Part shown: positions 1 through 64,000 of the stretch, one piece after another
Position numbering within the stretch: the stretch's first letter is position 1
Layout of the letters: each line of letters opens with the position of its first letter
Assembly: GCA_045538175.1 (NCBI GenBank)
Contig: JAZSQZ010000101.1
Span: 119-64,118 of the forward strand
DNA length: 64,000 bases
Direction of reading: 5' to 3'
DNA from: Clostridia bacterium
GTDB lineage: Bacteria; Bacillota; Clostridia; Christensenellales; UBA1242
Made by a program: the position numbers and the translations under genes
Notes under the pieces: model-generated
The model's database searches: none
The model's input: only the letters and a program-made list of their open reading frames with translations
Told to the model about the DNA's origin: nothing

Positions 1-118
1 CACAATAAAAAAAAGATTTTTATGATTGCATACTTGAAAATTAGATTAAGCAATTTTAATTTTAGATATATGTTCAAAAGATTTTATGTTATACTGAAAC
101 TAGGAGAATGTAAGATCT

Positions 119-583
119 ATGTTAACTCACATTAGGATGTTTATAACAGGGAATAATTTTTTTGAAAGTGCAGACTATTGCATGAATGCTAAAGATAGTT
201 TTTTAAAAGGTTTTGATACTCCAGTAATTGTTAATTATGCCTTTGCTTGTGAAGTTTATTTAAAAGCTTTATTATTTTTTTTACAAACTTCTAAAAAACT
301 TAATACGCACAAATTATTTGATTTATATAAAAATTTGCCGGAAGCCCAACAAAAAAACATAGCCATTCAAATGTATAATCAAAATGTTTTGTTGAAAGAT
401 GGTTTAGGTAGAAGTCAACTTGAAAATATTTCTGAAGCTTTTGTAAAATGGAGATATTCTTATGAATATTCCACTTTGCATATTGATACAAGTTATTTAC
501 AGGCTTTTTGTAAAGTGTTGAGAGAAGAATGTAGTAAAACTTTTTTTAATTCAACATGGGATGATGTTAAAGGAAAGATTTAA
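119..583 (+). CDS. HEPN-like domain protein
   Basis: Helical protein with VNYAFACEVYLKAL, THKLFDLY and FVKWRYSYE motifs resembling HEPN domains; SD GGAG upstream. Confidence 0.6.
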   Translation: MLTHIRMFITGNNFFESADYCMNAKDSFLKGFDTPVIVNYAFACEVYLKALLFFLQTSKKLNTHKLFDLYKNLPEAQQKNIAIQMYNQNVLLKDGLGRSQLENISEAFVKWRYSYEYSTLHIDTSYLQAFCKVLREECSKTFFNSTWDDVKGKI

Positions 584-587
584 AATT

Positions 588-618
588 AAAACCGGTAAAA
601 ATATTTGCCGGTTTTTTT
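588..618 (+). terminator. Intrinsic terminator
   Basis: aaaaccggtaaa / tttgccggtttt hairpin followed by a T tract. Confidence 0.7.
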
Positions 619-690
619 ATTTAATAATTATAGATAATTTATATAATTGTGATATAATGTAGCTTGTAAAAGACTATTTAGGAGAACATA

Positions 691-1095
691 ATGGCAAACA
701 TTAGAAAAGAACAAGAAAGAGAAGAATTACATAAAGCAATTTGGAATATTGCAAATGACTTAAGAGGCTCAGTTGATGGTTGGGATTTTAAGCAATATGT
801 TTTAGGCATTATGTTTTATAGATATATTTCTGAAAATATTACTAATTACATTAATGTTGGTGAACACGAAGTAGGCAACCTTGATTTTGATTATGCAAAA
901 TTAAGTGATGCAGAAGCAGAAGAAGCAAGAACTGACATGGTTAAAACAAAGGGCTTCTTTATTCTTCCAAGCCAACTTTTTTGCAATGTAAGAAAGAATG
1001 CTCATAACAATAAAGACTTAAACAATTCTTCGAAAGATTTTTTGGAATTGGATGATAGAAAAAAGATAGGGGGAACCCTATCTTTTTTAATATAA
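691..1095 (+). pseudogene. hsdM: Truncated type I R-M methyltransferase subunit (N-terminal domain only)
   Basis: LHKAIWNIANDLRGSVDGWDFKQYVLGIMFYRYISE is a typical HsdM N-terminus; similarity is lost after ~aa 110, with no SAM-binding or NPP motifs and no hsdS/hsdR nearby. Confidence 0.85.
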
Positions 1096-1249
1096 AAAAT
1101 CTATTTAAACTGCAATATGAAGAACTAAAACACCAACGAGAAGAACGAAGAAAATGTAGAAAAAAAAAGATTTTGAGGTGTAATATTTTGTCGAATGTAT
1201 GGAAATTGTACCAAAATATGCTATAATCTGGAGTGAGGAGTATCAAGAT

Positions 1250-3262
1250 ATGCATATTAGTAATATTAGAATCAATAATTTTCGAAACTTTAATGAATTA
1301 GATGTAAAATTTCATGAGGGACTTAATGTTATTGTTGGACCAAATAATGTTGGAAAATCTAATTTAATTACTGCAATAAATTTTTTATCACAAGACCCAA
1401 ATGTGTCTGCAACGGTTGATGATTTTAATAAATATTTATTATTAAATCATGTTGAAGACATAAAGTCGGTTCCTCCAATTATTGAAATAGAATATACCTT
1501 TGAGCATGATTTAAGTCTTCAAGAGGAAGATTCAGCATTTTCTAAATTATCAAATATTTTAGTTTTTGACCCAATAACAGGAAATATTGAGAGTAATGAA
1601 GATAAGTCAATTGCTCACTTAGTTGCAAAAGTAATATTGAGATATGTATATGATTACAAAGAAATTGATACTTATTTAAATGAAATGGCTAATGTTGATG
1701 ATTTTAAGGGTGTTTACGAGGTTTTATGTAAATTACAAAGAAATTTTAAATGGAATTTTTATAACACAACAAATGATGAAGTTATAGAAAAGAAAATTAT
1801 TAATAATATATTTGAAATTGATGAAATCTCTGCAACGAGAACTATTGAAAGAATCACAGAACATTCAAAAAAATATGTAAATGACAAAATTAAAGATAAG
1901 GCTATAGATACTTTCGCTATAAAACAAAACATAACTAACGTAATACAAGAAAAATTAGTTGATGTAAAGGATGAGATAAATAAAGATATTGATGAAGACC
2001 AAAAACAAATAGGTATATCCAATGGAAAAAATAAATTTGTATCAACTTTCGTATTTGATGGGGAATTATCAGACAGTTTTAAATATGAATTGGAAGACGA
2101 TACTTTTGGATTTCCGCTGCCGCTAAATTATAATGGATTGGGTTATAATAACCTTATTTATATGAGAAACTTGTTAAAACAAAAAAGGAATAATGATTAT
2201 AATATAATTTTAATTGAAGAGCCTGAAGCTCACTTACATCCAAATATGCAATATAAGCTATTGGCATATATTGAGAATTTGCAGGAACAAGAAAATAACG
2301 ATATAAAAATTAAAAATCAAATTTTCGTTACCACTCACTCTCCTAATATTACAGCAACTTTATCAACAAACAATATAATATTATTGTCTATTAATAGAAA
2401 CAATTCTATTCCTACAAATAAAGCAGTTGTACTTTCTAATAACTTTAACTATAACATTGTCAAATCTTTATTCGACAATCCAGCAGATGATGAGGTAGAA
2501 AGGTCTGGGTTGTTAATACAAGCCCAAGAACATTTGTCCAAATTTTTAGATGTAACACGAAGTGATATTTTATTTTCAGAAAAGATAATTTTAGTTGAAG
2601 GTATAGCAGAAAAACTATTAATTCCTAAATATTTTAAAGATTTAGTTAAAGAGCATGTTTCTATTATAGAATTGGGAGGAATTAATTTTAATTATTTTTT
2701 ACCGCTTGCTTTTAATACTTACAAAAAAATATTGTGCATTACGGATAAAGACATTGAAATTATAGAGGAAGATGATAATGGTTTAACTTTAAACATTGAA
2801 GATTATCATAAAGAAACAAATAAAATAAACAAAATGTTTTCTTTATTAGCAAATCAGATTAAAGTTTGTCAACAGAGTAAATTTGGTTCTACATTTGAGA
2901 AAGAGATTTTTATTGAGAACTACGAAAATGGATTTGAAATATTAATGACAATGGTATTGTCTAGCAATTTCTGTGAGTTAATAAAACATAAAAGTTTCAA
3001 TTATTGGAATGAAAATTATTTGAAATATATTACTAATGGAAATCAAAGAAAATTTATAGGAGATTTGATTACAAAATATAAAGTATTGTACGATAGTAAT
3101 GATACGAACAAAGAACTAATAGAAAGAATGTTTTTTACTAATTTATTTTATCACTATGTAAGAAATAAAAAAGGTGATTTTGCATTAGAATTATTTGAAC
3201 ATATAGACAATATAAAAATTCCTTCATATATTGAGGAGGGTGTTAAATGGCTGAATTCATAG
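1250..3262 (+). CDS. gajA: OLD-family ATP-dependent nuclease (ABC ATPase + TOPRIM), Gabija GajA-like
   Basis: Walker A GPNNVGKS, GLGYNNLIY, Walker B IEEPEAHLHP, TTHSP, TOPRIM LVEGIAE and DKD, KGDFA; SD GAGGAG favours the ATG at 1250; overlaps a UvrD gene. Confidence 0.8.
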   Translation: MHISNIRINNFRNFNELDVKFHEGLNVIVGPNNVGKSNLITAINFLSQDPNVSATVDDFNKYLLLNHVEDIKSVPPIIEIEYTFEHDLSLQEEDSAFSKLSNILVFDPITGNIESNEDKSIAHLVAKVILRYVYDYKEIDTYLNEMANVDDFKGVYEVLCKLQRNFKWNFYNTTNDEVIEKKIINNIFEIDEISATRTIERITEHSKKYVNDKIKDKAIDTFAIKQNITNVIQEKLVDVKDEINKDIDEDQKQIGISNGKNKFVSTFVFDGELSDSFKYELEDDTFGFPLPLNYNGLGYNNLIYMRNLLKQKRNNDYNIILIEEPEAHLHPNMQYKLLAYIENLQEQENNDIKIKNQIFVTTHSPNITATLSTNNIILLSINRNNSIPTNKAVVLSNNFNYNIVKSLFDNPADDEVERSGLLIQAQEHLSKFLDVTRSDILFSEKIILVEGIAEKLLIPKYFKDLVKEHVSIIELGGINFNYFLPLAFNTYKKILCITDKDIEIIEEDDNGLTLNIEDYHKETNKINKMFSLLANQIKVCQQSKFGSTFEKEIFIENYENGFEILMTMVLSSNFCELIKHKSFNYWNENYLKYITNGNQRKFIGDLITKYKVLYDSNDTNKELIERMFFTNLFYHYVRNKKGDFALELFEHIDNIKIPSYIEEGVKWLNS

Positions 3263-5169
3263 AATCTTCTCAACTAATAAAAATATATCAAGATAATTTT
3301 AACTTCAAAGTATATGCAGGACCCGGGGCTGGGAAAACTTACTTTTTAGTTCAAAATATTAAAGATGTAATAAAAAATAGTAAGAAATTAAAAGATAATC
3401 AAATTAGGAAAATTCTTTGTATTACTTATACAAATGCTGCTGTTGATGAGATTAAAAATAGACTAGGTCATTATAATGATTATGTTGTTGTGAGAACAAT
3501 TCACTCTTTCTTGTATGAATATGTTATAAAACCATATCAGCAACAATTGAAGATTATTATCAACCAAACTTTCCATACTAACATTAGCAGTAAAACAAAA
3601 ATGTATCCGAGATTAGAAGGATTTGGATTATTATCTAAATTAAAAGTATCAGATTTTATTGGTGTTTTGAAAGAAAAGTATCAAATCCTTATGGCTAACG
3701 AACTAACTAAAAAGAAAATTAGTGAATGTGTTTTAGATATAACAAGCATTAATAAATATCCTTTTAATGAAAAGGGATTACCTTTCATAAAAGAAGTAAC
3801 TGGATTAGGTCATGACGATTTGTTAAAACTAAAAACGGCCCTTTGGGAAGAAGAAGGCGTTTTAGATTTTGATGAAATTTTATATTTTAGTTATATTTTA
3901 TTAAACAAATATGATTTTATATCTTATGATATTCAATACTTATTTCCCTATATTTTAATGGATGAATATCAAGATACAAATCCAATTCAAAATAAAATAT
4001 TAGAATTGTTGTGTGATAAAAAAATCACCATTGGAGTAGTTGGTGATATAGCTCAATCTATTTATGGATTTATTAATTCTACATATAGAGAATTTGAACA
4101 TTTTAAACCGAAAGTGAAAGATTTTAAAACTTTTGTAATTGATGGCAATAGACGTTCTAATCAAAATATAATTCATTTTCTTAATTATATAAGAAGTGCA
4201 GATAAAAAATTAGATGAACAAAAATGTTTAGTTAATCAAAATGCTTCAAAAGTCAAATTTGTTTTATGTGAGTATGAAGATGTTGATATTTTGGCCAAAT
4301 TAAATAATGATAATATAAGAGTTTTGTGTAGAAGATGGACAGATGCCTTTGAATATATAACAAATATTAAAGATGAACAAAGAAAAGCATTAAAACAAGT
4401 ACATAATTATTATAGGTATTCTATTGATATTGATTTAACAAGGGAATTTAATAGTGCTAATATTGATTGGATAAACAATGTAAAGATAATTATTTCTATT
4501 TATAATGCAATCAAATTGGGAAATTTTGGTGGTATCTTAAATCAAATTAAACAAATTTTTGATGTTAATATTTTGAATAATAACCAAAGAGTTAACGGAA
4601 AAGAATTGCTTGAGATAATAAATTTTATAAATTTATTTAAAACATTTGATGATAATATGGAATATTTTGATATCATTCATGCTATAAATAATTTTATAGA
4701 AGGAACATTTTTGAAAAGTTACGAAAAGTTAGAATTGATAGATAAAGACAATGATTTATATCGTGAAAAATTTCATCCATACTTAAATAAACTAGAATTA
4801 AAAACATTAAAAATAATGTATGAAGAAGTATTTACTGAAGATAGTAAATATTTAACAATTCATAAAACAAAAGGCAAAGAATATGATAGTGTTTTGGTAA
4901 ATCTTGTGCCAATGGGTGAAGAAAAGAAATGGGGAGATGTTCTTAATGCTCTTGCAACACCAATCATATTTCATGAAAAAATAAATGATGAAATAACGGA
5001 GTTTATTAGGATAGCTTATGTTGCTTTTAGTCGAGCAAGGAACGACTTGTATATACACTTAAAAAATACAAAAGAAGATATTCAACCTTTGTTGGAAAAA
5101 CTAGAAAAATATTGTAAGAAAAAAAACATTCAGGAACCATTTTACGAAATTATTGATTTAAATGATTAA
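3247..5169 (+). CDS. gajB: UvrD/SF1 helicase, Gabija GajB-like
   Basis: AGPGAGKT, TYTNAA, TIHSF, DEYQD, GDIAQSIY, NRRS, TIHKTKGKEYD, YVAFSRA; overlaps the OLD gene by 16 nt. Confidence 0.8.
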   Translation: MAEFIESSQLIKIYQDNFNFKVYAGPGAGKTYFLVQNIKDVIKNSKKLKDNQIRKILCITYTNAAVDEIKNRLGHYNDYVVVRTIHSFLYEYVIKPYQQQLKIIINQTFHTNISSKTKMYPRLEGFGLLSKLKVSDFIGVLKEKYQILMANELTKKKISECVLDITSINKYPFNEKGLPFIKEVTGLGHDDLLKLKTALWEEEGVLDFDEILYFSYILLNKYDFISYDIQYLFPYILMDEYQDTNPIQNKILELLCDKKITIGVVGDIAQSIYGFINSTYREFEHFKPKVKDFKTFVIDGNRRSNQNIIHFLNYIRSADKKLDEQKCLVNQNASKVKFVLCEYEDVDILAKLNNDNIRVLCRRWTDAFEYITNIKDEQRKALKQVHNYYRYSIDIDLTREFNSANIDWINNVKIIISIYNAIKLGNFGGILNQIKQIFDVNILNNNQRVNGKELLEIINFINLFKTFDDNMEYFDIIHAINNFIEGTFLKSYEKLELIDKDNDLYREKFHPYLNKLELKTLKIMYEEVFTEDSKYLTIHKTKGKEYDSVLVNLVPMGEEKKWGDVLNALATPIIFHEKINDEITEFIRIAYVAFSRARNDLYIHLKNTKEDIQPLLEKLEKYCKKKNIQEPFYEIIDLND

Positions 5170-5487
5170 TTTCTAGAGTATTGTTTTACTGAATTATTTA
5201 AAGACTGGTTAATTTCAGTCTTTTTTCTTGTAAAAATTATTAAAATCTATAACTTTAATATTGTACTACCAAATTGGAGGTAAGTGGTGGTTAGTTGGTT
5301 TTCAAAGGGTTTAGATGGATGGTTTGCAATATTGTTAAAGAGTATCTATACAGTACCTCTAAAATAAGTGCAGAAAGTGACTTTTACAGCCACTTCATAA
5401 AGAACTCAGACACCCACGCAAGTGAAATTTTGAATAAAATATTTGAATAAGCATCACTTTTTAAAAAGTATGTGTTATAATACAAAC

Positions 5488-6222
5488 ATGAAAGAAAACA
5501 AGATTGGAATTTTAAGCTGCGGTTCAATATCTATAGTAACATTGATTTTATCAATCACATTCTCATTAATAGGTTGTAATTGGTCAATGAATTTTTGCTT
5601 TGCTATTATGGGAAGTGCTTTTTTATCTTTTATAATATGTCTCATCAATTACATGGTTTTGCGTAAAAAAATGATTGAGGATTTAGTAAATGATATATAC
5701 AAGTTTAACAATGATTCTTTTGCGCAATTTAGCTATGCAAATAATAAATCAGAGTTAGATAATTTATCGTTAGTAGTCGGTGTTGCTTGCTCTCATTTAA
5801 ATCACTTGATATTTTTGGCATATAATATAAAAACTGGTTTATTTAAATTTGAAAAAAGAAAAAAAGAGATTCTTGATAAAATAATTAATAATTTAGAAAT
5901 AGAAATACAATTTAAATTTAACAATATTGGACAGTATATATTAAAACGACCTAAGAAGGCTGAACAAAGGAAAATTTATTTAAATAAAATTATTCGAAAA
6001 CTACTTGATGACCAAACGTCTTATAAACTAGCATTCAAACTCGCAAAACTTATAAAAACCGAAACTAAGGATGTCGAAGAAACATTTGAGATGTCACAAA
6101 AAGAATTTGAGGTTTGTGTTTGTGATTTAATTGAAAAAGAAATCAAAGTTATGCAATTTAAAGATGATTTAAAAATTAAGAAAAAAACAAATCAAAAAAG
6201 CAAAAAAGACGCCGTAAAATAG
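5488..6222 (+). CDS. Hypothetical protein with two N-terminal TM helices
   Basis: Two hydrophobic segments then a charged helical domain; start placed at the ATG 6 nt after TGTTATAAT. Confidence 0.6.
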   Translation: MKENKIGILSCGSISIVTLILSITFSLIGCNWSMNFCFAIMGSAFLSFIICLINYMVLRKKMIEDLVNDIYKFNNDSFAQFSYANNKSELDNLSLVVGVACSHLNHLIFLAYNIKTGLFKFEKRKKEILDKIINNLEIEIQFKFNNIGQYILKRPKKAEQRKIYLNKIIRKLLDDQTSYKLAFKLAKLIKTETKDVEETFEMSQKEFEVCVCDLIEKEIKVMQFKDDLKIKKKTNQKSKKDAVK

Positions 6223-6487
6223 CGTCTTTTTATGTGGATTGGTGTATCTAAAAGAATTTAAGCCTTCACCTATCTCTTAGGAGGATGTGTTATATCTTAT
6301 ATATTTTTTAAATTTGCTGAATTGCAAACAAGTAAATTTTTGTTTTAAGTGTGATATAGTATAATGGGAAGTGTTGAAATTATAAAAAAAGAGACCCGGT
6401 TCAACTGGGTCCCAAATGGCGGGAAGACCGTTATCCAATCCTAACACCAAAATCTATATTGGTGCTGGGTGGATTGTGCTGAAAATA

Positions 6488-8407
6488 TTATTCAGAAATG
6501 ATAGAATTTAATTCTTTCATTTTTTCAAACCATAGTTTTACTTCTTCATAAACTCCCATATTAACCAATAAATCCTTGGTTACTCCTCGCATTATTGTTT
6601 TATTTAAATATGCTTTGAGAGCTTTTTCTGGATTTTTATCTAATTTAATTCCTGCTAAAGGAGATGTTGTGGTTTGAATGTTTAATATGTGGTTTACCAA
6701 ATCAAAGTCCATATCTGTATATTTATCATAAATGTCTGACAAATCAATTCCAAAGGCACATTCAATTAATGCTGGTGGAATATAATATTCAATTTCTTTT
6801 CTTTGAGTGGTTAATCCAAACCATTTTTCATTTTTACCATTAACATTATTATCCAGAAAATCTTTATATTCTTGTAAATCTCCATCATACAGATGGAATT
6901 GCTTAACAGGTAAATTTTTATAAAAATCTTTCTCTATGCTATTTAAAAGATTTGAACCTTTAAGTGCAATAATATCAACATTCTTGTCAGATAGGTCGAA
7001 AATGTTTTTTAATTCTTGTATTTTATTCAAATTTTGCAAAAAATATTTATCGCTATCACCTTCAACAAAAACAACAAAACCATAATTAGGGTTTGGTAAG
7101 AGACCCATTTCATTTTGTATTTTTTCTATTTCTAACTCGCCATTAATTTCAATAATATTGTCATTTTCATCTTCTGTTAAATAAATCACTTCTTCTTCAG
7201 TAGCATAAGCTAAGTAGTTTGGTGTATGTGTTGTTATTAAAATCTTATATTTGTTCAGTTCATCAATATTTGTAGGGACTTCTTCTCCATTTTCATAAGA
7301 GTGCTTGTTTGACATTGCATATAACTCAGAGATGAATTTTAATTGTAGTTTAGGGTGCAAAGCTGTTTCAGGTTCTTCTATGGCATAAATTATATTCTTC
7401 TTGTTGTTAATATGCGATTTTTTTTGTGCATCGACCATTAAATAACTAAGCAACAATAATCTTCTAATTCCACTTCCTTTCTTATTTATTGGTATATCGT
7501 TGGCATCATTGATGTCATTTGAAATGGCTTTAGACCAGTTGGTTGAAATACTTGCTTTTAAAGAATTTCCCAATCTAGAACTGAATTTTTGCATTTGTTC
7601 GATTGTTGCTTGATTGACTTCGTTTATATGTGATTCAACGATTAATTCTATTTCTTTTAATTTTTCTTTAATTTCATCGCTAGATAATACATCTTTAACA
7701 GCGATGGCGAGTGGGTTTTGAATTTCATTATCTGATGTGTTGTTTTCTCTATCTGCTTTAAATAGGTAGAAATCTGGCATTGATTTTTCTAAATTGGAAT
7801 AAAATTCCTTATCGTTTAAAATAGAACTTGTGTCAATTTGTTTTCTTTCTTGAATGAAATCAGGATTTTGATTCTTTAAATAATCATAAATAGCTAGACG
7901 CATTTGTGAATTAATTCTTCTATCTGCGGAACTATCTGGACACAATTGTTCAAGCAATGCTTTTAATTCAGATTGTTTTTTGGTCAGTATAGAAACATCT
8001 ATATAATTTGGTAAATAACTATTTAATACGATGCTTGGTTTGATAGTTTTATTTTGACAGTTATATATTTTTGTTATTTCAATATTACCATTCTCATTGA
8101 CTAAATATTCTTCTTGTGGATTTATTTCAAATTGTGAATCTATTATCACTTTTTCATTATTTTCTAATGAGAAAGTGCAAGTTATTTCAATTGTTAAATC
8201 ATGATTTTGCAAAGCTTCATGATTTAAATCTTGTATAGAAATCTTGTTTGTTGCATTGTTGCCATTAAAGAAAATATCTAATGCTTCAAAAATTGTTGAT
8301 TTTCCTATATCGTTAATTCCAACAATCATATGAAGATTTTGAGATAAATCTATGTTTATATTTTTATATCTTCTAAAATTTTTTAATTTCATTCCTACAA
8401 GTTTCAT
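6488..8407 (-). CDS. Stand-alone OLD-family ATPase/TOPRIM nuclease
   Basis: GINDIGKS, KGSGIRRL, AIEEPETALHP, TTHTP, FVEGDSD, YDGD, KEIEYY. Confidence 0.8.
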   Translation of the reverse strand: MKLVGMKLKNFRRYKNINIDLSQNLHMIVGINDIGKSTIFEALDIFFNGNNATNKISIQDLNHEALQNHDLTIEITCTFSLENNEKVIIDSQFEINPQEEYLVNENGNIEITKIYNCQNKTIKPSIVLNSYLPNYIDVSILTKKQSELKALLEQLCPDSSADRRINSQMRLAIYDYLKNQNPDFIQERKQIDTSSILNDKEFYSNLEKSMPDFYLFKADRENNTSDNEIQNPLAIAVKDVLSSDEIKEKLKEIELIVESHINEVNQATIEQMQKFSSRLGNSLKASISTNWSKAISNDINDANDIPINKKGSGIRRLLLLSYLMVDAQKKSHINNKKNIIYAIEEPETALHPKLQLKFISELYAMSNKHSYENGEEVPTNIDELNKYKILITTHTPNYLAYATEEEVIYLTEDENDNIIEINGELEIEKIQNEMGLLPNPNYGFVVFVEGDSDKYFLQNLNKIQELKNIFDLSDKNVDIIALKGSNLLNSIEKDFYKNLPVKQFHLYDGDLQEYKDFLDNNVNGKNEKWFGLTTQRKEIEYYIPPALIECAFGIDLSDIYDKYTDMDFDLVNHILNIQTTTSPLAGIKLDKNPEKALKAYLNKTIMRGVTKDLLVNMGVYEEVKLWFEKMKELNSIISE

Positions 8408-8517
8408 TTGTTTTCTCCTTTCTTTTTTTAATTATAACACATAAAAACAAAAACTTAATCTTTTCGACAATATTTGCAAAAAAAGAGAAGAAGTTTTTTA
8501 ACTTCTTTTCGAGAGTT

Positions 8518-8855
8518 TTATTGATTGTTTAACAGGTGAGAATAAACTTCATTTGCTGATAGGTTAGAAAAGTTGCCATTTGTTTCGGCGAAGTTTTTTA
8601 AGCCGGTGGCAAGAATAAAGGCAATTCTCTTTATTTGTTTTTGACTTAGTTTTGTTTTGCCTTGCCTGTAACTTAAAGTATTAAGGTTGAATGTGGCTGA
8701 ATTTTCTGGTATATCTTCACAATCAATAAAACATTTTTTGTCAATAAGTTTTTGCATCTCATATTTTTACAATTATGATAATATGCTTGTGCATTATTGG
8801 CTTTAACCCAATGCTCCATTTGGAGCAATAATAGTATAGCATAAAACATCTTCAA
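8518..8855 (-). pseudogene. Probable gene remnant (two overlapping short ORFs)
   Basis: 79-aa and 60-aa ORFs in different frames, no clear SD. Confidence 0.3.
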
Positions 8856-9115
8856 AAACCATATTTTCTACAAAAAAAGACAAGTGGGTTTCCCACTTGG
8901 TCTAGAAAGGGAGTGCATGCAAATTTGCAATCAGCGACTTTTGAAAAGTGAATACATCAAAAGTGCTGATTTTTAGGGCTTTAGACCAAAAAATATGGCA
9001 AAATGTATACAACTCTTATCCTGCTTACTAAAATAATTTAAGAAAGTATTAAAAATTAGCGGATTTTTCAATTTGTTTATGTTATAATATTTTTAGTTTT
9101 AGAAAAGGAGTAGAA

Positions 9116-10168
9116 ATGGATAAATTTAAAGTCATAGATTTATTTTGTGGTATCGGTGGTTTTTCTTACGGGTTTAGTATGACTGAAAATTTTGAAGTTG
9201 TACTCGGAGCAGATATTTGGAATGTTGCCCTTAACACATTTAAAGAAAATCATTCGGGAACAGAATTACTTAATGAAGATTTGACAAAATTGCCGGATGA
9301 TTATTGGGATAAATATAAAGATAAAGTTGATGTAATAATTGCTGGTCCACCATGTCAGGGATTTAGTATGATTGGGCAACGGAAGAAAGACGATAAAAGA
9401 AATTCTTTGTTTGAAGAAGTTGTTCGTGTTACGAAAATTACTAATCCCAAAATTGTTGTTATTGAAAATGTTGTTGGATTACTTTCTATGACAACACAAG
9501 ACGGAAAAGATGTTAAAGAATTAATAACCGAAGAATTTAACAATCTTGGATATAATGTTAAATATAAGGTTTTAAATGCTGCAGATTATGGTGTTCCACA
9601 ACAAAGAAAAAGAGTTATCTTTATAATCACTAAACCGAATTTTAATGTGGAATATCCAGAACCAAAGTATACTGAAGAAAACTATATTACTGTTGGTCAA
9701 GCAATTGGAAATGTAGACCCTAATGGAGATGAATATTTAGAACCAGATTGTGAATTTCAAAAACAAATGGCTGGAAGAAAAGACATTTGCAACCATGTTA
9801 GACGACAATCAAACGAATTAGTTACTAAAAGAATGTCATTTATTCCACAAGGTGGAAATTGGCAAGATATACCAAAAGAACTTGGAACAGGCGGTGGAAC
9901 TTATAGCAACGCATATAAAAGACTTGACTCTAAAAAACCATCAGTTACAATTAAACATGCTGCAAAAGCTATGATAATTCACCCAACTGAAAATAGAATT
10001 TTAACAGTTAGAGAATGTGCTAGATTACAGTCATTTGATGATAATTTTGTATTAACAGGAAACGGTTCGGACCAACACCAACAATTGGCAAATGCTGTTC
10101 CACCATTACTTGGAAAAGCAATTGCACAAGAAATTTATAAAGGATTGAAAGATAAGAAAAATGTATAA
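9116..10168 (+). CDS. DNA (cytosine-5)-methyltransferase 1
   Basis: DLFCGIGG, GPPCQGFS, ENV, QQRKR, RLQSF, QLANAVPP. Confidence 0.95.
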   Translation: MDKFKVIDLFCGIGGFSYGFSMTENFEVVLGADIWNVALNTFKENHSGTELLNEDLTKLPDDYWDKYKDKVDVIIAGPPCQGFSMIGQRKKDDKRNSLFEEVVRVTKITNPKIVVIENVVGLLSMTTQDGKDVKELITEEFNNLGYNVKYKVLNAADYGVPQQRKRVIFIITKPNFNVEYPEPKYTEENYITVGQAIGNVDPNGDEYLEPDCEFQKQMAGRKDICNHVRRQSNELVTKRMSFIPQGGNWQDIPKELGTGGGTYSNAYKRLDSKKPSVTIKHAAKAMIIHPTENRILTVRECARLQSFDDNFVLTGNGSDQHQQLANAVPPLLGKAIAQEIYKGLKDKKNV

Positions 10169-11156
10169 ACAATTAACCTTATGGGATACAGCGAGTTTGT
10201 GCAGTGACGATAAGTTTAAGTTTATAGACCTATTCTGTGGAATGGGTGGCTTCCGTATAGCCTTTGAACAAAATAATTGCGATTGCGTTTTTAGTTCAGA
10301 TATAGACCTTTTTGCACAAAAAACTTATGCTGCAAATTTTAATGAAGTACCTTTTGGCGATATAACGAAAATAGATGAAAAAGATATTCCAGATCACGAT
10401 ATAATTTGTGCTGGTTTTCCTTGTCAATCTTTCTCAATTGCAGGAAAGAGACTTGGATTCAATGATACCCGTGGCACATTATTCTTTGATGTTGCAAGAA
10501 TAATAAAAGAAAAAAAACCAAAAGCATTTATACTTGAAAATGTTAAGGGAATAACAAATCATGATAATGGAAATACCTTACAAACAATATTAAACACATT
10601 GTCTGACTTGGGATATGACTTTAAATACAAAGTATTAAATGCAAAAGATTACAATGTTCCACAACATAGAGAAAGGTGGTATTGCATTGGTTTTAGAAAA
10701 GATTTAAATATAAATATTGAAAATTTTTGTTTCCCAGAACCACAAGAGTTTACAAATAAACTTGAAAATTTAATAGATAGTTCTGCCGAAGATAATTATT
10801 ATATTTCTGACACCTGTGATAATAACATTAAAAAATATGTAAAAGAAAAATCTATCAATGTAAAAAATGATACTTTGGCTTATGAAGTTAGAGCTTCAAG
10901 ATGTCAATTTAAAAACGATGGAATTTCCCCTTGTTTAACTGCAAAAATGGGAACGGGTGGAAATAACGTTCCAATTGTTATTGAACAACAAAGAAGATTA
11001 ACTGAAAGAGAATGCTTAAAAATTATGGGTTATCCGGAAACATATAAAATAAATAAAGGTGCTCAAACATATAAGCAAATTGGTAATAGTGTTGTTGTTC
11101 CAATAATAACATTACTTGCTAATGAAATTGTTAGAATATTAAAAAAGGAAGATTAG
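10161..11156 (+). CDS. DNA (cytosine-5)-methyltransferase 2
   Basis: DLFCGMGG, GFPCQSFS, ENV, QHRER, YKQIGNSV; overlaps MTase 1 by 8 nt. Confidence 0.95.
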   Translation: MYKQLTLWDTASLCSDDKFKFIDLFCGMGGFRIAFEQNNCDCVFSSDIDLFAQKTYAANFNEVPFGDITKIDEKDIPDHDIICAGFPCQSFSIAGKRLGFNDTRGTLFFDVARIIKEKKPKAFILENVKGITNHDNGNTLQTILNTLSDLGYDFKYKVLNAKDYNVPQHRERWYCIGFRKDLNINIENFCFPEPQEFTNKLENLIDSSAEDNYYISDTCDNNIKKYVKEKSINVKNDTLAYEVRASRCQFKNDGISPCLTAKMGTGGNNVPIVIEQQRRLTERECLKIMGYPETYKINKGAQTYKQIGNSVVVPIITLLANEIVRILKKED

Positions 11157-11158
11157 TT

Positions 11159-11956
11159 TTAATCTTCCTTTTTTGGTTTTAATACAATTGTATAATCTCC
11201 ATGGCTTCTACCAGAACCTGTTGTTACTGTAAATGGTATATAAGTTAATTTCTCTAATTTTCCATGAGAGAATAAATACCACGCAGAATATGGCTCATCA
11301 TAAATTGGATAGCCATTAAAAATCTTTTTTTGCAATTCTAAAGAATTATCAATCATTTCTGTGATTTTATTATTACAGAAAGTTTTTATTTGTTGGCAAA
11401 TTTCTTTATTTGAAATTAAATCATTTGTGTCGTTTACACAATCAAAATAATTTTTCATATTTTCAAGTGTTGTGTTCCAACCAACAATGAGTTCTTTGTT
11501 CTTTATAAGTTCATTGTCTTTCATGCAAAACAAACTTGCACCAGCACCTAGCTCATAACTACCAAACAAAGAATTAAAACTATTTGGACCTGTTTTTAAT
11601 ATTTGATATTTATCTGAATCAGACATTTTTACGGAGATTCCAGATTTTTCAATGATTGTATAGTTAAGACCTTTAATGTTTTCTTCATTAAGGTAATAAT
11701 CGCTTTCTTGTAAAATAGTTGTTATTTGTTCATCTTTACAATAAATAGCATAACAATCTGAACGAGTCTTTGTAATTTTTCCACTTAATCTTGAAAATTG
11801 ATTAGTTGTTACTCTAACCACATATACATTGTCTAAATCATAATTAATATTACTTGTAAAAATAGAGAAATTTATATTTTGTTTATCTTTATTAAATGTT
11901 TTAACAAACTCTATTTCTTGAATATCTCCTTCAAAAGTTCCTCTATTAGTTGCCAT
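11159..11956 (-). CDS. Putative restriction endonuclease subunit (PD-(D/E)xK-like)
   Basis: GDIQEIEFV, RSDCYA, GISVK pattern; convergent with the two MTases. Confidence 0.55.
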   Translation of the reverse strand: MATNRGTFEGDIQEIEFVKTFNKDKQNINFSIFTSNINYDLDNVYVVRVTTNQFSRLSGKITKTRSDCYAIYCKDEQITTILQESDYYLNEENIKGLNYTIIEKSGISVKMSDSDKYQILKTGPNSFNSLFGSYELGAGASLFCMKDNELIKNKELIVGWNTTLENMKNYFDCVNDTNDLISNKEICQQIKTFCNNKITEMIDNSLELQKKIFNGYPIYDEPYSAWYLFSHGKLEKLTYIPFTVTTGSGRSHGDYTIVLKPKKED

Positions 11957-12725
11957 TATTATTTCTTCTCCTAGTTATAATGTTAATACAATTAGTCATT
12001 GATCCCCACTTAACTTGCATAACATGCCTTCTTTCTGGATGTGCAGCAGTTCTAAACTGGTCTCTTGTCCATGGTTGATATGTAAGCTCAGAAAATCTGA
12101 TACCAGACATTTCAGAAACATTAGCATTATCTATTAAATAATCAATAATTTCTTCACGATTGGCATAAATACCATTATCAACTGAACCATGGTAAACAGC
12201 ATCAACAACAATCGGATTTCTAAACACACCAGCAAAAAGAACCCTATAAATAATTTCAATTAAAGTGTCTGGAGAATTTAATTCTCTATTAACAGATTGT
12301 ATTTCTGAGTCGTATTTTAATTTTATATCAGTAGTTGAAAATCTTATTTCACCATTACCATCTAATGTGTCATCACCATAGTGATATAATTTAAGATAGT
12401 TAATAGTTCTTTCTGATATATTTATGTTTTCAAGAAAAGTGTAGAAAGTTTTAAATGGCTCTTGATGAACACTATTACCAGACCCTTCCTTAACACTAAC
12501 AAATTTTACATCAGTCCCAATTTTAATCCAAATATCTGGTTTTGGATTTTTACCTTCAATTTTTTGTGTTAAGTCAGATTGTATAAGTTCATGGTTTGAG
12601 ATTTGCCTATCGAATAGAAAACATAAAAAATCTTGCATATTTTCATTTAAATTAGAAAAGGTTTGATTGTTTAAATAATTTGAAATATGTTCTTCATTCG
12701 AAAAACCATGACGATTACTACTCAT
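11946..12725 (-). CDS. Putative restriction endonuclease subunit (MspI/HinP1I-like PD..SxK)
   Basis: GFSNEEHI, KPDIWI, VSVKEGSGNSVHQE, QVKW; overlaps the next gene by 11 nt. Confidence 0.6.
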   Translation of the reverse strand: MSSNRHGFSNEEHISNYLNNQTFSNLNENMQDFLCFLFDRQISNHELIQSDLTQKIEGKNPKPDIWIKIGTDVKFVSVKEGSGNSVHQEPFKTFYTFLENINISERTINYLKLYHYGDDTLDGNGEIRFSTTDIKLKYDSEIQSVNRELNSPDTLIEIIYRVLFAGVFRNPIVVDAVYHGSVDNGIYANREEIIDYLIDNANVSEMSGIRFSELTYQPWTRDQFRTAAHPERRHVMQVKWGSMTNCINIITRRRNNNGN

Positions 12726-12841
12726 AAAATAATTCTCCTACGGGTATTATAGCAAAATTATGAAATATTTACCAATATTTTTGAATAAAATAGCGAACAG
12801 ATAAAAAATAACATGATATAATAGTAAAAAGGAGAATTATT

Positions 12842-13228
12842 ATGATTGACGAAACAAAAGAATTAATTAAATTTTTAAATAATGTTAAGAGTAAACAAGA
12901 AGATAGCAATAAAATTGCAATGATTAACAATATAGCAAATTTTAGAGACGCTATGGACATGAAAAATGGTGAATCATATTTGTATGAAATTTTAAAAGAT
13001 AAAGAAATTGAAAAACATTTAAAGTATAGGCAACCACAGGGAAACTATAATGTGTTTGGACAACCAATAACCAAAAAAGAATCTTTTATTCAAGATTGCA
13101 ATGCCGTTATTGTTGCAATTTCTAAATCTATCTTAGAAGACAAAGTAAAAGATGAACTTAAAAAAAAATTAAGACCAAATTTTCAGAATTTAATTGAAAT
13201 TGTGGAATTTTATAAAAATATTTTATAA
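12842..13228 (+). CDS. Hypothetical protein
   Basis: 128-aa ORF with SD AGGAG. Confidence 0.6.
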   Translation: MIDETKELIKFLNNVKSKQEDSNKIAMINNIANFRDAMDMKNGESYLYEILKDKEIEKHLKYRQPQGNYNVFGQPITKKESFIQDCNAVIVAISKSILEDKVKDELKKKLRPNFQNLIEIVEFYKNIL

Positions 13229-13271
13229 AAATAAAAAATAAACGCAAATCAATATCGATTTACGTTTAAGT

Positions 13272-13359
13272 TGGCGGAGAGTTAGGGATTCGAACCCCAG
13301 GAAGCTTTCACTTCAACGGTTTTCAAGACCGCCGCTTTCGACCGCTCAGCCAACTCTCC
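13272..13359 (-). tRNA. tRNA-Ser(UGA)
   Basis: GGAGAGTTGGCTGAGCGG...CT-TGA-AA...long variable arm...GGTTCGAATCC...CCA. Confidence 0.97.
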
Positions 13360-13704
13360 ATTTATATTAAATTTACTCGTTTTTAACGGGTACTTGCATA
13401 TTATAGTAAAGTTTTATAAAAAAATCAAGTTTATTTTTAATATTTTTTTAATTTTGTTTTATTTTTTATAGGAAGATTATTTTTGTATGGCTGTGATTGT
13501 TGGCGCTGGTGGACATTTTATGTTTATAATGGTGATTTGGTGTGCATGAACTGATGATTTTAATTATAATTTAAAGTGTTAAATTTTATAGATACTAGTT
13601 GGGGCAAAGCAAAAAATATTTTTGGCGTAAGGTGTTTTTATCTGTTTTCTGATAAAAACGCAAAAAGGGAGACAAAAAAAGAAGCGGGAGCTTCTTTTTA
13701 TTTT

Positions 13705-14523
13705 TTATAGTTTTGTGCCGAAGTCATTTTTTTCTTCTTCGGGGTGTGGGGTGAAGTTTTTAGGTGTTCGGTGTGGGTTTTTAAGAAGATAGAAACAACC
13801 CACGGCCATTTGATACACAAACAAGCCCATAAGGACGGCAAAATAAACCCAAGAAGGAAGGAAAGGAGTTGATACAGACAAAGTTATAAACATTGTGAGT
13901 ATTCCTTTAGTGACGTGAATAAGGGTTGGAAGTAGGACAGATTTTGTGTAAAGGTGGGAGGCTGTAAGAAACACACCAAAAGAAAAATAGTAAAGGGCTA
14001 AGAAAACAGTTTCTGCAACATCTTGTGGTGCTGGGAATATTTCGAGCAAAATAGTAAGAGCGAAGATAAAGTTTACATACATAACGTGTGAGATAGAGTA
14101 GAATCTATCGGTTTGTTTGAAAAGAGCAAAAGCAAGACCACGATATAAATATTCTTCGCATAAGGCAAGCAAGATTATGTCGAGATATTCGATAGCGTGA
14201 ATATGTAGTGGTGTGCCAAAATCAAAATGCCCGATTTTAACAATGGAAAGTATAACGATGATTATTATACTGTGAATTGAAAAGATATTTAAGAAAGTGT
14301 GTTTGTTTTTATGTCTATGATGTTCAAAGCCGATTAGTTTTAAAATTCCAAGGCAACAAATAAAAAATACTAATTGCCATATTAAAGACAAGAACATAAT
14401 GTTGTTATCCTTAACAAAAGGGATAAGGCCATCTAGAACTGAAAACCCTATGGAACCTATAGAGAATAAGAAAGCAAGAAAGATAAAAGTTGTCGTTGGA
14501 TGTTTTAGTATTATCCTTTTCAT
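13705..14523 (-). CDS. CPBP (CAAX/Abi) family intramembrane protease
   Basis: Multiple TM helices, EEYLYRG motif, late H in PTLIH; the FxxxH motif appears degenerate. Confidence 0.7.
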   Translation of the reverse strand: MKRIILKHPTTTFIFLAFLFSIGSIGFSVLDGLIPFVKDNNIMFLSLIWQLVFFICCLGILKLIGFEHHRHKNKHTFLNIFSIHSIIIIVILSIVKIGHFDFGTPLHIHAIEYLDIILLALCEEYLYRGLAFALFKQTDRFYSISHVMYVNFIFALTILLEIFPAPQDVAETVFLALYYFSFGVFLTASHLYTKSVLLPTLIHVTKGILTMFITLSVSTPFLPSWVYFAVLMGLFVYQMAVGCFYLLKNPHRTPKNFTPHPEEEKNDFGTKL

Positions 14524-14531
14524 TGATACTC

Positions 14532-14933
14532 CTAATTATTGTACAACTCGTTGTATAGTTTTTTAACGGTGTTTATGTCTTTTTGAATTTGATTTATGGT
14601 TGTTTTTTCAAGAGTGCCTGCTTGGGTTTCGTCATTAAAAGACAAAAGAATACCGATATTGTATTGAAGATTTGTTAATGCTTTTGCAAGTTCTAGGGTC
14701 GAAGGCAATTCGTAACTTGAAACATCTAAAACATTAGATGTTTCGAATTTCTCTTCATACTCTAAGAAGGTGTCTTTTGTTAAAAAGCCGACAAGGTCTT
14801 GGGCTTCTTTAGTATATTTTTGACACTCTGCAATTTCGCCGTTGTTTATAGCGATTTCGCTTGATAATAAAAGTTTGCAAGCGTGAGCAGAGGTTTGAAG
14901 TAGTTCGTTTAATGTATCACATTTTTCGCACAT
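14532..14933 (-). CDS. Hypothetical protein
   Basis: 133-aa ORF with SD AAGGA. Confidence 0.6.
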   Translation of the reverse strand: MCEKCDTLNELLQTSAHACKLLLSSEIAINNGEIAECQKYTKEAQDLVGFLTKDTFLEYEEKFETSNVLDVSSYELPSTLELAKALTNLQYNIGILLSFNDETQAGTLEKTTINQIQKDINTVKKLYNELYNN

Positions 14934-15075
14934 AATTTTTGTTTCCTTTTATATATAAATTTTAAGTGATATTTAAAACTTAGTCAAACAATTAAAAAGA
15001 TTTTGCACTTTAGTCAAAATATACAAATAAAAAAGGGGTATTGAAAGAGAAGATTTTTCGTGCTAAACTAGACAT

Positions 15076-15570
15076 ATGAAAGGATTTAGTGTAAAAGACG
15101 ACAAGAAAATACAACTAATGCTAGAAGGCGAAGAAAAAATGGTTATAACAGCGTTTGATGATAGGGACCTTCATCAAATAGGCTATCTAAACTTTAGGCT
15201 AGAAGGAAAGGGCAGAGCATATTTAAGTTCGATTAAAGTGACCGATATTGAGTTTTTAAGAACAGGTGTTGGTTCGGTTATGCTTGGTTGTTTTGAAAGC
15301 GTATGTAAACAAAAACATGTAAGATATGTTGACGGAAGATTTTATCCAAACGGAGATGGTGGAATTTTTGCAAGAGAGTTTTATGAAGAACACGGATACA
15401 GCATTTATCGTGATGGATATGAGCAATATATTTCAAAAGACTTAGAACACACACCGGTGGATACAAGGTTTGTTATAGAGCAAGAAGAAAGCGAAACCGT
15501 AAGTGATAATTTTGAAAACATTTTTACACCTATAATTGATTTAAAAGAAGATATAGCGCAAGCACAATAA
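15076..15570 (+). CDS. GNAT-fold acetyltransferase-like protein with acidic tail
   Basis: FLRTGVGSVML motif A, FYEEHGY motif B; acidic C-terminal extension. Confidence 0.7.
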   Translation: MKGFSVKDDKKIQLMLEGEEKMVITAFDDRDLHQIGYLNFRLEGKGRAYLSSIKVTDIEFLRTGVGSVMLGCFESVCKQKHVRYVDGRFYPNGDGGIFAREFYEEHGYSIYRDGYEQYISKDLEHTPVDTRFVIEQEESETVSDNFENIFTPIIDLKEDIAQAQ

Positions 15571-15673
15571 GGAGCAATATAAAGTTGCTCTTTTTTATTT
15601 GTTTTATATAAAAATTAGTAATACAAATTCAAAAAAGTATGCTATACTAAAAAAGTACTTTTTAAGGAGTAGT

Positions 15674-16393
15674 ATGTTAGAATTAAGAAATGTATCTTTT
15701 GTTTCTACACAAGGAAAAGAGACAAAAGAAATTATAAGTGATATAAGTTTAAAACTTGATGAAAGATTTGTTGTAATCACTGGCCCTAATGGTGGTGGTA
15801 AATCAACCCTTACAAAACTTATTATGGGTCTTTATAAACCTACAAGTGGACAAATTCTTTTTAATGGCCAAGATATTACAAATATGTCAATAACAGAAAG
15901 GGCAAAACTAGGAATAGGTTATGCCTTTCAACAACCTGTAAAGTTTAAGGGTTTGACTGTTGGCGACCTTATCAAAATTGCAAGTGGCAAGGAATTGTCA
16001 GCATATGAGTGTTGCTCTTATCTTAGCGAAGTTGGACTTTGTGCAAGAGAATATGTCGATAGAGAAATCAACGCAAGTTTGTCAGGTGGCGAATTAAAGA
16101 GAATCGAAATTGCAATCTCACTTGCAAGGGGAAGCAAACTTTCTATTTTTGACGAACCAGAAGCAGGTATCGACCTTTGGAGTTTTAATAATCTTATCGC
16201 AGTTTTTGAAAAGATGTACAAAAAAACAAACGGTACAATTTTGATTATTTCTCACCAAGAAAGAATTTTAAATATTGCAGATAGAATTATAGTCTTAGAA
16301 AAGGGCAAAGTAAAATTTGATGGCGACAAAGAGAAAGTTATGCCAGAACTTTTTACAATCTCAACTTGTAAGGCTTTAGAAGATAAGGTTTAG
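15674..16393 (+). CDS. sufC: Fe-S assembly ABC ATPase SufC-like
   Basis: GPNGGGKS, AFQQP, LSGGE, DEPEAGID; adjacent to a SufB/D gene; SD AAGGAG. Confidence 0.85.
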   Translation: MLELRNVSFVSTQGKETKEIISDISLKLDERFVVITGPNGGGKSTLTKLIMGLYKPTSGQILFNGQDITNMSITERAKLGIGYAFQQPVKFKGLTVGDLIKIASGKELSAYECCSYLSEVGLCAREYVDREINASLSGGELKRIEIAISLARGSKLSIFDEPEAGIDLWSFNNLIAVFEKMYKKTNGTILIISHQERILNIADRIIVLEKGKVKFDGDKEKVMPELFTISTCKALEDKV

Positions 16394-16403
16394 GGGGTTT
16401 AGG

Positions 16404-17327
16404 ATGAAATTAGATGAAATGCAAAAGAACCTTCTAAAAGAAATTGCAGGGTTTGAAAAAATCCCAGAAGGTGCTTTTAATATTAGAAACAATGGCGAGT
16501 TGCTTTCAAGAAACAGCACAGCCGATATTGAAATCGAAACAAAAAAAGATAAGCCTGGTATCAATATTTATATTAAGGCAGATACAAAAAATCAAAGAGT
16601 TGATATTCCTGTTATTGTTTCAAAAGCAGGCATTGTCGATATAACATATAATGAATTTTTTGTAGGCGACAATGCAGATGTTTTGATTGTTGCTGGCTGT
16701 GGTATTCACAATGCTGGTCACGATAAAGCCGAGCACGACGGAATTCACACTTTCCATATCGGCAAAAACGCAAGGGTTAAGTATGTAGAAAAACACTATG
16801 GCGAAGGCGATGGTGTGGGGGAGAGAGTTTTAAACCCAACAACGGTTATCGAAATTGACGAAGGTGGCTATCTAGAGATGGATTCGTCTCAAATCAAAGG
16901 TGTTGACTCAACTGACAGAAAAACTACTGCAACACTAAAGGACAGGGCAATTCTTATCGTAAACGAAAAGATTTATACCCACGGAAAACAAGTTGCAAAA
17001 ACAGACTTTGTTATAAACCTTGATGGTAAAGATTGTGGCACACACGTTACATCAAGGTCAGTTGCAAGGGACGAGTCAAGACAAGTGTTTACATCTCAAA
17101 TGAACGGCAACAACAAATGCAGTGGACATACAGAGTGCGATGCAATCTTGATGGATAAAGCAAATGTTGAAGCAATTCCAAAAATCAGGGCAAACGATAT
17201 TGATGCAAAACTTATTCACGAAGCTGCAATCGGCAAAATTGCAGGCGAGCAATTAGATAAACTTATGACATTAGGTTTAACCGAAAAAGAAGCTGAAGAA
17301 AAAATCATAAACGGCTTTTTAAGATAA
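16404..17327 (+). CDS. sufB: SufB/SufD family Fe-S scaffold
   Basis: GHTECDAI, HEAAIGKIAGEQLDKLMTLGL. Confidence 0.85.
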   Translation: MKLDEMQKNLLKEIAGFEKIPEGAFNIRNNGELLSRNSTADIEIETKKDKPGINIYIKADTKNQRVDIPVIVSKAGIVDITYNEFFVGDNADVLIVAGCGIHNAGHDKAEHDGIHTFHIGKNARVKYVEKHYGEGDGVGERVLNPTTVIEIDEGGYLEMDSSQIKGVDSTDRKTTATLKDRAILIVNEKIYTHGKQVAKTDFVINLDGKDCGTHVTSRSVARDESRQVFTSQMNGNNKCSGHTECDAILMDKANVEAIPKIRANDIDAKLIHEAAIGKIAGEQLDKLMTLGLTEKEAEEKIINGFLR

Positions 17328-17404
17328 TAAAAATTAGGCTAAGGCCTAATTTTTTTATTTGATATTTGTTTAAATAAAAAATTTAAGTATGTTATAATAA
17401 AAAT

Positions 17405-17938
17405 ATGAAAGTACTAATCGCAACAAAAAATCAAGGTAAAATCGAAGGTGCAACAAGGGCCTTAAACAAGTTTTTTGACGATGTTGAAGTAGTGGGTATC
17501 CCTACTGATTCTAATGTCCCGGACCAACCTGTAGACAAGGAAATTTATTTGGGCGCAAAAAATAGGGTTAAAAACTTGAAAGAATACGCAAAAGCAAATA
17601 ACATAAAGGCCGACTTCTATTTTGCAATAGAAAGTGGAATTACAAACCTGCTTGGCAGTTGGGTTATAACAAATATTGCAGTTGTTGAAGATAACACAAA
17701 CACCCAAAGCGTTGGCACAAGTCCGTCTTTCCCTGTGCCTGAAAGACTTGTTGGAGACGTAATAAAAAAAGACTTAAGTCAAGTTATGAACGATGTTTTT
17801 TCAAAGGACGACGAAAGGCACAATCACGGTGGTGGCATACAACTTTTAACACACAATAATCTTTCAAGAATCGACCTTACAGAGTATGCTTTTATAATGG
17901 CGCTTACAACTTTTGTAAACGAAGATAAATGGAAATAA
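17405..17938 (+). CDS. yjjX: Inosine/xanthosine triphosphatase (DUF84)
   Basis: ATKNQGK, SNVPDQP, GAKNR, AIESGI, GGIQLLT, SR. Confidence 0.85.
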   Translation: MKVLIATKNQGKIEGATRALNKFFDDVEVVGIPTDSNVPDQPVDKEIYLGAKNRVKNLKEYAKANNIKADFYFAIESGITNLLGSWVITNIAVVEDNTNTQSVGTSPSFPVPERLVGDVIKKDLSQVMNDVFSKDDERHNHGGGIQLLTHNNLSRIDLTEYAFIMALTTFVNEDKWK

Positions 17939-18019
17939 AAACACGAAGAAATTTTCGTGTTTTTTGTTTGTGTTTAAAAATAAATTTGCTATACTAAAAA
18001 AGTAAAAGGAGAAAAGATT

Positions 18020-18829
18020 ATGTTAGAAGCAATTATTACAATTATCGCTGTAGTTTTATTTGTTTTGCTCATTTCTATTCGTCAAATTTCAGAATATGAA
18101 AGGGGTGTTAAATTTGTTTTAGGAAAATTCAAAAAAGTGTTGGCCCCTGGTTGGCACATTGTTATTCCTATTTTCCAAAGTTATCAAAAAACTGACGTTA
18201 GAGTTCAAGTTGTTGACGTTCCTGAACAAGACGCAATCACAAAAGATAACGTCACAATCAAAATCAACGCTGTACTTTACTTCTACATTTTTGACGCAAA
18301 GAAATCATTGCTTTCTGTTCAAAATTGTAGCTATGCTGTAACTCAACTTGCACAAACAACAATGAGAAATCTTGTCGGTAGTGTAACTTTAGACGAACTC
18401 TTAACAGACAGAGAAAGAATTTCAAACGAAATTTGTTTAATTGTTGATAAAGCAACTGATGATTGGGGTGTAAAAATTCAAAACGTTGAACTCAAAGACA
18501 TTGCACTTCCAACAGAAATGCAAAGGGTTATTGCAAAAGTCGCTGAAGCAGAAAGAGAAAAAGCAGCTGTCATCACAAAAGCAAGTGGTGAACTCGAAGC
18601 TTCAAAAAACCTTTCACTTGCAGCACAACAATTGTCAAACTCACCAGGTGCACTTCACCTTAGAACATTGTCAACAATCAACGACGTTTCTTCAGACCAA
18701 TCAAATACAATTATCTTTGCAATTCCAATCGAAGTTTTAAATGCTTTCGGTGGTAATAATACAATAAAAGCAGTTGAAGCTGTAAAAGATTTGAAGAAGA
18801 AAACAACAAAAGCAAAACCAAAGAAGTAA
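18020..18829 (+). CDS. SPFH/band 7 (stomatin-like) protein
   Basis: N-terminal TM, ITKDNV, AQTTMR, WGVKI, AEAERE. Confidence 0.92.
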   Translation: MLEAIITIIAVVLFVLLISIRQISEYERGVKFVLGKFKKVLAPGWHIVIPIFQSYQKTDVRVQVVDVPEQDAITKDNVTIKINAVLYFYIFDAKKSLLSVQNCSYAVTQLAQTTMRNLVGSVTLDELLTDRERISNEICLIVDKATDDWGVKIQNVELKDIALPTEMQRVIAKVAEAEREKAAVITKASGELEASKNLSLAAQQLSNSPGALHLRTLSTINDVSSDQSNTIIFAIPIEVLNAFGGNNTIKAVEAVKDLKKKTTKAKPKK

Positions 18830-18988
18830 TAAAAAACATACAGTTTAAGGTTTCTAAATTTTGAAACTAGTGAAAAACAAGAGATTTTATTATTTGGTTC
18901 CAATTTTTTTGATTATTTTACGACACAAAAATTTTGTATGTTAAAAATTTATAATATAACGATAAAACACGAGTGAAGAAGGTTGTCT

Positions 18989-19498
18989 ATGAATATAATA
19001 AAAAACAATTTTGGCACCATAATGATTGAACAGTATGGCAATAAATATATTAGATATGATGCAGGGCAAATTAGTGATTGCATTCTTCAAGTTAAAATAA
19101 CCGAAGAAGAGTATGAAAGAGTTTTAAATGATGAAATCACTATGGAAAGCGTTGTGAATTGGTATAGCAATCGTGGTTTATGTTCTGAAGATAAACTTAG
19201 AAATGATTTGATAGCAGATTATTTGTCTTCAACCGGAAAGTACTCAGAAAAAAGACAAACTGAAATAATTGAAAAACTAAATAAATATAGAGATTTGTTT
19301 TTTGAGTTTTATGACTATATTCTTGATGAACAATTTGTTAAAGATGATGTTGCTATAAAGATTGAAGGGTTTACAGCTAAATCTTTGGCTACCAAATATC
19401 CACTTTCACCTTTGGGTGCATATAATTATTTAATATATTTGCGCGAAACGCCCCAAAAAGCATTGGCAGACCTTGGGGCAGGCTTGAAAAGAAAATAA
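18989..19498 (+). CDS. Hypothetical protein
   Basis: Intact ORF with its own terminator. Confidence 0.6.
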   Translation: MNIIKNNFGTIMIEQYGNKYIRYDAGQISDCILQVKITEEEYERVLNDEITMESVVNWYSNRGLCSEDKLRNDLIADYLSSTGKYSEKRQTEIIEKLNKYRDLFFEFYDYILDEQFVKDDVAIKIEGFTAKSLATKYPLSPLGAYNYLIYLRETPQKALADLGAGLKRK

Positions 19499-19577
19499 AC
19501 AATAAAAAAAAGTTAAGATTTTTATTTCTTAACTTTTTTTATTATAACAGTTTTAAAATTTTGCGACTAAGGTGTGC

Positions 19578-20168
19578 TTAATTATTGTTTAGCCCTTCGT
19601 CTGTTGTGTTGTTGTCTGTGTTTGTGTTGTCTTGATTAGCATCTGCTGTGTTGTTTTCAGCATATGTTTCGTTTTCTTTTTCGTTAAGTGTTGCAGGTTC
19701 GTTTTCTAACTTCTTGTTAAAAACAAGTGTTGCAAGATTTAGGACTGCTGCAATAAGTGAAACAATACCACAAATAATTGCACCCCAGCCAAGACCTAAA
19801 ACATCAGTTTCACCGATAAACATATTTCCTAAACTTTTTGCATATACAGGAAGAAGGAATGTTAAAAGTGCTGTGATAAAGAAAAGAATAAAAGTAACTA
19901 AGTTTACAACTTTGTTTTGATATTTTGCAAGTGTTAAAAGTGCTGTAACAAGAAGTAAAACAAGGTTGATAACAAGAAGGATATTCATACCCATTTTAAC
20001 AATGTTGTCGCCATAACCTAGGCAAACTTCAAGTCCGGTATAAAAACCTTGGCTTCCACTTTCTTTAGTGATTGAAAGGAAAGGGAAGAAGAAGCAAGCA
20101 ATACAAACAATTCCAAGTGTTGCTGCGATAAATGATAACATTTGTGTAAGTCTTTTTTTGTTGTCCAT
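19578..20168 (-). CDS. Four-TM membrane protein
   Basis: Hydrophobic helices, N/D/T-rich tail, SD GGAG. Confidence 0.7.
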   Translation of the reverse strand: MDNKKRLTQMLSFIAATLGIVCIACFFFPFLSITKESGSQGFYTGLEVCLGYGDNIVKMGMNILLVINLVLLLVTALLTLAKYQNKVVNLVTFILFFITALLTFLLPVYAKSLGNMFIGETDVLGLGWGAIICGIVSLIAAVLNLATLVFNKKLENEPATLNEKENETYAENNTADANQDNTNTDNNTTDEGLNNN

Positions 20169-20187
20169 AGTAAACTCCTAAAATAAA

Positions 20188-21567
20188 TTAAGCTTGTGCT
20201 TGAGTGATAACATATTCGATTACGTCAACAATGGTGCAATCTGCAAGCAGTTTTGAACTTCCAGGAAGTGTCAAAGATTCCAAATTGCTGATTGTGATTT
20301 TTGTTGAAGAGATAACGCCGTGCCAAGTTAGAGCGCCCAATTTTGCAGTTCTCATAATGTCTGTAACTTCATCGTCAAGGTTTTTAATCGTTACATCTCC
20401 TGCTTCTGCAAAGATAAGTGCCCAAATGCCTTGGTTTGCTTTGTATTGTTTATAAGTTGGGTCGCCTGTTGTATAAAGGTCGTTTTCTTCAATGTTTAGA
20501 TTGAAAACTTCACTTATTGTAAGGTTGTCGATGATTTCACTCATCTTGCCGTCAACTTCTGAAACTTTAACATTGCCTTCAGCAAGTTTTCTTATAACTG
20601 CGTGTCTTGTATCTTCGCCTGTAGGTGCTGGGAAAAGGTCCTTAAATGTAAGGTTTGTAATCTTTGTTTCAAGACCTTCAAGTGTGCTTGTGCCGATTGC
20701 TTTAAGCACAGGGTTGTCACTTGTTGTGATTCCCAAAATTTTGTTTACTGTAAGTTTTGGCAACTCGTCTGGAAGATTACCAATTGTAATATTCCTAATT
20801 GCTTCAACAACTTTGTTGCCGGTTACTTTTTCTGTTCCTACAAGTTCTTCAACGGTCATATTGTCAATTTCTTCAGGAAGAGAAACAAGTGTGTTGTTTT
20901 TTAAGTTCTTTAAGATGTCGCTACTGTCAAGGTCCATATTAAAGTCGTTTGCCATATCGCTAAGGGTATATGTGTTTTTAATGTTTGACAATGCATCTCC
21001 AAGGGTGACAAGTGTTGAATTTTTTACATTGTTGATTAAAATCAAATCTGGAAGGGTTACTCCAAATGCTGTTTCAAGTTGTGCTAAAGTTACCTTGTCG
21101 GTTGCTTTTTTGAAGTTGTCTCCAATTTTTCCAACTTTGCCTTTTATGATATCTGTTACGTCAATTGTTTTATAATCATAAGTTCTGTTACCTTCAGAGC
21201 CGGTTACAGTTACGATGTTTTCAAGTTTGATGATACCGTGTGTATAGCAAAGTTCTTCAAAGGTGTATTCGTCGTAGTTTGTTGCGAGGTCGCTTACCTT
21301 TGACACAAGGTCGCCAATTTTCATCTCCTTGATTTCGTCTCCAAGGGCTGACATATCTGCGCCTGTCATACTTTCAATCTTTTTAAGATTAAGATTGTTT
21401 GCTGCCCACAAAATAAGTCCACCAAGTACAAGTAAAGTAAAAATAAATCCTATAAACCAACCAAAAAAGAATTTCCAATGGTGCTTGTTAGAGCCTTGTC
21501 TTTTTTGTTTTTTTGTTGGAATAAGCACAGGGGCAATAGGTATTTGTTCGTTTGAATTGTCTTGCAT
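20188..21567 (-). CDS. Membrane-anchored protein with degenerate helical repeats
   Basis: Single TM at ~aa 33-56; recurring (L/M)T(V/I/L)x(E/D)(L/I) units. Confidence 0.7.
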   Translation of the reverse strand: MQDNSNEQIPIAPVLIPTKKQKRQGSNKHHWKFFFGWFIGFIFTLLVLGGLILWAANNLNLKKIESMTGADMSALGDEIKEMKIGDLVSKVSDLATNYDEYTFEELCYTHGIIKLENIVTVTGSEGNRTYDYKTIDVTDIIKGKVGKIGDNFKKATDKVTLAQLETAFGVTLPDLILINNVKNSTLVTLGDALSNIKNTYTLSDMANDFNMDLDSSDILKNLKNNTLVSLPEEIDNMTVEELVGTEKVTGNKVVEAIRNITIGNLPDELPKLTVNKILGITTSDNPVLKAIGTSTLEGLETKITNLTFKDLFPAPTGEDTRHAVIRKLAEGNVKVSEVDGKMSEIIDNLTISEVFNLNIEENDLYTTGDPTYKQYKANQGIWALIFAEAGDVTIKNLDDEVTDIMRTAKLGALTWHGVISSTKITISNLESLTLPGSSKLLADCTIVDVIEYVITQAQA

Positions 21568-21753
21568 ATGTTTTTTCCTTTTTTATTTTATACTTAAATA
21601 ATACCACACTTGAAAAATCTTAACAAATAAAACTTTATTATTTGTTTGTTTTTAAGCGTTAACAACTTGATTTTTTTGCCTTATTTGGTTAAAATTAAGT
21701 TGTTTTATATTATTTATCTGTAAATTTTTGAAATTTACAATTTGGGGGATAAA

Positions 21754-22083
21754 ATGACTTTAAACGAATATCAAACACTTGCTATGAAAACAAAAAAACC
21801 TTGGGACGATAAAAAAGACCAACTTGTTGACGCTTGCTTAGGACTAAGTGGCGAAAGTGGTGAAGTTAACGATATAATAAAAAAACACCTTGCAGGTGCA
21901 AAACCATACGATATCGTAGACCTTAAAAAAGAAATAGGCGATGTTTTGTGGTATGTTGCAGAACTTTGCGACAGTTTAAATTTAACACTAGAAGAAGTTG
22001 CAACCCTAAACATAGAAAAACTTAAGTCAAGACACGGCGACAAGTTTAGTGGTTACGGCAACCGTACAGGAGACGGTAAATAA
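21754..22083 (+). CDS. MazG-like nucleoside triphosphate pyrophosphohydrolase
   Basis: LGLSGESGEV, EIGDVLWY, NIEKLKSR. Confidence 0.9.
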   Translation: MTLNEYQTLAMKTKKPWDDKKDQLVDACLGLSGESGEVNDIIKKHLAGAKPYDIVDLKKEIGDVLWYVAELCDSLNLTLEEVATLNIEKLKSRHGDKFSGYGNRTGDGK

Positions 22084-22110
22084 ATTTATCCACCAAAGTG
22101 GTGGAATTGT

Positions 22111-22202
22111 GGAAGAGTATCGAAGTGGTCATAACGGCGCGCACTCGAAATGCGTTAACGGGGTAAACTCGTTCGTGGGTTCGAATCCCACCTCTTCCGC
22201 CA
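22111..22202 (+). tRNA. tRNA-Ser(CGA)
   Basis: GGAAGAGTATCGAAGTGG...GCGCA-CT-CGA-AA-TGCGT...long variable arm...GGTTCGAATCC...CCA. Confidence 0.97.
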
Positions 22203-22401
22203 AAAAATAAAAAGCCCTTAGGGGCTTTGATTTTTGAAAACAAGACGGAACACCTACGGCATTATAGGGCCCAAAGTTAGTATATAAAACTTTTTATAAA
22301 GAAAATACACCTCCGTCTTGTAACTGTCCAAAATATATATGCCTAAATTTTGAACAATATATTTATAGCAGATAAAAAACATAAAGACAAGGAAAAAAAA
22401 T

Positions 22402-22689
22402 ATGGAAAATAACGAAATAATAAAAGAAATTGAACTTATCAAAGAGAGAAATAAAAAAGTAGAATTAGACAAAGCTTGGGAAACAAGTTGGACAAGAAAA
22501 ATTTGCATTGCTGTTTTAACTTATCTTGTTGTTGTTTTGTATTCATATATTATCAGCAAATTTTCAAACATATGGTTATCTTCACTTGTGCCTGTGTTTG
22601 GTTTTATATTGTCAACACTTTCAATAAGGTTTGTTAGAAAGTTTTGGGAAAAGGCAATAGCAAACAAAAAAACAAAAACCGAAGAATAG
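22402..22689 (+). CDS. Small two-TM membrane protein
   Basis: RNKKVELDKAWETSWTR followed by two hydrophobic helices. Confidence 0.7.
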   Translation: MENNEIIKEIELIKERNKKVELDKAWETSWTRKICIAVLTYLVVVLYSYIISKFSNIWLSSLVPVFGFILSTLSIRFVRKFWEKAIANKKTKTEE

Positions 22690-22698
22690 GAGAAGACT

Positions 22699-23226
22699 AT
22701 GATTGTAAAGGCATTTAATGGAAACATGATAGACATTGGTGATTGTATGGGTTGTGCAAAAGCAAAAACATATGGCAACTTAGATGAAAATCCAGGGCAA
22801 ATTTTAAGGACAAAAAACTTTGATATTTCTCAAGATTTCGAACTTCCTATAAATGGTTTTATTGTTATCGGCAGCATAAGGCACCTAAAGTCTATAAATG
22901 AAATGACAATGGAAGAAAAGCAAGAACTTATTGTTATCATAGACGAAACAATAAGGGCTTTAAAAAGCATAGGTGTTTGCAGTGAATACGATGTTGTTTG
23001 GGAAGAAAAGGAAGGCAATCACTTTCACGCTTGGCTTATGCCAAGACACAAGTATTTGCTAGATGCTATGGGTACAAATATTATAAAAAAAGTTGGCGAA
23101 CTTTTTGACTATGCAAAAACAAACTTAAGGACAGAAGAAAACCTAAACGAAATTGCAAAAACTATCAAAAACTTAAAAACAGAACTTTTAAAAAGTCCAA
23201 CAATCAAAAGTTTTGTGGGGGAATAA
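22699..23226 (+). CDS. HIT family hydrolase
   Basis: CxxC, RHLKSI, HFHAWLMPR. Confidence 0.8.
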   Translation: MIVKAFNGNMIDIGDCMGCAKAKTYGNLDENPGQILRTKNFDISQDFELPINGFIVIGSIRHLKSINEMTMEEKQELIVIIDETIRALKSIGVCSEYDVVWEEKEGNHFHAWLMPRHKYLLDAMGTNIIKKVGELFDYAKTNLRTEENLNEIAKTIKNLKTELLKSPTIKSFVGE

Positions 23227-23228
23227 AT

Positions 23229-23633
23229 ATGAAAAACTTAGTTAAAAAATATGAAGGACAAATTGAGTTTTCAAAAAATCTTATTACAGAAAAAGACCTT
23301 GAACTTTGTGAAAAAGAAATGGAAGTTGTTTTTGGTGCAAAGTTAAAAGAATATGTTTTAGGTTATGGATATCTCGCAAAAGATGATGTTGAGTTTTATG
23401 GCATCAATTCAAAACAATTGCTAAATTCAGATATGGTCAAAAACACAATTTCTTTACATAAAGAATTTGAAGAAACCAAAGATAAAGTTTTGTTTGCAAG
23501 TTTTATAGATAGTATCTATTACCTTGTAGATAAAGACGATATGGTGTTTAAGTTTGACGCAGTAGAAAAAACACTTTTAAAAACAGAATATGATATTATA
23601 ACATTTATAGATAATACTTTTTCTAACACCTAA
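23229..23633 (+). CDS. SMI1/KNR4 (SUKH) family protein
   Basis: CEKEMEVVFGAKLKEYVLGYG and EFYG pattern. Confidence 0.7.
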   Translation: MKNLVKKYEGQIEFSKNLITEKDLELCEKEMEVVFGAKLKEYVLGYGYLAKDDVEFYGINSKQLLNSDMVKNTISLHKEFEETKDKVLFASFIDSIYYLVDKDDMVFKFDAVEKTLLKTEYDIITFIDNTFSNT

Positions 23634-23687
23634 AAACTTAATAATCTAATATAAAAAAGACCAGATTGCTGGTCTTTTTTTTGTTGT

Positions 23688-24281
23688 TTATTTTTCTTCA
23701 AAGTATTCTTTTCCGTGTTTACAAAGTGGACAAATATAGTCGTCAGGCATATTGTCGCCTTCGTAAACATATCCACAAATTTTGCAAACATACGATTTTT
23801 TTGTGGTTGTTTCTGGTTTTGGTTTTATGTTGTTTAGGTAATAAGAATAAGTTAGGGTTTCATTTTGATTTAGGACAACATCATCTACAATGTCTGCAAC
23901 AAATGTTATGTGTGTGCCAACATCATAGGAAGACACAACTTTTGCTGTTATATAAGAATTTGTGCTTTTTGTGATGTAAGGAATTTGGTTTTGTGCAAGT
24001 GCAAAGTTATCAAAGTTTTCAAACTTGTTTGTGTCTTTTCCACTTGAAAAACCAAAGTGCTTTATAAGTGCAAAGTCGGTTGTTGTATCTAAAATAGAAA
24101 CATTAAATTCGCCTGTTTTTTCAATTTCACTTGTTGTGAAGTTGTCTTTGTTTATTGTGATAGAAATTCGTGTTGGGTTAGATGTAACTTGTTGTAGGGT
24201 GTTTATAACACAACCGTTATATTTTTCGCCTTTAACTGTTACGATGTACAATCCATAAGGGATATTAAAAATTGCTTTCAT
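23688..24281 (-). CDS. Flavin reductase with C-terminal rubredoxin
   Basis: [22 protein letters not shown]; CKICGY...CPLC. Confidence 0.9.
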
Positions 24282-24295
24282 AAAAACTCCTTTTT

Positions 24296-25126
24296 TTAAT
24301 CTATCAAATCATACCACGATTTTACATGATGGATAGATATTCCAAAATTTGTAGGCAACATTTCTTTTAGGGTTTTGATTTCTTGATTTAGCTTTTCTTT
24401 TCCTTCTTCAAAAAATGTTACAAAATCGTCTTCGTTTTCTTTTGTTTCAATAGATAGAATAAGTGTTTTGTGGGTTTGTGTTGCGTAGTTAATTTCGTCT
24501 TCTGCAACTGAGTAAATTTTTTGGGCTGTATCTCGATAGCTCATCACAAAAATTCTGTCTGCGATATCTATCATAAATTTGTAGGCTTGTTTGGTTTCAT
24601 TTTTAAAACTTATTTCATCATCAAACCAAAACGGAATATCAAAGTCAAAAGTTATGTTCTTGTATGTTGATTTAAGATTGTCGGCAAGGGTTATAAGACC
24701 CAACAACAAATCTTTTCTTTTTGCACTAAATTCTGGGTGTTGATGTGGCTCGATATCAAGGTGTATGCCACTGAAATTGTTTTTATATTTTGATTGAAAC
24801 TCTTTGTATTTTTCGATGTTTTTATACAAGTTTTCTGGGTTTTCTATCCACTTGTACTCACCTGCAAGATAAAACACTTTTATGCCTTTGCTGTTTGCGT
24901 CTTTAATAAACAAATTTGTGTTTTCGTTAAAATCGCTATCACACAGGTAGATTTCGTTTACATCATTTTTTTCTAGGAAGGGTAGATAAGTTTCTCTACT
25001 TAATTCGTCGTTCCACCACCATACTGCTTTTGTTTGTTGTTTTGTATTACACAAAAAGCATATAAGCAAAACGCAAGTTAGAAGTAAAACGCCTAAAACA
25101 ATCCCCCAAATAATTTTCTTTTTCAC
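24296..25126 (-). CDS. Membrane-anchored TIM-barrel/glycoside hydrolase-like protein
   Basis: N-terminal [16 protein letters not shown]. Confidence 0.55.
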
Positions 25127-25251
25127 ATTTAAAGTATAACATATACTTTTTATTTTTCAAAATATATAAATATTTATAAAAAGACGATAAAGATGTTTAT
25201 CTTTTTTTGTTTTTGTGGTAATATAGTTTGTCAATAAAAGAAGGTATAAAG

Positions 25252-26085
25252 ATGAGCGTAGGTATAAACACAAATATTGAATATGGTTTAGATATGAAAA
25301 CACTTTACAGTGATATAAAGACTGCAGGGTTTGAAAACGTAATGATTGCTTTTAAGGAAACAGAGGTTGAAGAATCTATCCAAGAAGCAAAAAGATTAGG
25401 GCTAAATATTCCTTATGTACACCTATCTTGTAGAGAAACAAATAGTTTTTGGGTAAATAGTCCTATAACAGCAAGATATATGACAAAACTTAAAAAAGAA
25501 ATTGATATTTGTAGCAACTACAATATCCCTATCGGCGTTATCCACCCAATTGCAGGAAATCCAAACTCAAGACCTGTACCTGTAAACCCAAATGGACTTA
25601 AAAACATTTTAGAAATTGTGAGTTACGCAAAAGAAAAAAATGTTAAACTTGCAATCGAGAATGTTGATAACGAGAGTTTAAAATATTTAGATTATGTTTT
25701 GGAAAATATCCCTAAAGAAGATTTGGGTTTTTGCTACGATGTAGGTCATCATAATTTATATTATCCTGAGTATGATATTCTTAAAAAATATGGCGACAGA
25801 GTTATTGCAGTTCATATTCACGACAACCTTATGGATTATGAAGAATTTGACGATTATACAAAAGATAGACATATGCTTCCATTTGATGGAAAAATCGATT
25901 ACGAGCGTGTTTGTGAAAGTATTGCAAAGTCAAGTTACAACAATGTAGTTTTGGTGGAAGTAAACAGAAAGAATTTTGGCAACCCTGATAAATATAAAGA
26001 CTTGACACTTCTTGAATTTTTAACAAAAGCAAAAGAAAGGGCAGACAAAATCGAAAAAATGATAAAAGAAAAAAGAGAGTTTTAA
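25252..26085 (+). CDS. Sugar-phosphate isomerase/AP endonuclease 2 TIM-barrel protein
   Basis: LAIEN, CYDVGH, VHIHDN, DRHMLPFDGKID. Confidence 0.88.
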   Translation: MSVGINTNIEYGLDMKTLYSDIKTAGFENVMIAFKETEVEESIQEAKRLGLNIPYVHLSCRETNSFWVNSPITARYMTKLKKEIDICSNYNIPIGVIHPIAGNPNSRPVPVNPNGLKNILEIVSYAKEKNVKLAIENVDNESLKYLDYVLENIPKEDLGFCYDVGHHNLYYPEYDILKKYGDRVIAVHIHDNLMDYEEFDDYTKDRHMLPFDGKIDYERVCESIAKSSYNNVVLVEVNRKNFGNPDKYKDLTLLEFLTKAKERADKIEKMIKEKREF

Positions 26086-26111
26086 ACTCTCTTTTTATTT
26101 TTAGTTTTTGT

Positions 26112-27071
26112 TTATTCTGGAAGGTCAGGTGTTTGTGCTGAACCTTGACTAATCAAACCCTTAAGGTCGATAACTTGTTCTGAAATAACAGGTGTAAGGA
26201 ATGGGTTAGATTCAACTTCTTCCATTCTGTCTTTATAAGGGTCTCTGCTCTCATCCCCTGCAATGAATGCAGCTCTGTCTTCTTCCCTTGCTGCAAGGAG
26301 TGCTTCTTTTGCACCGTCGTGACCAAAGGTATTTGTTACCCTTGATACTTCTGGGTGTTTTGCGATATTTACAACAGCACCAGGTCTTTGAGTATTTGTT
26401 CTTGCGTATACAAGTTGTGGATACTCAAGTTCTTTACCCCTTTTAAAGATTTCTAAAACGTCATATCTTCCGTTTTGTTCGATATATTCAACAGTGCCAG
26501 GCATACCATTGTAGGTGTTGTCGTGGTCGCTTACTGTTACGTTTCTGCAATAACCTTTATATTCAAGTTGACCCAAACATCTTTCAATCATAGACATACG
26601 GCTTTCAAAGTTAGAAACTGCAAGGCCCCTTACAACGATAGAGTAACCATTTTCTCTAAGCATTGGGATACCTTCGTTTGCGATACGTGGATTTTTAAGT
26701 GTTTGGTGGAAAATCAAGTTATATCCTTGTTGAGCAAACTTGTTGAAAAGTTTGCTTGTAAGTCCATTTGTCAATTGGTTTGTGATTGCAATATATTCAT
26801 TTGGATATGTTTCTGACAAGAATTGTTCGTTTGGATAGAAGTGCCTTAAGGAGTCATCTTCTAATATAATTACGTTGCCGTTAGGGAACATTTTGCTAGA
26901 GTAAGCAATAAGTCCACTTTTTCCAGCGCCTGTTTGTCCGCCTACGATAACACAGATTGGTTTGTCAACAGGTTTTTTGTTGTAGGTTAGGATACCTTCA
27001 GCGATTTCACCGATTTTTTCTTTTTCTTCATCAGAAATACTGTATTTCTTTAAAATTTCTTCACTAGTCAT
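26112..27071 (-). CDS. Zeta toxin (PezT-like) family kinase
   Basis: GGQTGAGKS P-loop, DSLRHFYP, HDNTY; overlaps a small upstream gene. Confidence 0.8.
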   Translation of the reverse strand: MTSEEILKKYSISDEEKEKIGEIAEGILTYNKKPVDKPICVIVGGQTGAGKSGLIAYSSKMFPNGNVIILEDDSLRHFYPNEQFLSETYPNEYIAITNQLTNGLTSKLFNKFAQQGYNLIFHQTLKNPRIANEGIPMLRENGYSIVVRGLAVSNFESRMSMIERCLGQLEYKGYCRNVTVSDHDNTYNGMPGTVEYIEQNGRYDVLEIFKRGKELEYPQLVYARTNTQRPGAVVNIAKHPEVSRVTNTFGHDGAKEALLAAREEDRAAFIAGDESRDPYKDRMEEVESNPFLTPVISEQVIDLKGLISQGSAQTPDLPE

Positions 27072-27267
27072 TTGCTACCCCTTTTTTAGGTTTAGAGATT
27101 CTCAAAACCCTATCGATAGTTTCCATATTGCCATTGTCGACTTCTTCTTTAAGTTTGATAAGTTGTTTTAACTCTTTGTCTTCTGTGGTTAAACCAAGAA
27201 GTGCTGCTTTACCAACTTTGCTTGCAATAAGTTCTTTTGCAATTTCAAGTTTTGTATTGTCGTTCAT
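27064..27267 (-). CDS. Small helical protein, putative antitoxin or chaperone of the zeta gene
   Basis: 67 aa from MNDNTK with SD AAGGGGG; 8-nt overlap with the zeta start. Confidence 0.6.
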   Translation of the reverse strand: MNDNTKLEIAKELIASKVGKAALLGLTTEDKELKQLIKLKEEVDNGNMETIDRVLRISKPKKGVAND

Positions 27268-27294
27268 TTCTTTTCCCCCTTTTAAAAACACTAT

Positions 27295-27412
27295 ATAAAA
27301 AAAGGAAAACAAAAACTTGTTTACAAGTCTTGTTTCCCTTCATATTTAGACAATATAGTTGTTTTTATTTCCATAACACTTACATTATAATACAAGTTTA
27401 TATTATTGTCAA
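27295..27412 (-). promoter_or_regulatory. Consensus promoter + 17-codon leader ORF + intrinsic terminator upstream of the zeta operon
   Basis: TTGACA-17-TATAAT; leader ORF 27374..27321; hairpin AAGGGAAACAAGACTTG / CAAGTTTTTGTTTTCCTT followed by a T run. Confidence 0.6.
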
Positions 27413-27568
27413 TTTCTAATTTTTTTTAAAGCATAATATTATATGTTTTTTAAGGGTTTTGTTGTGATATTTAAGATTTTCGCCCGGGTGTTTAGCAATA
27501 AAAGTGACGAAACTGTTTATCTTTTTTGTTTTTTGTGGTAATATTATGTAGTCAAAAAGGAGAGAGTT

Positions 27569-28474
27569 ATGCCGATAGTTATTCCACAAGATATACCTGC
27601 TTATTCAAAACTGCTTGGAGAAAATATTTTCGTTATGAACGATAAAAGAGCTTTTTCACAAGATATAAGACCACTTGAGATTGCAATCTTAAACTTAATG
27701 CCAACAAAGGTGGAAACCGAAACTCAATTTATGCGCCTTTTATCAAACTCGCCACTTCAAGTTAACATAACTCTTGTTGCAACAAAAACTTATAAAAGCA
27801 AAAACACTGCTGCAGAGTATTTAGATAGGTTTTATAAAAACTTCGATGATATCAAAGACAAACACTTTGATGGTATGATTATTACAGGTGCTCCTGTTGA
27901 AACAATGCCTTTTGAAGATGTTAAGTATTGGGACGAGCTTAAAGCAATTTTTGATTTCGCTGATAAAAATGTTACAAGCACAATCTACATCTGTTGGGGT
28001 GCTCAAGCAGCACTTTATTATCATTATGGTATTACAAAGTCTGTTTTGCCAGCAAAAGTTTTTGGTGTTTTCCCACACACAAAAAACGAAGAATTACACG
28101 AGCCACTTTTTAAAGGCATTGATGATGTTTTTTATATTCCACATTCAAGGCACACAACTGTTGATAGTGAAGCTGTAAGAAAAGAAGAAAAACTTGCTAT
28201 CCTTAGCGAAACTGATGCTACGGGTGTTTCAATTATCAAAAGCAAGGACAATAAAAAGATTTTCTTAACCGGACATATGGAATATGATAGAGATACTCTT
28301 AAAAACGAATACGAAAGAGATTTAAACAAGGGTATGGATATCAAAGCACCACTTAATTATTTTGTTGACGAAAAATCAAGAAAAGTTGATGTTAAGTGGA
28401 CAAGTACAGCAAATTTGTTTTATACAAATTGGTTAAATTATTATGTATACCAAGTAACACCATTTAAGTTTTAA
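27569..28474 (+). CDS. metA: Homoserine O-acyltransferase (probably acetyltransferase)
   Basis: ILNLMPTK, ITGAPVE (Glu associated with acetyl-CoA specificity), ICWGAQA, PHSRH, GHMEY. Confidence 0.95.
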   Translation: MPIVIPQDIPAYSKLLGENIFVMNDKRAFSQDIRPLEIAILNLMPTKVETETQFMRLLSNSPLQVNITLVATKTYKSKNTAAEYLDRFYKNFDDIKDKHFDGMIITGAPVETMPFEDVKYWDELKAIFDFADKNVTSTIYICWGAQAALYYHYGITKSVLPAKVFGVFPHTKNEELHEPLFKGIDDVFYIPHSRHTTVDSEAVRKEEKLAILSETDATGVSIIKSKDNKKIFLTGHMEYDRDTLKNEYERDLNKGMDIKAPLNYFVDEKSRKVDVKWTSTANLFYTNWLNYYVYQVTPFKF

Positions 28475-28486
28475 TAGGGGGATAAT

Positions 28487-29047
28487 ATGTATAAAGGGGA
28501 CCATAATAAAGGCGAGATAGAAATCATAAAAGAAAACAAAGTTTTCGAAAATAGATTTTGTGAGTTTTTTGATGATAAGGTAAAATTTCCAAGTGGGGCA
28601 GACGGCACATTTTTGCGCCTTGCTATGAAGGGTAAATATAGTGTTGCAATACTTCCTGTAACAGAAAAGGGCGAGATGTTGTTTGTAAAAACTTTTAGAC
28701 ACTCAGCACGTGGTTGGGGATATGAAGTGCCAAAAGGATACGGTAGCGAAACTGAAGTACCTGAAGTTTGTGCAAAAAGAGAACTACAAGAGGAAACAGG
28801 TATGACTTCAAACAACCTAATCTATCTTGGGCTTTATCACGAATCTCCTTCAACTTTGCAATATGGCCTTCATTGTTTTTTGGCACTTGATTGCAAAAAG
28901 ACAGCAGAGCAAAACTTAGAAGAATCAGAAGTTATAGATGGTTTTGTTGCTGTAAAATCTTTTGAAGATTTGCCAAAGTCAGATTATAAAGACGCAATCA
29001 CAGAACTTATGGTTGCAAAATATTATCTAAATAAAAAAGACAGGTAG
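28487..29047 (+). CDS. NUDIX hydrolase
   Basis: Nudix box GYGSETEVPEVCAKRELQEETG. Confidence 0.9.
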   Translation: MYKGDHNKGEIEIIKENKVFENRFCEFFDDKVKFPSGADGTFLRLAMKGKYSVAILPVTEKGEMLFVKTFRHSARGWGYEVPKGYGSETEVPEVCAKRELQEETGMTSNNLIYLGLYHESPSTLQYGLHCFLALDCKKTAEQNLEESEVIDGFVAVKSFEDLPKSDYKDAITELMVAKYYLNKKDR

Positions 29048-29091
29048 TTTTGCCTGTCTTTTGTTTTATGTTGTGTTTTTGTTTGAAATTT

Positions 29092-29619
29092 TTAGTCAAG
29101 AGAGTTTAAAAAGTTTATAACTTCTTCATAAAGAGGTGCAACACGGGCGTGGTTGTTGTATTTTTTTACAAGGGCTAAGCACTCATCGGGTGACAACTCT
29201 TTTCCCATAATTTCGCTTAGGTATTTTGAGTGGTCAAGTTCAACCTTTTCATAAAAAGATAAAAGTGGTTTGTATTTGTTTTTTAAACTCTCGTCACTCA
29301 TGTCCGATTGAATAAAGTTCGTAAACTCATTTCTAACATTTTCATCTTCTTGTAAAAGTTTTATAAAGTCTTGATTTTCTTTGTAAAGTTCGTTCCACTT
29401 TTCCATATCAACTTCGATTTCAAGATCGCAAAGTTCAAGTTCTTTAATCTCGTTGTATTGTAAAATTATGTTTGCAACTTTAAAATATTTCTTGTCGCCC
29501 TTGTCGCCTATGTAGTAATAAAAGTTTACAGTTTTTACTTGTTTTTTGTGCACAACTAAAAACGGATAAGATGTGTATACTGCTTTTTCAAAGTTGATTT
29601 CGTTTTCTTTTGTTTCCAT
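29092..29619 (-). CDS. Hypothetical protein
   Basis: ORF from METKENE with SD AAGGA. Confidence 0.6.
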   Translation of the reverse strand: METKENEINFEKAVYTSYPFLVVHKKQVKTVNFYYYIGDKGDKKYFKVANIILQYNEIKELELCDLEIEVDMEKWNELYKENQDFIKLLQEDENVRNEFTNFIQSDMSDESLKNKYKPLLSFYEKVELDHSKYLSEIMGKELSPDECLALVKKYNNHARVAPLYEEVINFLNSLD

Positions 29620-29807
29620 TTTGATTTCCTTCTTTTTAAAGTATATCACAATAACCCTTTTTACAAAACAAAAACCGATAAAATTTGAGTTTAAAAAATA
29701 AATATATTTTCTTGTAAAATAAAAAATTTAATGATAAAATAAAAATACAAAAACAAGGGGAAAGTTTTTGTAGGTGGGGGTGAATATGCAAAAGGGGGAA
29801 AACTATT

Positions 29808-30488
29808 ATGGCAGAAACAGAAATCACCGTACAAGTTTTTGAAGACCTAATGACAACTTGTAACAAATTAGAAAATTTAGGTTTTGAAAAAACTAGGAAA
29901 TTTGTAATTAAGGACTGGTATTTTTCAAAGTACAGCGACAAAGAGTTAAACAACTTAGGATATGGCAAGGCAATTTCGTCTTCTGTTTTGGTCAGAGAAA
30001 TAGTTGGCAAAAACAACGAGAAAGTCTTGTGTTATAAGGCAAAAATTATAGACGATGATGGCAACGTTGTAAGTGAAGAAAAAATCGCAACCGAAATTGA
30101 AGATGTTGATAAAACAATTTTGCTTTTAAATCTTGCCGGCCTTAATATGTGGGAAGAAGTAAAAAACAAAACAATTATATACAAAAAAGATAATATTGAG
30201 TTTGCTCTTCAAGATGTCGAAAACTTAGGTGTGTTTATCGAAATGGAAGAAAGTGACGAAATGAAAAGCCTAATAAATGAAGAAAAGTTTGCAAGGCTTA
30301 AAAGAATTGTTAAAAACTTCGGCTTAAAACTTGGTAAAGATTATTCTTGTAAAAAAGTTTATATGAAGTTTAAAAATCGTCTAAAACAAATGAGTGGCGA
30401 GCACGAATCTCTTCCATATGAAGTAAGGGCAAAACTTATAAAAGAAAATAAATGGCTTATGGATTTTTTAGATAACAAAAAAGAGTAG
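29808..30488 (+). CDS. CYTH domain protein
   Basis: ETEITV, DWYF, VRE, LGVFIEME. Confidence 0.75.
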   Translation: MAETEITVQVFEDLMTTCNKLENLGFEKTRKFVIKDWYFSKYSDKELNNLGYGKAISSSVLVREIVGKNNEKVLCYKAKIIDDDGNVVSEEKIATEIEDVDKTILLLNLAGLNMWEEVKNKTIIYKKDNIEFALQDVENLGVFIEMEESDEMKSLINEEKFARLKRIVKNFGLKLGKDYSCKKVYMKFKNRLKQMSGEHESLPYEVRAKLIKENKWLMDFLDNKKE

Positions 30489-30510
30489 AAATTTCTACTC
30501 TTTTATTTTT

Positions 30511-31110
30511 TTAAGCATACAAGGAAATCATACCGGTTACAAAAATTTCTGTGCCGATTAAGATTAAAATTATGCCACCAATTAGGTCTGTGTTTTTTGT
30601 AAACCCTGTGCCGAACTTTTTGCCAAGGGCAATTGCAAAATAACACAATCCCCAGGTGATAAGTCCAATAACGACAAATGCAATTATTGCATAAAGTAGG
30701 GTATAGTTTGCAATTGTAAGCCCAGCGCTTAAGGCGTCTATGCTTGTTGCAAGGGCTTGCATAATAATCGTTTTTGTTGGGATATTTTCTTGCGTTTCAA
30801 ATGTTTCAGGTTCTTTTCTTTTTTTGATATATCCTATTATCATCTTTATTCCAATGCCCCATAATAGTGCAAGGGAGATAAACGGAATAAAGTTTTCAAA
30901 AATAGAAAAACTTGTAACAATTGTATGTGCCAAAATCCAGCCGATAAAAGGCATTGTGGCTTGAAATATACCAAAGATTAGAGAAATACTCGCAGCCCTT
31001 TTCTTTGTCATTTCAGGCTCTTTAAATCCGTCTGTTAGGGATACCGAAATTGCGTCCATTGCAAGACCGATACCCAAAACTAAAATACTTACAAAAAAGT
31101 GAAAGTCCAT
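30511..31110 (-). CDS. mntP: Manganese efflux pump MntP family
   Basis: LAMDA, FQATMP, ATSIDAL. Confidence 0.9.
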   Translation of the reverse strand: MDFHFFVSILVLGIGLAMDAISVSLTDGFKEPEMTKKRAASISLIFGIFQATMPFIGWILAHTIVTSFSIFENFIPFISLALLWGIGIKMIIGYIKKRKEPETFETQENIPTKTIIMQALATSIDALSAGLTIANYTLLYAIIAFVVIGLITWGLCYFAIALGKKFGTGFTKNTDLIGGIILILIGTEIFVTGMISLYA

Positions 31111-31152
31111 AAACCTGTCCTATAAAATAATTATTTAGAATTTTTAAAAACT

Positions 31153-31767
31153 CTAATTTTGATTTTCTTGTTTTAATCTTTTCTTGCGTGGTTTTTTAAT
31201 TCTTGAAGTTAGGTATATTGCAAGTTGAATAGGAACACCTATTAAAAATATCTCCCACATATTGTATGAAAGAAATTCTAGATACAAACTTGCAAGTGTT
31301 GTCCAAATAAAAAGCGAAATATAAACATAAGTCATTTTTGCCTTGCCCCAGATGGAGTTGAAAATGATTGCAAGTATAAAACTTATAGGTACAGCCCAAA
31401 CAAAAAATCTCCACTCAACAGTGCCTAAAATAATTTTAAATTGAGAAAAACAAATTGTTGCAAAAACCCAAACAGAAACAATTGCAAGAAGGGCAATCGC
31501 ATATCTGTTTATGACTTGTTTTTTTTCTCTAACTTCAGGCTCTGCAATTTCTTCGTGTTCTTCTTCGGTTAAAAAGTCTAGTGTAACACCATAAAAATCT
31601 GCAAGATTTTTTAGAATATCGATTGCAGGCATTGCTTCGCCTTTTTCCCATTTAGAAATTGATTTGTCCGAATAATTAAATTGTTCTGCAAGTTGAAGTT
31701 GGGTAAGACCCTTCTTTTTTCTTAGCGCCATCAAATTTTTTCCGATAATAATATTTAAATCACTCAT
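31153..31767 (-). CDS. XRE-family HTH regulator with C-terminal TM helices
   Basis: LTQLQLAEQFNYSDKSISKWEKG plus four hydrophobic helices. Confidence 0.88.
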   Translation of the reverse strand: MSDLNIIIGKNLMALRKKKGLTQLQLAEQFNYSDKSISKWEKGEAMPAIDILKNLADFYGVTLDFLTEEEHEEIAEPEVREKKQVINRYAIALLAIVSVWVFATICFSQFKIILGTVEWRFFVWAVPISFILAIIFNSIWGKAKMTYVYISLFIWTTLASLYLEFLSYNMWEIFLIGVPIQLAIYLTSRIKKPRKKRLKQENQN

Positions 31768-31972
31768 ACCGTTATTATATATCACAAAATTTTAAATTTC
31801 AAGCAATTTCGGTCGATATTCGCTAGAAAAATAAAGGAATTCTACTTTTATGAGAGTGGTAGAATTTAAAATTCTAATGCTCGAGAATTATCTTTCTAGT
31901 TTAATTTTTCATATTCTCTTAACCTTAAGCCTATTCTATAGTTATAATGCTTGTGTTTAAAGGGAGATTACT

Positions 31973-32980
31973 ATGAAAAAACAAATTATACCAATATTCT
32001 TTTCAACAGATGACAATTATATTCCTATGCTTGATGTTGCACTTACATCTTTAATTGAAAATGCATCAAAAGATTATAAGTATGTTATAAACATTTTAAA
32101 CACAGGTCTAAAACAAGAAAATATAGATAAGGTTTTATCTCATAATGTTAAAAACTTTAAGATTATCTTTAGGGATATTGCTGAAGATGTAAAACCTATT
32201 AAAGAAAAACTCAAAAATCTTTATCACTTTTCAATTGCTTGTTATTATAGATTATTTATACAAGAATTGTTTCCAGAATATGACAAGGCAATTTATCTAG
32301 ACTGTGATATCACGGTTTTAGGGGATATTTCAAAACTATATTCAATTCGTATGGGTAAAAATTTGATTGCAGGGGTTAAGTGCTCAATCATAGGTGGCAA
32401 TCCTTTGTTTTCTAAGTATGTTGAAGAAAGCACAGGCAGAAGTGCAAAGATGTATATAAATTCTGGAATTTTGCTTATGAATCTAAAAGAAATAAGAAAA
32501 GCAAAAATTCAACAACAATTTATGTATCTTACTGATAAATACAATTTTGACATTGTTGACCCAGATCAAGTTTTCTTAAACTTTTTATGTAGAGATAAAA
32601 TTAAATACCTAGAAAACGGTTGGAATAAACAATCAATACCTGAGCCTGTTAAAGGAAAATTAAACATTGCACACTTTGCCTTATACAAAAAACCTTGGCA
32701 ATTTGATGATGTTATAAATGGCGAGTACTTTTGGGATTATGCAAAAAAATCAAACTTTTATAAAGAACTTATCGAGATTAGGGCATCTTTTGACGAAGAA
32801 AAGATTCTTGCAAAAGAAAAGGCAAATCAAGAACTTGCAAGACATGTTACAAGGGTTATTGAAGGCACAAATAATACTTTCAAAAGAGTCCTTTTAGATA
32901 AGAATATCGATTGGGTAAAAGATATGTCAGGGGTTGACATTGTTTGCCCATTGCTACACAAATTTAAAATGGAAGTATAG
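31973..32980 (+). CDS. Glycosyltransferase family 8
   Basis: YLDCD, YINSG, DQ, HFALYKKPW. Confidence 0.9.
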   Translation: MKKQIIPIFFSTDDNYIPMLDVALTSLIENASKDYKYVINILNTGLKQENIDKVLSHNVKNFKIIFRDIAEDVKPIKEKLKNLYHFSIACYYRLFIQELFPEYDKAIYLDCDITVLGDISKLYSIRMGKNLIAGVKCSIIGGNPLFSKYVEESTGRSAKMYINSGILLMNLKEIRKAKIQQQFMYLTDKYNFDIVDPDQVFLNFLCRDKIKYLENGWNKQSIPEPVKGKLNIAHFALYKKPWQFDDVINGEYFWDYAKKSNFYKELIEIRASFDEEKILAKEKANQELARHVTRVIEGTNNTFKRVLLDKNIDWVKDMSGVDIVCPLLHKFKMEV

Positions 32981-32985
32981 TACAA

Positions 32986-33837
32986 ATGGATATTAAGGAA
33001 TATCGTTTAAAAGTTCAACAAAAAATTGAGCAGTTTGAAATCGAAGAAAAATGGGATCAAGATGTTGAAGATGACCCTACTTCAAAGATGCTTATGCCAA
33101 ACGATGTTGACTATTTAAACAAAAAGTTTTCAAGCAAAATCAAAACTCGTTTTGCAAATCATATGGCACAAACTTTTTTTGAAAAGTTAATTAAGAAAAA
33201 TCAATTTATCATAAAAGAAGTAAAAGGCATTGAAAATTTTTTAGCTGTAAGGGATAGGGGTGTTATAATTACATCAAACCACTTTAGTCCCGGCGAAAAC
33301 TATGCTGTATGGCGTGCAATAAGAAAACAAATGCAAGAAGATAAACGCCCTTTATATAGGGTTATAAAAGAAGGTAATTACACAAACCCACCAAAACCTT
33401 TTGGGCTTTTTATGAGACACTGTAACACTTTGCCACTTAGTTCGAATATGGACACAATGAAAAACTTTATGAAGGCACTTTCAACCCTACTTTTAAGGGG
33501 AGAGAAAATTCTTATTTATCCAGAGCAGGCTATGTGGTGGAATTACAAAAAACCAAGACCCCTAAAACCTGGGGCATTTAGGTTTGCCGTAAAAAACAAA
33601 GCACCGGTTCTTCCTTTCTTTATTACAATGGAAGATAGCAAGTACAAAGACGAAAATGGCGAGCCCGTACAGGCATACACAGTGCATATCTTAAAACCAC
33701 TTTTTGTTGACGAAAAGTTGAGTGATAAGGAAAACATTGAAAATATGAAAAACAAAAACTATGAGATGTGGAAGGAAGTTTACGAAAACACTTATAAAAT
33801 TCCTTTAACATATAAAACAAAAAAAGAGAGTGAGTGA
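32986..33837 (+). CDS. PlsC-like lysophospholipid acyltransferase
   Basis: NHFS, IYPE, KPGAF. Confidence 0.8.
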   Translation: MDIKEYRLKVQQKIEQFEIEEKWDQDVEDDPTSKMLMPNDVDYLNKKFSSKIKTRFANHMAQTFFEKLIKKNQFIIKEVKGIENFLAVRDRGVIITSNHFSPGENYAVWRAIRKQMQEDKRPLYRVIKEGNYTNPPKPFGLFMRHCNTLPLSSNMDTMKNFMKALSTLLLRGEKILIYPEQAMWWNYKKPRPLKPGAFRFAVKNKAPVLPFFITMEDSKYKDENGEPVQAYTVHILKPLFVDEKLSDKENIENMKNKNYEMWKEVYENTYKIPLTYKTKKESE

Positions 33838-34301
33838 TGTTATTTTATTTGGTTATAACTTTAATTGTTGATGCTGTTTTTATAGGCATAAATCTTGCAA
33901 TAAACCACCTTGTTTATAATTTGTCGGCAAGTTATATTATTCTTGCTGTTTTGTGTGGCACGATTATTGTGTTTTTGATTGACTTTGTAATTTTTGGAAT
34001 TATTTATATTTTGCCAAACAAGTGGTTTAAGGGCGACCTTGATTTTTATAAGGCAAACGAGCATCAAAAAATGGCTTATCAAAAATTAGGCGTTAAGAAA
34101 AAAGATTGGGTTTCTATGGGCGAAGGAATTTTGACGCTTAAGAAAAAGGCTTTCTGGGCACACATATTTGCAACAGTGCTAGGGTTTTCAATCATTGCAA
34201 TTTTCCCTATTGACTATTGGTTTATATTCTCAGTGCCGATTGGACTTATGAATTTTGTTTTAAACGGAATTCCTATTATCGCAATAAGATACAATTTTTA
34301 A
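33834..34301 (+). CDS. Membrane protein, CrtO-like acyltransferase family
   Basis: YQKLGVKKKDW, H, NxxPIIAIRYN resemble CrtO-type proteins; may be shortened. Confidence 0.45.
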   Translation: MMLFYLVITLIVDAVFIGINLAINHLVYNLSASYIILAVLCGTIIVFLIDFVIFGIIYILPNKWFKGDLDFYKANEHQKMAYQKLGVKKKDWVSMGEGILTLKKKAFWAHIFATVLGFSIIAIFPIDYWFIFSVPIGLMNFVLNGIPIIAIRYNF

Positions 34302-34385
34302 ACAGCAAGAATTTTCTTGTTGTTTTTTATTTTAAATGCTTGTTGGTTATTTGTTTAAATGTTAAAATATGTTTAGGAGTATAGT

Positions 34386-34916
34386 ATGAAAACTCAAGAC
34401 AAACTTATTATAAGAAGACCAACCCTAGACGATAAGGAACAAGTTTTAGGCTTGGTTAAAGAATTTAGAGAGTATGATAGCGTTATAAATGGTCACGGAA
34501 GCATTGATAAGTGTGCAAGTTACGAAGAATGGCTTGATAAACTTGCAATCTATGAAAACAAAGAAACTTTGCCTGAAGGTCGTGTGCTTTCAACACAATA
34601 TATTACAGTAAGAGAAAGTGACAACAAAGTTGTTGGCCTTATAAATGCAAGATGGTATCTAAATGATTTTTTGATGTTTCACGGAGGTCACATAGGGGAT
34701 AGCATAAGACCTCTTGAGAGAAACAAAGGTTATGCAACCGAGCAAATAAGGCTTGTTTTAGAAGAGTTTAGAAAAAGGGGCGAAAAGAAAGTTTTAATCA
34801 CTTGTAAAAAACAAAATATCGCAAGCGCAAGGACCATTGAGAAAAATGGTGGAGTGTTTGAAAACGAAGTTGTGTTTGAAGGTGAAGTTTATAAAAGATA
34901 CTGGATAACTATTTAA
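34386..34916 (+). CDS. GNAT family N-acetyltransferase
   Basis: GGHIGDSIRPLERNKGYA, NIASARTIEKNGG. Confidence 0.9.
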   Translation: MKTQDKLIIRRPTLDDKEQVLGLVKEFREYDSVINGHGSIDKCASYEEWLDKLAIYENKETLPEGRVLSTQYITVRESDNKVVGLINARWYLNDFLMFHGGHIGDSIRPLERNKGYATEQIRLVLEEFRKRGEKKVLITCKKQNIASARTIEKNGGVFENEVVFEGEVYKRYWITI

Positions 34917-35046
34917 AAGCATAGAAAAAATCTATGCTTTTTATTATGTTTTTTTGTATAATATGTAGAAATTATAAGTTGCATATTGAATAAATGGTGT
35001 ATTTGTGTTAATCTCTAATTAGAAGAGTATTGGGTTAAGGGGAAAT

Positions 35047-36411
35047 ATGAAAAAGAGCTCAAAATCAAAGAGGGATAGACAAAATGATAAACCTCTTGTT
35101 AAGAAAAAGATTGAAAGTCTTGTAGATTTTCATACACATTCAATTGGCTCTAATGATGGTTATTATAGGATTGAAAAACTTATAAAAGCTGCAAAGGCAA
35201 ACCATCTTTCTTATCTTGCCGTCACAGACCATAATAGCAATCAAGAAATTTTAACATATTTAGAAAGTGCTAATTTTAACCCAAGCACAAGAGTTTATTA
35301 TGATGTAAAAGGTATTAAAGTTTTACCTGCAGTTGAAGTGACCGCTAGACTTTTTTCTGTTTTAAACCAAAAAGGTAATTCTTCAAAATTTCACTTTTTA
35401 GTATATGGTTTTGATCAAAGGCCTGAAAGTCCAATGATGAGGCTTTTGAACATTAAAAGAGAAAATGACTTACAAGTTGACTTTATGTATTTAAGGCATT
35501 TTAGTAAACTTACAGGCTTTGAAATCAATCAAGAATTTTTAAGAGAATATATAATTGATCGTAGAAAAGAAGATCATAGTTATCAAACATTAAGCAAGGA
35601 AGATAGTATTTTCTTTTTAAATAAGTATTATAACGGTATACTTAAAACCAACAAGCAACTTGAAGAATTGTTTGGCTTTTGTCCATATATAGAAAGAATA
35701 AATATTGATTGTAAAGACTTAATTAAAATTGCCCATGCATCTGGTGGAGTTGTCATGGTTGCCCATCCAAATAAAAACCTTGCAAGAACACAAAATCCAA
35801 TGGCAGCTATTACAGAGTTGATTGAAGCTGGGGTTGATGGCTTTGAACTTGCAAAAGGGAAATTTGATGGAATAAACTATGTAAGAGATATTGTAAAATA
35901 TTGGCTCAATGATCAAAGTGATAAAAAACTTATGTTCTGTTCAGGAAGCGACTTACATATAAAATCTGGTTCTCAAAATCTTGGCATGGCAAACGGGAAA
36001 CCAATAACAGAAAGGGACAATGCAGAGTTTATATGTCTTCTTGAACAAATGCAACAGGAAAGAATAATAGAAGGTTTTCCACCTGTGGAAAGTTATCAAA
36101 CAGAAGAAATTGAAGGGTTGCTTAGGAAATATACTGTAGAAAAAGTTGATTATCTAAAACAGGTTGAAGAAATGTATAATAAGAATAATGAAAAGTATGT
36201 TGACTTTAATAATTGGAGAATTCAACAAGGCCTTCCGGTTGCAAAAGAGATACTTCCATTTGGTGAGGTTTTAGATAGATTGCGAGGTGCTTCCACAAAA
36301 GAAGGTGGACAGACAGATGAAGAAGATGAAATTGTTGTTTTAACAGAAGAAACAGATGAAATTTCAAGTCCTTCTTTTAGATCGGAAGACTTGGCACCTG
36401 AACAAAACTAA
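35047..36411 (+). CDS. PHP-domain metal-dependent phosphoesterase with acidic tail
   Basis: DFHTHS..DG, TDH, VE, AHP, GSDLH. Confidence 0.85.
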   Translation: MKKSSKSKRDRQNDKPLVKKKIESLVDFHTHSIGSNDGYYRIEKLIKAAKANHLSYLAVTDHNSNQEILTYLESANFNPSTRVYYDVKGIKVLPAVEVTARLFSVLNQKGNSSKFHFLVYGFDQRPESPMMRLLNIKRENDLQVDFMYLRHFSKLTGFEINQEFLREYIIDRRKEDHSYQTLSKEDSIFFLNKYYNGILKTNKQLEELFGFCPYIERINIDCKDLIKIAHASGGVVMVAHPNKNLARTQNPMAAITELIEAGVDGFELAKGKFDGINYVRDIVKYWLNDQSDKKLMFCSGSDLHIKSGSQNLGMANGKPITERDNAEFICLLEQMQQERIIEGFPPVESYQTEEIEGLLRKYTVEKVDYLKQVEEMYNKNNEKYVDFNNWRIQQGLPVAKEILPFGEVLDRLRGASTKEGGQTDEEDEIVVLTEETDEISSPSFRSEDLAPEQN

Positions 36412-36424
36412 TCATATATTTTTA

Positions 36425-36459
36425 TAAAAAAAGTATAGAAAGATTTCTATACTTTTTTT
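36425..36459. terminator. Bidirectional intrinsic terminator
   Basis: aaaaaaagtatagaaa / tttctatacttttttt between convergent genes. Confidence 0.75.
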
Positions 36460-36474
36460 GTATATGTATTAAAA

Positions 36475-39243
36475 TTAGTTTTCTCTAAGTGCTATAACAG
36501 GGTCTTTCTTGGCTGCTGCTTTTGCAGGAATAAGTCCTGCGATAAATGTTAAGATTACACTTATAACTATAAGTATAATTGAACCAAGAATTGGTAAGTT
36601 TGCAATTCCCCAAATGCCTGTAAAGTGTTTAAGCAAAATATTTATAGGTATTGTAAGTAGGAAGGAAACTGCAATTCCTAAAACACCACTTGCAAGACCG
36701 ATGATGAAACTTTCTGCTGTAAACACGCGCTTTACGTCTTTTTTAGAAGCACCAACACTTCTTAAAACGCCAATTTCTTTTGTTCTTTCAATTACAGAGA
36801 TATAAGTGATAATTCCTATCATTATTGAACTTACAATTAAAGATACAGAAACAAATGCAACAAGAACATATGTGATTGATGTTATAATTGTTGAAACTGT
36901 GCCCATAATGATGCCTACCATATCGGTATATGAAATTTCATCACCTTGCTCAGCAGTTTCGTTGTATGCTGAGATAAAGTCAACAACTGCTTCTTTTGAT
37001 TCGAAAGAGTTTACATAGATTTTGATAGAATCTGGTCTTTTTGTATCAACATCTTCAAGTACGCCATTTGTTGAAACTGCTTTGTCGCTATAAGAGTTTA
37101 CCATTTGTGCTGTAAATGAAGGAAGATAAACAACACCTGATTTGATTGAGCCATTGTCGGTAAGTTCGTTTGGTCTTAAAATCCCAACAATAGTGATTTC
37201 GTTTGTTGTTTCGTTTAATGCTTTTGCATATTCTGTTAAGTAAATATTATAGTTGTTTAATTGTATAGGAGTGTAGTCTGCCATTTTTGTTGGGTCAAAA
37301 TTCTTTATTTCTAATGTCCTTATATCAATTATGTCGCCATCAGTAAATCCGTCAACACCCAAAACACCTGTGACTGCCCTGTAATAATCGTGTTCGGCTA
37401 AAACCTTATATTTCTTTTTGCCGATAACATCACTAAAGTCAATTGCAACAGGATCTTTTTGTTCGTATACTAAAGCATTTAAACTTTGTGATAATTGTTC
37501 GCTACTTAAAATTCCAAGTGAGTATAGGTTAAAGTCGGTTATCTCATTGTTTTTATCAAGAACAAGCATTGCTTCATTTGCCTTTGTTGCAAATGTGCCA
37601 CCAACAAGGTCATATTGACTTTTGATAAAGTCGGTGTTGTCTAAAACTTCGCTAAAGATTTGTGCGCCCATAGACATCATAGAATTTGAACTGCTACCAC
37701 TTCCACCACCCATCATTGATTGCATATCGCTTGTTTCAAAACCTAAAATTTCAAAAACAAAACTTATAATTTCGCCTTGGTTTAAGGTAACTTCGTTGTA
37801 TGCTTTAAGGTCGTCGATGATATGCTCAATAGTTTCAAAATCTTCCATTGAAGCAAAGTTAGAGTTTTCATCACCCTTCATTTTCCAACTGCCGTCTTCA
37901 AAGTTTTCGGTAACTTGAATTTTGGTTTCTTTTCCAAAGTAGATAAGTGCATATTTTGTTATCATATCCATAATTGAAGTTGAGCCAACTTTTGATGGAT
38001 AGTTTGGATTTTCTTGTTCTCCATAAAATTCCATACCGATGTCATATGTGTATTGAATTGCGCTTATTTCGTCTTCAATCTCCGATTTGTTTGCTTCGAT
38101 GTATTCTTTGAACTTTTCAAGGTTGTTTGGTTTTAAGTTTGTGCCAACAGAATTCATCATCTTAGAGATTGTTTTGTTTGAATAAATTTTTCCGTCTTCG
38201 TTGTTTTTGTCAACTTTGTTTTCATCTTGAACAAACATTTGTAGCATCATAGATGTAAAGTCAATGTTTTTTGCTTCAATTGTTATAGGGTAAGAAGACA
38301 AGGAATCTTCTTGCATACGATTTATGTAAACCGAAAAACCACTTGATATTGCTAAAATCAATGCAATACCTATAATACCGATTGAACCTGCGATTGAAAC
38401 AAGAATTGTTCTTGCTTTCTTTGTAAGCAAGTTTTTAAAACTAAGGGACAAAGCAGTCCAGAAAGACATTCTGTTTTTCTTTGCTTTTTTCTTTAGTTCT
38501 GTTTTGTTTAGTTCGCCATCATCACTTACGCTTAAAAGTTTTTTCTCTTTCTTTTTTTCTTCTTCTTTATAGGGGTTATTATCATCGATAATTTCGCCAT
38601 CTAAAAGTTTTATAATTCTGTTTGAATAAGTTTCGGCAAGTTCTGGATTATGGGTAACCATTATTATGAGTTTATCTTTTGAAATCTCTTTTAAAAGTTC
38701 CATAATTTGAACAGAAGTTGTAGAGTCAAGTGCACCTGTTGGTTCGTCAGCCAAGATAATTTCTGGGTCGTTTACAAGGGCACGTGCTATTGCAACCCTT
38801 TGCATTTGTCCACCTGAAAGTTGACTTGGCTTGTTGCTTATTTTATCCCCCAAACCAACACGAATTAAAACATCGGTTGCTCTCTTTTTTCTTTCTTGCT
38901 TTGATACTCCTGAAAGGGTAAGGGCAAGTTCGACATTTTCTAAAACTGTTTGATGTGGAATTAGGTTGTAACTTTGAAAAACAAAACCAATTGAGTGGTT
39001 TCTGTATGTATCCCAATCTTTGTCTTTATATTCTTTTGTTGATTTTTCGTTTATGACAAGGTCGCCAGATGTGTACCTATCAAGACCACCAACAATGTTC
39101 AAAAGTGTAGTTTTACCACAACCACTAGGACCTAAAATTGATACAAATTCGCTTTTTCTAAATTCAACGGAAATTCCGTTTAGCGCATTTACTTTTTGGT
39201 CGCCAAGTTCGTAAATCTTTTTTATGTTTTCTAGTCTAAGCAT
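36475..39243 (-). CDS. Fused ABC ATPase/permease (MacB/FtsX type)
   Basis: [35 protein letters not shown]. Confidence 0.93.
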
Positions 39244-39246
39244 TTG

Positions 39247-39666
39247 TTACCCCTTTTTTAAGTTTTTTTCAAAAAGGACGATAAGTTGTTCTTTTTCGTC
39301 GTCGTCTAAATCACTAAAGTATTTTGTTTTTAACTCTTTTGTAAGTTTTGTGATTTTGTTTAAAATTTCTCTTCCTTTATTACTTATAGAAATAAAGATT
39401 TCTTTTTTGTTGCCGTCTTTTGCGCCCCTTTCAATAAAACCTTCTTGCTCCATTTCGTTTACAAGTCTGCTTGTTGCAGGTTTATCGATACCACAAATTT
39501 CGCCAAGATTTGTTTGGTTTATTGGTTTTTTCTCAATACCAAGTTTTAGTAGAACTTTATAATAGTTCCTTTTGATATTAAGTTTTTGAGCAATCTCTTT
39601 TTGCAAGCAAAAAAACCTGTTTGCTGTGTCTTTAAGTAACTCTAAAATTTTATCATCTAGATTCAT
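39247..39666 (-). CDS. MarR family regulator
   Basis: NQTNLGEICGIDKPATSRLVNEMEQEGFIER. Confidence 0.88.
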   Translation of the reverse strand: MNLDDKILELLKDTANRFFCLQKEIAQKLNIKRNYYKVLLKLGIEKKPINQTNLGEICGIDKPATSRLVNEMEQEGFIERGAKDGNKKEIFISISNKGREILNKITKLTKELKTKYFSDLDDDEKEQLIVLFEKNLKKG

Positions 39667-39776
39667 TTTTTATTTCCTTTTGTTGTAAAACACAACAATT
39701 TTATATCAAAAATATGTTGTTGTCAATGCTTTTTATATATATGCGAAAAATAAAAAAAGCAACATAAAAGTTGCTT

Positions 39777-40112
39777 TTAAATTATATAGAAAAGAAGTAT
39801 CGCAACAAGTGCTAATATTACAAAAACTAAAGGTAAAAATGAAAACAAAGATTCTGTAATTTTTAGTTTTGTTTGATTTTGTAAGGCAAGTTTTTTTGCT
39901 TTTACAAACATAACTATAAGAACTATTGCAAAGATTAAAAACACAAGTGTTAAAAAGAAGAAAAAAGGAAGCAACACAATAAGGCCTAGGGCAGATAAGT
40001 CGCCAATAAACTTTAGCCTAAAAACATCATAGGCAATCCATACTGCAAACAAAAATCCTATGCTTGCGATAACATTTAAAATAATTAAAGTTGTTTTTTG
40101 TCTTTTATTCAT
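39777..40112 (-). CDS. Small three-TM membrane protein
   Basis: Three hydrophobic helices. Confidence 0.65.
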   Translation of the reverse strand: MNKRQKTTLIILNVIASIGFLFAVWIAYDVFRLKFIGDLSALGLIVLLPFFFFLTLVFLIFAIVLIVMFVKAKKLALQNQTKLKITESLFSFLPLVFVILALVAILLFYII

Positions 40113-40228
40113 ACTTTAAGTATATATTATTAAACAAAATTTAGAAAATAAATTTATATAAAAACAAAATTTTTTGTTTAACTTGTACATAAAAAAATGA
40201 ACATTATTTCTAATGTTCATTTTGATTT

Positions 40229-41455
40229 TTAGTTTTGGTCTTGACCACCAAAGTCGTTTAGGTATTCAAGTTGGTCGTCTTCGTTTTCAACAAAAACTGC
40301 GCCACTGTGTTCTTCGCCCATTGATGTTTCGTAAGTTATATCTCCATGGATATCTGTTACTTCAAAGACAGGTGTACCTTCAATGTTAAGCCCTATCATT
40401 TTCTTTATAGGGAACATTGATTTTTCAAGCTCTTTCATTTCTTTTGCTGACATAGTTTGTTTTGCACCTAATTGTTCGTCTGTTTCAAGGGTGTCCATTG
40501 GGTCAGTGCCTTTAACAAATGGTACAACAGTTGGTTCTGGCCCTTTTGCTTTTAGTAGTTCTGCTTCTCTTCTTTCTGCTTCTAGCATCGCTGCAGCTTC
40601 TTCTAAAGTCATTTGTCTAGGGGCAGGGGTTTCACGGCGAGCTTCGTGTGCAAGTCTGCTCATTTCCATTTGGCTTCTATAACCGTGTTTTGCACTTGGG
40701 CTGTATCTTGCTGCTGTACCTGCAGGGATTTCTGGTCGAATGTACCTAGCACCCGTTTGTGTATGAGTTGCATTTCTTTGTTCGTAATATGCAGAGCCTT
40801 GTTCTCTTGCGACAAAGTATCTTTGAATAACATCTGTTGAATGCTTGCCGAGGGCAACACCATTTATTGATTGTTGGGTTGAACCACAGAAGTGTTGTGT
40901 AAGTTGACCGATAACATCAACCCTTATGTCTGGGTTTGTTACGTCAATTTTTGCTTTTCTATCTGCTTCAACTCTTTGTGGCTTTCCATAAAATTGTACT
41001 CTGCCATCAAAAGTCCTTATAAAACCTGTATGATCAATTGTTGATATGATTTTATCTTTATCAAGGTTTTTGATTTGTCTAAGTTGTGAAATAATTTTGT
41101 TTTGATATGTAAACAAAACAAACAAATCTTTGACAGACAATTGGTCAAGCCAATTTTTGCCACTAGATTTTAAATCAAAGTATCTTGCTTGTTGTGTGCC
41201 ATAATCATATTGAGTGTATTTATCAATATCAAGAAAGTTTGTTGCGATTGCTGTGTAAATTTCAGAAACGCCACTTGATATAATTTTTGCTTTTTCGATT
41301 TCTGCGACTTTTGGAGATAAACCGTTCCTTTGAATATATCCGTTGATATATCCACGAACGGAACTTGCGTATATTTTCTTAAAGTAGGTATTGTTTTCTC
41401 CAACGAGTTGTCGCATTACCTGCCATATTTGTAAATTTGTATATTGTTCTCCCAT
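40229..41455 (-). CDS. Orphan hypothetical protein with acidic C-terminus
   Basis: 408-aa ORF with its own promoter and terminator; no recognisable domain. Confidence 0.7.
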   Translation of the reverse strand: MGEQYTNLQIWQVMRQLVGENNTYFKKIYASSVRGYINGYIQRNGLSPKVAEIEKAKIISSGVSEIYTAIATNFLDIDKYTQYDYGTQQARYFDLKSSGKNWLDQLSVKDLFVLFTYQNKIISQLRQIKNLDKDKIISTIDHTGFIRTFDGRVQFYGKPQRVEADRKAKIDVTNPDIRVDVIGQLTQHFCGSTQQSINGVALGKHSTDVIQRYFVAREQGSAYYEQRNATHTQTGARYIRPEIPAGTAARYSPSAKHGYRSQMEMSRLAHEARRETPAPRQMTLEEAAAMLEAERREAELLKAKGPEPTVVPFVKGTDPMDTLETDEQLGAKQTMSAKEMKELEKSMFPIKKMIGLNIEGTPVFEVTDIHGDITYETSMGEEHSGAVFVENEDDQLEYLNDFGGQDQN

Positions 41456-41617
41456 AATATCCTTCCCGATAATAGTTTAACATAACCCCAATTTACTTTC
41501 AATATTAAACCATTTTTTTGTGCAAAAGGTCTATATATAATAAATATATATATTACATAAATTTTAAATCGTTAGGAGAAGAGTAAGTGTTATGTTATAC
41601 TAAAAACGGAGATAAGT

Positions 41618-41920
41618 ATGGTTAAAAAAATTAAAGAATTCAATTTAAAAAACAATCGAAAACTTGATATAAATTCAAGGTTTTTAGACATTGTTAGCGA
41701 AGTGGGAGAGTTAAGTAAAGAAGTCTTAAAAAAGACTAAATACGGAACTTGTGAGTTTGAAAAAACTGACGAGTTCATAGAAGAATTTGGCGATGTTTTA
41801 TACTCCTTAATTTCCTTTGGTTTGGAATGTGGGGTAGATGTTGAAAATTCGATTGATTTTGTTTTAAAAAAGTATCAATCAAGGATAGAAAACACAGGCA
41901 ATATGGCATCGAAAAACTAG
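41618..41920 (+). CDS. MazG-like pyrophosphohydrolase
   Basis: SEVGELSKEVLK, EEFGDVLY. Confidence 0.88.
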   Translation: MVKKIKEFNLKNNRKLDINSRFLDIVSEVGELSKEVLKKTKYGTCEFEKTDEFIEEFGDVLYSLISFGLECGVDVENSIDFVLKKYQSRIENTGNMASKN

Positions 41921-41983
41921 AAAATTTCAAAAAAATTTGCTAGTTTGTTTTACAAATTATTGTTTATAAGTTAACATAATATT

Positions 41984-42826
41984 ATGAATAAGATTGACAT
42001 AAAAGTAGAAAGGCTAAGCAAGGTTTCAAATATTCTTTTAGATTATGGTTTTTCTTACAACGCAGTCTGCAAAATGTTAAGGACAAAAGATGTAAGAATC
42101 GACAACAGCAAAATTTCAGTTGACCAAGATGTTTTTGCTGGACAAACAGTTACTTGTTTTTGTAAGGAACTTCCTGAAAACAAATTTACAGTTGTTTTTG
42201 AAGACGATAATGTTTTGATCCTTAACAAAAAAAGTGGAATCGAAGTTGTAGGCGATAATAGTTTAGAAACAAAAACCGGCGCAATTGCAGTGCACCGAAT
42301 TGACAGAAACACTGAAGGTCTTGTCATTATGGCAAAAAACAAAGAAGCAGAAGCTGATTTGTTGCAAGCCATAAAAAATAGAGATATTGTAAAAAAATAT
42401 TTGTGCGAAGTTGTAGGTTTTCCAAATTTTGATGGAAAAACTTATACAGCCTATCTTTTTAAAGATAGCAAAAATTCAGTTGTAAAAGTTTATCCTAAAA
42501 AGGAAGTTGGTGCTGTAGAAATTAAAACAAAGTTTAAGGTTTTGAAAAAAGGGACTGTTACATCTGTTGTTAGTTGCGAACTTATCACAGGCAAAACCCA
42601 TCAAATTAGGGCACACTTATCATATTTGGGTTATCCTATTTTGGGCGATATGAAATATGGCTCAGTCGAAAAAAACAAGAAGTTAAAAGAAAAAACACAA
42701 AAATTGCACTGTTTTTATCTTAAGATTATGGGACTTGATAAACTTGCATATCTTAACGGTAGAGAGATTATAAACTTGCCAGAATGGGCAAAAAATTTAA
42801 AAATCGAGGAAAAAAATGGAAATTAA
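41984..42826 (+). CDS. RluA family pseudouridine synthase
   Basis: HRIDRNTEG, TGKTHQIR, ILGDMKYG. Confidence 0.92.
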   Translation: MNKIDIKVERLSKVSNILLDYGFSYNAVCKMLRTKDVRIDNSKISVDQDVFAGQTVTCFCKELPENKFTVVFEDDNVLILNKKSGIEVVGDNSLETKTGAIAVHRIDRNTEGLVIMAKNKEAEADLLQAIKNRDIVKKYLCEVVGFPNFDGKTYTAYLFKDSKNSVVKVYPKKEVGAVEIKTKFKVLKKGTVTSVVSCELITGKTHQIRAHLSYLGYPILGDMKYGSVEKNKKLKEKTQKLHCFYLKIMGLDKLAYLNGREIINLPEWAKNLKIEEKNGN

Positions 42827-43469
42827 AAAAGAGCTTGTTGCATATGTTGAAGAAAATATTAAGCCTAGATATGCAGAGTTTGATACGATACACGACGTTG
42901 ACCACTTTTATTTTGTTGTAAACAATTGTATTGCATACACAAAAGAACTTTTTGATAATGGTATCGAACTTGATGTTGATATGGCATATACTATTGGTGC
43001 TTATCACGACCTAGGTTTAATTCATGGCGAAGATATGCACACAAAATACTCAGCAGATATCTTAAGGCAAGATAAGAAGTTAAGAGATTTCTTTACCGAA
43101 GCAGAGATTGAAACTATGGCTATCGCTATTGAAGACCACGCTTCACTTTTGGAAACAGAGCCAAGAAATATTTATGGAAAACTTATCGCTGATGCTGAGC
43201 GTAGCAACTCGATTAGAAATGTTTTTGAAAGACCTATAATGTTGAGTTTAGAAAACGACCCTGAAGATATGTCAAAAACAAAAAGAGTAAACAAAATTAT
43301 AAAGTTTGTTGAAGAAAAGTTTGGAAAAGACGGCTATGTTAATTTCTGGCTTGGAATTTCTGCAGTTGCAACCGAGCAAAGAAATCTTTGGGAACTTTTA
43401 GAAGATAAACAAAAATGTAGAGAATTCGTCAATAAACTCTATGATGACCTAAAATCTAAGCTTAACTAA
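42816..43469 (+). CDS. HD domain phosphohydrolase
   Basis: HDVDH, YHDLG, EDH, ADAER. Confidence 0.88.
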   Translation: MEIKKELVAYVEENIKPRYAEFDTIHDVDHFYFVVNNCIAYTKELFDNGIELDVDMAYTIGAYHDLGLIHGEDMHTKYSADILRQDKKLRDFFTEAEIETMAIAIEDHASLLETEPRNIYGKLIADAERSNSIRNVFERPIMLSLENDPEDMSKTKRVNKIIKFVEEKFGKDGYVNFWLGISAVATEQRNLWELLEDKQKCREFVNKLYDDLKSKLN

Positions 43470-43543
43470 TATTGAAAATTTAGAAATGATGTGTTAAAAT
43501 ACTCTCAAGAAAGTCGAGAGTATTTTTTATTTAGAAGGAAACT

Positions 43544-44560
43544 ATGGTAAATAGAGCAACATTTTTAAACGAGCACAACTTTAAATTTTCAAAAACTAAG
43601 GGTGGTATCACTCCTGGGGCTTTTGGTTGCTATACCGATAGTTTTGGGAATTCATATAATGTTGTTTTAAAACTTTCAACCCCAAATCTTAATGGAGCAA
43701 AACAACATACTGTTGAGTGCTTTGCAAGTGAAGTTTTGTTAAGGCTGGGGCAAAGGACTTTGCCTATTGTTAAAGTTTCTGTAAGCGAAGGGTTAAGGGA
43801 TTATATAAGTCAATGTGGATTTGATAAAGAGTGGTACGGAAAGGAAGTTTTAAGTGATGGCACAATTAAAATAGATTTCAACACCCCTAACACTCAAAAG
43901 ATTGAAACAATGTACGAAATAGGAAAAAATGCAGGTGTCGAACCTGTAAGACTTAGGACAATTGACGGTTGTGTTGACGCCATAAAAAAGATATATGGGA
44001 AAGACTCCCCACTTGTTAACGGGTTTTTGCAACAACAGTTGTCAAAAATTTTTATAAACAACAATGACTACAATATCGATGATATGTTTTCTGTTGTTAC
44101 ATACAATGACGGTAGCGTTGCACCGCTTCCTATATATGATTTGGGCTCATCAATTGTAATCGGTGCTTTTTCAAAACAAGCACTAAACAAGTTTGGTGTT
44201 GACGGAAATACTTTATCTCACGACCTAAGTTTTGGTGAAATCAGGACGCTAAATTCTACACTTTACAATCAAGGCACAGCGATGGGCACAACAATGTTTA
44301 CGGATAATTGGTGGAATGATGTTTCTCAAAAACAACTTGTTGAATATATTTGTAAAACTTATCCGGATTCTGCAAAGGAATTTTATGCACATTTAACAAC
44401 TTTTGACGAAGAAGATATTTTTTACATTTGCGACACAATGCAGTCAAACGGAATTGTAGACGAAACCGAAAAAACCTTTCTTACAGATTTTATGTGGGCA
44501 AGGCAAGAAGAAATGATGACAACAATGCAATTAAGTTTGTTTCAAGATGTTGCCCAATAG
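43544..44560 (+). CDS. HipA/CtkA-like kinase (divergent)
   Basis: TPGAFG Gly loop, VLK, ECFASE, NNNDYNIDD catalytic loop, PIYDLGSS. Confidence 0.6.
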   Translation: MVNRATFLNEHNFKFSKTKGGITPGAFGCYTDSFGNSYNVVLKLSTPNLNGAKQHTVECFASEVLLRLGQRTLPIVKVSVSEGLRDYISQCGFDKEWYGKEVLSDGTIKIDFNTPNTQKIETMYEIGKNAGVEPVRLRTIDGCVDAIKKIYGKDSPLVNGFLQQQLSKIFINNNDYNIDDMFSVVTYNDGSVAPLPIYDLGSSIVIGAFSKQALNKFGVDGNTLSHDLSFGEIRTLNSTLYNQGTAMGTTMFTDNWWNDVSQKQLVEYICKTYPDSAKEFYAHLTTFDEEDIFYICDTMQSNGIVDETEKTFLTDFMWARQEEMMTTMQLSLFQDVAQ

Positions 44561-44626
44561 TTTTTGTCACACAATATTGAAAAAAACAGATATAACCTTC
44601 TATAATTTTTTAGGAGGTTATTTTTT

Positions 44627-45118
44627 ATGGACTTTAAAAAGTTGCAAACAAACATCAAAGACAACAAAAGGCAAGTCATGGAGCAAGTTGGTTACTTTGA
44701 TGAAAAGATTTCAGGTATTGAGTCAAACATCGATAAATTAAATGCCGATGTTGAAAGTTTAAACACAAATATTGATACTTTAAATTCTAATATAGTAGAA
44801 AAAATAAACTATATTTCGTTGTTGCCAATAAACTCAAGGGTTGATATAGGTATTACTTTAAGTACTCCTACAAACACAGACTTTATAGCCCCCTTTAATG
44901 GCTATTGTTTTGTTTCTATTCAAAATGGAACGGTAGAAGGAAGTTATACTCTTGCTAATCAAAGTGCAGGCGAACTTGCAATTGGCATAAATGTTCCTAC
45001 CTGGAAAAATTTTCTAATTTATGTCCCTTGCAAAAAAGGAGACACCATTAGGTATAGAAGGACAGTAGACCCGGCGAATATTTGGCTTGCAAAATTTATA
45101 AAGGCAGGGAGTGTATAA
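44627..45118 (+). CDS. Short phage tail-fibre-like protein (coiled coil + beta tip)
   Basis: Heptads IESNIDKLNADVESLNTNIDTLNSNI; FIAPFNGY...VPCKKGD tip-like pattern; SD AGGAGG. Confidence 0.5.
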   Translation: MDFKKLQTNIKDNKRQVMEQVGYFDEKISGIESNIDKLNADVESLNTNIDTLNSNIVEKINYISLLPINSRVDIGITLSTPTNTDFIAPFNGYCFVSIQNGTVEGSYTLANQSAGELAIGINVPTWKNFLIYVPCKKGDTIRYRRTVDPANIWLAKFIKAGSV

Positions 45119-45120
45119 TA

Positions 45121-45477
45121 ATGTATTTTAGGTTAAACGAATTAAAACAAATTATTGATTGTAGCGAAGAAAGATATGCAGATGACTGCCTATTTACAAC
45201 GGACAAGATAGATAGGGGTTTTGATGGGGCACTTATGTTTGTAAGTGATATGCAAACTGAAGAGTATAAAAAAAGAAAGCAAGAAAAAGAGCAAAAAGAC
45301 AAGGTGGAAAAATTAAGATTTGATAGAGAAAACGAGTGTTTTGCAATTATCAACCGTGGACAACTTTGGTACGAAACTTTAACATTAGAGCAAAAAGAAG
45401 AATTAAAACTTTGGTATAAGTCTTGGCTTGATGTCACAAAAACTTTCAAAAAACCTACAAAACCAAACTTTGTATAA
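45121..45477 (+). CDS. Phage tail-fibre assembly chaperone-like protein
   Basis: LRFDRENE...WYETLTLEQKEELKLWYKSWLDVT...PTKP pattern; SD GGGAG. Confidence 0.55.
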   Translation: MYFRLNELKQIIDCSEERYADDCLFTTDKIDRGFDGALMFVSDMQTEEYKKRKQEKEQKDKVEKLRFDRENECFAIINRGQLWYETLTLEQKEELKLWYKSWLDVTKTFKKPTKPNFV

Positions 45478-45512
45478 GTGGCAAAACAAACAAAAACTGA
45501 ATAAGTTATTAT

Positions 45513-46574
45513 ATGAAAATTTCAGTTTGTATGATTGTAAAAAATGAAGAAGAAGTTTTAGATAGATGCCTAAAATGTGTAAAACAATTTGCCGACGAAA
45601 TTGTTATAGTTGACACGGGCTCTTGCGATAAAACAAAAGAAATTGCAAAAAAATATACCGACAAAATCTATGATTTTTTGTGGTGCGATGACTTTTCAAA
45701 AGCACGCAATTTTTCTTTTAAATTTGCAAGTTGTGATTATATTTTGTGGCTTGACGCAGACGATTATATAACACCCAAAAACATCAAAAAAATAAACGCC
45801 CTAAAGCGTGAAAATACAAATACTGATGTTTATATGTTAAGGTACGAAATGTGTTTTAACACTAAAAATAAGCCTAATTTTACCTATTTTAGAGAAAGAA
45901 TTGTCAAAAACAACGGCAAATTTTTGTGGTCAGGGTTTATCCACGAAGCGATAACACCTTGTGGAAAAATAGAGTATTTAGACATATCTATAAGGCATAA
46001 AAGGAAAGAAAAAACAGATAAAAAAAGGAACTTAAAAATATATCTAAAACAAATAAAAAATGGTGCAGTGTTGAGTGCTCGTGATAGATTTTATTTTGCA
46101 AGAGAATATTTTTATAACGGCAAATATCTTAAGTCAAAACAAGAGTTTAAAAAGTTTTTGTTGTGCAAAAATAAATTTCTTCCAAATGAGATAGACGCAA
46201 ATTTGTATGTTGCAAAATGTTATATGTTTTTAGGAAAATTAGACAAAGCAAAATGGCATCTTTTATCTGTGTTAAACACACTTAATTTGGGTGCAGAAGG
46301 TTGCTGTTTGCTTGGAGAAATCTTTATAAAGCAAAACAAATTTAGTCTTGCAATTTTTTGGTTTAGGGCTGCCTTAAATCAAGTTATTGACGAAAGAAAT
46401 GGTGGATTTGTGGATAAGTCATTTTTTACAATTATACCTTCCTTACAACTTACATATGTTTATTATCTTTTGGGCGATATGAAAAGAGCAAAACATTATC
46501 ATAAAATCGCAAAAAGGTTTGAGCCTAAAAATCCGTCAGTATTGCACAATGATAAGTTTTTTAACACAAAATAA
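45513..46574 (+). CDS. GT2 glycosyltransferase with TPR repeats
   Basis: ISVCMIVKNEE, VDTGS, DFSKARN, WLDADD, IHE, C-terminal TPR-like helices. Confidence 0.9.
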   Translation: MKISVCMIVKNEEEVLDRCLKCVKQFADEIVIVDTGSCDKTKEIAKKYTDKIYDFLWCDDFSKARNFSFKFASCDYILWLDADDYITPKNIKKINALKRENTNTDVYMLRYEMCFNTKNKPNFTYFRERIVKNNGKFLWSGFIHEAITPCGKIEYLDISIRHKRKEKTDKKRNLKIYLKQIKNGAVLSARDRFYFAREYFYNGKYLKSKQEFKKFLLCKNKFLPNEIDANLYVAKCYMFLGKLDKAKWHLLSVLNTLNLGAEGCCLLGEIFIKQNKFSLAIFWFRAALNQVIDERNGGFVDKSFFTIIPSLQLTYVYYLLGDMKRAKHYHKIAKRFEPKNPSVLHNDKFFNTK

Positions 46575-46621
46575 TTTGCTAAAATATTTATATATGTTAA
46601 AATATCACAAGGTAAAATGAT

Positions 46622-47785
46622 ATGAAACTTATTAAGAAATTATTTATTAAAAATTACAAAAACACTGATGATAAAGAAGTTAGGTTTAGATACGGCACAG
46701 TTGCAAGTGTGTTTGGGATTGTTTTTAACCTAATTTTGTTTGCAGGGAAAATTCTAGCAGGTATCCTATCTTCAAGTATCACAATTATATCTGACGCTAT
46801 CAACAACTTAACAGATGGTGGCTCGTCTATTATAAGTTTGATTGGTTTTAAGTTATCAGGAAAACCTGCTGATAAAGATCACCCTTTTGGTCACGCTAGA
46901 TACGAATATATCACAGGGCTTATTGTGTCAATGCTTATTTTGGCAATCGGTTTTGTTTTGTGTAAGGAATCTATCACAAAAATTATAACCCCTGAGCCTG
47001 TTACAGTCGGGGCATATGTTTACATCATCTTAAGTGCAGGTATCTTGGCAAAGTTGTTTTTGATGTGTCTTAATTATAATTTTGCAAAAGCAATTGATTC
47101 GGACACCCTAAAGGCAACTGCAATAGATAGTAGAAACGATATTATTGCAACAAGTGCTGCTCTTATTGCAACCATAATTATGGGTGTATGGGGCATAAAT
47201 GTTGACGCTTACTTTGGTCTTGCAGTCGCAGTATTTATTTTGATTTCAGGCATAAAATTGTTTAGAGAAATCGTAAGTCCTTTGCTTGGCGAACCACCAC
47301 AAAAAGAATTTGTAAAAAAAGTTAAAGACAAGATTTTAAGTTACGAAAATGTTTTGGGACTTCACGAACTTATACTTCACTCATATGGCGAAAACAACTA
47401 TTATGGTTCAGTTCACGTAGAAGTTTCTTGCGAACTTAATCCTATGGTATCTCACGACCTTGCAGACAATATCGAAAAAGATGTTTGGGACGAATTTGGT
47501 CTTAGGTTTGTCGTACATACCGACCCAATCCAAGTTAACGATAAAAAGGTTGTTGATTTTCGTGCAAGGGTGGAAAAGGACATAAAAGAAATCGATGAAA
47601 GTTTAACAATTCACGATTTTAGAATTGTCGAAGGCAAAAAGCACACAAACCTTGTTTTTGATGTAGCCGTGCCATTTGATGTAGACGTAAATCACGATAA
47701 AGTTATGAAGTTTTTTGACACAAGATATGACACAAAAGATATGAAGTATTATTTTGTTGTTACAATTGATAGAGTTATTGATTAA
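46622..47785 (+). CDS. Cation diffusion facilitator transporter
   Basis: SDAINNLTD, HPFGHARYEY, DSRND, HTDP. Confidence 0.93.
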   Translation: MKLIKKLFIKNYKNTDDKEVRFRYGTVASVFGIVFNLILFAGKILAGILSSSITIISDAINNLTDGGSSIISLIGFKLSGKPADKDHPFGHARYEYITGLIVSMLILAIGFVLCKESITKIITPEPVTVGAYVYIILSAGILAKLFLMCLNYNFAKAIDSDTLKATAIDSRNDIIATSAALIATIIMGVWGINVDAYFGLAVAVFILISGIKLFREIVSPLLGEPPQKEFVKKVKDKILSYENVLGLHELILHSYGENNYYGSVHVEVSCELNPMVSHDLADNIEKDVWDEFGLRFVVHTDPIQVNDKKVVDFRARVEKDIKEIDESLTIHDFRIVEGKKHTNLVFDVAVPFDVDVNHDKVMKFFDTRYDTKDMKYYFVVTIDRVID

Positions 47786-47810
47786 AAAAAACAGCCGGTT
47801 GGCTGTTTTT

Positions 47811-49217
47811 TTATAGACAAGAATATAAAAATTTTACAAAAGCTCTTGTTGATGCTTCAAACTGATAAGAGTAGCTTGAAATAGGTACATTGTTTTGATT
47901 TAACCAAATTGTTATATAGGTGTTTTTTTCTAGTCTTGAAATAAGATAGTCTTCAGCTGACTCAACAGAACCTTGTGGCAATCCTATAAGAGAAATAAAT
48001 CTTCTTGTTGCAAACACAGAATCGTGGTTTGAGTAGAAGTAATTTTTGACTGCGTCGCAAAGTTTTAAAGAACTGTCTGTTTTAAAGTCTGTAACAATGT
48101 TGATTGCTGCAATATTTGCGTCGTAGTCTTCCATGCTAAAACCGGAACTGTCGCTTCCAAATTTTTCTTGTGCTGCAGCTTCAATTTTGCTAGAATCACC
48201 ATCAACATCTTTTATGTCAACGGTAAGTTGGCCGATATCTCCACCAAAACCACCAAGGTCGGTTTCAGCTCCGTTTATTCCGCATTTTTCTCCAAACGAA
48301 ATTACAGCCATCAGGTGCATAAAGTCAATTTCTTTTGCTGTATATGGTTCGGTTAGGGTTGTGATTGTTTTTAGTGACATAAGGTCGTCTTCGCCTTGAT
48401 TTTGTTCAACATAATCAATAAATGATTGATTTATGCTTCCTAAAATCATATTCCAAGTTCTTGTGCAATAACTAGATTTTCCACTTCTAATAAAGTTTAG
48501 AGCAAGATATTTTGGTGTATAATTTAATTCGTTTTGAGTTATATAAGTTTGGGCAAGGGTTTCAAGTTTTTCAAGTTTATCCATAGTTTGGTCAAAAGTT
48601 GCTTTGCCTTCGCCTTTGGTTTTGCCTTTTGAAAAGTTAGGGTAAGGAAGTTTTCTTGCGTCAAAAACATTGTAGGTTATTTTATAGTCTTTATGGATAA
48701 TTTCGCTTATGTTGTTGTTTTTGATTGTAAAAGTGTGTTCGCCAAGGGTTAGGGTATAATCGCCTTCGCCTTTGTCTTTTTTAAGTTCGCCAAGTTTTAA
48801 TTCTGCTTCACTGTAGTTAAAAGCTTCAGGCTCAAGGAGATAAAATTTGTTGCTTGCTTCATCTTTAAATTGTGTTACATTTTGTCCAAGCAAGTATGAA
48901 ACTGTGCCGTCAACATCTTTACAGCCCATTGTTATAATGCTTTTTTCGTCTAGCCAATATTGTTTTTGAATTTCGCCGTCAACTTTGTAGTAATAATAGT
49001 AGTAGTTGATTTCCCAAAGAGAATCAAAAGAACAACTTTCTTCAATTTCTTTTTCGTTTTCGGTGTAGGTAAGTGTACAGACATAACTTGTTTGCTCGTT
49101 TAATCGCCTAAAAGCCTTAAGGCCAACATTTTCAGGGGTGTCTTTACTATCCCCAAAACACCCTACAAAAAATACAGGAACAAAAAGTAATAATACTAAA
49201 AACCATAATTTTTTCAT
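47811..49217 (-). CDS. Putative lipoprotein
   Basis: MKKLWFLVLLLFVPVFFVGC lipobox-like signal; C-terminal DFMHLMA...DLGGFGGD domain. Confidence 0.7.
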   Translation of the reverse strand: MKKLWFLVLLLFVPVFFVGCFGDSKDTPENVGLKAFRRLNEQTSYVCTLTYTENEKEIEESCSFDSLWEINYYYYYYKVDGEIQKQYWLDEKSIITMGCKDVDGTVSYLLGQNVTQFKDEASNKFYLLEPEAFNYSEAELKLGELKKDKGEGDYTLTLGEHTFTIKNNNISEIIHKDYKITYNVFDARKLPYPNFSKGKTKGEGKATFDQTMDKLEKLETLAQTYITQNELNYTPKYLALNFIRSGKSSYCTRTWNMILGSINQSFIDYVEQNQGEDDLMSLKTITTLTEPYTAKEIDFMHLMAVISFGEKCGINGAETDLGGFGGDIGQLTVDIKDVDGDSSKIEAAAQEKFGSDSSGFSMEDYDANIAAINIVTDFKTDSSLKLCDAVKNYFYSNHDSVFATRRFISLIGLPQGSVESAEDYLISRLEKNTYITIWLNQNNVPISSYSYQFEASTRAFVKFLYSCL

Positions 49218-49287
49218 ATAGATAGTATAATCCAAAACCTTTTAAAAGCAAAATAAAAAAACCTTCTTATTTAGAAGGTTTTTATTA

Positions 49288-51450
49288 TTATTTTCCAACT
49301 TTTTTGATTGATAGACCAATTCTCTTTTTGTCAAGGTCAACTGAAATAACTTTAACTGTAAGGATTTGACCGACACTCAATTCTTCACTTGGGTGTTTGA
49401 TATATCTATCACAAATTTCAGAAATATGTACAAGTCCGTCTTGGTGGACACCGATGTCAACAAAAGCACCAAAGTCGATAACGTTTCTTACAGTGCCTGT
49501 AAGTTCCATACCGATTGTTAAGTCTTCCATACTCATAACATCTGTTCTAAGTTGTGGGGCAGGAAGTTCGTCACGGATATCTCTACCAGGTTTAAGCAAC
49601 TCTTTTACAATATCGTTAAGTGTTGGTACGCCAACGCCACAAGCTTCAGCAACAGAAATTTCGCCCTTTTCGCCGATAAGACGTGGAAGTTCTTTTAGTT
49701 TTTCTTCTTTAATGTCTTCTTCTTTTAAGTTGAAAAGTTTTAAAAGTTTTTTAACTGCGTCATAACTTTCTGGGTGAACGCCTGTGTTATCTAAGATATT
49801 ATCTTCATTTGGAATTCTTAAGAAACCTGCACATTGTACATATGCTTTTTCTCCAAGTTTTGGAACTTTTAGAAGTTGAACCCTATCAGTAAATTTGCCG
49901 TTCTTTTCTCTGTATTCAACAATCTTTTTTGCTACACCTGCGTTAAGACCTGAAACGTGTTCTAAAAGTTTGTATGAAGCAGTGTTAAGGTCAACACCGA
50001 CAGAGTTAACGCAATCTTCAACAACGCCGTCTAAAACTTCGCCAAGGCGTTTTTGTGGCATATCGTGTTGATATTGTCCAACACCGATAGATTTTACGTC
50101 AATTTTGATAAGTTCTGCAAGTGGGTCTTGAAGACGTCTAGCGATTGAAACAGCACTTCTTTGTGTAACGTCAAAATCAGGGAATTCTTCAGCGCCTAGT
50201 TTTGATGCGCTATAAACTGAAGCACCTGCTTCGCTTACAACCATATAAGAAACTTTTTCTGGAACTTTCTTGATTAAGTTGCTAACAAAAATTTCACTTT
50301 CTTTACTTGCTGTACCATTTCCAATAGAAATAGCATCAACATTGTATTTTTTGATAAGTTCAGCGATTTTTTGTTCTGATTTTTCAATGTCGTTGTGTGG
50401 TGGAGTAGGATAAATAACAGTTGTATCGATAACTTTACCGTTTTTGTCGATAACTGCAATTTTACAACCTGTCCTATATGCTGGGTCAAGACCTAAAATT
50501 GTCTTTTCCTTAAGTGGTGGTTGCATAAGTAAAGGTTTTAAGTTTACTTCGAACATTTTGATTGCTTGTTCGTTTGCAATATCTGTTAGGGCGTTTCTAA
50601 GTTCACGCTCTAAAGATGGTTGCAAAAGTCTATCAAAACTGTCTGCAATAACATTTTGTAAATATTCAAGGTTTGGACAATCTTTTTTGATAAAGTGTTC
50701 TGCAATTCTCTCAAGACAACTATCCCTATTTGTTTCAACAACAACTTTTAGGCAGTCTTCTTTTTCGCCACGGTTGATTGCAAGAATTCTGTGGCTTGGA
50801 ATTTTTTGTGCAGGTTCTTTGTAGTTTTCATACATAGAATAAGTTGGTGCAAGTTCAGGATTTGCGTCCTTTTTGATAGATGTAACAATAATGCCTGTGT
50901 TTTGGAAAAATTCTCTTAAAATCTTTCTCATATCTGCGTCATCAGAAATCATTTCGGCAATAATGTCGCCTGCGCCAGCAAGGGCAGTTTCAACATCAGG
51001 AACTTTCTTTTCTTCGTTAACAAAAGGAAGTGCAAGTTCTTCAAGTGGTGTTTTGTCTTTTTGTTCAAAGATAACTTCTGCAAGTGGTTTTAATCCTTTT
51101 GCTTCAGCAATTGTTGCTTTTGTTTGTCTTTTTGGTCTAAATGGACGATATATATCTTCAAGTTCGGTCATTGTGTTAGCTTTTTCTAAGCTTTCCATAA
51201 TTTCCGGTGTCATCTTTTCTTGTTCGGTTATAAGTTTGATGATGTCATTTTTTCTTTCTTCAAAGTTTCTAAGATAGGTTAGTCTGTCAGAAAAATCTCT
51301 TAAAACTTGGTCGTCGCAACTACCGGTCATTTCTTTACGGTATCTTGCAATAAATGGAATTGTACAACCTTCATCTAAAAGGCCGATGATGTTTCCTGCG
51401 TGGGTTTCAGTGATGTTAAATTCAGCACTTAAAATTTTAATAAAATCCAT
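49288..51450 (-). CDS. tex: Tex family RNA-binding transcription accessory protein
   Basis: TIPFIARYRKE, GLDPAYRTGCK, IGNGTAS, SIGVGQYQHD, C-terminal S1 domain. Confidence 0.96.
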   Translation of the reverse strand: MDFIKILSAEFNITETHAGNIIGLLDEGCTIPFIARYRKEMTGSCDDQVLRDFSDRLTYLRNFEERKNDIIKLITEQEKMTPEIMESLEKANTMTELEDIYRPFRPKRQTKATIAEAKGLKPLAEVIFEQKDKTPLEELALPFVNEEKKVPDVETALAGAGDIIAEMISDDADMRKILREFFQNTGIIVTSIKKDANPELAPTYSMYENYKEPAQKIPSHRILAINRGEKEDCLKVVVETNRDSCLERIAEHFIKKDCPNLEYLQNVIADSFDRLLQPSLERELRNALTDIANEQAIKMFEVNLKPLLMQPPLKEKTILGLDPAYRTGCKIAVIDKNGKVIDTTVIYPTPPHNDIEKSEQKIAELIKKYNVDAISIGNGTASKESEIFVSNLIKKVPEKVSYMVVSEAGASVYSASKLGAEEFPDFDVTQRSAVSIARRLQDPLAELIKIDVKSIGVGQYQHDMPQKRLGEVLDGVVEDCVNSVGVDLNTASYKLLEHVSGLNAGVAKKIVEYREKNGKFTDRVQLLKVPKLGEKAYVQCAGFLRIPNEDNILDNTGVHPESYDAVKKLLKLFNLKEEDIKEEKLKELPRLIGEKGEISVAEACGVGVPTLNDIVKELLKPGRDIRDELPAPQLRTDVMSMEDLTIGMELTGTVRNVIDFGAFVDIGVHQDGLVHISEICDRYIKHPSEELSVGQILTVKVISVDLDKKRIGLSIKKVGK

Positions 51451-51534
51451 AATGTCTCCTTTAAATTGCTTTTTTTATACTAACACCAAAATTTGACTTT
51501 GGCAAACAAATTGACCTAAAAAGTGGGTTTTAAA

Positions 51535-51681
51535 AACAAAAAACCACTAGCATAAAACTAGTGGTTTGATGGAAACTATCCGGGTTTTTGAAACCCATAA
51601 TATTATTTATTATACACTCTAGGATTTTCCATCTGGTTGCCACATATTGCGCAACTCTCTTGTTCAAGAACTACGAGTGCT
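51535..51681 (-). ncRNA. Candidate structured small RNA A
   Basis: TTGACA(51715-51710)-17-TATAAT(51692-51687); several hairpins; terminator AAACCACTAG / CTAGTGGTTT + T run; no ORF longer than ~10 codons noticed. Confidence 0.55.
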
Positions 51682-51729
51682 TTTAAATTATATTTGTAGG
51701 AGAAACAAATGTCAAGACTTTTAAAAGAC

Positions 51730-51804
51730 AAAAAATAAAAACAATGCCCCACGGGCTAAGATGTTTTATCTGCCCATTCATTGATACTAAGTATCGCATT
51801 GTTT
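51730..51804 (-). ncRNA. Candidate structured small RNA B
   Basis: TTGACA(51838-51833)-17-TATACT(51815-51810); three-way junction closed by AACAATGC / GCATTGTT, then a T run. Confidence 0.5.
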
Positions 51805-51897
51805 TTAGTAGTATAGTGATTATATATGTTTTTGTCAATATCTATTTTAAGTCACTTTATGATAAAGAGAGCGAAATTGAGTTGTGATAATTTTTTG

Positions 51898-52554
51898 TTA
51901 TTTTCTTAAACAGTCAAGTTTTTTGTCTTTAAAATCTTTAACGGTAAATGTGCAAAGTTTGTTTAAGTCTTTTTTGTGATTTTTATTGAATTTGTTGTTT
52001 ACACCGATACATTCGATACCATACTCGACTGCTGTTTTGATGGCTGAATAGGAATCTTCAAAAAACAAAACTGACTCTTTATCTGTTTTTAAAAGTTTAA
52101 GACAGGTTTCATAAAATTCTGGAGTGTTTTTAGATATTTTTAAACCATTTTCTGTATAAATTTCTTCAAAGAAATCTATATCAAAATGTTTTAATGCTAT
52201 TTTTAACAAGTCTGAATCTGTTGCTGATGCAATAACTAATCTTTTTCCTTGTTCCTTTAAATTGACAAGAAATTCTCTTGCTTGTTTTATTATTTTAATT
52301 TTATGGGTGTAAAAGTAAGCCATTTGACTTTTCCAATGTTCTAAAAGGTTGTAACAATCATCTTCAACTTGAAAAATTTTGATTACTTTTCTTGCTTTTT
52401 CAAGGTTGTTTCCACCGTGAATTAAGCCATTTAATCGGTTGTCTGGTTTGATACCATAATGCTTGTAAGATAATTTTTCTATTGTTTTTTTCCAAAAACC
52501 TAAAGAATCCACTAATGTACTATCAAAATCAAATATCATTACATCTTTTTCCAT
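51898..52554 (-). CDS. HAD family phosphatase
   Basis: FDFDSTLVDS, K, FEDS. Confidence 0.88.
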   Translation of the reverse strand: MEKDVMIFDFDSTLVDSLGFWKKTIEKLSYKHYGIKPDNRLNGLIHGGNNLEKARKVIKIFQVEDDCYNLLEHWKSQMAYFYTHKIKIIKQAREFLVNLKEQGKRLVIASATDSDLLKIALKHFDIDFFEEIYTENGLKISKNTPEFYETCLKLLKTDKESVLFFEDSYSAIKTAVEYGIECIGVNNKFNKNHKKDLNKLCTFTVKDFKDKKLDCLRK

Positions 52555-52601
52555 ACATTACTCCTGCTGTTAATATGATAATTCTTTTTGATTTTATGGA
52601 A

Positions 52602-53546
52602 TTATTTAAGTTCTTCTTCGATGATATATCTTGGTCTTTGTTTTGTTTCGATATATGTTTTTCCAACATAAATTCCAACAAGACCTAGGCAACCCAAAAT
52701 TATGCCAACCATTAAAGTTATAAATGAAAGTATAACCCAAAGGGAAGACAAGTGAATTGTAAACATCAAAACAAGTGTTGTTACAAAACTTACAAAACCT
52801 AACATACAAAAAACAATTCCAAGGGTCAAAATCAAAAACAAAGGTTTTATGCTAAAAGAGGTTATGCCGTCAATTGCAAAGTTAAGCATTTTCTTTAATG
52901 GGTATTTGCTTTCCCCTGCAAATCTTTCACCCCTTTCATATTCGACTGTTGTTGACTTAAACCCAACTTGTGGGACAATTCCACGAAGGAATAAATTCTT
53001 TTCAGTAAATTGCAAAACACCATCGAGTGCAGTTTTACTTAAAAGTCTATAATCAGCGTGATTAAAAACTGTATCAACGCCCATTTTTTTCATAATTTTG
53101 TAGAAGGCTTCTGCTGTGCCTTTTTTAAACTTTGTGTCTTTTTTTCTAGAACTTCTAACACCATATACAACATCATATCCGTTAAGATACTCTTTTACCA
53201 TTTCGTCAATTGCGTTGATGTCATCTTGAAGGTCAGCGTCCATAGAAATTGTCATATCTGCGTACTTATTTGCAGTTTCAAGCCCTGCAACAAGTGCTGC
53301 TTGGTGACCACGGTTGCGGCTTAAAGTAATTCCACAAAACATACTGTTTTGTTTGTTTAGGTCTTTTATAATTTCCCAAGTTTTGTCCTTTGAGCCATCG
53401 TTTACAAAAAGTACACGACTTTTTTCACTTATAAGTTTTTGCTCCATAAGTGCTGTTAATTTTTCGTTTAATCTTTTTGAAGTTTCGCCCAAAACTTCTT
53501 CTTCGTTGTAGCAAGGTACAACAACATATAAAGTATTATTCTTCAA
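52602..53546 (-). CDS. GT2 bactoprenol glycosyltransferase (GtrB-like)
   Basis: VPCYNEE, NDGSKD, RNRGHQ, DADLQD, two C-terminal TMs. Confidence 0.92.
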   Translation of the reverse strand: MKNNTLYVVVPCYNEEEVLGETSKRLNEKLTALMEQKLISEKSRVLFVNDGSKDKTWEIIKDLNKQNSMFCGITLSRNRGHQAALVAGLETANKYADMTISMDADLQDDINAIDEMVKEYLNGYDVVYGVRSSRKKDTKFKKGTAEAFYKIMKKMGVDTVFNHADYRLLSKTALDGVLQFTEKNLFLRGIVPQVGFKSTTVEYERGERFAGESKYPLKKMLNFAIDGITSFSIKPLFLILTLGIVFCMLGFVSFVTTLVLMFTIHLSSLWVILSFITLMVGIILGCLGLVGIYVGKTYIETKQRPRYIIEEELK

Positions 53547-54081
53547 CGGTTAACTCCTTTTTTTCTTTGTCTTTAAAAACAAAAATCTTTCTTGTGATGT
53601 AGTTATAAACGAGCACAATCAAAGTCATAACAATTTTAACAATCCACTCGTTGATTCCAAGCAAGTTGAATCCTAAAAACATACCTAGCATATGAAGACC
53701 AAGGTCAATTGCAGAAAGAAAAGTAAACAACAAAAAGCCTTTTGTGCTTTTAGAATTGCCCTTGTTTCCAAAAACAAATATGATTGAAAAGATGTAGTTA
53801 AACACAAGTCCAATCAAAAAGCCAACTGCTGTGCCAACAATGGTCGAAATGGTGCTAGGGCTTATTGTTGCCCCATAAAAAACATTAAAAAATGAAGGGT
53901 AGTTTGCAGGTTGAAAGATATACAAAGTTACCCCCATAAAAAACATATCAATAACAGTTGCCAAACCACCGATGATTACAAATCTTATTATTTCGTAAAA
54001 AGTTGGGTGAGCATTTAAAAAATTAAAAAGTTTTTTAATAAGTCCCACTTTTTCTTGTTTTTCTTCTATTTTATTTTCCAT
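53536..54081 (-). CDS. GtrA family flippase
   Basis: RFVIIGGLATVID, FNYIFS...VF, YNYITRKIFVF. Confidence 0.88.
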   Translation of the reverse strand: MENKIEEKQEKVGLIKKLFNFLNAHPTFYEIIRFVIIGGLATVIDMFFMGVTLYIFQPANYPSFFNVFYGATISPSTISTIVGTAVGFLIGLVFNYIFSIIFVFGNKGNSKSTKGFLLFTFLSAIDLGLHMLGMFLGFNLLGINEWIVKIVMTLIVLVYNYITRKIFVFKDKEKKELTVEE

Positions 54082-54186
54082 AATTTAATTAAACACTAAA
54101 AGCAAAAAAAAGTAAAGCAAAGATAACTATTTGTTTGTTTTATATGGGTAATTATTGTATAATTTTATTTGTATAAGGATAATGAA

Positions 54187-56916
54187 ATGACAAAGGTAAA
54201 AAGTTTTATAAAACAAAAATATGTTTATTTTATTATAGCAGGTTTGTTTGTTTTGTTTTCTGTTGTGGCAGATGCCATAATGGGTATTTTTCCTTTTGGA
54301 CCAAACACGGTTGCAACTTATGATGCATGGCATCAAGTGTGCCCGTTATATAATTTGATATTTGACTTTTTTGAAGGCAAATCAACATTGTTTTATTCAA
54401 CAAATGTTGGTGGCGGAATAAACACTTTTGGTGTTTTAACATATTACATTGTAAGTCCGTTTAGCGTTTTCTTTTTAATGTTTGGTAGGGGTGGACTTTA
54501 CTTTGCATATGGCTTTGTGCTTTTGTTAAAAACAATCACAACAGCAATCGTTGCTTGTTTCTTTATAAGAAAAGTTTTTAAAAATGTAAACAAGGTTTAT
54601 CAAATTGTCTTGTCAGTTTTATATGCAACAGGTGGTTACTTTGTTTTTTTGCACACTTGGATAACCTGGATTGACTTTATGATTTATATGCCACTTTTGT
54701 TTTTGGCATACAAAAACTTAATTGAAAACGAAAAGATTTTACCATTTGCAATTGTTATGGCTTTGCTTATTTTCACTTGCTTTGGTATCGGTAGTTTTTC
54801 ATTTATAATTTTGTTTGTTTTGTTTGTTGCGTATAGCCTTATCTGTCTTGACAAGGAAAAACAAAAAAGGGTTCTAACAAACACGGTTTTAGGTCTTATT
54901 GTTGCAATAGGTATTGCTTTGTTTTTGCTTGTACCTAGTTTTCTTCAATACCTAGGTTCTTCAAGAACAGGTGGATTTTTTGAAACACTTTTTACAAAAC
55001 CTGTTTTTAATGAGCACACATCCGATAAACTTGCAACTGTTGTTGGCGACGGACTTATGTTGCTTTTTGCAATTATATATGTTGTAAAGTGTGATAAAAA
55101 AGACAACAAAAATAAATTCTTAATCTTTGCCCTTGTGCTTCTTTTAATACCTGTAATCGTTGACGAAGCAAATGTGCTTTTAAATATGGGCTCATACAAC
55201 GGTTATCCTTTTAGATTAGGTTTTGTATATTCGTTTTTGATTTTTTATATGGCTTCAAAACTTATAAACGACAAGTGGCAAGTTTTTGATGAAAGCACAA
55301 ATTCAAACAAAAAACACTTAATCGATTTTATAATTATTTCTGCAATATATTTGGTGGTTCTTGTTTTGGTTTTCTTGGTACTTGGCCCAATACTATCGCA
55401 ATTCTTAGCAAATCAAACAGCATCTTGGGGAGTTCTTGGTTGTTACTTGCTTGTGCTTGCCCTTCTTATAATCCCAGCAGGCCTAGTTTTGATAAATGCT
55501 AAAACTAAGGGTTTAAGTAAGAAAGTCTTAACAATTGCTATGTGTGTGATAACAGGTTTGCAAGTGTTTGTAAACTATGGTTTTGGTGTGTATGGCAGTG
55601 TTTTAAGTTACAAAACAATTTCGTCAGTTTCGCAAATGTTAAAAGAAAACAACATCACAACACAAAATACCCTAAAAGATTCTGCAGAAATCTTAAGCAG
55701 AAACGCACACCTTGATGTAGGCACAAAATCATATTCGATTTTCTCATCTTCAACTGACAATTATTTGTTAGACCTAAAATCACCTTTTAGTTATGTCAAC
55801 AACAACACAGGTGTTTCTTCATATGGTGGCACAATCATAAGCGATGCAATCTTTGGTTACGATTATGTCTTAAGCGACAAAATGGAAACAAGGCCTAACT
55901 TAGAGTTTGTCGACAGTTTCACCGAAAACGGACTTACTTGTTATCTTTACAAAAACACACTTGTCTTAAATGGTGGCCTTGTCGTAAATGATGACTTTTC
56001 GTACGAAGCAAACAAAGACTGTATTAAGTTTACAAACAATTTTTACAACTTGCTCGGTGGAGACGGGGAAGTCATAAAAGAGTATCCACTTTTTGAAGGC
56101 GATGTTGTTGATATTAAATACAACAACTTAAAACTTACCACCTTAGACGAAAAATATCAATTTGATATTATCGATGAAAACAAGGAAGGTTATATAACAC
56201 TTAGTTATACTGCCACAAAAGATAGCATTATCTATTTGTTTACAAACGAAAAAGATGTCGACAAAATCTATACTTTAACTCAAAAACAAGAAGTGGAAGG
56301 TTTTAGGACAGTTTCTTATTCGCTTGAAGCTTGCCTAAACGACCTAGGTTATGTAAAAGCAGGAGAAACAATTTCGCTTGACCTAAGATTTGTCGAAAGT
56401 GTAAGTTTTGATAAAACAGGCGAAAGTTCTTTGCGTTTTGCAACTCTTGATTATATAGGGGCTAAAAATGTTATAGAGGCAGTAAAAAACAACACTAGCC
56501 TAGAAGTATCTACAAAGAAAGATGGTTTTACTGTTTCAACAACACAAACTGATAATACTAAAAAACTTATCTTTCCACACCCTTATAGCGAAAATTATGT
56601 TTGCACAGTCAATGGCAAAAATGTCGAAATCAAAAACAACAACGGTTTTATCGAAATCGACTTAAACGAAGGCGAAAACAAAATCGAATTAACTTATAAA
56701 AACAAGTACACAAAACTTATGCTTGTATGCCTAGTTGTAGGCGTTGTCTTGGTTACTTGTGTCTTACTTGTTACAAAATTCTTCAAAGAAAAAATTATGA
56801 AAATTTCTTTCATCGTAAGATATTTGTCAATTGCACTTGCTGTTGTCCTTGTCGCATTTTTCTATGTTTTCCCATTCTTCACAATGCTTGTAAAAATGTG
56901 CCTAGGTGTTTTTTAA
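54187..56916 (+). CDS. YfhO family membrane glycosyltransferase (GT-C)
   Basis: DAWHQ, YYIVSPF, GYPFR, many TMs, PYSENY; divergent from gtrA/gtrB. Confidence 0.85.
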   Translation: MTKVKSFIKQKYVYFIIAGLFVLFSVVADAIMGIFPFGPNTVATYDAWHQVCPLYNLIFDFFEGKSTLFYSTNVGGGINTFGVLTYYIVSPFSVFFLMFGRGGLYFAYGFVLLLKTITTAIVACFFIRKVFKNVNKVYQIVLSVLYATGGYFVFLHTWITWIDFMIYMPLLFLAYKNLIENEKILPFAIVMALLIFTCFGIGSFSFIILFVLFVAYSLICLDKEKQKRVLTNTVLGLIVAIGIALFLLVPSFLQYLGSSRTGGFFETLFTKPVFNEHTSDKLATVVGDGLMLLFAIIYVVKCDKKDNKNKFLIFALVLLLIPVIVDEANVLLNMGSYNGYPFRLGFVYSFLIFYMASKLINDKWQVFDESTNSNKKHLIDFIIISAIYLVVLVLVFLVLGPILSQFLANQTASWGVLGCYLLVLALLIIPAGLVLINAKTKGLSKKVLTIAMCVITGLQVFVNYGFGVYGSVLSYKTISSVSQMLKENNITTQNTLKDSAEILSRNAHLDVGTKSYSIFSSSTDNYLLDLKSPFSYVNNNTGVSSYGGTIISDAIFGYDYVLSDKMETRPNLEFVDSFTENGLTCYLYKNTLVLNGGLVVNDDFSYEANKDCIKFTNNFYNLLGGDGEVIKEYPLFEGDVVDIKYNNLKLTTLDEKYQFDIIDENKEGYITLSYTATKDSIIYLFTNEKDVDKIYTLTQKQEVEGFRTVSYSLEACLNDLGYVKAGETISLDLRFVESVSFDKTGESSLRFATLDYIGAKNVIEAVKNNTSLEVSTKKDGFTVSTTQTDNTKKLIFPHPYSENYVCTVNGKNVEIKNNNGFIEIDLNEGENKIELTYKNKYTKLMLVCLVVGVVLVTCVLLVTKFFKEKIMKISFIVRYLSIALAVVLVAFFYVFPFFTMLVKMCLGVF

Positions 56917-56988
56917 GTGTTAGGGGTTGACAAAGTTTTTTAAAAATATATTATTAAAGTATAAACCTTAAGGACAAAAGAGAATATT

Positions 56989-57420
56989 ATGAAAAAAGAA
57001 AAAAATAAGTTACAGTTTAGATTTGGACTTTTTAAGAAAACTTACTTTTTTGAAACTGATGTTTTTGGTTTGGTTTTTGAAAAAGGTCCAAGGGCTGTTT
57101 GTATTTATATTACAGACAGAAAACACTCAGTTATATTTGCTGCAATTCCTATGGGCTATGATAAAAACTTAAGAAGATTTTTATTCACTGTTGGCTACAA
57201 CGAAGAAGAACAAGTTTTTACCGTTGAAGTTGGCGTTTTAAAAATCTTGATTGATGTTAAGAATTGCAGAGTTACTTCAAACAAAAATGCAAAAGTTTTT
57301 GGCTCAGAAATTTGGGGATACGAATGCTCAATTCCATGGACAACCGATTTTGAAAAGTATTTCAAGGGAGAAAAAGATGAGAGTAGTTTACATTCACCAT
57401 GCAAACAGACAGAAGGGTAA
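56989..57420 (+). CDS. Hypothetical protein
   Basis: 143-aa ORF downstream of a TTGACA promoter. Confidence 0.55.
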   Translation: MKKEKNKLQFRFGLFKKTYFFETDVFGLVFEKGPRAVCIYITDRKHSVIFAAIPMGYDKNLRRFLFTVGYNEEEQVFTVEVGVLKILIDVKNCRVTSNKNAKVFGSEIWGYECSIPWTTDFEKYFKGEKDESSLHSPCKQTEG

Positions 57421-57856
57421 TCCATCTACCCAAGACGATGGCATAAGCGAAGTTGGTTTAAAAGATTTAGAAGTTACAAAACAACTTTTAAATATGGCAA
57501 ATCAAAAACACAAGATTTCAACGATTTATACTTCACAATTTTTTAGATGCACAAAAACTGCAGAAGTTATAAATGGCGACATCAGGGCAAAAGTTATTGT
57601 TGACACAAGGCTTGACGAGATGGGCTCAGTTGAAAGAGAAACTTGGGTTGACACACAAAAAAGGTTACACGAATTTTTAGACGAAATCATAGAAAAGCAC
57701 GATGATAGCGACACTGTTGTTTGTGTTACAAGTGGCATAAATTTGGGTGCTTTTGTTCAAAAGTCACTAAACCTAAAGGCTTCTAGCGATTTTCCTATGT
57801 ATGGCGTGCCTAGTTGTTCGCCTATAGTTTTCGAATTTAAAAAGGGTGATAGATGA
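57377..57856 (+). CDS. Histidine phosphatase family protein
   Basis: YIHHA (RHG-like), TS..RC..TA, RLDE; SD GGGAG. Confidence 0.7.
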   Translation: MRVVYIHHANRQKGNPSTQDDGISEVGLKDLEVTKQLLNMANQKHKISTIYTSQFFRCTKTAEVINGDIRAKVIVDTRLDEMGSVERETWVDTQKRLHEFLDEIIEKHDDSDTVVCVTSGINLGAFVQKSLNLKASSDFPMYGVPSCSPIVFEFKKGDR

Positions 57857-58347
57857 AAAATATTATAATCTGTGGTACAGTCGGTACGGGCAAGGCCACA
57901 ATTTCAAAAAAACTTTCAAAGGAATTTAAGCTTACTTACCTTAACGATTGGCAACTCTTTCACGAAATGGGTATGGGGAAGGTTCCTAGTTCAAAAGTCT
58001 TTTCAAAAATTATGTTTGAGTTTTTAAGGGATAAAGAAAAGATTGTCTTAGACCTTGATATGTCGATTATGCCAAAAGATTATAGGGCGCTAAATTTTGA
58101 TTGTATGGTTTACTACATCGGCTTTGTGTCAGTAGACCTTAAAACCTTAACTCAAAAACTTTACGAAGGCGATATTCAAAATATGGTTATGGCAAAAAGG
58201 AAGGCAAAGTATCTTTTAAAGTGTGGAAAGAAACTTTGTAGAGAATGCAAAAAGTACAACCTTCCGTTTATCGAAATAAAAGAAGATAAAGACAAATCTA
58301 TAAAACAAATTTTAAACACTATAAGAGAAGAAATAAAAGGGGAATAA
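57853..58347 (+). CDS. P-loop kinase-like protein
   Basis: IIICGTVGTGKAT, D after the second strand. Confidence 0.55.
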   Translation: MKNIIICGTVGTGKATISKKLSKEFKLTYLNDWQLFHEMGMGKVPSSKVFSKIMFEFLRDKEKIVLDLDMSIMPKDYRALNFDCMVYYIGFVSVDLKTLTQKLYEGDIQNMVMAKRKAKYLLKCGKKLCRECKKYNLPFIEIKEDKDKSIKQILNTIREEIKGE

Positions 58348-58424
58348 AAGACCCCCTTTTTCATTTTAATATTGAAAATTTGATAAATTTATGGTAAAAT
58401 ATTAGTATAAAAGTAGGTGCATAA

Positions 58425-59702
58425 ATGAAAAAAGGTAGTTATGGTCGTCCTGTTTTTGACGATGGCCCATATGTGGGTATCCCGATTGAAGAAGCACAAG
58501 GCGAAAATTGGCTTGCCGAGTTTTTCTTAAAGAGAGCAAGAAAAAAAGATAGCCGTGCAAGGACAGGCGATAAGATCTTAGAAAGATATAGGGCCCGTCT
58601 TGAAGACCCAGAGGACACAAGCGTGTATGACGAAGTTATGTCACAAATTCAAAACAAGCAGTCATATAGACCTGAAATTGTTGTATCCCCAAGGGATATG
58701 GGCAGACTAAATGCCGAACTTGACAGATTTTTAAAAAATACATATGTTAGAAACCCAGCCTATGCAAAAGATGTTGATGCACCATATCTTCTTACATGGC
58801 TTGTTAAAAATATGACAAATTCTGACTGCGAAAACCCTATTGACCACGTTGATAGATATGCAGATTTTGTTGCAGACAAAACATTTGAAAATTTTAGAAC
58901 ACCTGCCCGTCTTGGTAAAATTGGCGACGCTGTTTTCTATACCGTAAACACAGAAGAATACGAAGCAGGCCTTGAAACTTCTGACCTATTTTTGTTCTTT
59001 GCAGAAAACGGACACGAAACATCTTTGCTTCCTTTTATTAGATATGGCATCGAAAAAACAGCAAGTGGACCTACAGCATATGTTTATGCAATCCAAAAGA
59101 GAGAAGTTGTTCAAGACGATTTTAATGAAGAATTAAAAAGAGTTTACGCAAAGGCAAACTCAGGCGTTAAGGAACATAGAAATATTCAACCTAGCATGCT
59201 GTGTGTGCTTGCAACTTTTTCTGGTATGCTTAGCGCAAAGGGTGTTGAAGACCTAAAAGTTCCGGACTTTATTGTTAGAAGATGGGGCGAGTTTTGGGAT
59301 TCACACACAGACGAAAGTGATATTTCAATTCAAACAAACGCAACAAACAAATTTTTATTTACCTTTCAACGCCTTGACAATCAATTTGAAGGCATTGATG
59401 TTGTTGCATATCCAAACGATATTGACAGTTTTATGCACTTGAAGATTTCCCCTGAAGCATATTCAAATAATGATATGTTGCAAACATTTTTCGAGTTTGG
59501 CAAACAAGCAGTGCTCGAAAGAGAAGAAGCACATGGGCAAACTGAAATTATGGACCTTGTTTCAGAATGGCAAGATATTGGTCTTGTCGAAGAAACTTCT
59601 TCATCTGTAGAAGGGGCAACAATCACACAAGTTGATGGTATTAAATCTTTAGTTATACACGACAAAACAAGTGATAGTTTTTTTGAAACTCCAACAGAAT
59701 AA
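58425..59702 (+). CDS. Orphan hypothetical protein with acidic C-terminus
   Basis: 425-aa ORF with its own promoter and terminator. Confidence 0.7.
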   Translation: MKKGSYGRPVFDDGPYVGIPIEEAQGENWLAEFFLKRARKKDSRARTGDKILERYRARLEDPEDTSVYDEVMSQIQNKQSYRPEIVVSPRDMGRLNAELDRFLKNTYVRNPAYAKDVDAPYLLTWLVKNMTNSDCENPIDHVDRYADFVADKTFENFRTPARLGKIGDAVFYTVNTEEYEAGLETSDLFLFFAENGHETSLLPFIRYGIEKTASGPTAYVYAIQKREVVQDDFNEELKRVYAKANSGVKEHRNIQPSMLCVLATFSGMLSAKGVEDLKVPDFIVRRWGEFWDSHTDESDISIQTNATNKFLFTFQRLDNQFEGIDVVAYPNDIDSFMHLKISPEAYSNNDMLQTFFEFGKQAVLEREEAHGQTEIMDLVSEWQDIGLVEETSSSVEGATITQVDGIKSLVIHDKTSDSFFETPTE

Positions 59703-59788
59703 ACAAAACCCTACCACACAGGTAGGGTTCGTTTTTTATTAGGAAAATAAAAAAACACCGAAGCCGGTGTAAAGTTCTTTAAATCGGT

Positions 59789-59871
59789 TGGTGCGGTCGA
59801 GAGGAATCGAACCCCCACGGTCTCCCAATAGATCCTAAGTCTATCGCGTCTGCCAGTTCCGCCACGACCGC
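59789..59871 (-). tRNA. tRNA-Leu(UAG)
   Basis: GCGGTCGTGGCGGAACTGGCAGACGC...ATAGA-CT-TAG-GA-TCTAT...GGTTCGATTCC...ACCA. Confidence 0.97.
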
Positions 59872-59887
59872 ATATTAAAGTTAAATT

Positions 59888-59963
59888 TGGTGATCCACCC
59901 GAGGTTCGAACTCGGGACCCCTTGATTAAAAGTCAAGTGCTCTACCAACTGAGCTAGTGAATC
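59888..59963 (-). tRNA. tRNA-Lys(UUU)
   Basis: GATTCACTAGCTCAGTTGGTAGAGC...CTTGA-CT-TTT-AA-TCAAG...GTTCGAAC...ACCA, 76 nt. Confidence 0.97.
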
Positions 59964-60145
59964 ATAATTTCGAACACGTGATATTGTACACCATATAAAT
60001 ACAAAAATCAAGTGTTTTTTTAAAAAAATAAAAAATATTTTTACTTTTTAAAAATATCTTTGTGCTTTATGCCTAAATCTTATATTTCACTTAAATTGAC
60101 ACTATTGCTTTACAAGTGGTATAATAAAATTAGAAATAGGGGGAA

Positions 60146-60811
60146 ATGGCTATGGCAGAAAATGAAAAAGTTGCAGCGATTGTTATCAATAGTCAAGCAA
60201 ACGCATTGTACAAAAGATTTATTAGTGTTTTAACAGAAAGGGGAGAGACACATGTTGCAGCTGTCACCGATGGACTAGAAAAAGGTATTATCAAAATGAG
60301 TGACAGACAAAGAGAAGTTTTTGATTTATATAAAGATCAACCACTTTTGTATGGTATTGAAAAATATCTTGAAACAAGATTTACTCCTGAAAAAGTTGGC
60401 ACAAATGATTATCAAGAAATTTCAGAGTATGCAGGTCAACACGGTTGGTCTACAAGTTTTACAACACGCTATACTTTCGGGCATAATTCAAACGTAGGTT
60501 ACGAAATTCAAGGTTATAATTCACCATCAAATAGACACTTGTTGGGAGATGAAAACTGTGACAAACTTATTGCACACTTAGAAGGACAAAGAGAAGCCCT
60601 TGCAATCTCAGCAATTGCTGAAGGATATGCAGAAGGGGCAATCACACCTGAGGTTATGAATATGGACGACAAACAATTGTGGGAATATGCAGTTGGTGGT
60701 GGTTTTGCTCCGGTAGAAGTTTCTTGGGCAGAAAAACAAAAACTTGTTATAAACGAAGCAACACAAATGTCAGAGGCGATGTATTCTGCAATTTATCCAG
60801 AAGAACAATAA
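60146..60811 (+). CDS. Orphan hypothetical protein
   Basis: 221 aa; TTGACA/TATAAT promoter, SD AGGGGG, terminator. Confidence 0.7.
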   Translation: MAMAENEKVAAIVINSQANALYKRFISVLTERGETHVAAVTDGLEKGIIKMSDRQREVFDLYKDQPLLYGIEKYLETRFTPEKVGTNDYQEISEYAGQHGWSTSFTTRYTFGHNSNVGYEIQGYNSPSNRHLLGDENCDKLIAHLEGQREALAISAIAEGYAEGAITPEVMNMDDKQLWEYAVGGGFAPVEVSWAEKQKLVINEATQMSEAMYSAIYPEEQ

Positions 60812-60847
60812 AAACAAAAACCGTTGTTATCAACGGTTTTTTTGTTT

Positions 60848-61945
60848 CTATTTTTTTATGTCATAGTGGAAGGAACCTGCAACTTTAAGTTTGTCGCAAT
60901 AAGTTTCAAGTTCTTTTAAAAGTTGTGTGCCTTTTTCGGTATAAACATTTCCTTCAAGTTCTGCGTAGAAATAGTAATTCCATAAAAGTTCCTTCATGGG
61001 TCTACTTCTTAAGCATCGCATATTAAAGCCGTGTTCACCGATAATCTTTAGTGTTTCAGCAAGGGCACCTGCTTCGTTTTTAACGGTAAACATAAGGATA
61101 AAATGTTCGCCCATTTCGCTTCTTGAAGCAGTTCTGTTTTGACATCTGGAAAACGCACCAAAACGAGTTGTGTTATTGTGGCTAGAATTTATGTTTCTGT
61201 CCAAAATTTCAAGGTCGTAAAGGTCTGCTGTGTCACTTGATGCGATGGCTGCAAGTGTTTTGTCTTCGCTAGATGCAACAAATTTTGCAGCAAGAGCTGT
61301 GTTTTGTGCTTCCATTGTTTTAAAATTGTTTTCGCTTAAATAATTTCCACATTGTGCAAGTGCTTGTGGGTGACTGATGACAGTTTTTATGTCATCTTTT
61401 TTTGTGCCTTTTTTTACAAGAAGATTGTGTACAACTTCAAGTTCAAAAACTTGGTTTACAAAAAGTGGACCAGAAAACAATAAGTCTGTAACAATTCCTA
61501 CTTCGCCGGCATAACTGTTTTCAAGTGGCAACACGCAAACATCACACTCGCCATTTTCAACTGCAGCATATGCCTTTTTAAAATCCCCAAAAGAAAAGTA
61601 TGTTGCGTTTTCAAACATTTTTGTTGATGCGATATGTGCAAAGGCACCTTCAACACCACTGTATGCAACCTTAATTCCTTTTAAAACTCTTGATTGATAT
61701 TGCTTTGATAAGTCCATATTGTTTTTAAGGAAGTTTATGTAATATTCACGAATTGTTTCGTCTTCGATTAGATTTGAGTTTCTTTCAATAACTTCCTTTT
61801 CTCTGTTTTCATCAAGAACAGGTAAGGCATGTTTTAGTTTGTATTCTGCAATGCTTTTTGAAACCTTCATTCTCTCTTCAAAAAGTTCTGCCATTTCTCT
61901 GTCGATTTTGTTTATATCAACACGATAATCGTCAAGTTCGCTCAT
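60848..61945 (-). CDS. pheA: Chorismate mutase / prephenate dehydratase
   Basis: N-terminal CM (RxxIxxID...R), LENSYAG, SHPQALAQC, NTTRF, ACT domain SRP. Confidence 0.93.
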   Translation of the reverse strand: MSELDDYRVDINKIDREMAELFEERMKVSKSIAEYKLKHALPVLDENREKEVIERNSNLIEDETIREYYINFLKNNMDLSKQYQSRVLKGIKVAYSGVEGAFAHIASTKMFENATYFSFGDFKKAYAAVENGECDVCVLPLENSYAGEVGIVTDLLFSGPLFVNQVFELEVVHNLLVKKGTKKDDIKTVISHPQALAQCGNYLSENNFKTMEAQNTALAAKFVASSEDKTLAAIASSDTADLYDLEILDRNINSSHNNTTRFGAFSRCQNRTASRSEMGEHFILMFTVKNEAGALAETLKIIGEHGFNMRCLRSRPMKELLWNYYFYAELEGNVYTEKGTQLLKELETYCDKLKVAGSFHYDIKK

Positions 61946-61946
61946 T

Positions 61947-63143
61947 TTATTTTCCTTCTTTTTTGTAATGATTTATAAGTTTTTGAAACGCAGGAAGTGA
62001 TTTTTCAATTTGTTGTTTTGCAACGCAATAAGAAATCCTAACATAACCTTTGTATCCAAACGAATCACTAGGCACAAGCATCAATTCGTATTTTTTTGCT
62101 GTGTTAGAAAATTCGTTTGCATCTTTTTCTAGTGCTTTTACAAAAAGGTAAAAAGCGCCATCAGGTTTTACAACTTCATAGCCCATATTTGTTAGGGCAG
62201 AAGATAAGATATCTCTGTTTTCTTTATAAACTGATAGGTCACTTGTTTTGCCTAAGCAGTAAGGAATAAGATATTGAAAAAGTGCAGGTGCACAAACATA
62301 TCCAAGTGCTCTTGCTCCGCCACACACTGCTGCATAAACATCTTTTGCATCTTTGCATTCAGGGTTTACTAAAATATATCCAATTCTCTCGCCTGGAAGA
62401 GAAATTGATTTACTAAAAGAATAACAAACAATAGAATTTTTATAGTAGTTTGTAATAAAAGGATATTCAATATCACTGTATATAAGTTCTCTATAAGGTT
62501 CGTCAGAAATAAGATAAAGTTCGTTACAAAATTCTTCTTGTTTTTGTTTTAAAATGTCACAAATTTTAGTTATGTCACTTTTGTCCAAAACAACGCCTGT
62601 TGGGTTGTTTGGAGAGTTTAATAGAACTGCCTTTGTCTTGTTTGTGATTTTTGATTTTAATTCGTCTAAGTTCGGCTTAAATGTTTTTTCATCAGGGTTT
62701 ACTAGGACAACCTTTCCACAAGCCTTCTCGATAAAAACTCTGTATTCTGGAAAGAAAGGTGCAAAAACGATAACTTCGTCGCCCTCGACAAGTAGAGCGT
62801 TTAGGGTGCTTGTTAAAGATGCTGCTGCACCTGCTGTAAGGTAAATCAAATTTGCGTCAGTTTTTGCATTATAAGTTTTGTTTAGGTACTCTGCAATTTT
62901 ATCCCTAACGGTTTTATCTCCAACGGCAGAAGTGTATCCGTGCAATTTTACAGGGTCGGTGTTTTTAATGATATCAACCAAAGCGTCACTTACAACTTGT
63001 GGTGGCGGCACACTAGGGTTTCCAATACTAAAATCAAAAACATTGTCATCGCCAATTTCTTGCTTTCTTTTTTTGCTATATTCAAATAAATCTCTAATAA
63101 CTGATGGTTTATTGCCAAGTTCTTTTGCACTTTCGTTTACCAT
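61947..63143 (-). CDS. PLP-dependent aminotransferase class I/II
   Basis: IGNP, NSPNNPTG, DEPY, SFSKSISLPGERIG; SD AAGGAG. Confidence 0.93.
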   Translation of the reverse strand: MVNESAKELGNKPSVIRDLFEYSKKRKQEIGDDNVFDFSIGNPSVPPPQVVSDALVDIIKNTDPVKLHGYTSAVGDKTVRDKIAEYLNKTYNAKTDANLIYLTAGAAASLTSTLNALLVEGDEVIVFAPFFPEYRVFIEKACGKVVLVNPDEKTFKPNLDELKSKITNKTKAVLLNSPNNPTGVVLDKSDITKICDILKQKQEEFCNELYLISDEPYRELIYSDIEYPFITNYYKNSIVCYSFSKSISLPGERIGYILVNPECKDAKDVYAAVCGGARALGYVCAPALFQYLIPYCLGKTSDLSVYKENRDILSSALTNMGYEVVKPDGAFYLFVKALEKDANEFSNTAKKYELMLVPSDSFGYKGYVRISYCVAKQQIEKSLPAFQKLINHYKKEGK

Positions 63144-63313
63144 AAGTTTCTCCTTTTTAAAAAACATCATAATTATACTAAACCGCATAAGATTTGTCTA
63201 TTTTTAAAAATAAAAAAATTAGTGTTGGGCTAATAAATATCTTTTATTTATTTGGTTTTTTTGCCATATATAATTTATACTAATATAAATAATATATATT
63301 TAGGGGAACAGAA

Positions 63314-64000
63314 ATGGGAACAGACAACAAAGACAATAATGGTTCATTAAACAAAAAAACAGACGCTTTGCAAAACAAAGTTGACCCTTTAAAGAAGGAA
63401 ACAGGCAAGGTCATAAAGTTTGGTGAAGGTCAACAAACGAGCTCTGCCCCTATACATGGGCCACGTGGTGTTTTGGGTGACGATGACGGCGACAAAAAGG
63501 GTATGTCTACTGCTGCAAAGGTTACAATTGCTGCAGCTGTTACTGCTGTAGTTACAGCAGGTGCTGTTGCCGGCGTTATGACTTTTAGGGACGACGATAA
63601 CAAAATTGTCTATACTGTTGATGGTCAAGAAATCGAAATCGAACTTGACGGTGGTTCAACTGCAATAAGTTTGCAAAAACCACAAGTCCCAGGCTACAAT
63701 TTTGGTGGTTGGTACCTTGATGAAGCGTTGACACAAGAGTTGGCTGACGACTACGTCTTTACAAAAGATACAGTTATCTATCCAAAGTTTGTTCCAAAAA
63801 CTTGTAAAGTTGAGTATTTTGCAAATGACGGCACAGGACAAGCAATGTTCCAAGAAGTTGTGTATAAAACCGATTACAAGTTGATGGCAAGTCCGTATGA
63901 GCGAGAAAACTACATATTTGTTGGCTGGAGTGAAGACCCAGAAGCACACTATACAGATGAAGACATTGTAAAACCCAACAAGAAAAGAACACTTTTTACG
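63314..64000 (+). CDS. Membrane-anchored InlB B-repeat (Flg_new) protein, runs off the window end
   Basis: Hand translation from ATG 63314 (SD AGGGG): Ala/Val TM segment, then PQVPGYNFGGWY and RENYIFVGWS repeats; no stop before the end. Confidence 0.8.
   Translation, partial: MGTDNKDNNGSLNKKTDALQNKVDPLKKETGKVIKFGEGQQTSSAPIHGPRGVLGDDDGDKKGMSTAAKVTIAAAVTAVVTAGAVAGVMTFRDDDNKIVYTVDGQEIEIELDGGSTAISLQKPQVPGYNFGGWYLDEALTQELADDYVFTKDTVIYPKFVPKTCKVEYFANDGTGQAMFQEVVYKTDYKLMASPYERENYIFVGWSEDPEAHYTDEDIVKPNKKRTLFT

Follow-up and report, generated by a model that had tools for sequence, protein, structure and literature searches.

Seven unrelated accessory proteins encoded in the window, a 64,000-nucleotide stretch of a Clostridia genome, really do finish in short lysine-free acidic tails (Table 1), and their genes are best described as ordinary members of the accessory gene set whose products show a modest bias at the C terminus. 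The excess of such narrow ends is confined to this genome, in which about 15 to 20 accessory proteins beyond chance carry them. An initial annotation of the window had taken the tails for an export or targeting signal marking dispersed effectors, a reading that we regard as a long shot. As the evidence stands, the set is made up of a phosphoesterase, the toxin of a toxin-antitoxin (TA) pair, some GNAT-like proteins and several orphans, with a genome-specific statistical oddity at their C termini.

Table 1. Genes carrying the seven tails, the associated small ORF, and the type IV secretion genes found elsewhere in the genome (G000, contig C35).
Product	Position	Strand	C-terminal end	Match or remark	Promoter	Terminator
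164-aa orphan, possibly divergent GNAT	15076..15570	+	...KEDIAQAQ			15569-15593 (terminator-like hairpin)
Zeta-toxin family kinase, 319 aa	26112..27071	-	...AQTPDLPE	PF06414, E 2.9e-31, residues 33-214	27412-27384 (common with 82-aa ORF)	26096-26070
82-aa ORF, antitoxin candidate by position only	27064..27312	-		overlaps zeta start by 8 nt	27412-27384 (12/12)	
PHP-domain phosphoesterase, 454 aa	35047..36411	+	...EDLAPEQN	PF02811, E 3.4e-9		
408-aa orphan	40229..41455	-	...LEYLNDFGGQDQN	end quoted earlier as ...NDFGGQDQN		
338-aa orphan	43544..44560	+	...SLFQDVAQ	"HipA-like" in the initial annotation		
425-aa orphan, probable GNAT-like fold	58425..59702	+	...SFFETPTE		58372-58400	59707-59729
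221-aa orphan	60146..60811	+	...SAIYPEEQ		60096-60125 (12/12)	60816-60841
VirD4	G000:C35:56263-58266			PF02534, E 1.4e-47, plus TraG-D_C and TrwB_AAD_bind		
VirB4-like ATPase	G000:C35:64396-67026			same locus as VirD4		

Genes and proteins bearing the tails

All seven quoted ends were present in the sequence exactly as the initial annotation gave them, and inspection of the translations agreed with its claim of missing signal peptides, as no protein has an N-terminal hydrophobic signal-like stretch; the seven products are most likely cytoplasmic. A scan placed terminators directly after the stop codon in four of the seven genes, AT-rich hairpins were visible at two more, and sigma70-like boxes were seen in the upstream sequences of carrier genes. 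At least four of the seven appear to be transcribed as compact units that close with a terminator hairpin right behind the stop, and several of the seven have sigma70-like promoters.

Among the activities proposed earlier, only the zeta toxin and the PHP phosphoesterase were borne out by Pfam. The zeta gene sits in a TA-like operon, with a sigma70-like promoter just upstream of the overlapping small ORF. This arrangement is like that of zeta/epsilon (PezT/PezA-type) TA systems in its Zeta_toxin match, overlapping upstream small ORF, strong promoter and patchy spread, with homologues turning up in just 3 of the 60 relatives from the family. It is unlike them in that the 82-aa ORF matches no Pfam family, antitoxin families included (E≤0.01), and in that ...QTPDLPE is missing from the three strongly matching homologues, which end ...GLDGITK, ...YMKTFQ and ...EIRAKK. 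The PHP domain clears its curated cut-off (37.7 vs 26.4 bits) and is followed by roughly 100 aa of acidic C-terminal extension; two relatives in the same genome (279 and 298 aa) align only up to residues 304-343 and therefore are without this extension. Among relatives sharing 30-36% identity with the protein, the ends vary (...HEKTK, ...DNENGD, ...VTRLEI, ...VYSRQ and ...FSQKL).

The label "GNAT" for the 164-aa protein draws weak support from its best three PDB sequence matches, all N-terminal acetyltransferases and all non-significant (E 0.055-0.29); Pfam gave no family for the protein at E≤0.01, and the relative G047 lacks a homologue of it. For the 425-aa protein, which has no Pfam match, the AlphaFold2 model (pLDDT 75.6; residues 371-396 and 413-425 below 50) gave Foldseek matches of which the best, and most of those listed, were GNAT acetyltransferases (NatD, Rv0998, GCN5 and KacT), with a probability of up to 0.98, a TM-score of about 0.2-0.37, a best E of 4.7e-3 and none at E≤1e-3; its C-terminal 55 aa are predicted to be disordered. 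Both proteins may resemble GNAT acetyltransferases, including the toxin KacT, yet neither has a significant match (best E 0.055 for the 164-aa and 4.7e-3 for the 425-aa protein) or a Pfam match. The label "HipA-like" for the 338-aa orphan found no support, with no Pfam family and no HipA kinase among PDB matches at E≤1. The 408-aa orphan returned nothing in Pfam or PDB and no Atlas lead, and its AlphaFold2 model is poor (pLDDT 44) save for a C-terminal beta domain, of which LEYLNDF is the predicted last strand. The 221-aa orphan has no Pfam match.

Unlike in the strongly matching zeta homologues, the ends are conserved as their flanks drift in four other families, those of the 425-, 408-, 221- and 338-aa proteins. 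Homologues of the 425-aa protein at 81-84% identity end ...QTPE or ...QTPEE, and distant ones are without the extension. Of the eight homologues of the 408-aa protein among 5.8e9 proteins, one at 98% identity shares its end, three at 73-77% finish in LNDFG[GC]Q[DE]Q, and at 55-58% identity the end is ...EDFEQ or ...EQVE. The 221-aa protein has four homologues, ending ...AIYSEEQ at 90% identity and ...EPLGQ or ...EQLEQN at 44-53%; the 338-aa protein has three relatives among 1.84e9 representatives, none of them named, two of which end ...LESAQ and ...TAVEQ.

The C-terminal excess is narrow and specific to one genome

The signal as first described, an acidic, lysine-poor extension with a hydrophobic residue ahead of it, did not hold in its broad form. 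When the tail was defined as the last 20 residues with K+R ≤1 and a net charge ≤-3, it was carried by 6 of 50 proteins in the region (12%) vs 10.7% of internal windows. Phe or another aromatic residue ahead of the tail was scarcer, not commoner, in tail carriers (Phe, 7/55 vs 252/663). Ends with at least one acidic residue and no K/R/H in the last 7 positions were also scarcer at C termini (274/1402, 19.5%) than in internal windows (24.1%). The companion claim that core proteins end in K-rich sequence was confirmed, K making up 21% of last positions vs 9.2% of residues overall.

Enrichment in non-core over core proteins was seen instead for a narrow form covering the last 4-7 residues, in which, by the strict definition, P/A/Q/E/D/N fill five or more of the final seven positions and K/R/H none, a wider set adding T/G. 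Strict ends were found in 52 of 1402 proteins vs an internal rate of 2.0% (p = 1.4e-5). With the window's contig left out, and with the accessory class set by comparison with a single relative (G047) using a home-made gene caller at 81.6% coding coverage, accessory proteins exceeded core proteins in the wider set (25/195 vs 17/522; odds ratio 4.4, p = 6.6e-6) and in the strict set (12/195 vs 7/522). Under the same exclusion, accessory C termini exceeded internal windows of the same proteins (12.8% vs 7.5%, p = 0.006), while core C termini stood at 3.3% vs 6.1% internally. Both classes of tail, T2 and T4, take their definition from the wording and examples of the initial annotation; the out-of-sample test is sound. 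When 800 kb of G047 served to separate accessory from core genes, the two classes were alike in overall amino-acid composition and GC (K 9.0% vs 9.4%; GC 33.1% vs 33.0%), indicating that the C-terminal bias is not a composition effect.

Exact ends also recurred among proteins mutually without BLAST similarity, namely TPTE four times, DPTE, NPTE, TPEE twice, PEEQ twice and APEQN, for a post hoc total of 11 vs about 0.9 expected. TPTE is the exact end of four unrelated proteins, a count reached at 0 of 106 internal registers, where the maximum was 2 (97 registers) or 3 (9 registers). Ends of the form [AEDSG]Q[NA]? were in excess in accessory proteins (13/370 vs about 3.0 expected) and not in core proteins (4/412 vs 3.6) or in G047 (10/917 vs 10.7); both TP[TE]E and xQ are patterns chosen post hoc. 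In G047, accessory proteins showed no tail excess (14/347, 4.0%, vs 7.9% of internal windows), and no C-terminal 4-mer recurred in the 800 kb examined. Across 60 family genomes, the TPTE-stop pattern was at control level, with 8 occurrences vs 7 for the control pattern.

These ends might be no feature at all, but disordered low-complexity termini of fast-evolving orphans that a reader's selection brought together, with recurrences by chance. Consistent with this are the unenriched broad form, the failed hydrophobic element, the post hoc refinement of the patterns, the singly unremarkable values of the seven tails (net-charge percentiles 1-25%, K+R percentiles 7-37%), and position-specific residue differences that fail multiple-test correction (P at -3, p = 0.0017 over 240 tests). 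We consider it unlikely, however, given the out-of-sample difference between accessory and core proteins, the excess over the proteins' own internal windows and the fourfold TPTE unmatched at the control registers; moreover, the accessory genes of G047 are equally orphan-like yet show no excess, which speaks against a trait common to all orphans.

A possible cytoplasmic role for the ends

The explanation we favor, and to which we give about an even chance of being right, is that unrelated accessory genes carry cytoplasmic C-terminal caps, the role of the caps being inferred. The seven would be lineage-restricted genes scattered in the genome of an uncultured Christensenellales-like gut Clostridium, probably encoding one zeta-type TA-like toxin, one phosphoesterase of the PHP type, a divergent GNAT-fold protein or two, and three proteins with no assigned function. 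The trait they seem to share is limited to the last 4-7 residues, in which small or polar P, T, G and A, with no Lys, Arg or His, lead to a terminal Glu or Gln; exact recurrences are few (TPTE, TPEE, ...xQ and GGQ...), and nothing in them suggests an export signal of 20-30 residues. Such ends may be short linear caps maintained by selection inside each young protein family. Polar or charged C termini resist tail-specific proteolysis, and the caps could serve stability against proteolysis that reads the C terminus, or partner docking, rather than secretion. Counting against this explanation are the limitation of the excess to this genome and its absence from G047, which caps leave unexplained, and the presence of a type IV secretion system (T4SS) that is core to the family.

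The ends are like the acidic tip of SSB and the acidic-Phe tail found on conjugative coupling proteins in being very short and acidic on otherwise unrelated proteins; unlike those tails, which have a hydrophobic last residue, they finish in E, Q or N. SSB and TraD tails serve docking. One protein of this genome ends ...DDTLPF, and we take it to be SSB-like; the ends of five VirD4 orthologues are ...DDEIE, ...MSDF, ...DDDF, ...DFDF and ...DFDF.

Other tail carriers and their neighborhoods

Other carriers in the genome matched the Pfam families NTP_transferase (sugar nucleotidyltransferase), BcrAD_BadFG (BadF-type ATPase) and Phage_portal. The neighborhoods of eight TP[TE]E-type carriers on other contigs were inspected, and in the seven of them scanned with Pfam the neighbors were housekeeping genes such as hydrogenase, TyrRS, SHMT, FolD and the sigF operon.

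The carriers could belong to a shared mobile pool, acquired from or exchanged with phages or elements of the genus whose proteins tend toward such ends. The bias is genome-specific, the bin contains many contigs bearing phage genes, and the phage portal has a GGQ-class end; on the remaining contigs, which include core-poor large ones and phage-like small ones, accessory proteins show a similar excess, at 59/610 (9.7%) and 30/610 (4.9%) vs internal rates of 7.1% and 2.1%, respectively. Yet phage contigs are dominated by another end (...KDF plus 0-6 residues), GC and composition are the same for accessory and core genes, and chromosomal carriers are single genes amid housekeeping genes rather than islands, so that a mobile source seems very unlikely to us.

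The proposed reading of the ends as a type IV secretion signal

The initial annotation tied its proposal to enrichment of the tails and to a translocation machine; since the narrow class is enriched in non-core proteins and a search of the genome found VirD4 and a VirB4-like ATPase, neither ground for discarding it arose. The ends would then be a genus-specific translocation signal for this chromosomal T4SS, and the carriers injected or released effectors. Like Dot/Icm E-block signals, the tails are unstructured, acidic or small-polar extreme C termini on unrelated, dispersed carriers in a genome with a VirD4-type coupling protein. Carriers are mostly orphans, 11 of 15 being without a Pfam family at E≤1e-3 (one scanned in part); among neighbors the figure was 12 of 42 at E≤1e-5. 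The product of the last gene in the T4SS locus, a 961-aa orphan not found in any of 60 relatives, itself ends ...FEIDGPEA. No Gram-positive effector signal is known to us.

Against this stands first the relative G047, in which the bias expected for such a signal is missing, with no recurrent end, despite the same T4SS; the family-wide TPTE-stop count at control level agrees. In addition, the carriers include a TA toxin, metabolic enzymes and a phage portal, and no immunity-gene pairing is seen save the zeta pair. According to PMC3915618, known type IV effector C termini are Lys-enriched and Lys/Ser-rich, and their Glu content is raised at -9 to -19 but lowered at -1 to -4, the opposite of the K-free ends here, which have E/Q at -1/-2 and whose 20-residue acidic form is unenriched; the same paper lists TP, PT and FF among enriched bi-residues, which favors a signal. 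On balance, translocation of the carriers by this route is very unlikely.

Its most specific form is more doubtful still: a minimal tag (Pro or a small residue followed by Thr/Glu/Ala and a terminal Glu/Gln, as in ...TPTE, ...TPEE and ...xQ) would hand a few dozen fast-evolving accessory proteins to the vertically inherited, relaxase-less VirD4/VirB4 system kept throughout a family of gut Clostridia with genomes of about 1 Mb. If so, these bacteria would be contact-dependent antagonists or parasites, and their effector signal would be a new one for Gram-positives. Were the ends a secretion tag, an effector signal would for the first time be defined by sequence in a Gram-positive type IV system, and there would be a clue to the lifestyle of an abundant, uncultured, small-genome gut Clostridia family.

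We find it scarcely credible that the terminal Gln/Glu, often preceded by Gly-Gly or a small residue, serves as a handle for post-translational ligation or cross-linking (Pup-like tagging or transglutaminase donors), as suggested by ends such as ...GGGQ, ...GGQEE, ...GGQGDD, ...AQAQ and ...PEEQ and by the [AEDSG]Q[NA]? excess confined to the accessory class, because a family search found no Pup ligase in G000, G047 or G008, transglutaminase-core proteins occur alike in all three and cannot account for a genome-specific bias, and the carriers are large enzymes rather than small tags.

A family-core VirD4/VirB4 locus

A more solid by-product is the T4SS locus itself, which is chromosomal, core to the family (VirD4 in 61/61 and VirB4 in 59/61 genomes) and syntenic in the one compared relative, G047 (72% and 70% identity, respectively). 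No relaxase was found in searches for PF03432, PF02486 and PF01076, and the locus merits separate study. It also encodes four further large proteins, one of them 2785 aa long, and has sporulation and glycolysis genes on its flanks.

C-terminal ends in the window and across the genome

The window covers positions 119-64118 of contig C48 in G000, a metagenome-assembled genome of 1.60 Mb in 153 contigs with 33% GC; genomes of its family, f1, measure 0.7-1.4 Mb, and the Tex protein of the window finds matches at up to 79% identity (at most 78% over full length) in uncultured Clostridia and 'Christensenella sp.' Genes were called with a simple codon-usage scorer, which gave 1507 genes and 81.6% coding sequence; gene starts are approximate, and C-termini, being set by stop codons, are therefore independent of them. 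Recoded stop codons were rejected, and table 11 was kept because the open frame hardly grows once TGA is dropped as a stop.

The initial annotation had proposed that seven window proteins without signal peptides carry an acidic, lysine-poor C-terminal tail that marks dispersed effectors for export or targeting. All seven quoted C-termini are present in the sequence (see the table), and inspection of the proteins revealed no signal-peptide-like N-terminus in any of them. The contrast drawn with K-rich ends elsewhere is also real, because Lys is the last residue of 21% of proteins proteome-wide versus 9.2% overall, and Pro is nearly excluded from positions -1 and -2. The tail as broadly described, however, is not enriched. 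Ends free of K, R and H with at least one acidic residue among the last seven positions close 274 of 1402 proteins, rarer than in internal windows (24.1%), and 20-residue acidic, K-poor tails (K+R at most 1, net charge -3 or lower) were found in 6 of 50 proteins of the region versus 10.7% internally. The proposed hydrophobic anchor ran opposite to the claim, as Phe or an aromatic residue before the tail is depleted among tail carriers; taken singly, the seven tails fall at unremarkable percentiles.

A narrower signal was detected with two end classes built from the wording of that annotation: T4 (last seven residues without K, R or H, at least one D or E, and at least five of P/A/Q/E/D/N) and T2 (a relaxed T4 in which T and G count as well). 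T4 ends close 52 of 1402 proteins against an internal rate of 2.0% (p = 1.4e-5). Among C-terminal k-mers, TPTE and GGQG each occur four times (0.12 and 0.06 expected, respectively); in an empirical null of 106 internal registers, the top 4-mer not rich in K occurred twice in 97 registers, three times in 9 and never four times. In an anchored comparison of shared ends, the largest cluster without lysine comprised DTPEE, TTPTE, ETPTE, DTPTE (twice), DNPTE and ITPEE, and an end pattern defined post hoc fits 11 proteins versus about 0.9 expected.

Proteins of G000 were split into core and accessory by the presence or absence of a tblastn match (E ≤ 1e-5, coverage at least 50%) in the complete genome of the relative G047 (1,186,791 bp). 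In the main test, covering 55 contigs with at least 30% of their genes shared and leaving out the contig of the window (C48), T2 ends were found in 25 of 195 accessory versus 17 of 522 core proteins (odds ratio 4.4, p = 6.6e-6) and T4 ends in 12 of 195 versus 7 of 522 (p = 9e-4). For T2, accessory C-termini also exceeded their own internal windows (12.8% versus 7.5%, p = 0.006), and core C-termini, at 3.3%, lay below theirs (6.1%). The end pattern [AEDSG]Q[NA]? closes 13 of 370 accessory proteins (about 3.0 expected; 8 of 316 versus 2.6 without C48) and 4 of 412 core proteins (3.6 expected). The excess amounts to about 15-20 proteins. Altogether, a narrow C-terminal signal is real in G000: the orphan-versus-core comparison came out as the annotation predicted for narrow end classes, so that its observation is confirmed in part and its statistical prediction holds narrowly, with no support for the broad tail; for the proposed export mechanism the results give neither support nor refutation.

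This end bias is specific to G000. Accessory proteins of G047 (those with no G000 homologue) have no T2 excess, with 14 of 347 (4.0%) versus 7.9% internally, and its core proteins have 22 of 570; no C-terminal 4-mer exceeds two occurrences in 800 kb of G047, and xQ ends are at expectation there (10 of 917 versus 10.7). The DNA pattern for T-P-T-E-stop occurs four times in G000 and eight times in total across 60 family genomes, versus seven for a reversed control pattern.

Within C48, 10 of 64 genes have a homologue in G047, Tex at 64% identity; those without one include the genes for SufBD, MetA, PheA, YfhO and cation efflux, so the genus of G000 retains much more metabolism than G047. The large contigs of G000 split into two kinds, core-rich and core-poor.

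Several causes of the ends were tried and rejected. A Shine-Dalgarno shadow behind the GGQ and TPTE ends does not fit, since a hairpin and T-run lie within about 20 nt of the stop in most carriers, an adjacent downstream gene is missing for most of them, and the codons vary synonymously. Carriers are unlike past the last four codons, which argues against a repeated DNA element of tail, stop and terminator, and all-against-all BLAST found no mutual similarity that would indicate paralogy. Accessory and core proteins are equal in GC and amino-acid composition (classes set on 800 kb of G047), which rejects a composition or horizontal-transfer bias, and upstream regions are sigma70-like, not those of a sporulation regulon or coat-targeting motif.

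Genes and loci analyzed (window positions unless a contig is named)
Feature	Position	Strand	Details
Tail gene, labelled GNAT	15076-15570		ends EDIAQAQ
Tail gene, zeta	26112-27071	-	ends QTPDLPE
Tail gene, PHP	35047-36411		ends EDLAPEQN
Tail gene	40229-41455	-	ends NDFGGQDQN
Tail gene, labelled HipA-like	43544-44560		ends LFQDVAQ
Tail gene	58425-59702		ends SFFETPTE
Tail gene	60146-60811		ends AIYPEEQ
Defence island genes	1-14000		HsdM N-terminal fragment; second AAA_15 ATPase; two adjacent C5 cytosine methylases
Gabija-like pair	1-14000		AAA_15 + OLD-TOPRIM protein adjoining UvrD helicase
175-aa ORF	22699-23226		no family; upstream of SUKH_5 gene
SUKH_5 (SMI1/KNR4) protein	23229-23633	+	1.2e-7
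Type IV secretion locus	G000:C35:47723-70428		outside window; chromosomal; loci L135, L136
Giant protein	type IV secretion locus		2785 aa
VirD4	type IV secretion locus		PF02534 1.4e-47, TraG-D_C, TrwB_AAD_bind
Small protein	type IV secretion locus		123 aa; two hydrophobic segments
Large protein	type IV secretion locus		721 aa; lipoprotein-like N-terminus by sequence reading
Large protein	type IV secretion locus		976 aa
VirB4-like ATPase	type IV secretion locus		P-loop_TraG, AAA_10
Variable orphan	type IV secretion locus		961 aa
Small membrane protein gene of G065	G065:C5:10808-13822 (L117), gene 1501-1857	-	ends QEGTPTE
Very-large-protein family members	G000 C145:21885-24167; C63:9956-14014; C127:3138-17990		

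The seven proteins, their homologues and gene setting

Pfam confirmed families for only two of the seven proteins, upholding the zeta (Zeta_toxin, 2.9e-31) and PHP (3.4e-9) labels. For the protein at 15076, N-acetyltransferase matches exist but are insignificant; no HipA signal was found anywhere for 43544, which has three relatives among 1.84e9 representatives. The model of 58425 (pLDDT 75.6) is confident except for its disordered C-terminal 55 residues, and Foldseek pairs it almost entirely with GNAT enzymes, at weak scores (best E 4.7e-3). The model of 40229 (pLDDT 44) is too poor for a structure search; the searches run assigned no function to 40229 or 60146, and the ESM Atlas gave no usable lead for 58425 or 40229. 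An 82-aa ORF, preceded by a perfect sigma70-like promoter, lies upstream of the zeta gene and overlaps it, and of 60 relatives only 3 yielded the gene; because of these features its pattern is that of a putative toxin-antitoxin module rather than that of a secreted effector.

Whether homologues lack the tail, as the annotation had asked, depends on the protein. Zeta homologues do not keep it (ends GLDGITK, YMKTFQ and EIRAKK), and in relatives of the PHP protein at 30-36% identity the extension varies and its end is unrelated. For 58425, QTPE or QTPEE is kept at 81-84% identity, where the 50 residues before the end drift; two homologues at 63-64% end in QTLTE and DKDLVE, one at 61% ends in PPQTK, and the extension is gone in distant ones. 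The end of 40229 is the same in a 98%-identical homologue and is kept as LNDFG[GC]Q[DE]Q in three at 73-77%, giving way to EDFEQ or EQVE at 55-58%. Homologues of 60146 end in AIYSEEQ, then PLGQ and LEQN, and relatives of 43544 in LESAQ and TAVEQ. In the orphan families, therefore, the extreme end is better conserved than its surroundings and closes in E or Q, in a version that differs per family, and this conservation suggests function.

A terminator-like hairpin lies within a few bases of the stop in four of the seven genes, with AT-rich hairpins and T-runs at two more, and several tail genes have strong sigma70-like promoters.

The reading that we consider most likely, with moderate confidence, is that the tail genes encode ordinary accessory proteins, cytoplasmic and restricted to their lineage, whose short polar, Glu/Gln-terminated C-terminal caps are kept per family; the caps may act in stability or partner docking. 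That the ends arose by chance is unlikely: single tails are unremarkable, as chance would have it, and against this stand the accessory excess and the TPTE recurrence, which no internal register matched. It is improbable that the ends are the signature of a mobile gene pool. Outside the window, Pfam was searched with 15 proteins of the GGQ/TPTE class. Eleven lack a family at E ≤ 1e-3, one of them scanned over residues 1-364 of 638; a further match lies below its curated cut-off, and the three real matches are NTP_transferase, BcrAD_BadFG and Phage_portal. Eight carriers of TP[TE]E-type ends lie on other contigs; Pfam scans covered the neighbours for seven of these, which are housekeeping genes (hydrogenase, TyrRS, SHMT, FolD, sigF operon). 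Of 42 neighbours, 12 are without a family at E ≤ 1e-5.

A type IV secretion locus outside the window

The search for candidate translocation machinery was successful, yielding a VirD4/VirB4 type IV secretion locus in G000. It is flanked by glycolysis genes and by sporulation genes (SipL, SpoIIR, a SleB-type hydrolase, YpeB and a Rho RNA-binding-domain protein). All 61 family genomes have VirD4 (38-73% identity), five of them with a second match, and 59 of the 61 have VirB4 (E ≤ 1e-20). Synteny of the locus extends to G047, with identities of 72% for VirD4, 70% for VirB4, 45% for the small membrane protein and 31% for the giant protein. No relaxase of the three Pfam families searched (PF03432, PF02486, PF01076) was found. 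Vertical retention of the system in a family of ~1-Mb genomes suggests a core, non-conjugative role. Type VII secretion was rejected, as no WXG100 protein was found and the FtsK/SpoIIIE matches come down to a weak fragment plus the VirB4-like ATPase; a search for T2SSE/Tad-type ATPases gave one match barely above the cut-off (25.6 bits). Judged by titles, the papers found on Christensenellales and type IV secretion do not describe this locus, and no Gram-positive effector signal appears among the listed titles and abstract openings on VirD4, C-terminal signals and Gram-positives.

No evidence ties this machine to the tails, and we regard a type IV secretion signal as distinctly improbable. G047 has the machine but not the tails, and the TPTE end does not exceed its control across the family. 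According to PMC3915618, C-termini of known type IV effectors are K-enriched and depleted of Glu at the last four positions, rules that the tails contradict. These rules derive from Gram-negative systems, where the enriched features include the bi-residues TP, PT and FF.

Five VirD4 orthologues end in acidic sequence, four with a terminal Phe (SIDDEIE, RMSDF, SLDDDF, FDDFDF, GDFDF), and that of G000 ends in GFNVNGGL (L137-L142, from G000, G008, G047, G066, G014 and G001). In F-plasmid TraD, an acidic-Phe tail binds TraM, and these acidic VirD4 ends may be comparable to it. In the relative G065, a small membrane protein that has two hydrophobic segments and is transcribed divergently from VirD4 ends in QEGTPTE, and its G000 homologue in FSTVAG; the TPTE end that it shares with the G000 recurrence may be coincidence.

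Pup-like tagging was rejected, as no Pup ligase was found in G000, G047 or G008, and so was a transglutaminase link, as transglutaminase-core proteins do not discriminate; that the ends are a ligation handle is barely credible.

Phage contigs and other observations

KDF within the last eight residues was found in 31 proteins versus 3.6 expected, and it belongs to phage contigs. [KEGQNRDS]DF followed by 0-6 residues closes 72 mostly small proteins (60-330 aa), for example on C68, C125, C18, C111, C46, C153, C71 and C34 (loci L001-L020), with BLAST similarity in only two pairs. Their genes form same-strand arrays in which stop and start overlap: the codon before Asp plus GA coincides with the Shine-Dalgarno site of the gene that follows, whose start lies 4-12 nt past the Asp codon. 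Phe follows this Asp with regularity. Small contigs (L001, L003, L004, L006, L009, L016, L017) carry phage genes: a UvsW-like helicase that is 38-40% identical to proteins of T4-like cyanophages and of a pelagiphage, NAD-dependent DNA ligase (two pieces), GroEL, Hsp20, NAD synthetase, SbcD, an HNH endonuclease and a head closure protein. A large T4-like phage appears to be co-binned or resident in the G000 bin, in fragments. Eighty-two contigs (368 kb) have no gene in common with 800 kb of G047.

The defence island of the window has 25-29% GC versus 31-37% elsewhere in the window. SUKH_5 (SMI1/KNR4) members, one of which is encoded in the window, are usually described as polymorphic-toxin immunity proteins. 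G000 also encodes very large proteins (703-4950 aa) that form a family of seven (three in the table plus four more); TIR domains occur in two scanned members, one of which also has TPR and GLUG repeats.

Follow-up and report, generated by a model that had tools for sequence, protein, structure and literature searches.

Within the 64,000-nt stretch of DNA analysed here, referred to below as the window, a small gene read from the minus strand lies between a HAD hydrolase gene and tex, and its surroundings consist of housekeeping genes only. The genome is a 1.6-Mb assembly of 153 contigs and the sole member of its genus in the collection that we searched. The gene is headed by a TTGACA-17-TATAAT promoter (51715..51687, minus strand) that scores 12/12, and perfect sites of this kind occur twice in the 64-kb window against 0.05 expected from shuffles. 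We set the transcript start at 51681 from the -10 box and count nucleotide numbers from there (Table 1). A stretch of 147 nt folds with a minimum free energy of -42.2 kcal/mol (z = -4.43), which none of 200 shuffles equalled. Given the 12/12 promoter, the terminator and this z-score, we take the locus to be a genuine, if predicted, gene for a small RNA of some 149 nt, equipped with a sigma-70 consensus promoter and an intrinsic terminator of its own.

Table 1. Positions of the predicted RNA gene, its structural parts and the adjoining signals in the window (nt, nucleotide of the RNA).
Feature	Position	Strand	Remark
-35 box TTGACA of the RNA promoter	51710..51715	-	overlaps the ATG and second codon of the relic partner gene (+ strand)
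-10 box TATAAT of the RNA promoter	51687..51692	-	
Predicted transcript, ~149 nt	51533..51681	-	start from the -10 box, end from the terminator T-run
Pseudoknot 5' strand GCACUC, nt 2-7	51675..51680	-	
P1 hairpin UUCUU/AAGAG, nt 12-25	51657..51670	-	
P2 hairpin GUUGC/GCAAC, nt 27-46	51636..51655	-	conserved GCAA..GUG loop, then conserved CCA
P3 5' strand, nt 49-60	51622..51633	-	
Pseudoknot 3' strand GAGUGU, nt 63-68	51614..51619	-	two bases past the P3 5' strand
P4 hairpin AUAAUA/UAUUAU, nt 69-85	51597..51613	-	part of the optional insert
P5 hairpin GGGUUU/AAACCC, nt 86-100	51582..51596	-	
P3 3' strand, nt 101-114	51568..51581	-	conserved GGAUAGU, 2-nt AG bulge
Intrinsic terminator	51533..51567	-	11-pair stem-loop 51567..51541, then T-run
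tex promoter TTGCCA-17-TG-TAGTAT	51477..51505	-	downstream of the RNA terminator, separate from the RNA gene
Relic partner gene	51709..51738	+	ATG and 8 codons (MSRLLKDKK), then stop
Relic ribosome-binding site GGAG	51699..51702	+	inside the RNA promoter spacer

Four other features of the window deserve mention. The sole other perfect TTGACA-17-TATAAT site, in 27266..27412 (minus strand), is followed by a 17-codon ORF and a terminator-like hairpin just upstream of the gene starting at 27266, and this region resembles a leader-peptide attenuator. Genes for a GtrA-like protein, a family-2 glycosyltransferase and YfhO (52602..56916), immediately upstream of the HAD gene, form a surface-glycosylation cluster. 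ARAGORN calls a tRNA-Thr at 50773..50866 (plus strand) inside the tex coding region and on the opposite strand, a call that is probably false since the Rfam tRNA model does not report it. Finally, a near-consensus promoter TTGACA-17-TATACT (11/12, at 51838..51810, within 51725..51838 of the minus strand) precedes an 81-nt Y-shaped fold that ends in a T-run (z = -3.3, with 1 of 200 shuffles as good); it sits in the remains of the partner-gene region described below, has no match to the RNA model R2, and could be another small transcript or a chance arrangement.

The core of the RNA is a predicted H-type pseudoknot, in which the 5' end pairs with bases that come shortly after the 5' strand of P3, GCACUC (nt 2-7) being complementary to GAGUGU (nt 63-68) with one G-U pair included; P1 and P2 would occupy its first loop. 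P3 is formed by GAUGGAAAAUCC and GGAU-AG-UUUCCAUC (nt 49-60 with 101-114). Across the homologues described below, the conserved unpaired bases are an AG before P2, GCAA..GUG in the P2 loop, CCA after P2, and GGAUAGU in P3. Tandem Repeats Finder reported no array in 51400..51950. An earlier note, made from the letters of this DNA, had already described a perfect promoter, a terminator, the hairpins with a multibranch domain, a possible GCACTC/GAGTGT pseudoknot and a separate downstream promoter for tex; the promoter (12/12) and the terminator (11-pair stem at 51567..51541 with its T-run) are as it stated, every helix is present in the minus-strand sequence, the complementarity of the pseudoknot is present with double changes in six of its seven pairs, and the tex promoter recurs with the same layout in two relatives (L088 and L016).

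The proximity of the RNA to tex raises the question of whether it could be a cis-acting leader, riboswitch or attenuator, that controls this gene. The RNA and tex do share a strand, with the RNA some 80 nt upstream, and the RNA has a terminator at its end. However, the tex gene, which encodes a protein of 720 aa with all Tex domains, has a promoter of its own at 51505..51477 (9/12, with a TG extension) between that terminator and the start codon, and the layout TTGCCA-17-TG-TAnAAT also precedes tex in L088 and L016, both among the nearest relatives when Tex sequences are compared (identity of the nearest Tex proteins, 77-79%). The interval before tex is short in relatives and has a different gene upstream of it. 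Neither blastn nor nhmmer found a homologue of the RNA among 160 tex loci from genomes and metagenomes, so that the RNA stands upstream of tex in 0 of 160 loci searched, and its homologues occupy unrelated places, often facing the next gene. We therefore consider control of tex by this RNA highly improbable.

We then have to ask whether the RNA belongs to a known class. Rfam 15 gave no match overlapping 51533..51715 at E <= 10, and at gathering thresholds the whole window holds four tRNAs and nothing else; likewise, seven homologue loci searched at E <= 1 yielded only tRNAs above thresholds and nothing on the RNA. The predicted family is new to the catalogue, Rfam 15 holding no such family. 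A divergent housekeeping RNA such as a compact 6S RNA might nevertheless escape recognition: the standard 6S model finds nothing in the window's genome and the promoter is very strong, but the same model matches just 5 of 14 control genomes, and its silence here consequently means little. Against a 6S RNA stands the wrong shape: the 5' end is paired to an internal junction, and the long closing stem or rod with its central bubble is absent. The occurrence differs as well, for a 6S RNA would be a single copy in nearly all genomes, whereas this RNA is found in only 8 of 151 family genomes, in up to three copies, and in association with a mobile-element gene; the SRP RNA of the genome lies at another locus. 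A housekeeping RNA is hence barely credible.

BLAST of the 181-nt stretch against 60 relatives returned just pieces of 19-48 nt at chance level. A covariance model (R1) was built from this single sequence and its predicted helices with the terminator left out, and gave 10 matches (E 8e-10 to 1e-4) in 7 of 150 other genomes of the same family; three weak matches lying inside ORFs were dropped. The refined model R2 detects 14 copies in 8 of 151 family genomes including the window's own (E <= 9e-5), with up to three copies per genome. The copy of the window has the top R2 score, 85.7 bits over the core 51568..51681, and displays the pseudoknot, P1-P3, and the conserved AG, GCAA..GUG, CCA and GGAUAGU. 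A motif scan of the genome collection yielded 18 loci, eight of them previously found and ten new, all ten of which R2 confirmed. R2 had no match in 150 genomes of the order (145 from other families), and it rejected all 24 motif matches in viral contigs; the viral, phage and plasmid collections searched yielded no copy. The window's genome holds no second copy, its next R2 match having E = 4.8; a 33-nt match on contig C101 was discarded as a second copy as it covers a look-alike terminator only. This near-copy of the terminator hairpin (locus L002, 1496..1640, ~90% over 33-38 nt) closes a different promoter-proximal stretch in an ORF-poor region of about 1 kb that has no Rfam match.

A consensus-like promoter stands directly upstream of 10 of the 11 first strong copies (L178 lacks it) and of most other copies examined, and a hairpin with a T-run just downstream of all 21 copies examined (the 11 strong ones and the 10 new loci). 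The next downstream ORF is often on the opposite strand, facing the RNA. The homologues are thus, by prediction, stand-alone genes at unrelated genomic places. At four loci two copies lie 80-1100 nt apart (L174, 1501..2728; L177, 1501..1753; L190, 1288..1589; L267, 2448..2822), often of different subtypes and with the second partner gene broken, which looks like tandem or successive insertions followed by decay.

The covariation set comprises 30 copies of the RNA, 29 of them distinct, and an earlier set of 19 distinct copies gave the same picture. The proportion of paired cells over the 29 distinct copies is 90.6%, compared with 62.6% for shuffles and 38-46% after sliding of the partners, and 26 of 29 pairs show two-sided changes; since P1-P3 were part of the covariance model, their pairing counts lean towards it. 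The pseudoknot was absent from the model, and there double changes affect six of seven pairs and 78.9% of cells pair despite a few out-of-register rows. Both the pseudoknot and the predicted helices P1, P2 and P3 have the support of covariation. The hairpins P4 and P5 make up an insert that is optional. It is most evident in four copies, those of the window, L172, L174 (first copy) and L175, which keep both hairpins with differing sequences as judged by eye; long inserts at the same position are also found in L263 and L261. The strand test counts 31 G-U against 5 A-C pairs, and this excess of G-U assigns the fold to the strand that carries the promoter and the terminator.

Taken together, these searches bear out the proposal of the earlier note that the locus specifies a novel non-coding RNA: it is structured, has its own promoter, lacks an Rfam family and has covarying homologues. 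The note did not recognise it as SRP, 6S, T-box or a common riboswitch, the Rfam 15 search that it had recommended gave no match, and the collection of homologues that it had also recommended revealed covariation in P1, P2, P3 and the pseudoknot. Its suggestion of a riboswitch, on the other hand, is not supported, as the homologues stand alone, are often convergent with the downstream neighbour and are found upstream of tex at 0 of 160 loci; nothing points to a ribozyme, which it had also considered and which has little or no support. It had not mentioned the nine-codon partner relic or the filamentous-phage-like context of the family, to which we now turn after a word on variation within the species.

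Contigs from four gut metagenome runs share the HAD-RNA-tex arrangement, and single contigs of X3 and X8 cover the whole 551-bp stretch. In these contigs P3, the junction and the terminator are invariant, and P4 and the pseudoknot are kept. In P5, G87-C99 is replaced by A-U in X3, X8 and X12, a compensatory change on both sides, and P1 carries three single changes that are all compatible with pairing. X8 and X12 have uncompensated changes in the 5' arm of P2, and the -35 box of X8 is altered too. Contig depth is below 5, so that single differences may be errors. Variation within the species is no lower in the RNA region than in its flanks, a pattern that would fit decay as well as function.

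Divergent from the RNA, most copies have an ORF whose start lies 27-30 nt from the RNA start, and at this distance its ATG-TCA overlaps the -35 box of the RNA while its GGAG falls in the promoter spacer. The encoded protein, called here the partner, has 93-106 aa and is basic and hydrophilic (pI ~10, GRAVY -0.8 to -1.1, maximum 19-residue hydropathy <= 0.38). Among the 29 distinct copies, the partner gene is intact in 12, reduced to an N-terminal stub in eight and missing in nine. Conversely, all five full-length partner loci found via the protein carry the RNA; the protein occurs in 6 of 151 family genomes, and the RNA in five of these six. The subtypes of the RNA and of the partner are linked, which may reflect shared descent alone. 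In the window the divergent partner gene, with its ATG overlapping the -35 box, is a relic only.

Searches of Pfam, PHROGs, NCBIfam and PADLOC assign the partner protein to no family, and the at least 217 related protein clusters in public data are all unnamed. Its structure model (pLDDT 83.4) has no match in the PDB with Foldseek at E <= 0.001, a best Z of 3.4 in a wide VIA search, and nothing usable in the ESM Atlas. No partner protein was found in 400 genomes of the class, a sample that held no known positive, or in viral, phage and plasmid collections. The RNA forms no consistent duplex with the partner's translation-start region (z -2.2 to +0.1 over seven pairs, at differing sites). The sole promoter-like site for the partner scores 9/12 against the perfect consensus of the RNA, and this best site would give transcripts that do not overlap the RNA. 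Locus L174 differs in its layout: an intact short-form partner gene (1633..1914, minus strand) is convergent, not divergent, with the insert-type RNA copy, and opposite the start of this short form (1908..1960, plus strand) lie a promoter-like site and a short hairpin only, with no RNA of the family.

In relatives, the predicted RNA gene and the partner gene diverge from each other, the latter being the first gene of a small integrated element similar to filamentous phages (inoviruses) and often followed by a gene for a Zot-like assembly ATPase. The order in L218 is integrase, Rep with helicase, Zot-like ATPase, partner gene and RNA; in L219 it is tRNA-Met, integrase (which abuts the tRNA gene), G2P-type rolling-circle Rep, a 693-aa ORF, partner gene and RNA. 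At L209 and L259, a Zot-like ATPase gene and a small ORF run into the 3' end of the RNA, and on its other side come the partner gene (or a stub) and a rolling-circle Rep gene, while at L210, L256 and L262 the Zot-like ATPase gene directly follows the partner gene. These seven loci have the features of an integrated filamentous-phage-like element; they represent 7 of the 23 homologue loci examined, many of which have short flanks, and 6 of the 12 with an intact partner. Several degraded RNA copies adjoin tRNA genes, and we found no convincing attachment-site repeats around L218 and L219. The replication protein of L218 (4183..5382, minus strand) combines Viral_Rep (PF02407) and RNA_helicase, unlike the G2P type of L219, L209 and L259, and thereby indicates that the RNA-partner pair travels with at least two kinds of replication module. 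A match to phrog_15077 (function unknown) ends at the RNA 3' end in L208 (181..948), L250 (946..1770) and L266 (92..919).

The window's genome shows none of this context: no phage gene lies between the 40-kb and 64-kb positions of the window, and the genome has no match to the partner protein, Zot or G2P. In the absence of these filamentous-element hallmarks from the window and its genome we read the copy as an orphan; the RNA gene and nine partner codons are all that remain, as a remnant between the HAD gene and tex.

Such a genomic context could also mean that the fold acts in single-stranded DNA, as a single-strand origin or packaging signal of a rolling-circle or filamentous element. At L209 and L259 the element sits between the last and first genes of the phage-like operon, the intergenic region in which filamentous phages keep their origins and packaging hairpins, and rolling-circle Rep genes are nearby. 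Yet most copies possess a -35/-10 promoter of the double-strand type, the 21 examined copies have a downstream hairpin and T-run, and the orphan copy keeps an intact promoter without a replicon. Moreover, the 31 G-U against 5 A-C pairs favour a fold on the strand antisense to the phage genes, whereas the packaged or displaced strand of rolling-circle and filamentous elements would be expected to be the sense strand. As far as sequence can tell, a role in single-stranded DNA is weakened by strand bias, promoter and terminator, and we hold it to be very unlikely.

The explanation to which we incline, and which we consider probable, is that the window holds an orphaned copy of a prophage regulatory RNA from a filamentous-phage-like element, possibly an immunity RNA or one that neutralises the partner. 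The partner protein belongs to no Pfam, PHROGs, NCBIfam or PADLOC family, and the function of the RNA is one that we infer: it may regulate or neutralise the phage's first gene, by promoter competition and/or protein binding. In an intact element, transcription of the RNA would be constitutive and driven by a much stronger promoter, in physical overlap with the promoter region of the phage operon, and the RNA could hold this operon or its first product in check. One route would be promoter competition; the other would be the binding of the small basic protein through the conserved three-dimensional fold of the RNA. The RNA would then be the counterpart of the divergently transcribed repressor of temperate phages, and the orphan copy might be kept as a shield against related phages or be slowly decaying.

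The same divergent pair may be read as an RNA antitoxin and its toxin, in which a toxic small basic protein would be neutralised by the binding of the pseudoknotted RNA, as in type III systems, the two forming an addiction or defence module on the phage-like element. It is worth considering here that the RNA is patchily distributed (8 of 151 genomes within the family, 0 of 145 from the order's other families), that several copies are possible per genome, that the RNA has a perfect consensus promoter against 9/12 for the only promoter-like site of the protein, and that the protein is basic and hydrophilic with a pI of ~10 and a GRAVY of -0.8 to -1.1. In addition, 17 of 29 copies have lost the protein gene or have it in broken form, yet all the RNAs still match the model over their full length; a protein lost before its RNA is the order of loss expected if the protein were the harmful half. 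On the other side, no toxin family or fold is recognised for the partner, the arrangement is divergent with neither an operon nor tandem repeats, and the partner gene opens an operon that also encodes a Zot-like ATPase, a position in keeping with a phage function. This toxin-antitoxin reading, which we regard as unlikely, overlaps the proposal of a regulatory RNA, and the data presented here do not separate them.

If we return to the regulatory RNA of a prophage, it is tempting to extend it into a wider scheme, although we would call this extension speculative and rather doubtful: in the filamentous prophages of small-genome gut Clostridia, a pseudoknotted RNA might replace the repressor protein as the lysogeny or immunity factor, binding the first-gene product and shutting the operon via the overlapping promoter, with subtypes that correspond to immunity groups and with hosts that keep orphan RNAs as superinfection shields.

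Whatever the function, the present analysis adds to the RNA catalogue a missing class of structured RNA, backed by covariation, that has a true predicted pseudoknot, conserves many of its unpaired bases and is linked to a single uncharacterised protein family of at least 217 unnamed clusters. The analysis also places the RNA-partner pair at the control end of filamentous-phage-like elements found in uncultured gut Clostridia, on whose regulation our literature searches found nothing; these searches likewise gave no description of the RNA or of the partner protein. Should the RNA control or neutralise the first phage gene product, a phage switch of a new kind would be at hand, along with an RNA-protein pair suited to the study of recognition. 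For genome annotation, it accounts for the strong orphan promoter that adjoins tex.

Several known systems resemble this arrangement in part. The type III antitoxins ToxI, CptI and TenpI likewise join a pseudoknotted RNA to one small-protein gene and are phage-related, patchy and multicopy. The type III RNAs are tandem repeats of ~34-45 nt that precede the toxin gene on its own strand and are cleaved by an endoribonuclease of the ToxN type, whereas the present RNA consists of one 90-115-nt unit, divergent and free of repeats, with a promoter and a terminator to itself and with no toxin-family match to its partner. A pseudoknotted fold is thus shared with type III systems, but tandem repeats and a same-strand downstream toxin gene of the ToxN/AbiQ type are not. 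The type I pairs SymE-SymR and tisB-istR also combine a strong constitutive small RNA with the 5' end of a weakly promoted gene. They are divergent and have non-membrane toxins, and their RNAs act by base pairing and have simple folds. In the present case no consistent RNA-mRNA duplex was found and the best protein promoter site would give transcripts that do not overlap; a type I toxin would be expected to be small and hydrophobic, and the partner is hydrophilic, with a maximum 19-residue hydropathy of at most 0.38.

Closer to the proposed role, the P4 CI RNA and the C4 RNA of P1/P7 have in common with the present candidate that a small RNA, not a protein, serves as the prophage immunity factor. 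These are antisense-type RNAs processed from longer transcripts in double-stranded DNA phages. They are similar to the present RNA neither in sequence nor in structure, and the latter has no Rfam match. The Xanthomonas phage cf may have an RNA immunity factor as well, of which the passages of PMC3816273 offer no confirmation.

Among filamentous phages themselves, the nearest likeness is with the repressors Pf4r of Pf4 and RstR of CTXphi. RstR is the divergently transcribed immunity repressor of CTXphi. For Pf4, passages of PMC8402870 describe a pf4r-xisF4 intergenic region with -10 and -35 boxes. Pf4r and RstR are DNA-binding proteins, whereas the present gene specifies a pseudoknotted RNA and encodes no protein, and is a candidate regulator known from its sequence; what it would share with them is a gene that reads away from the phage operon and a common, overlapping control region at the end of the element.
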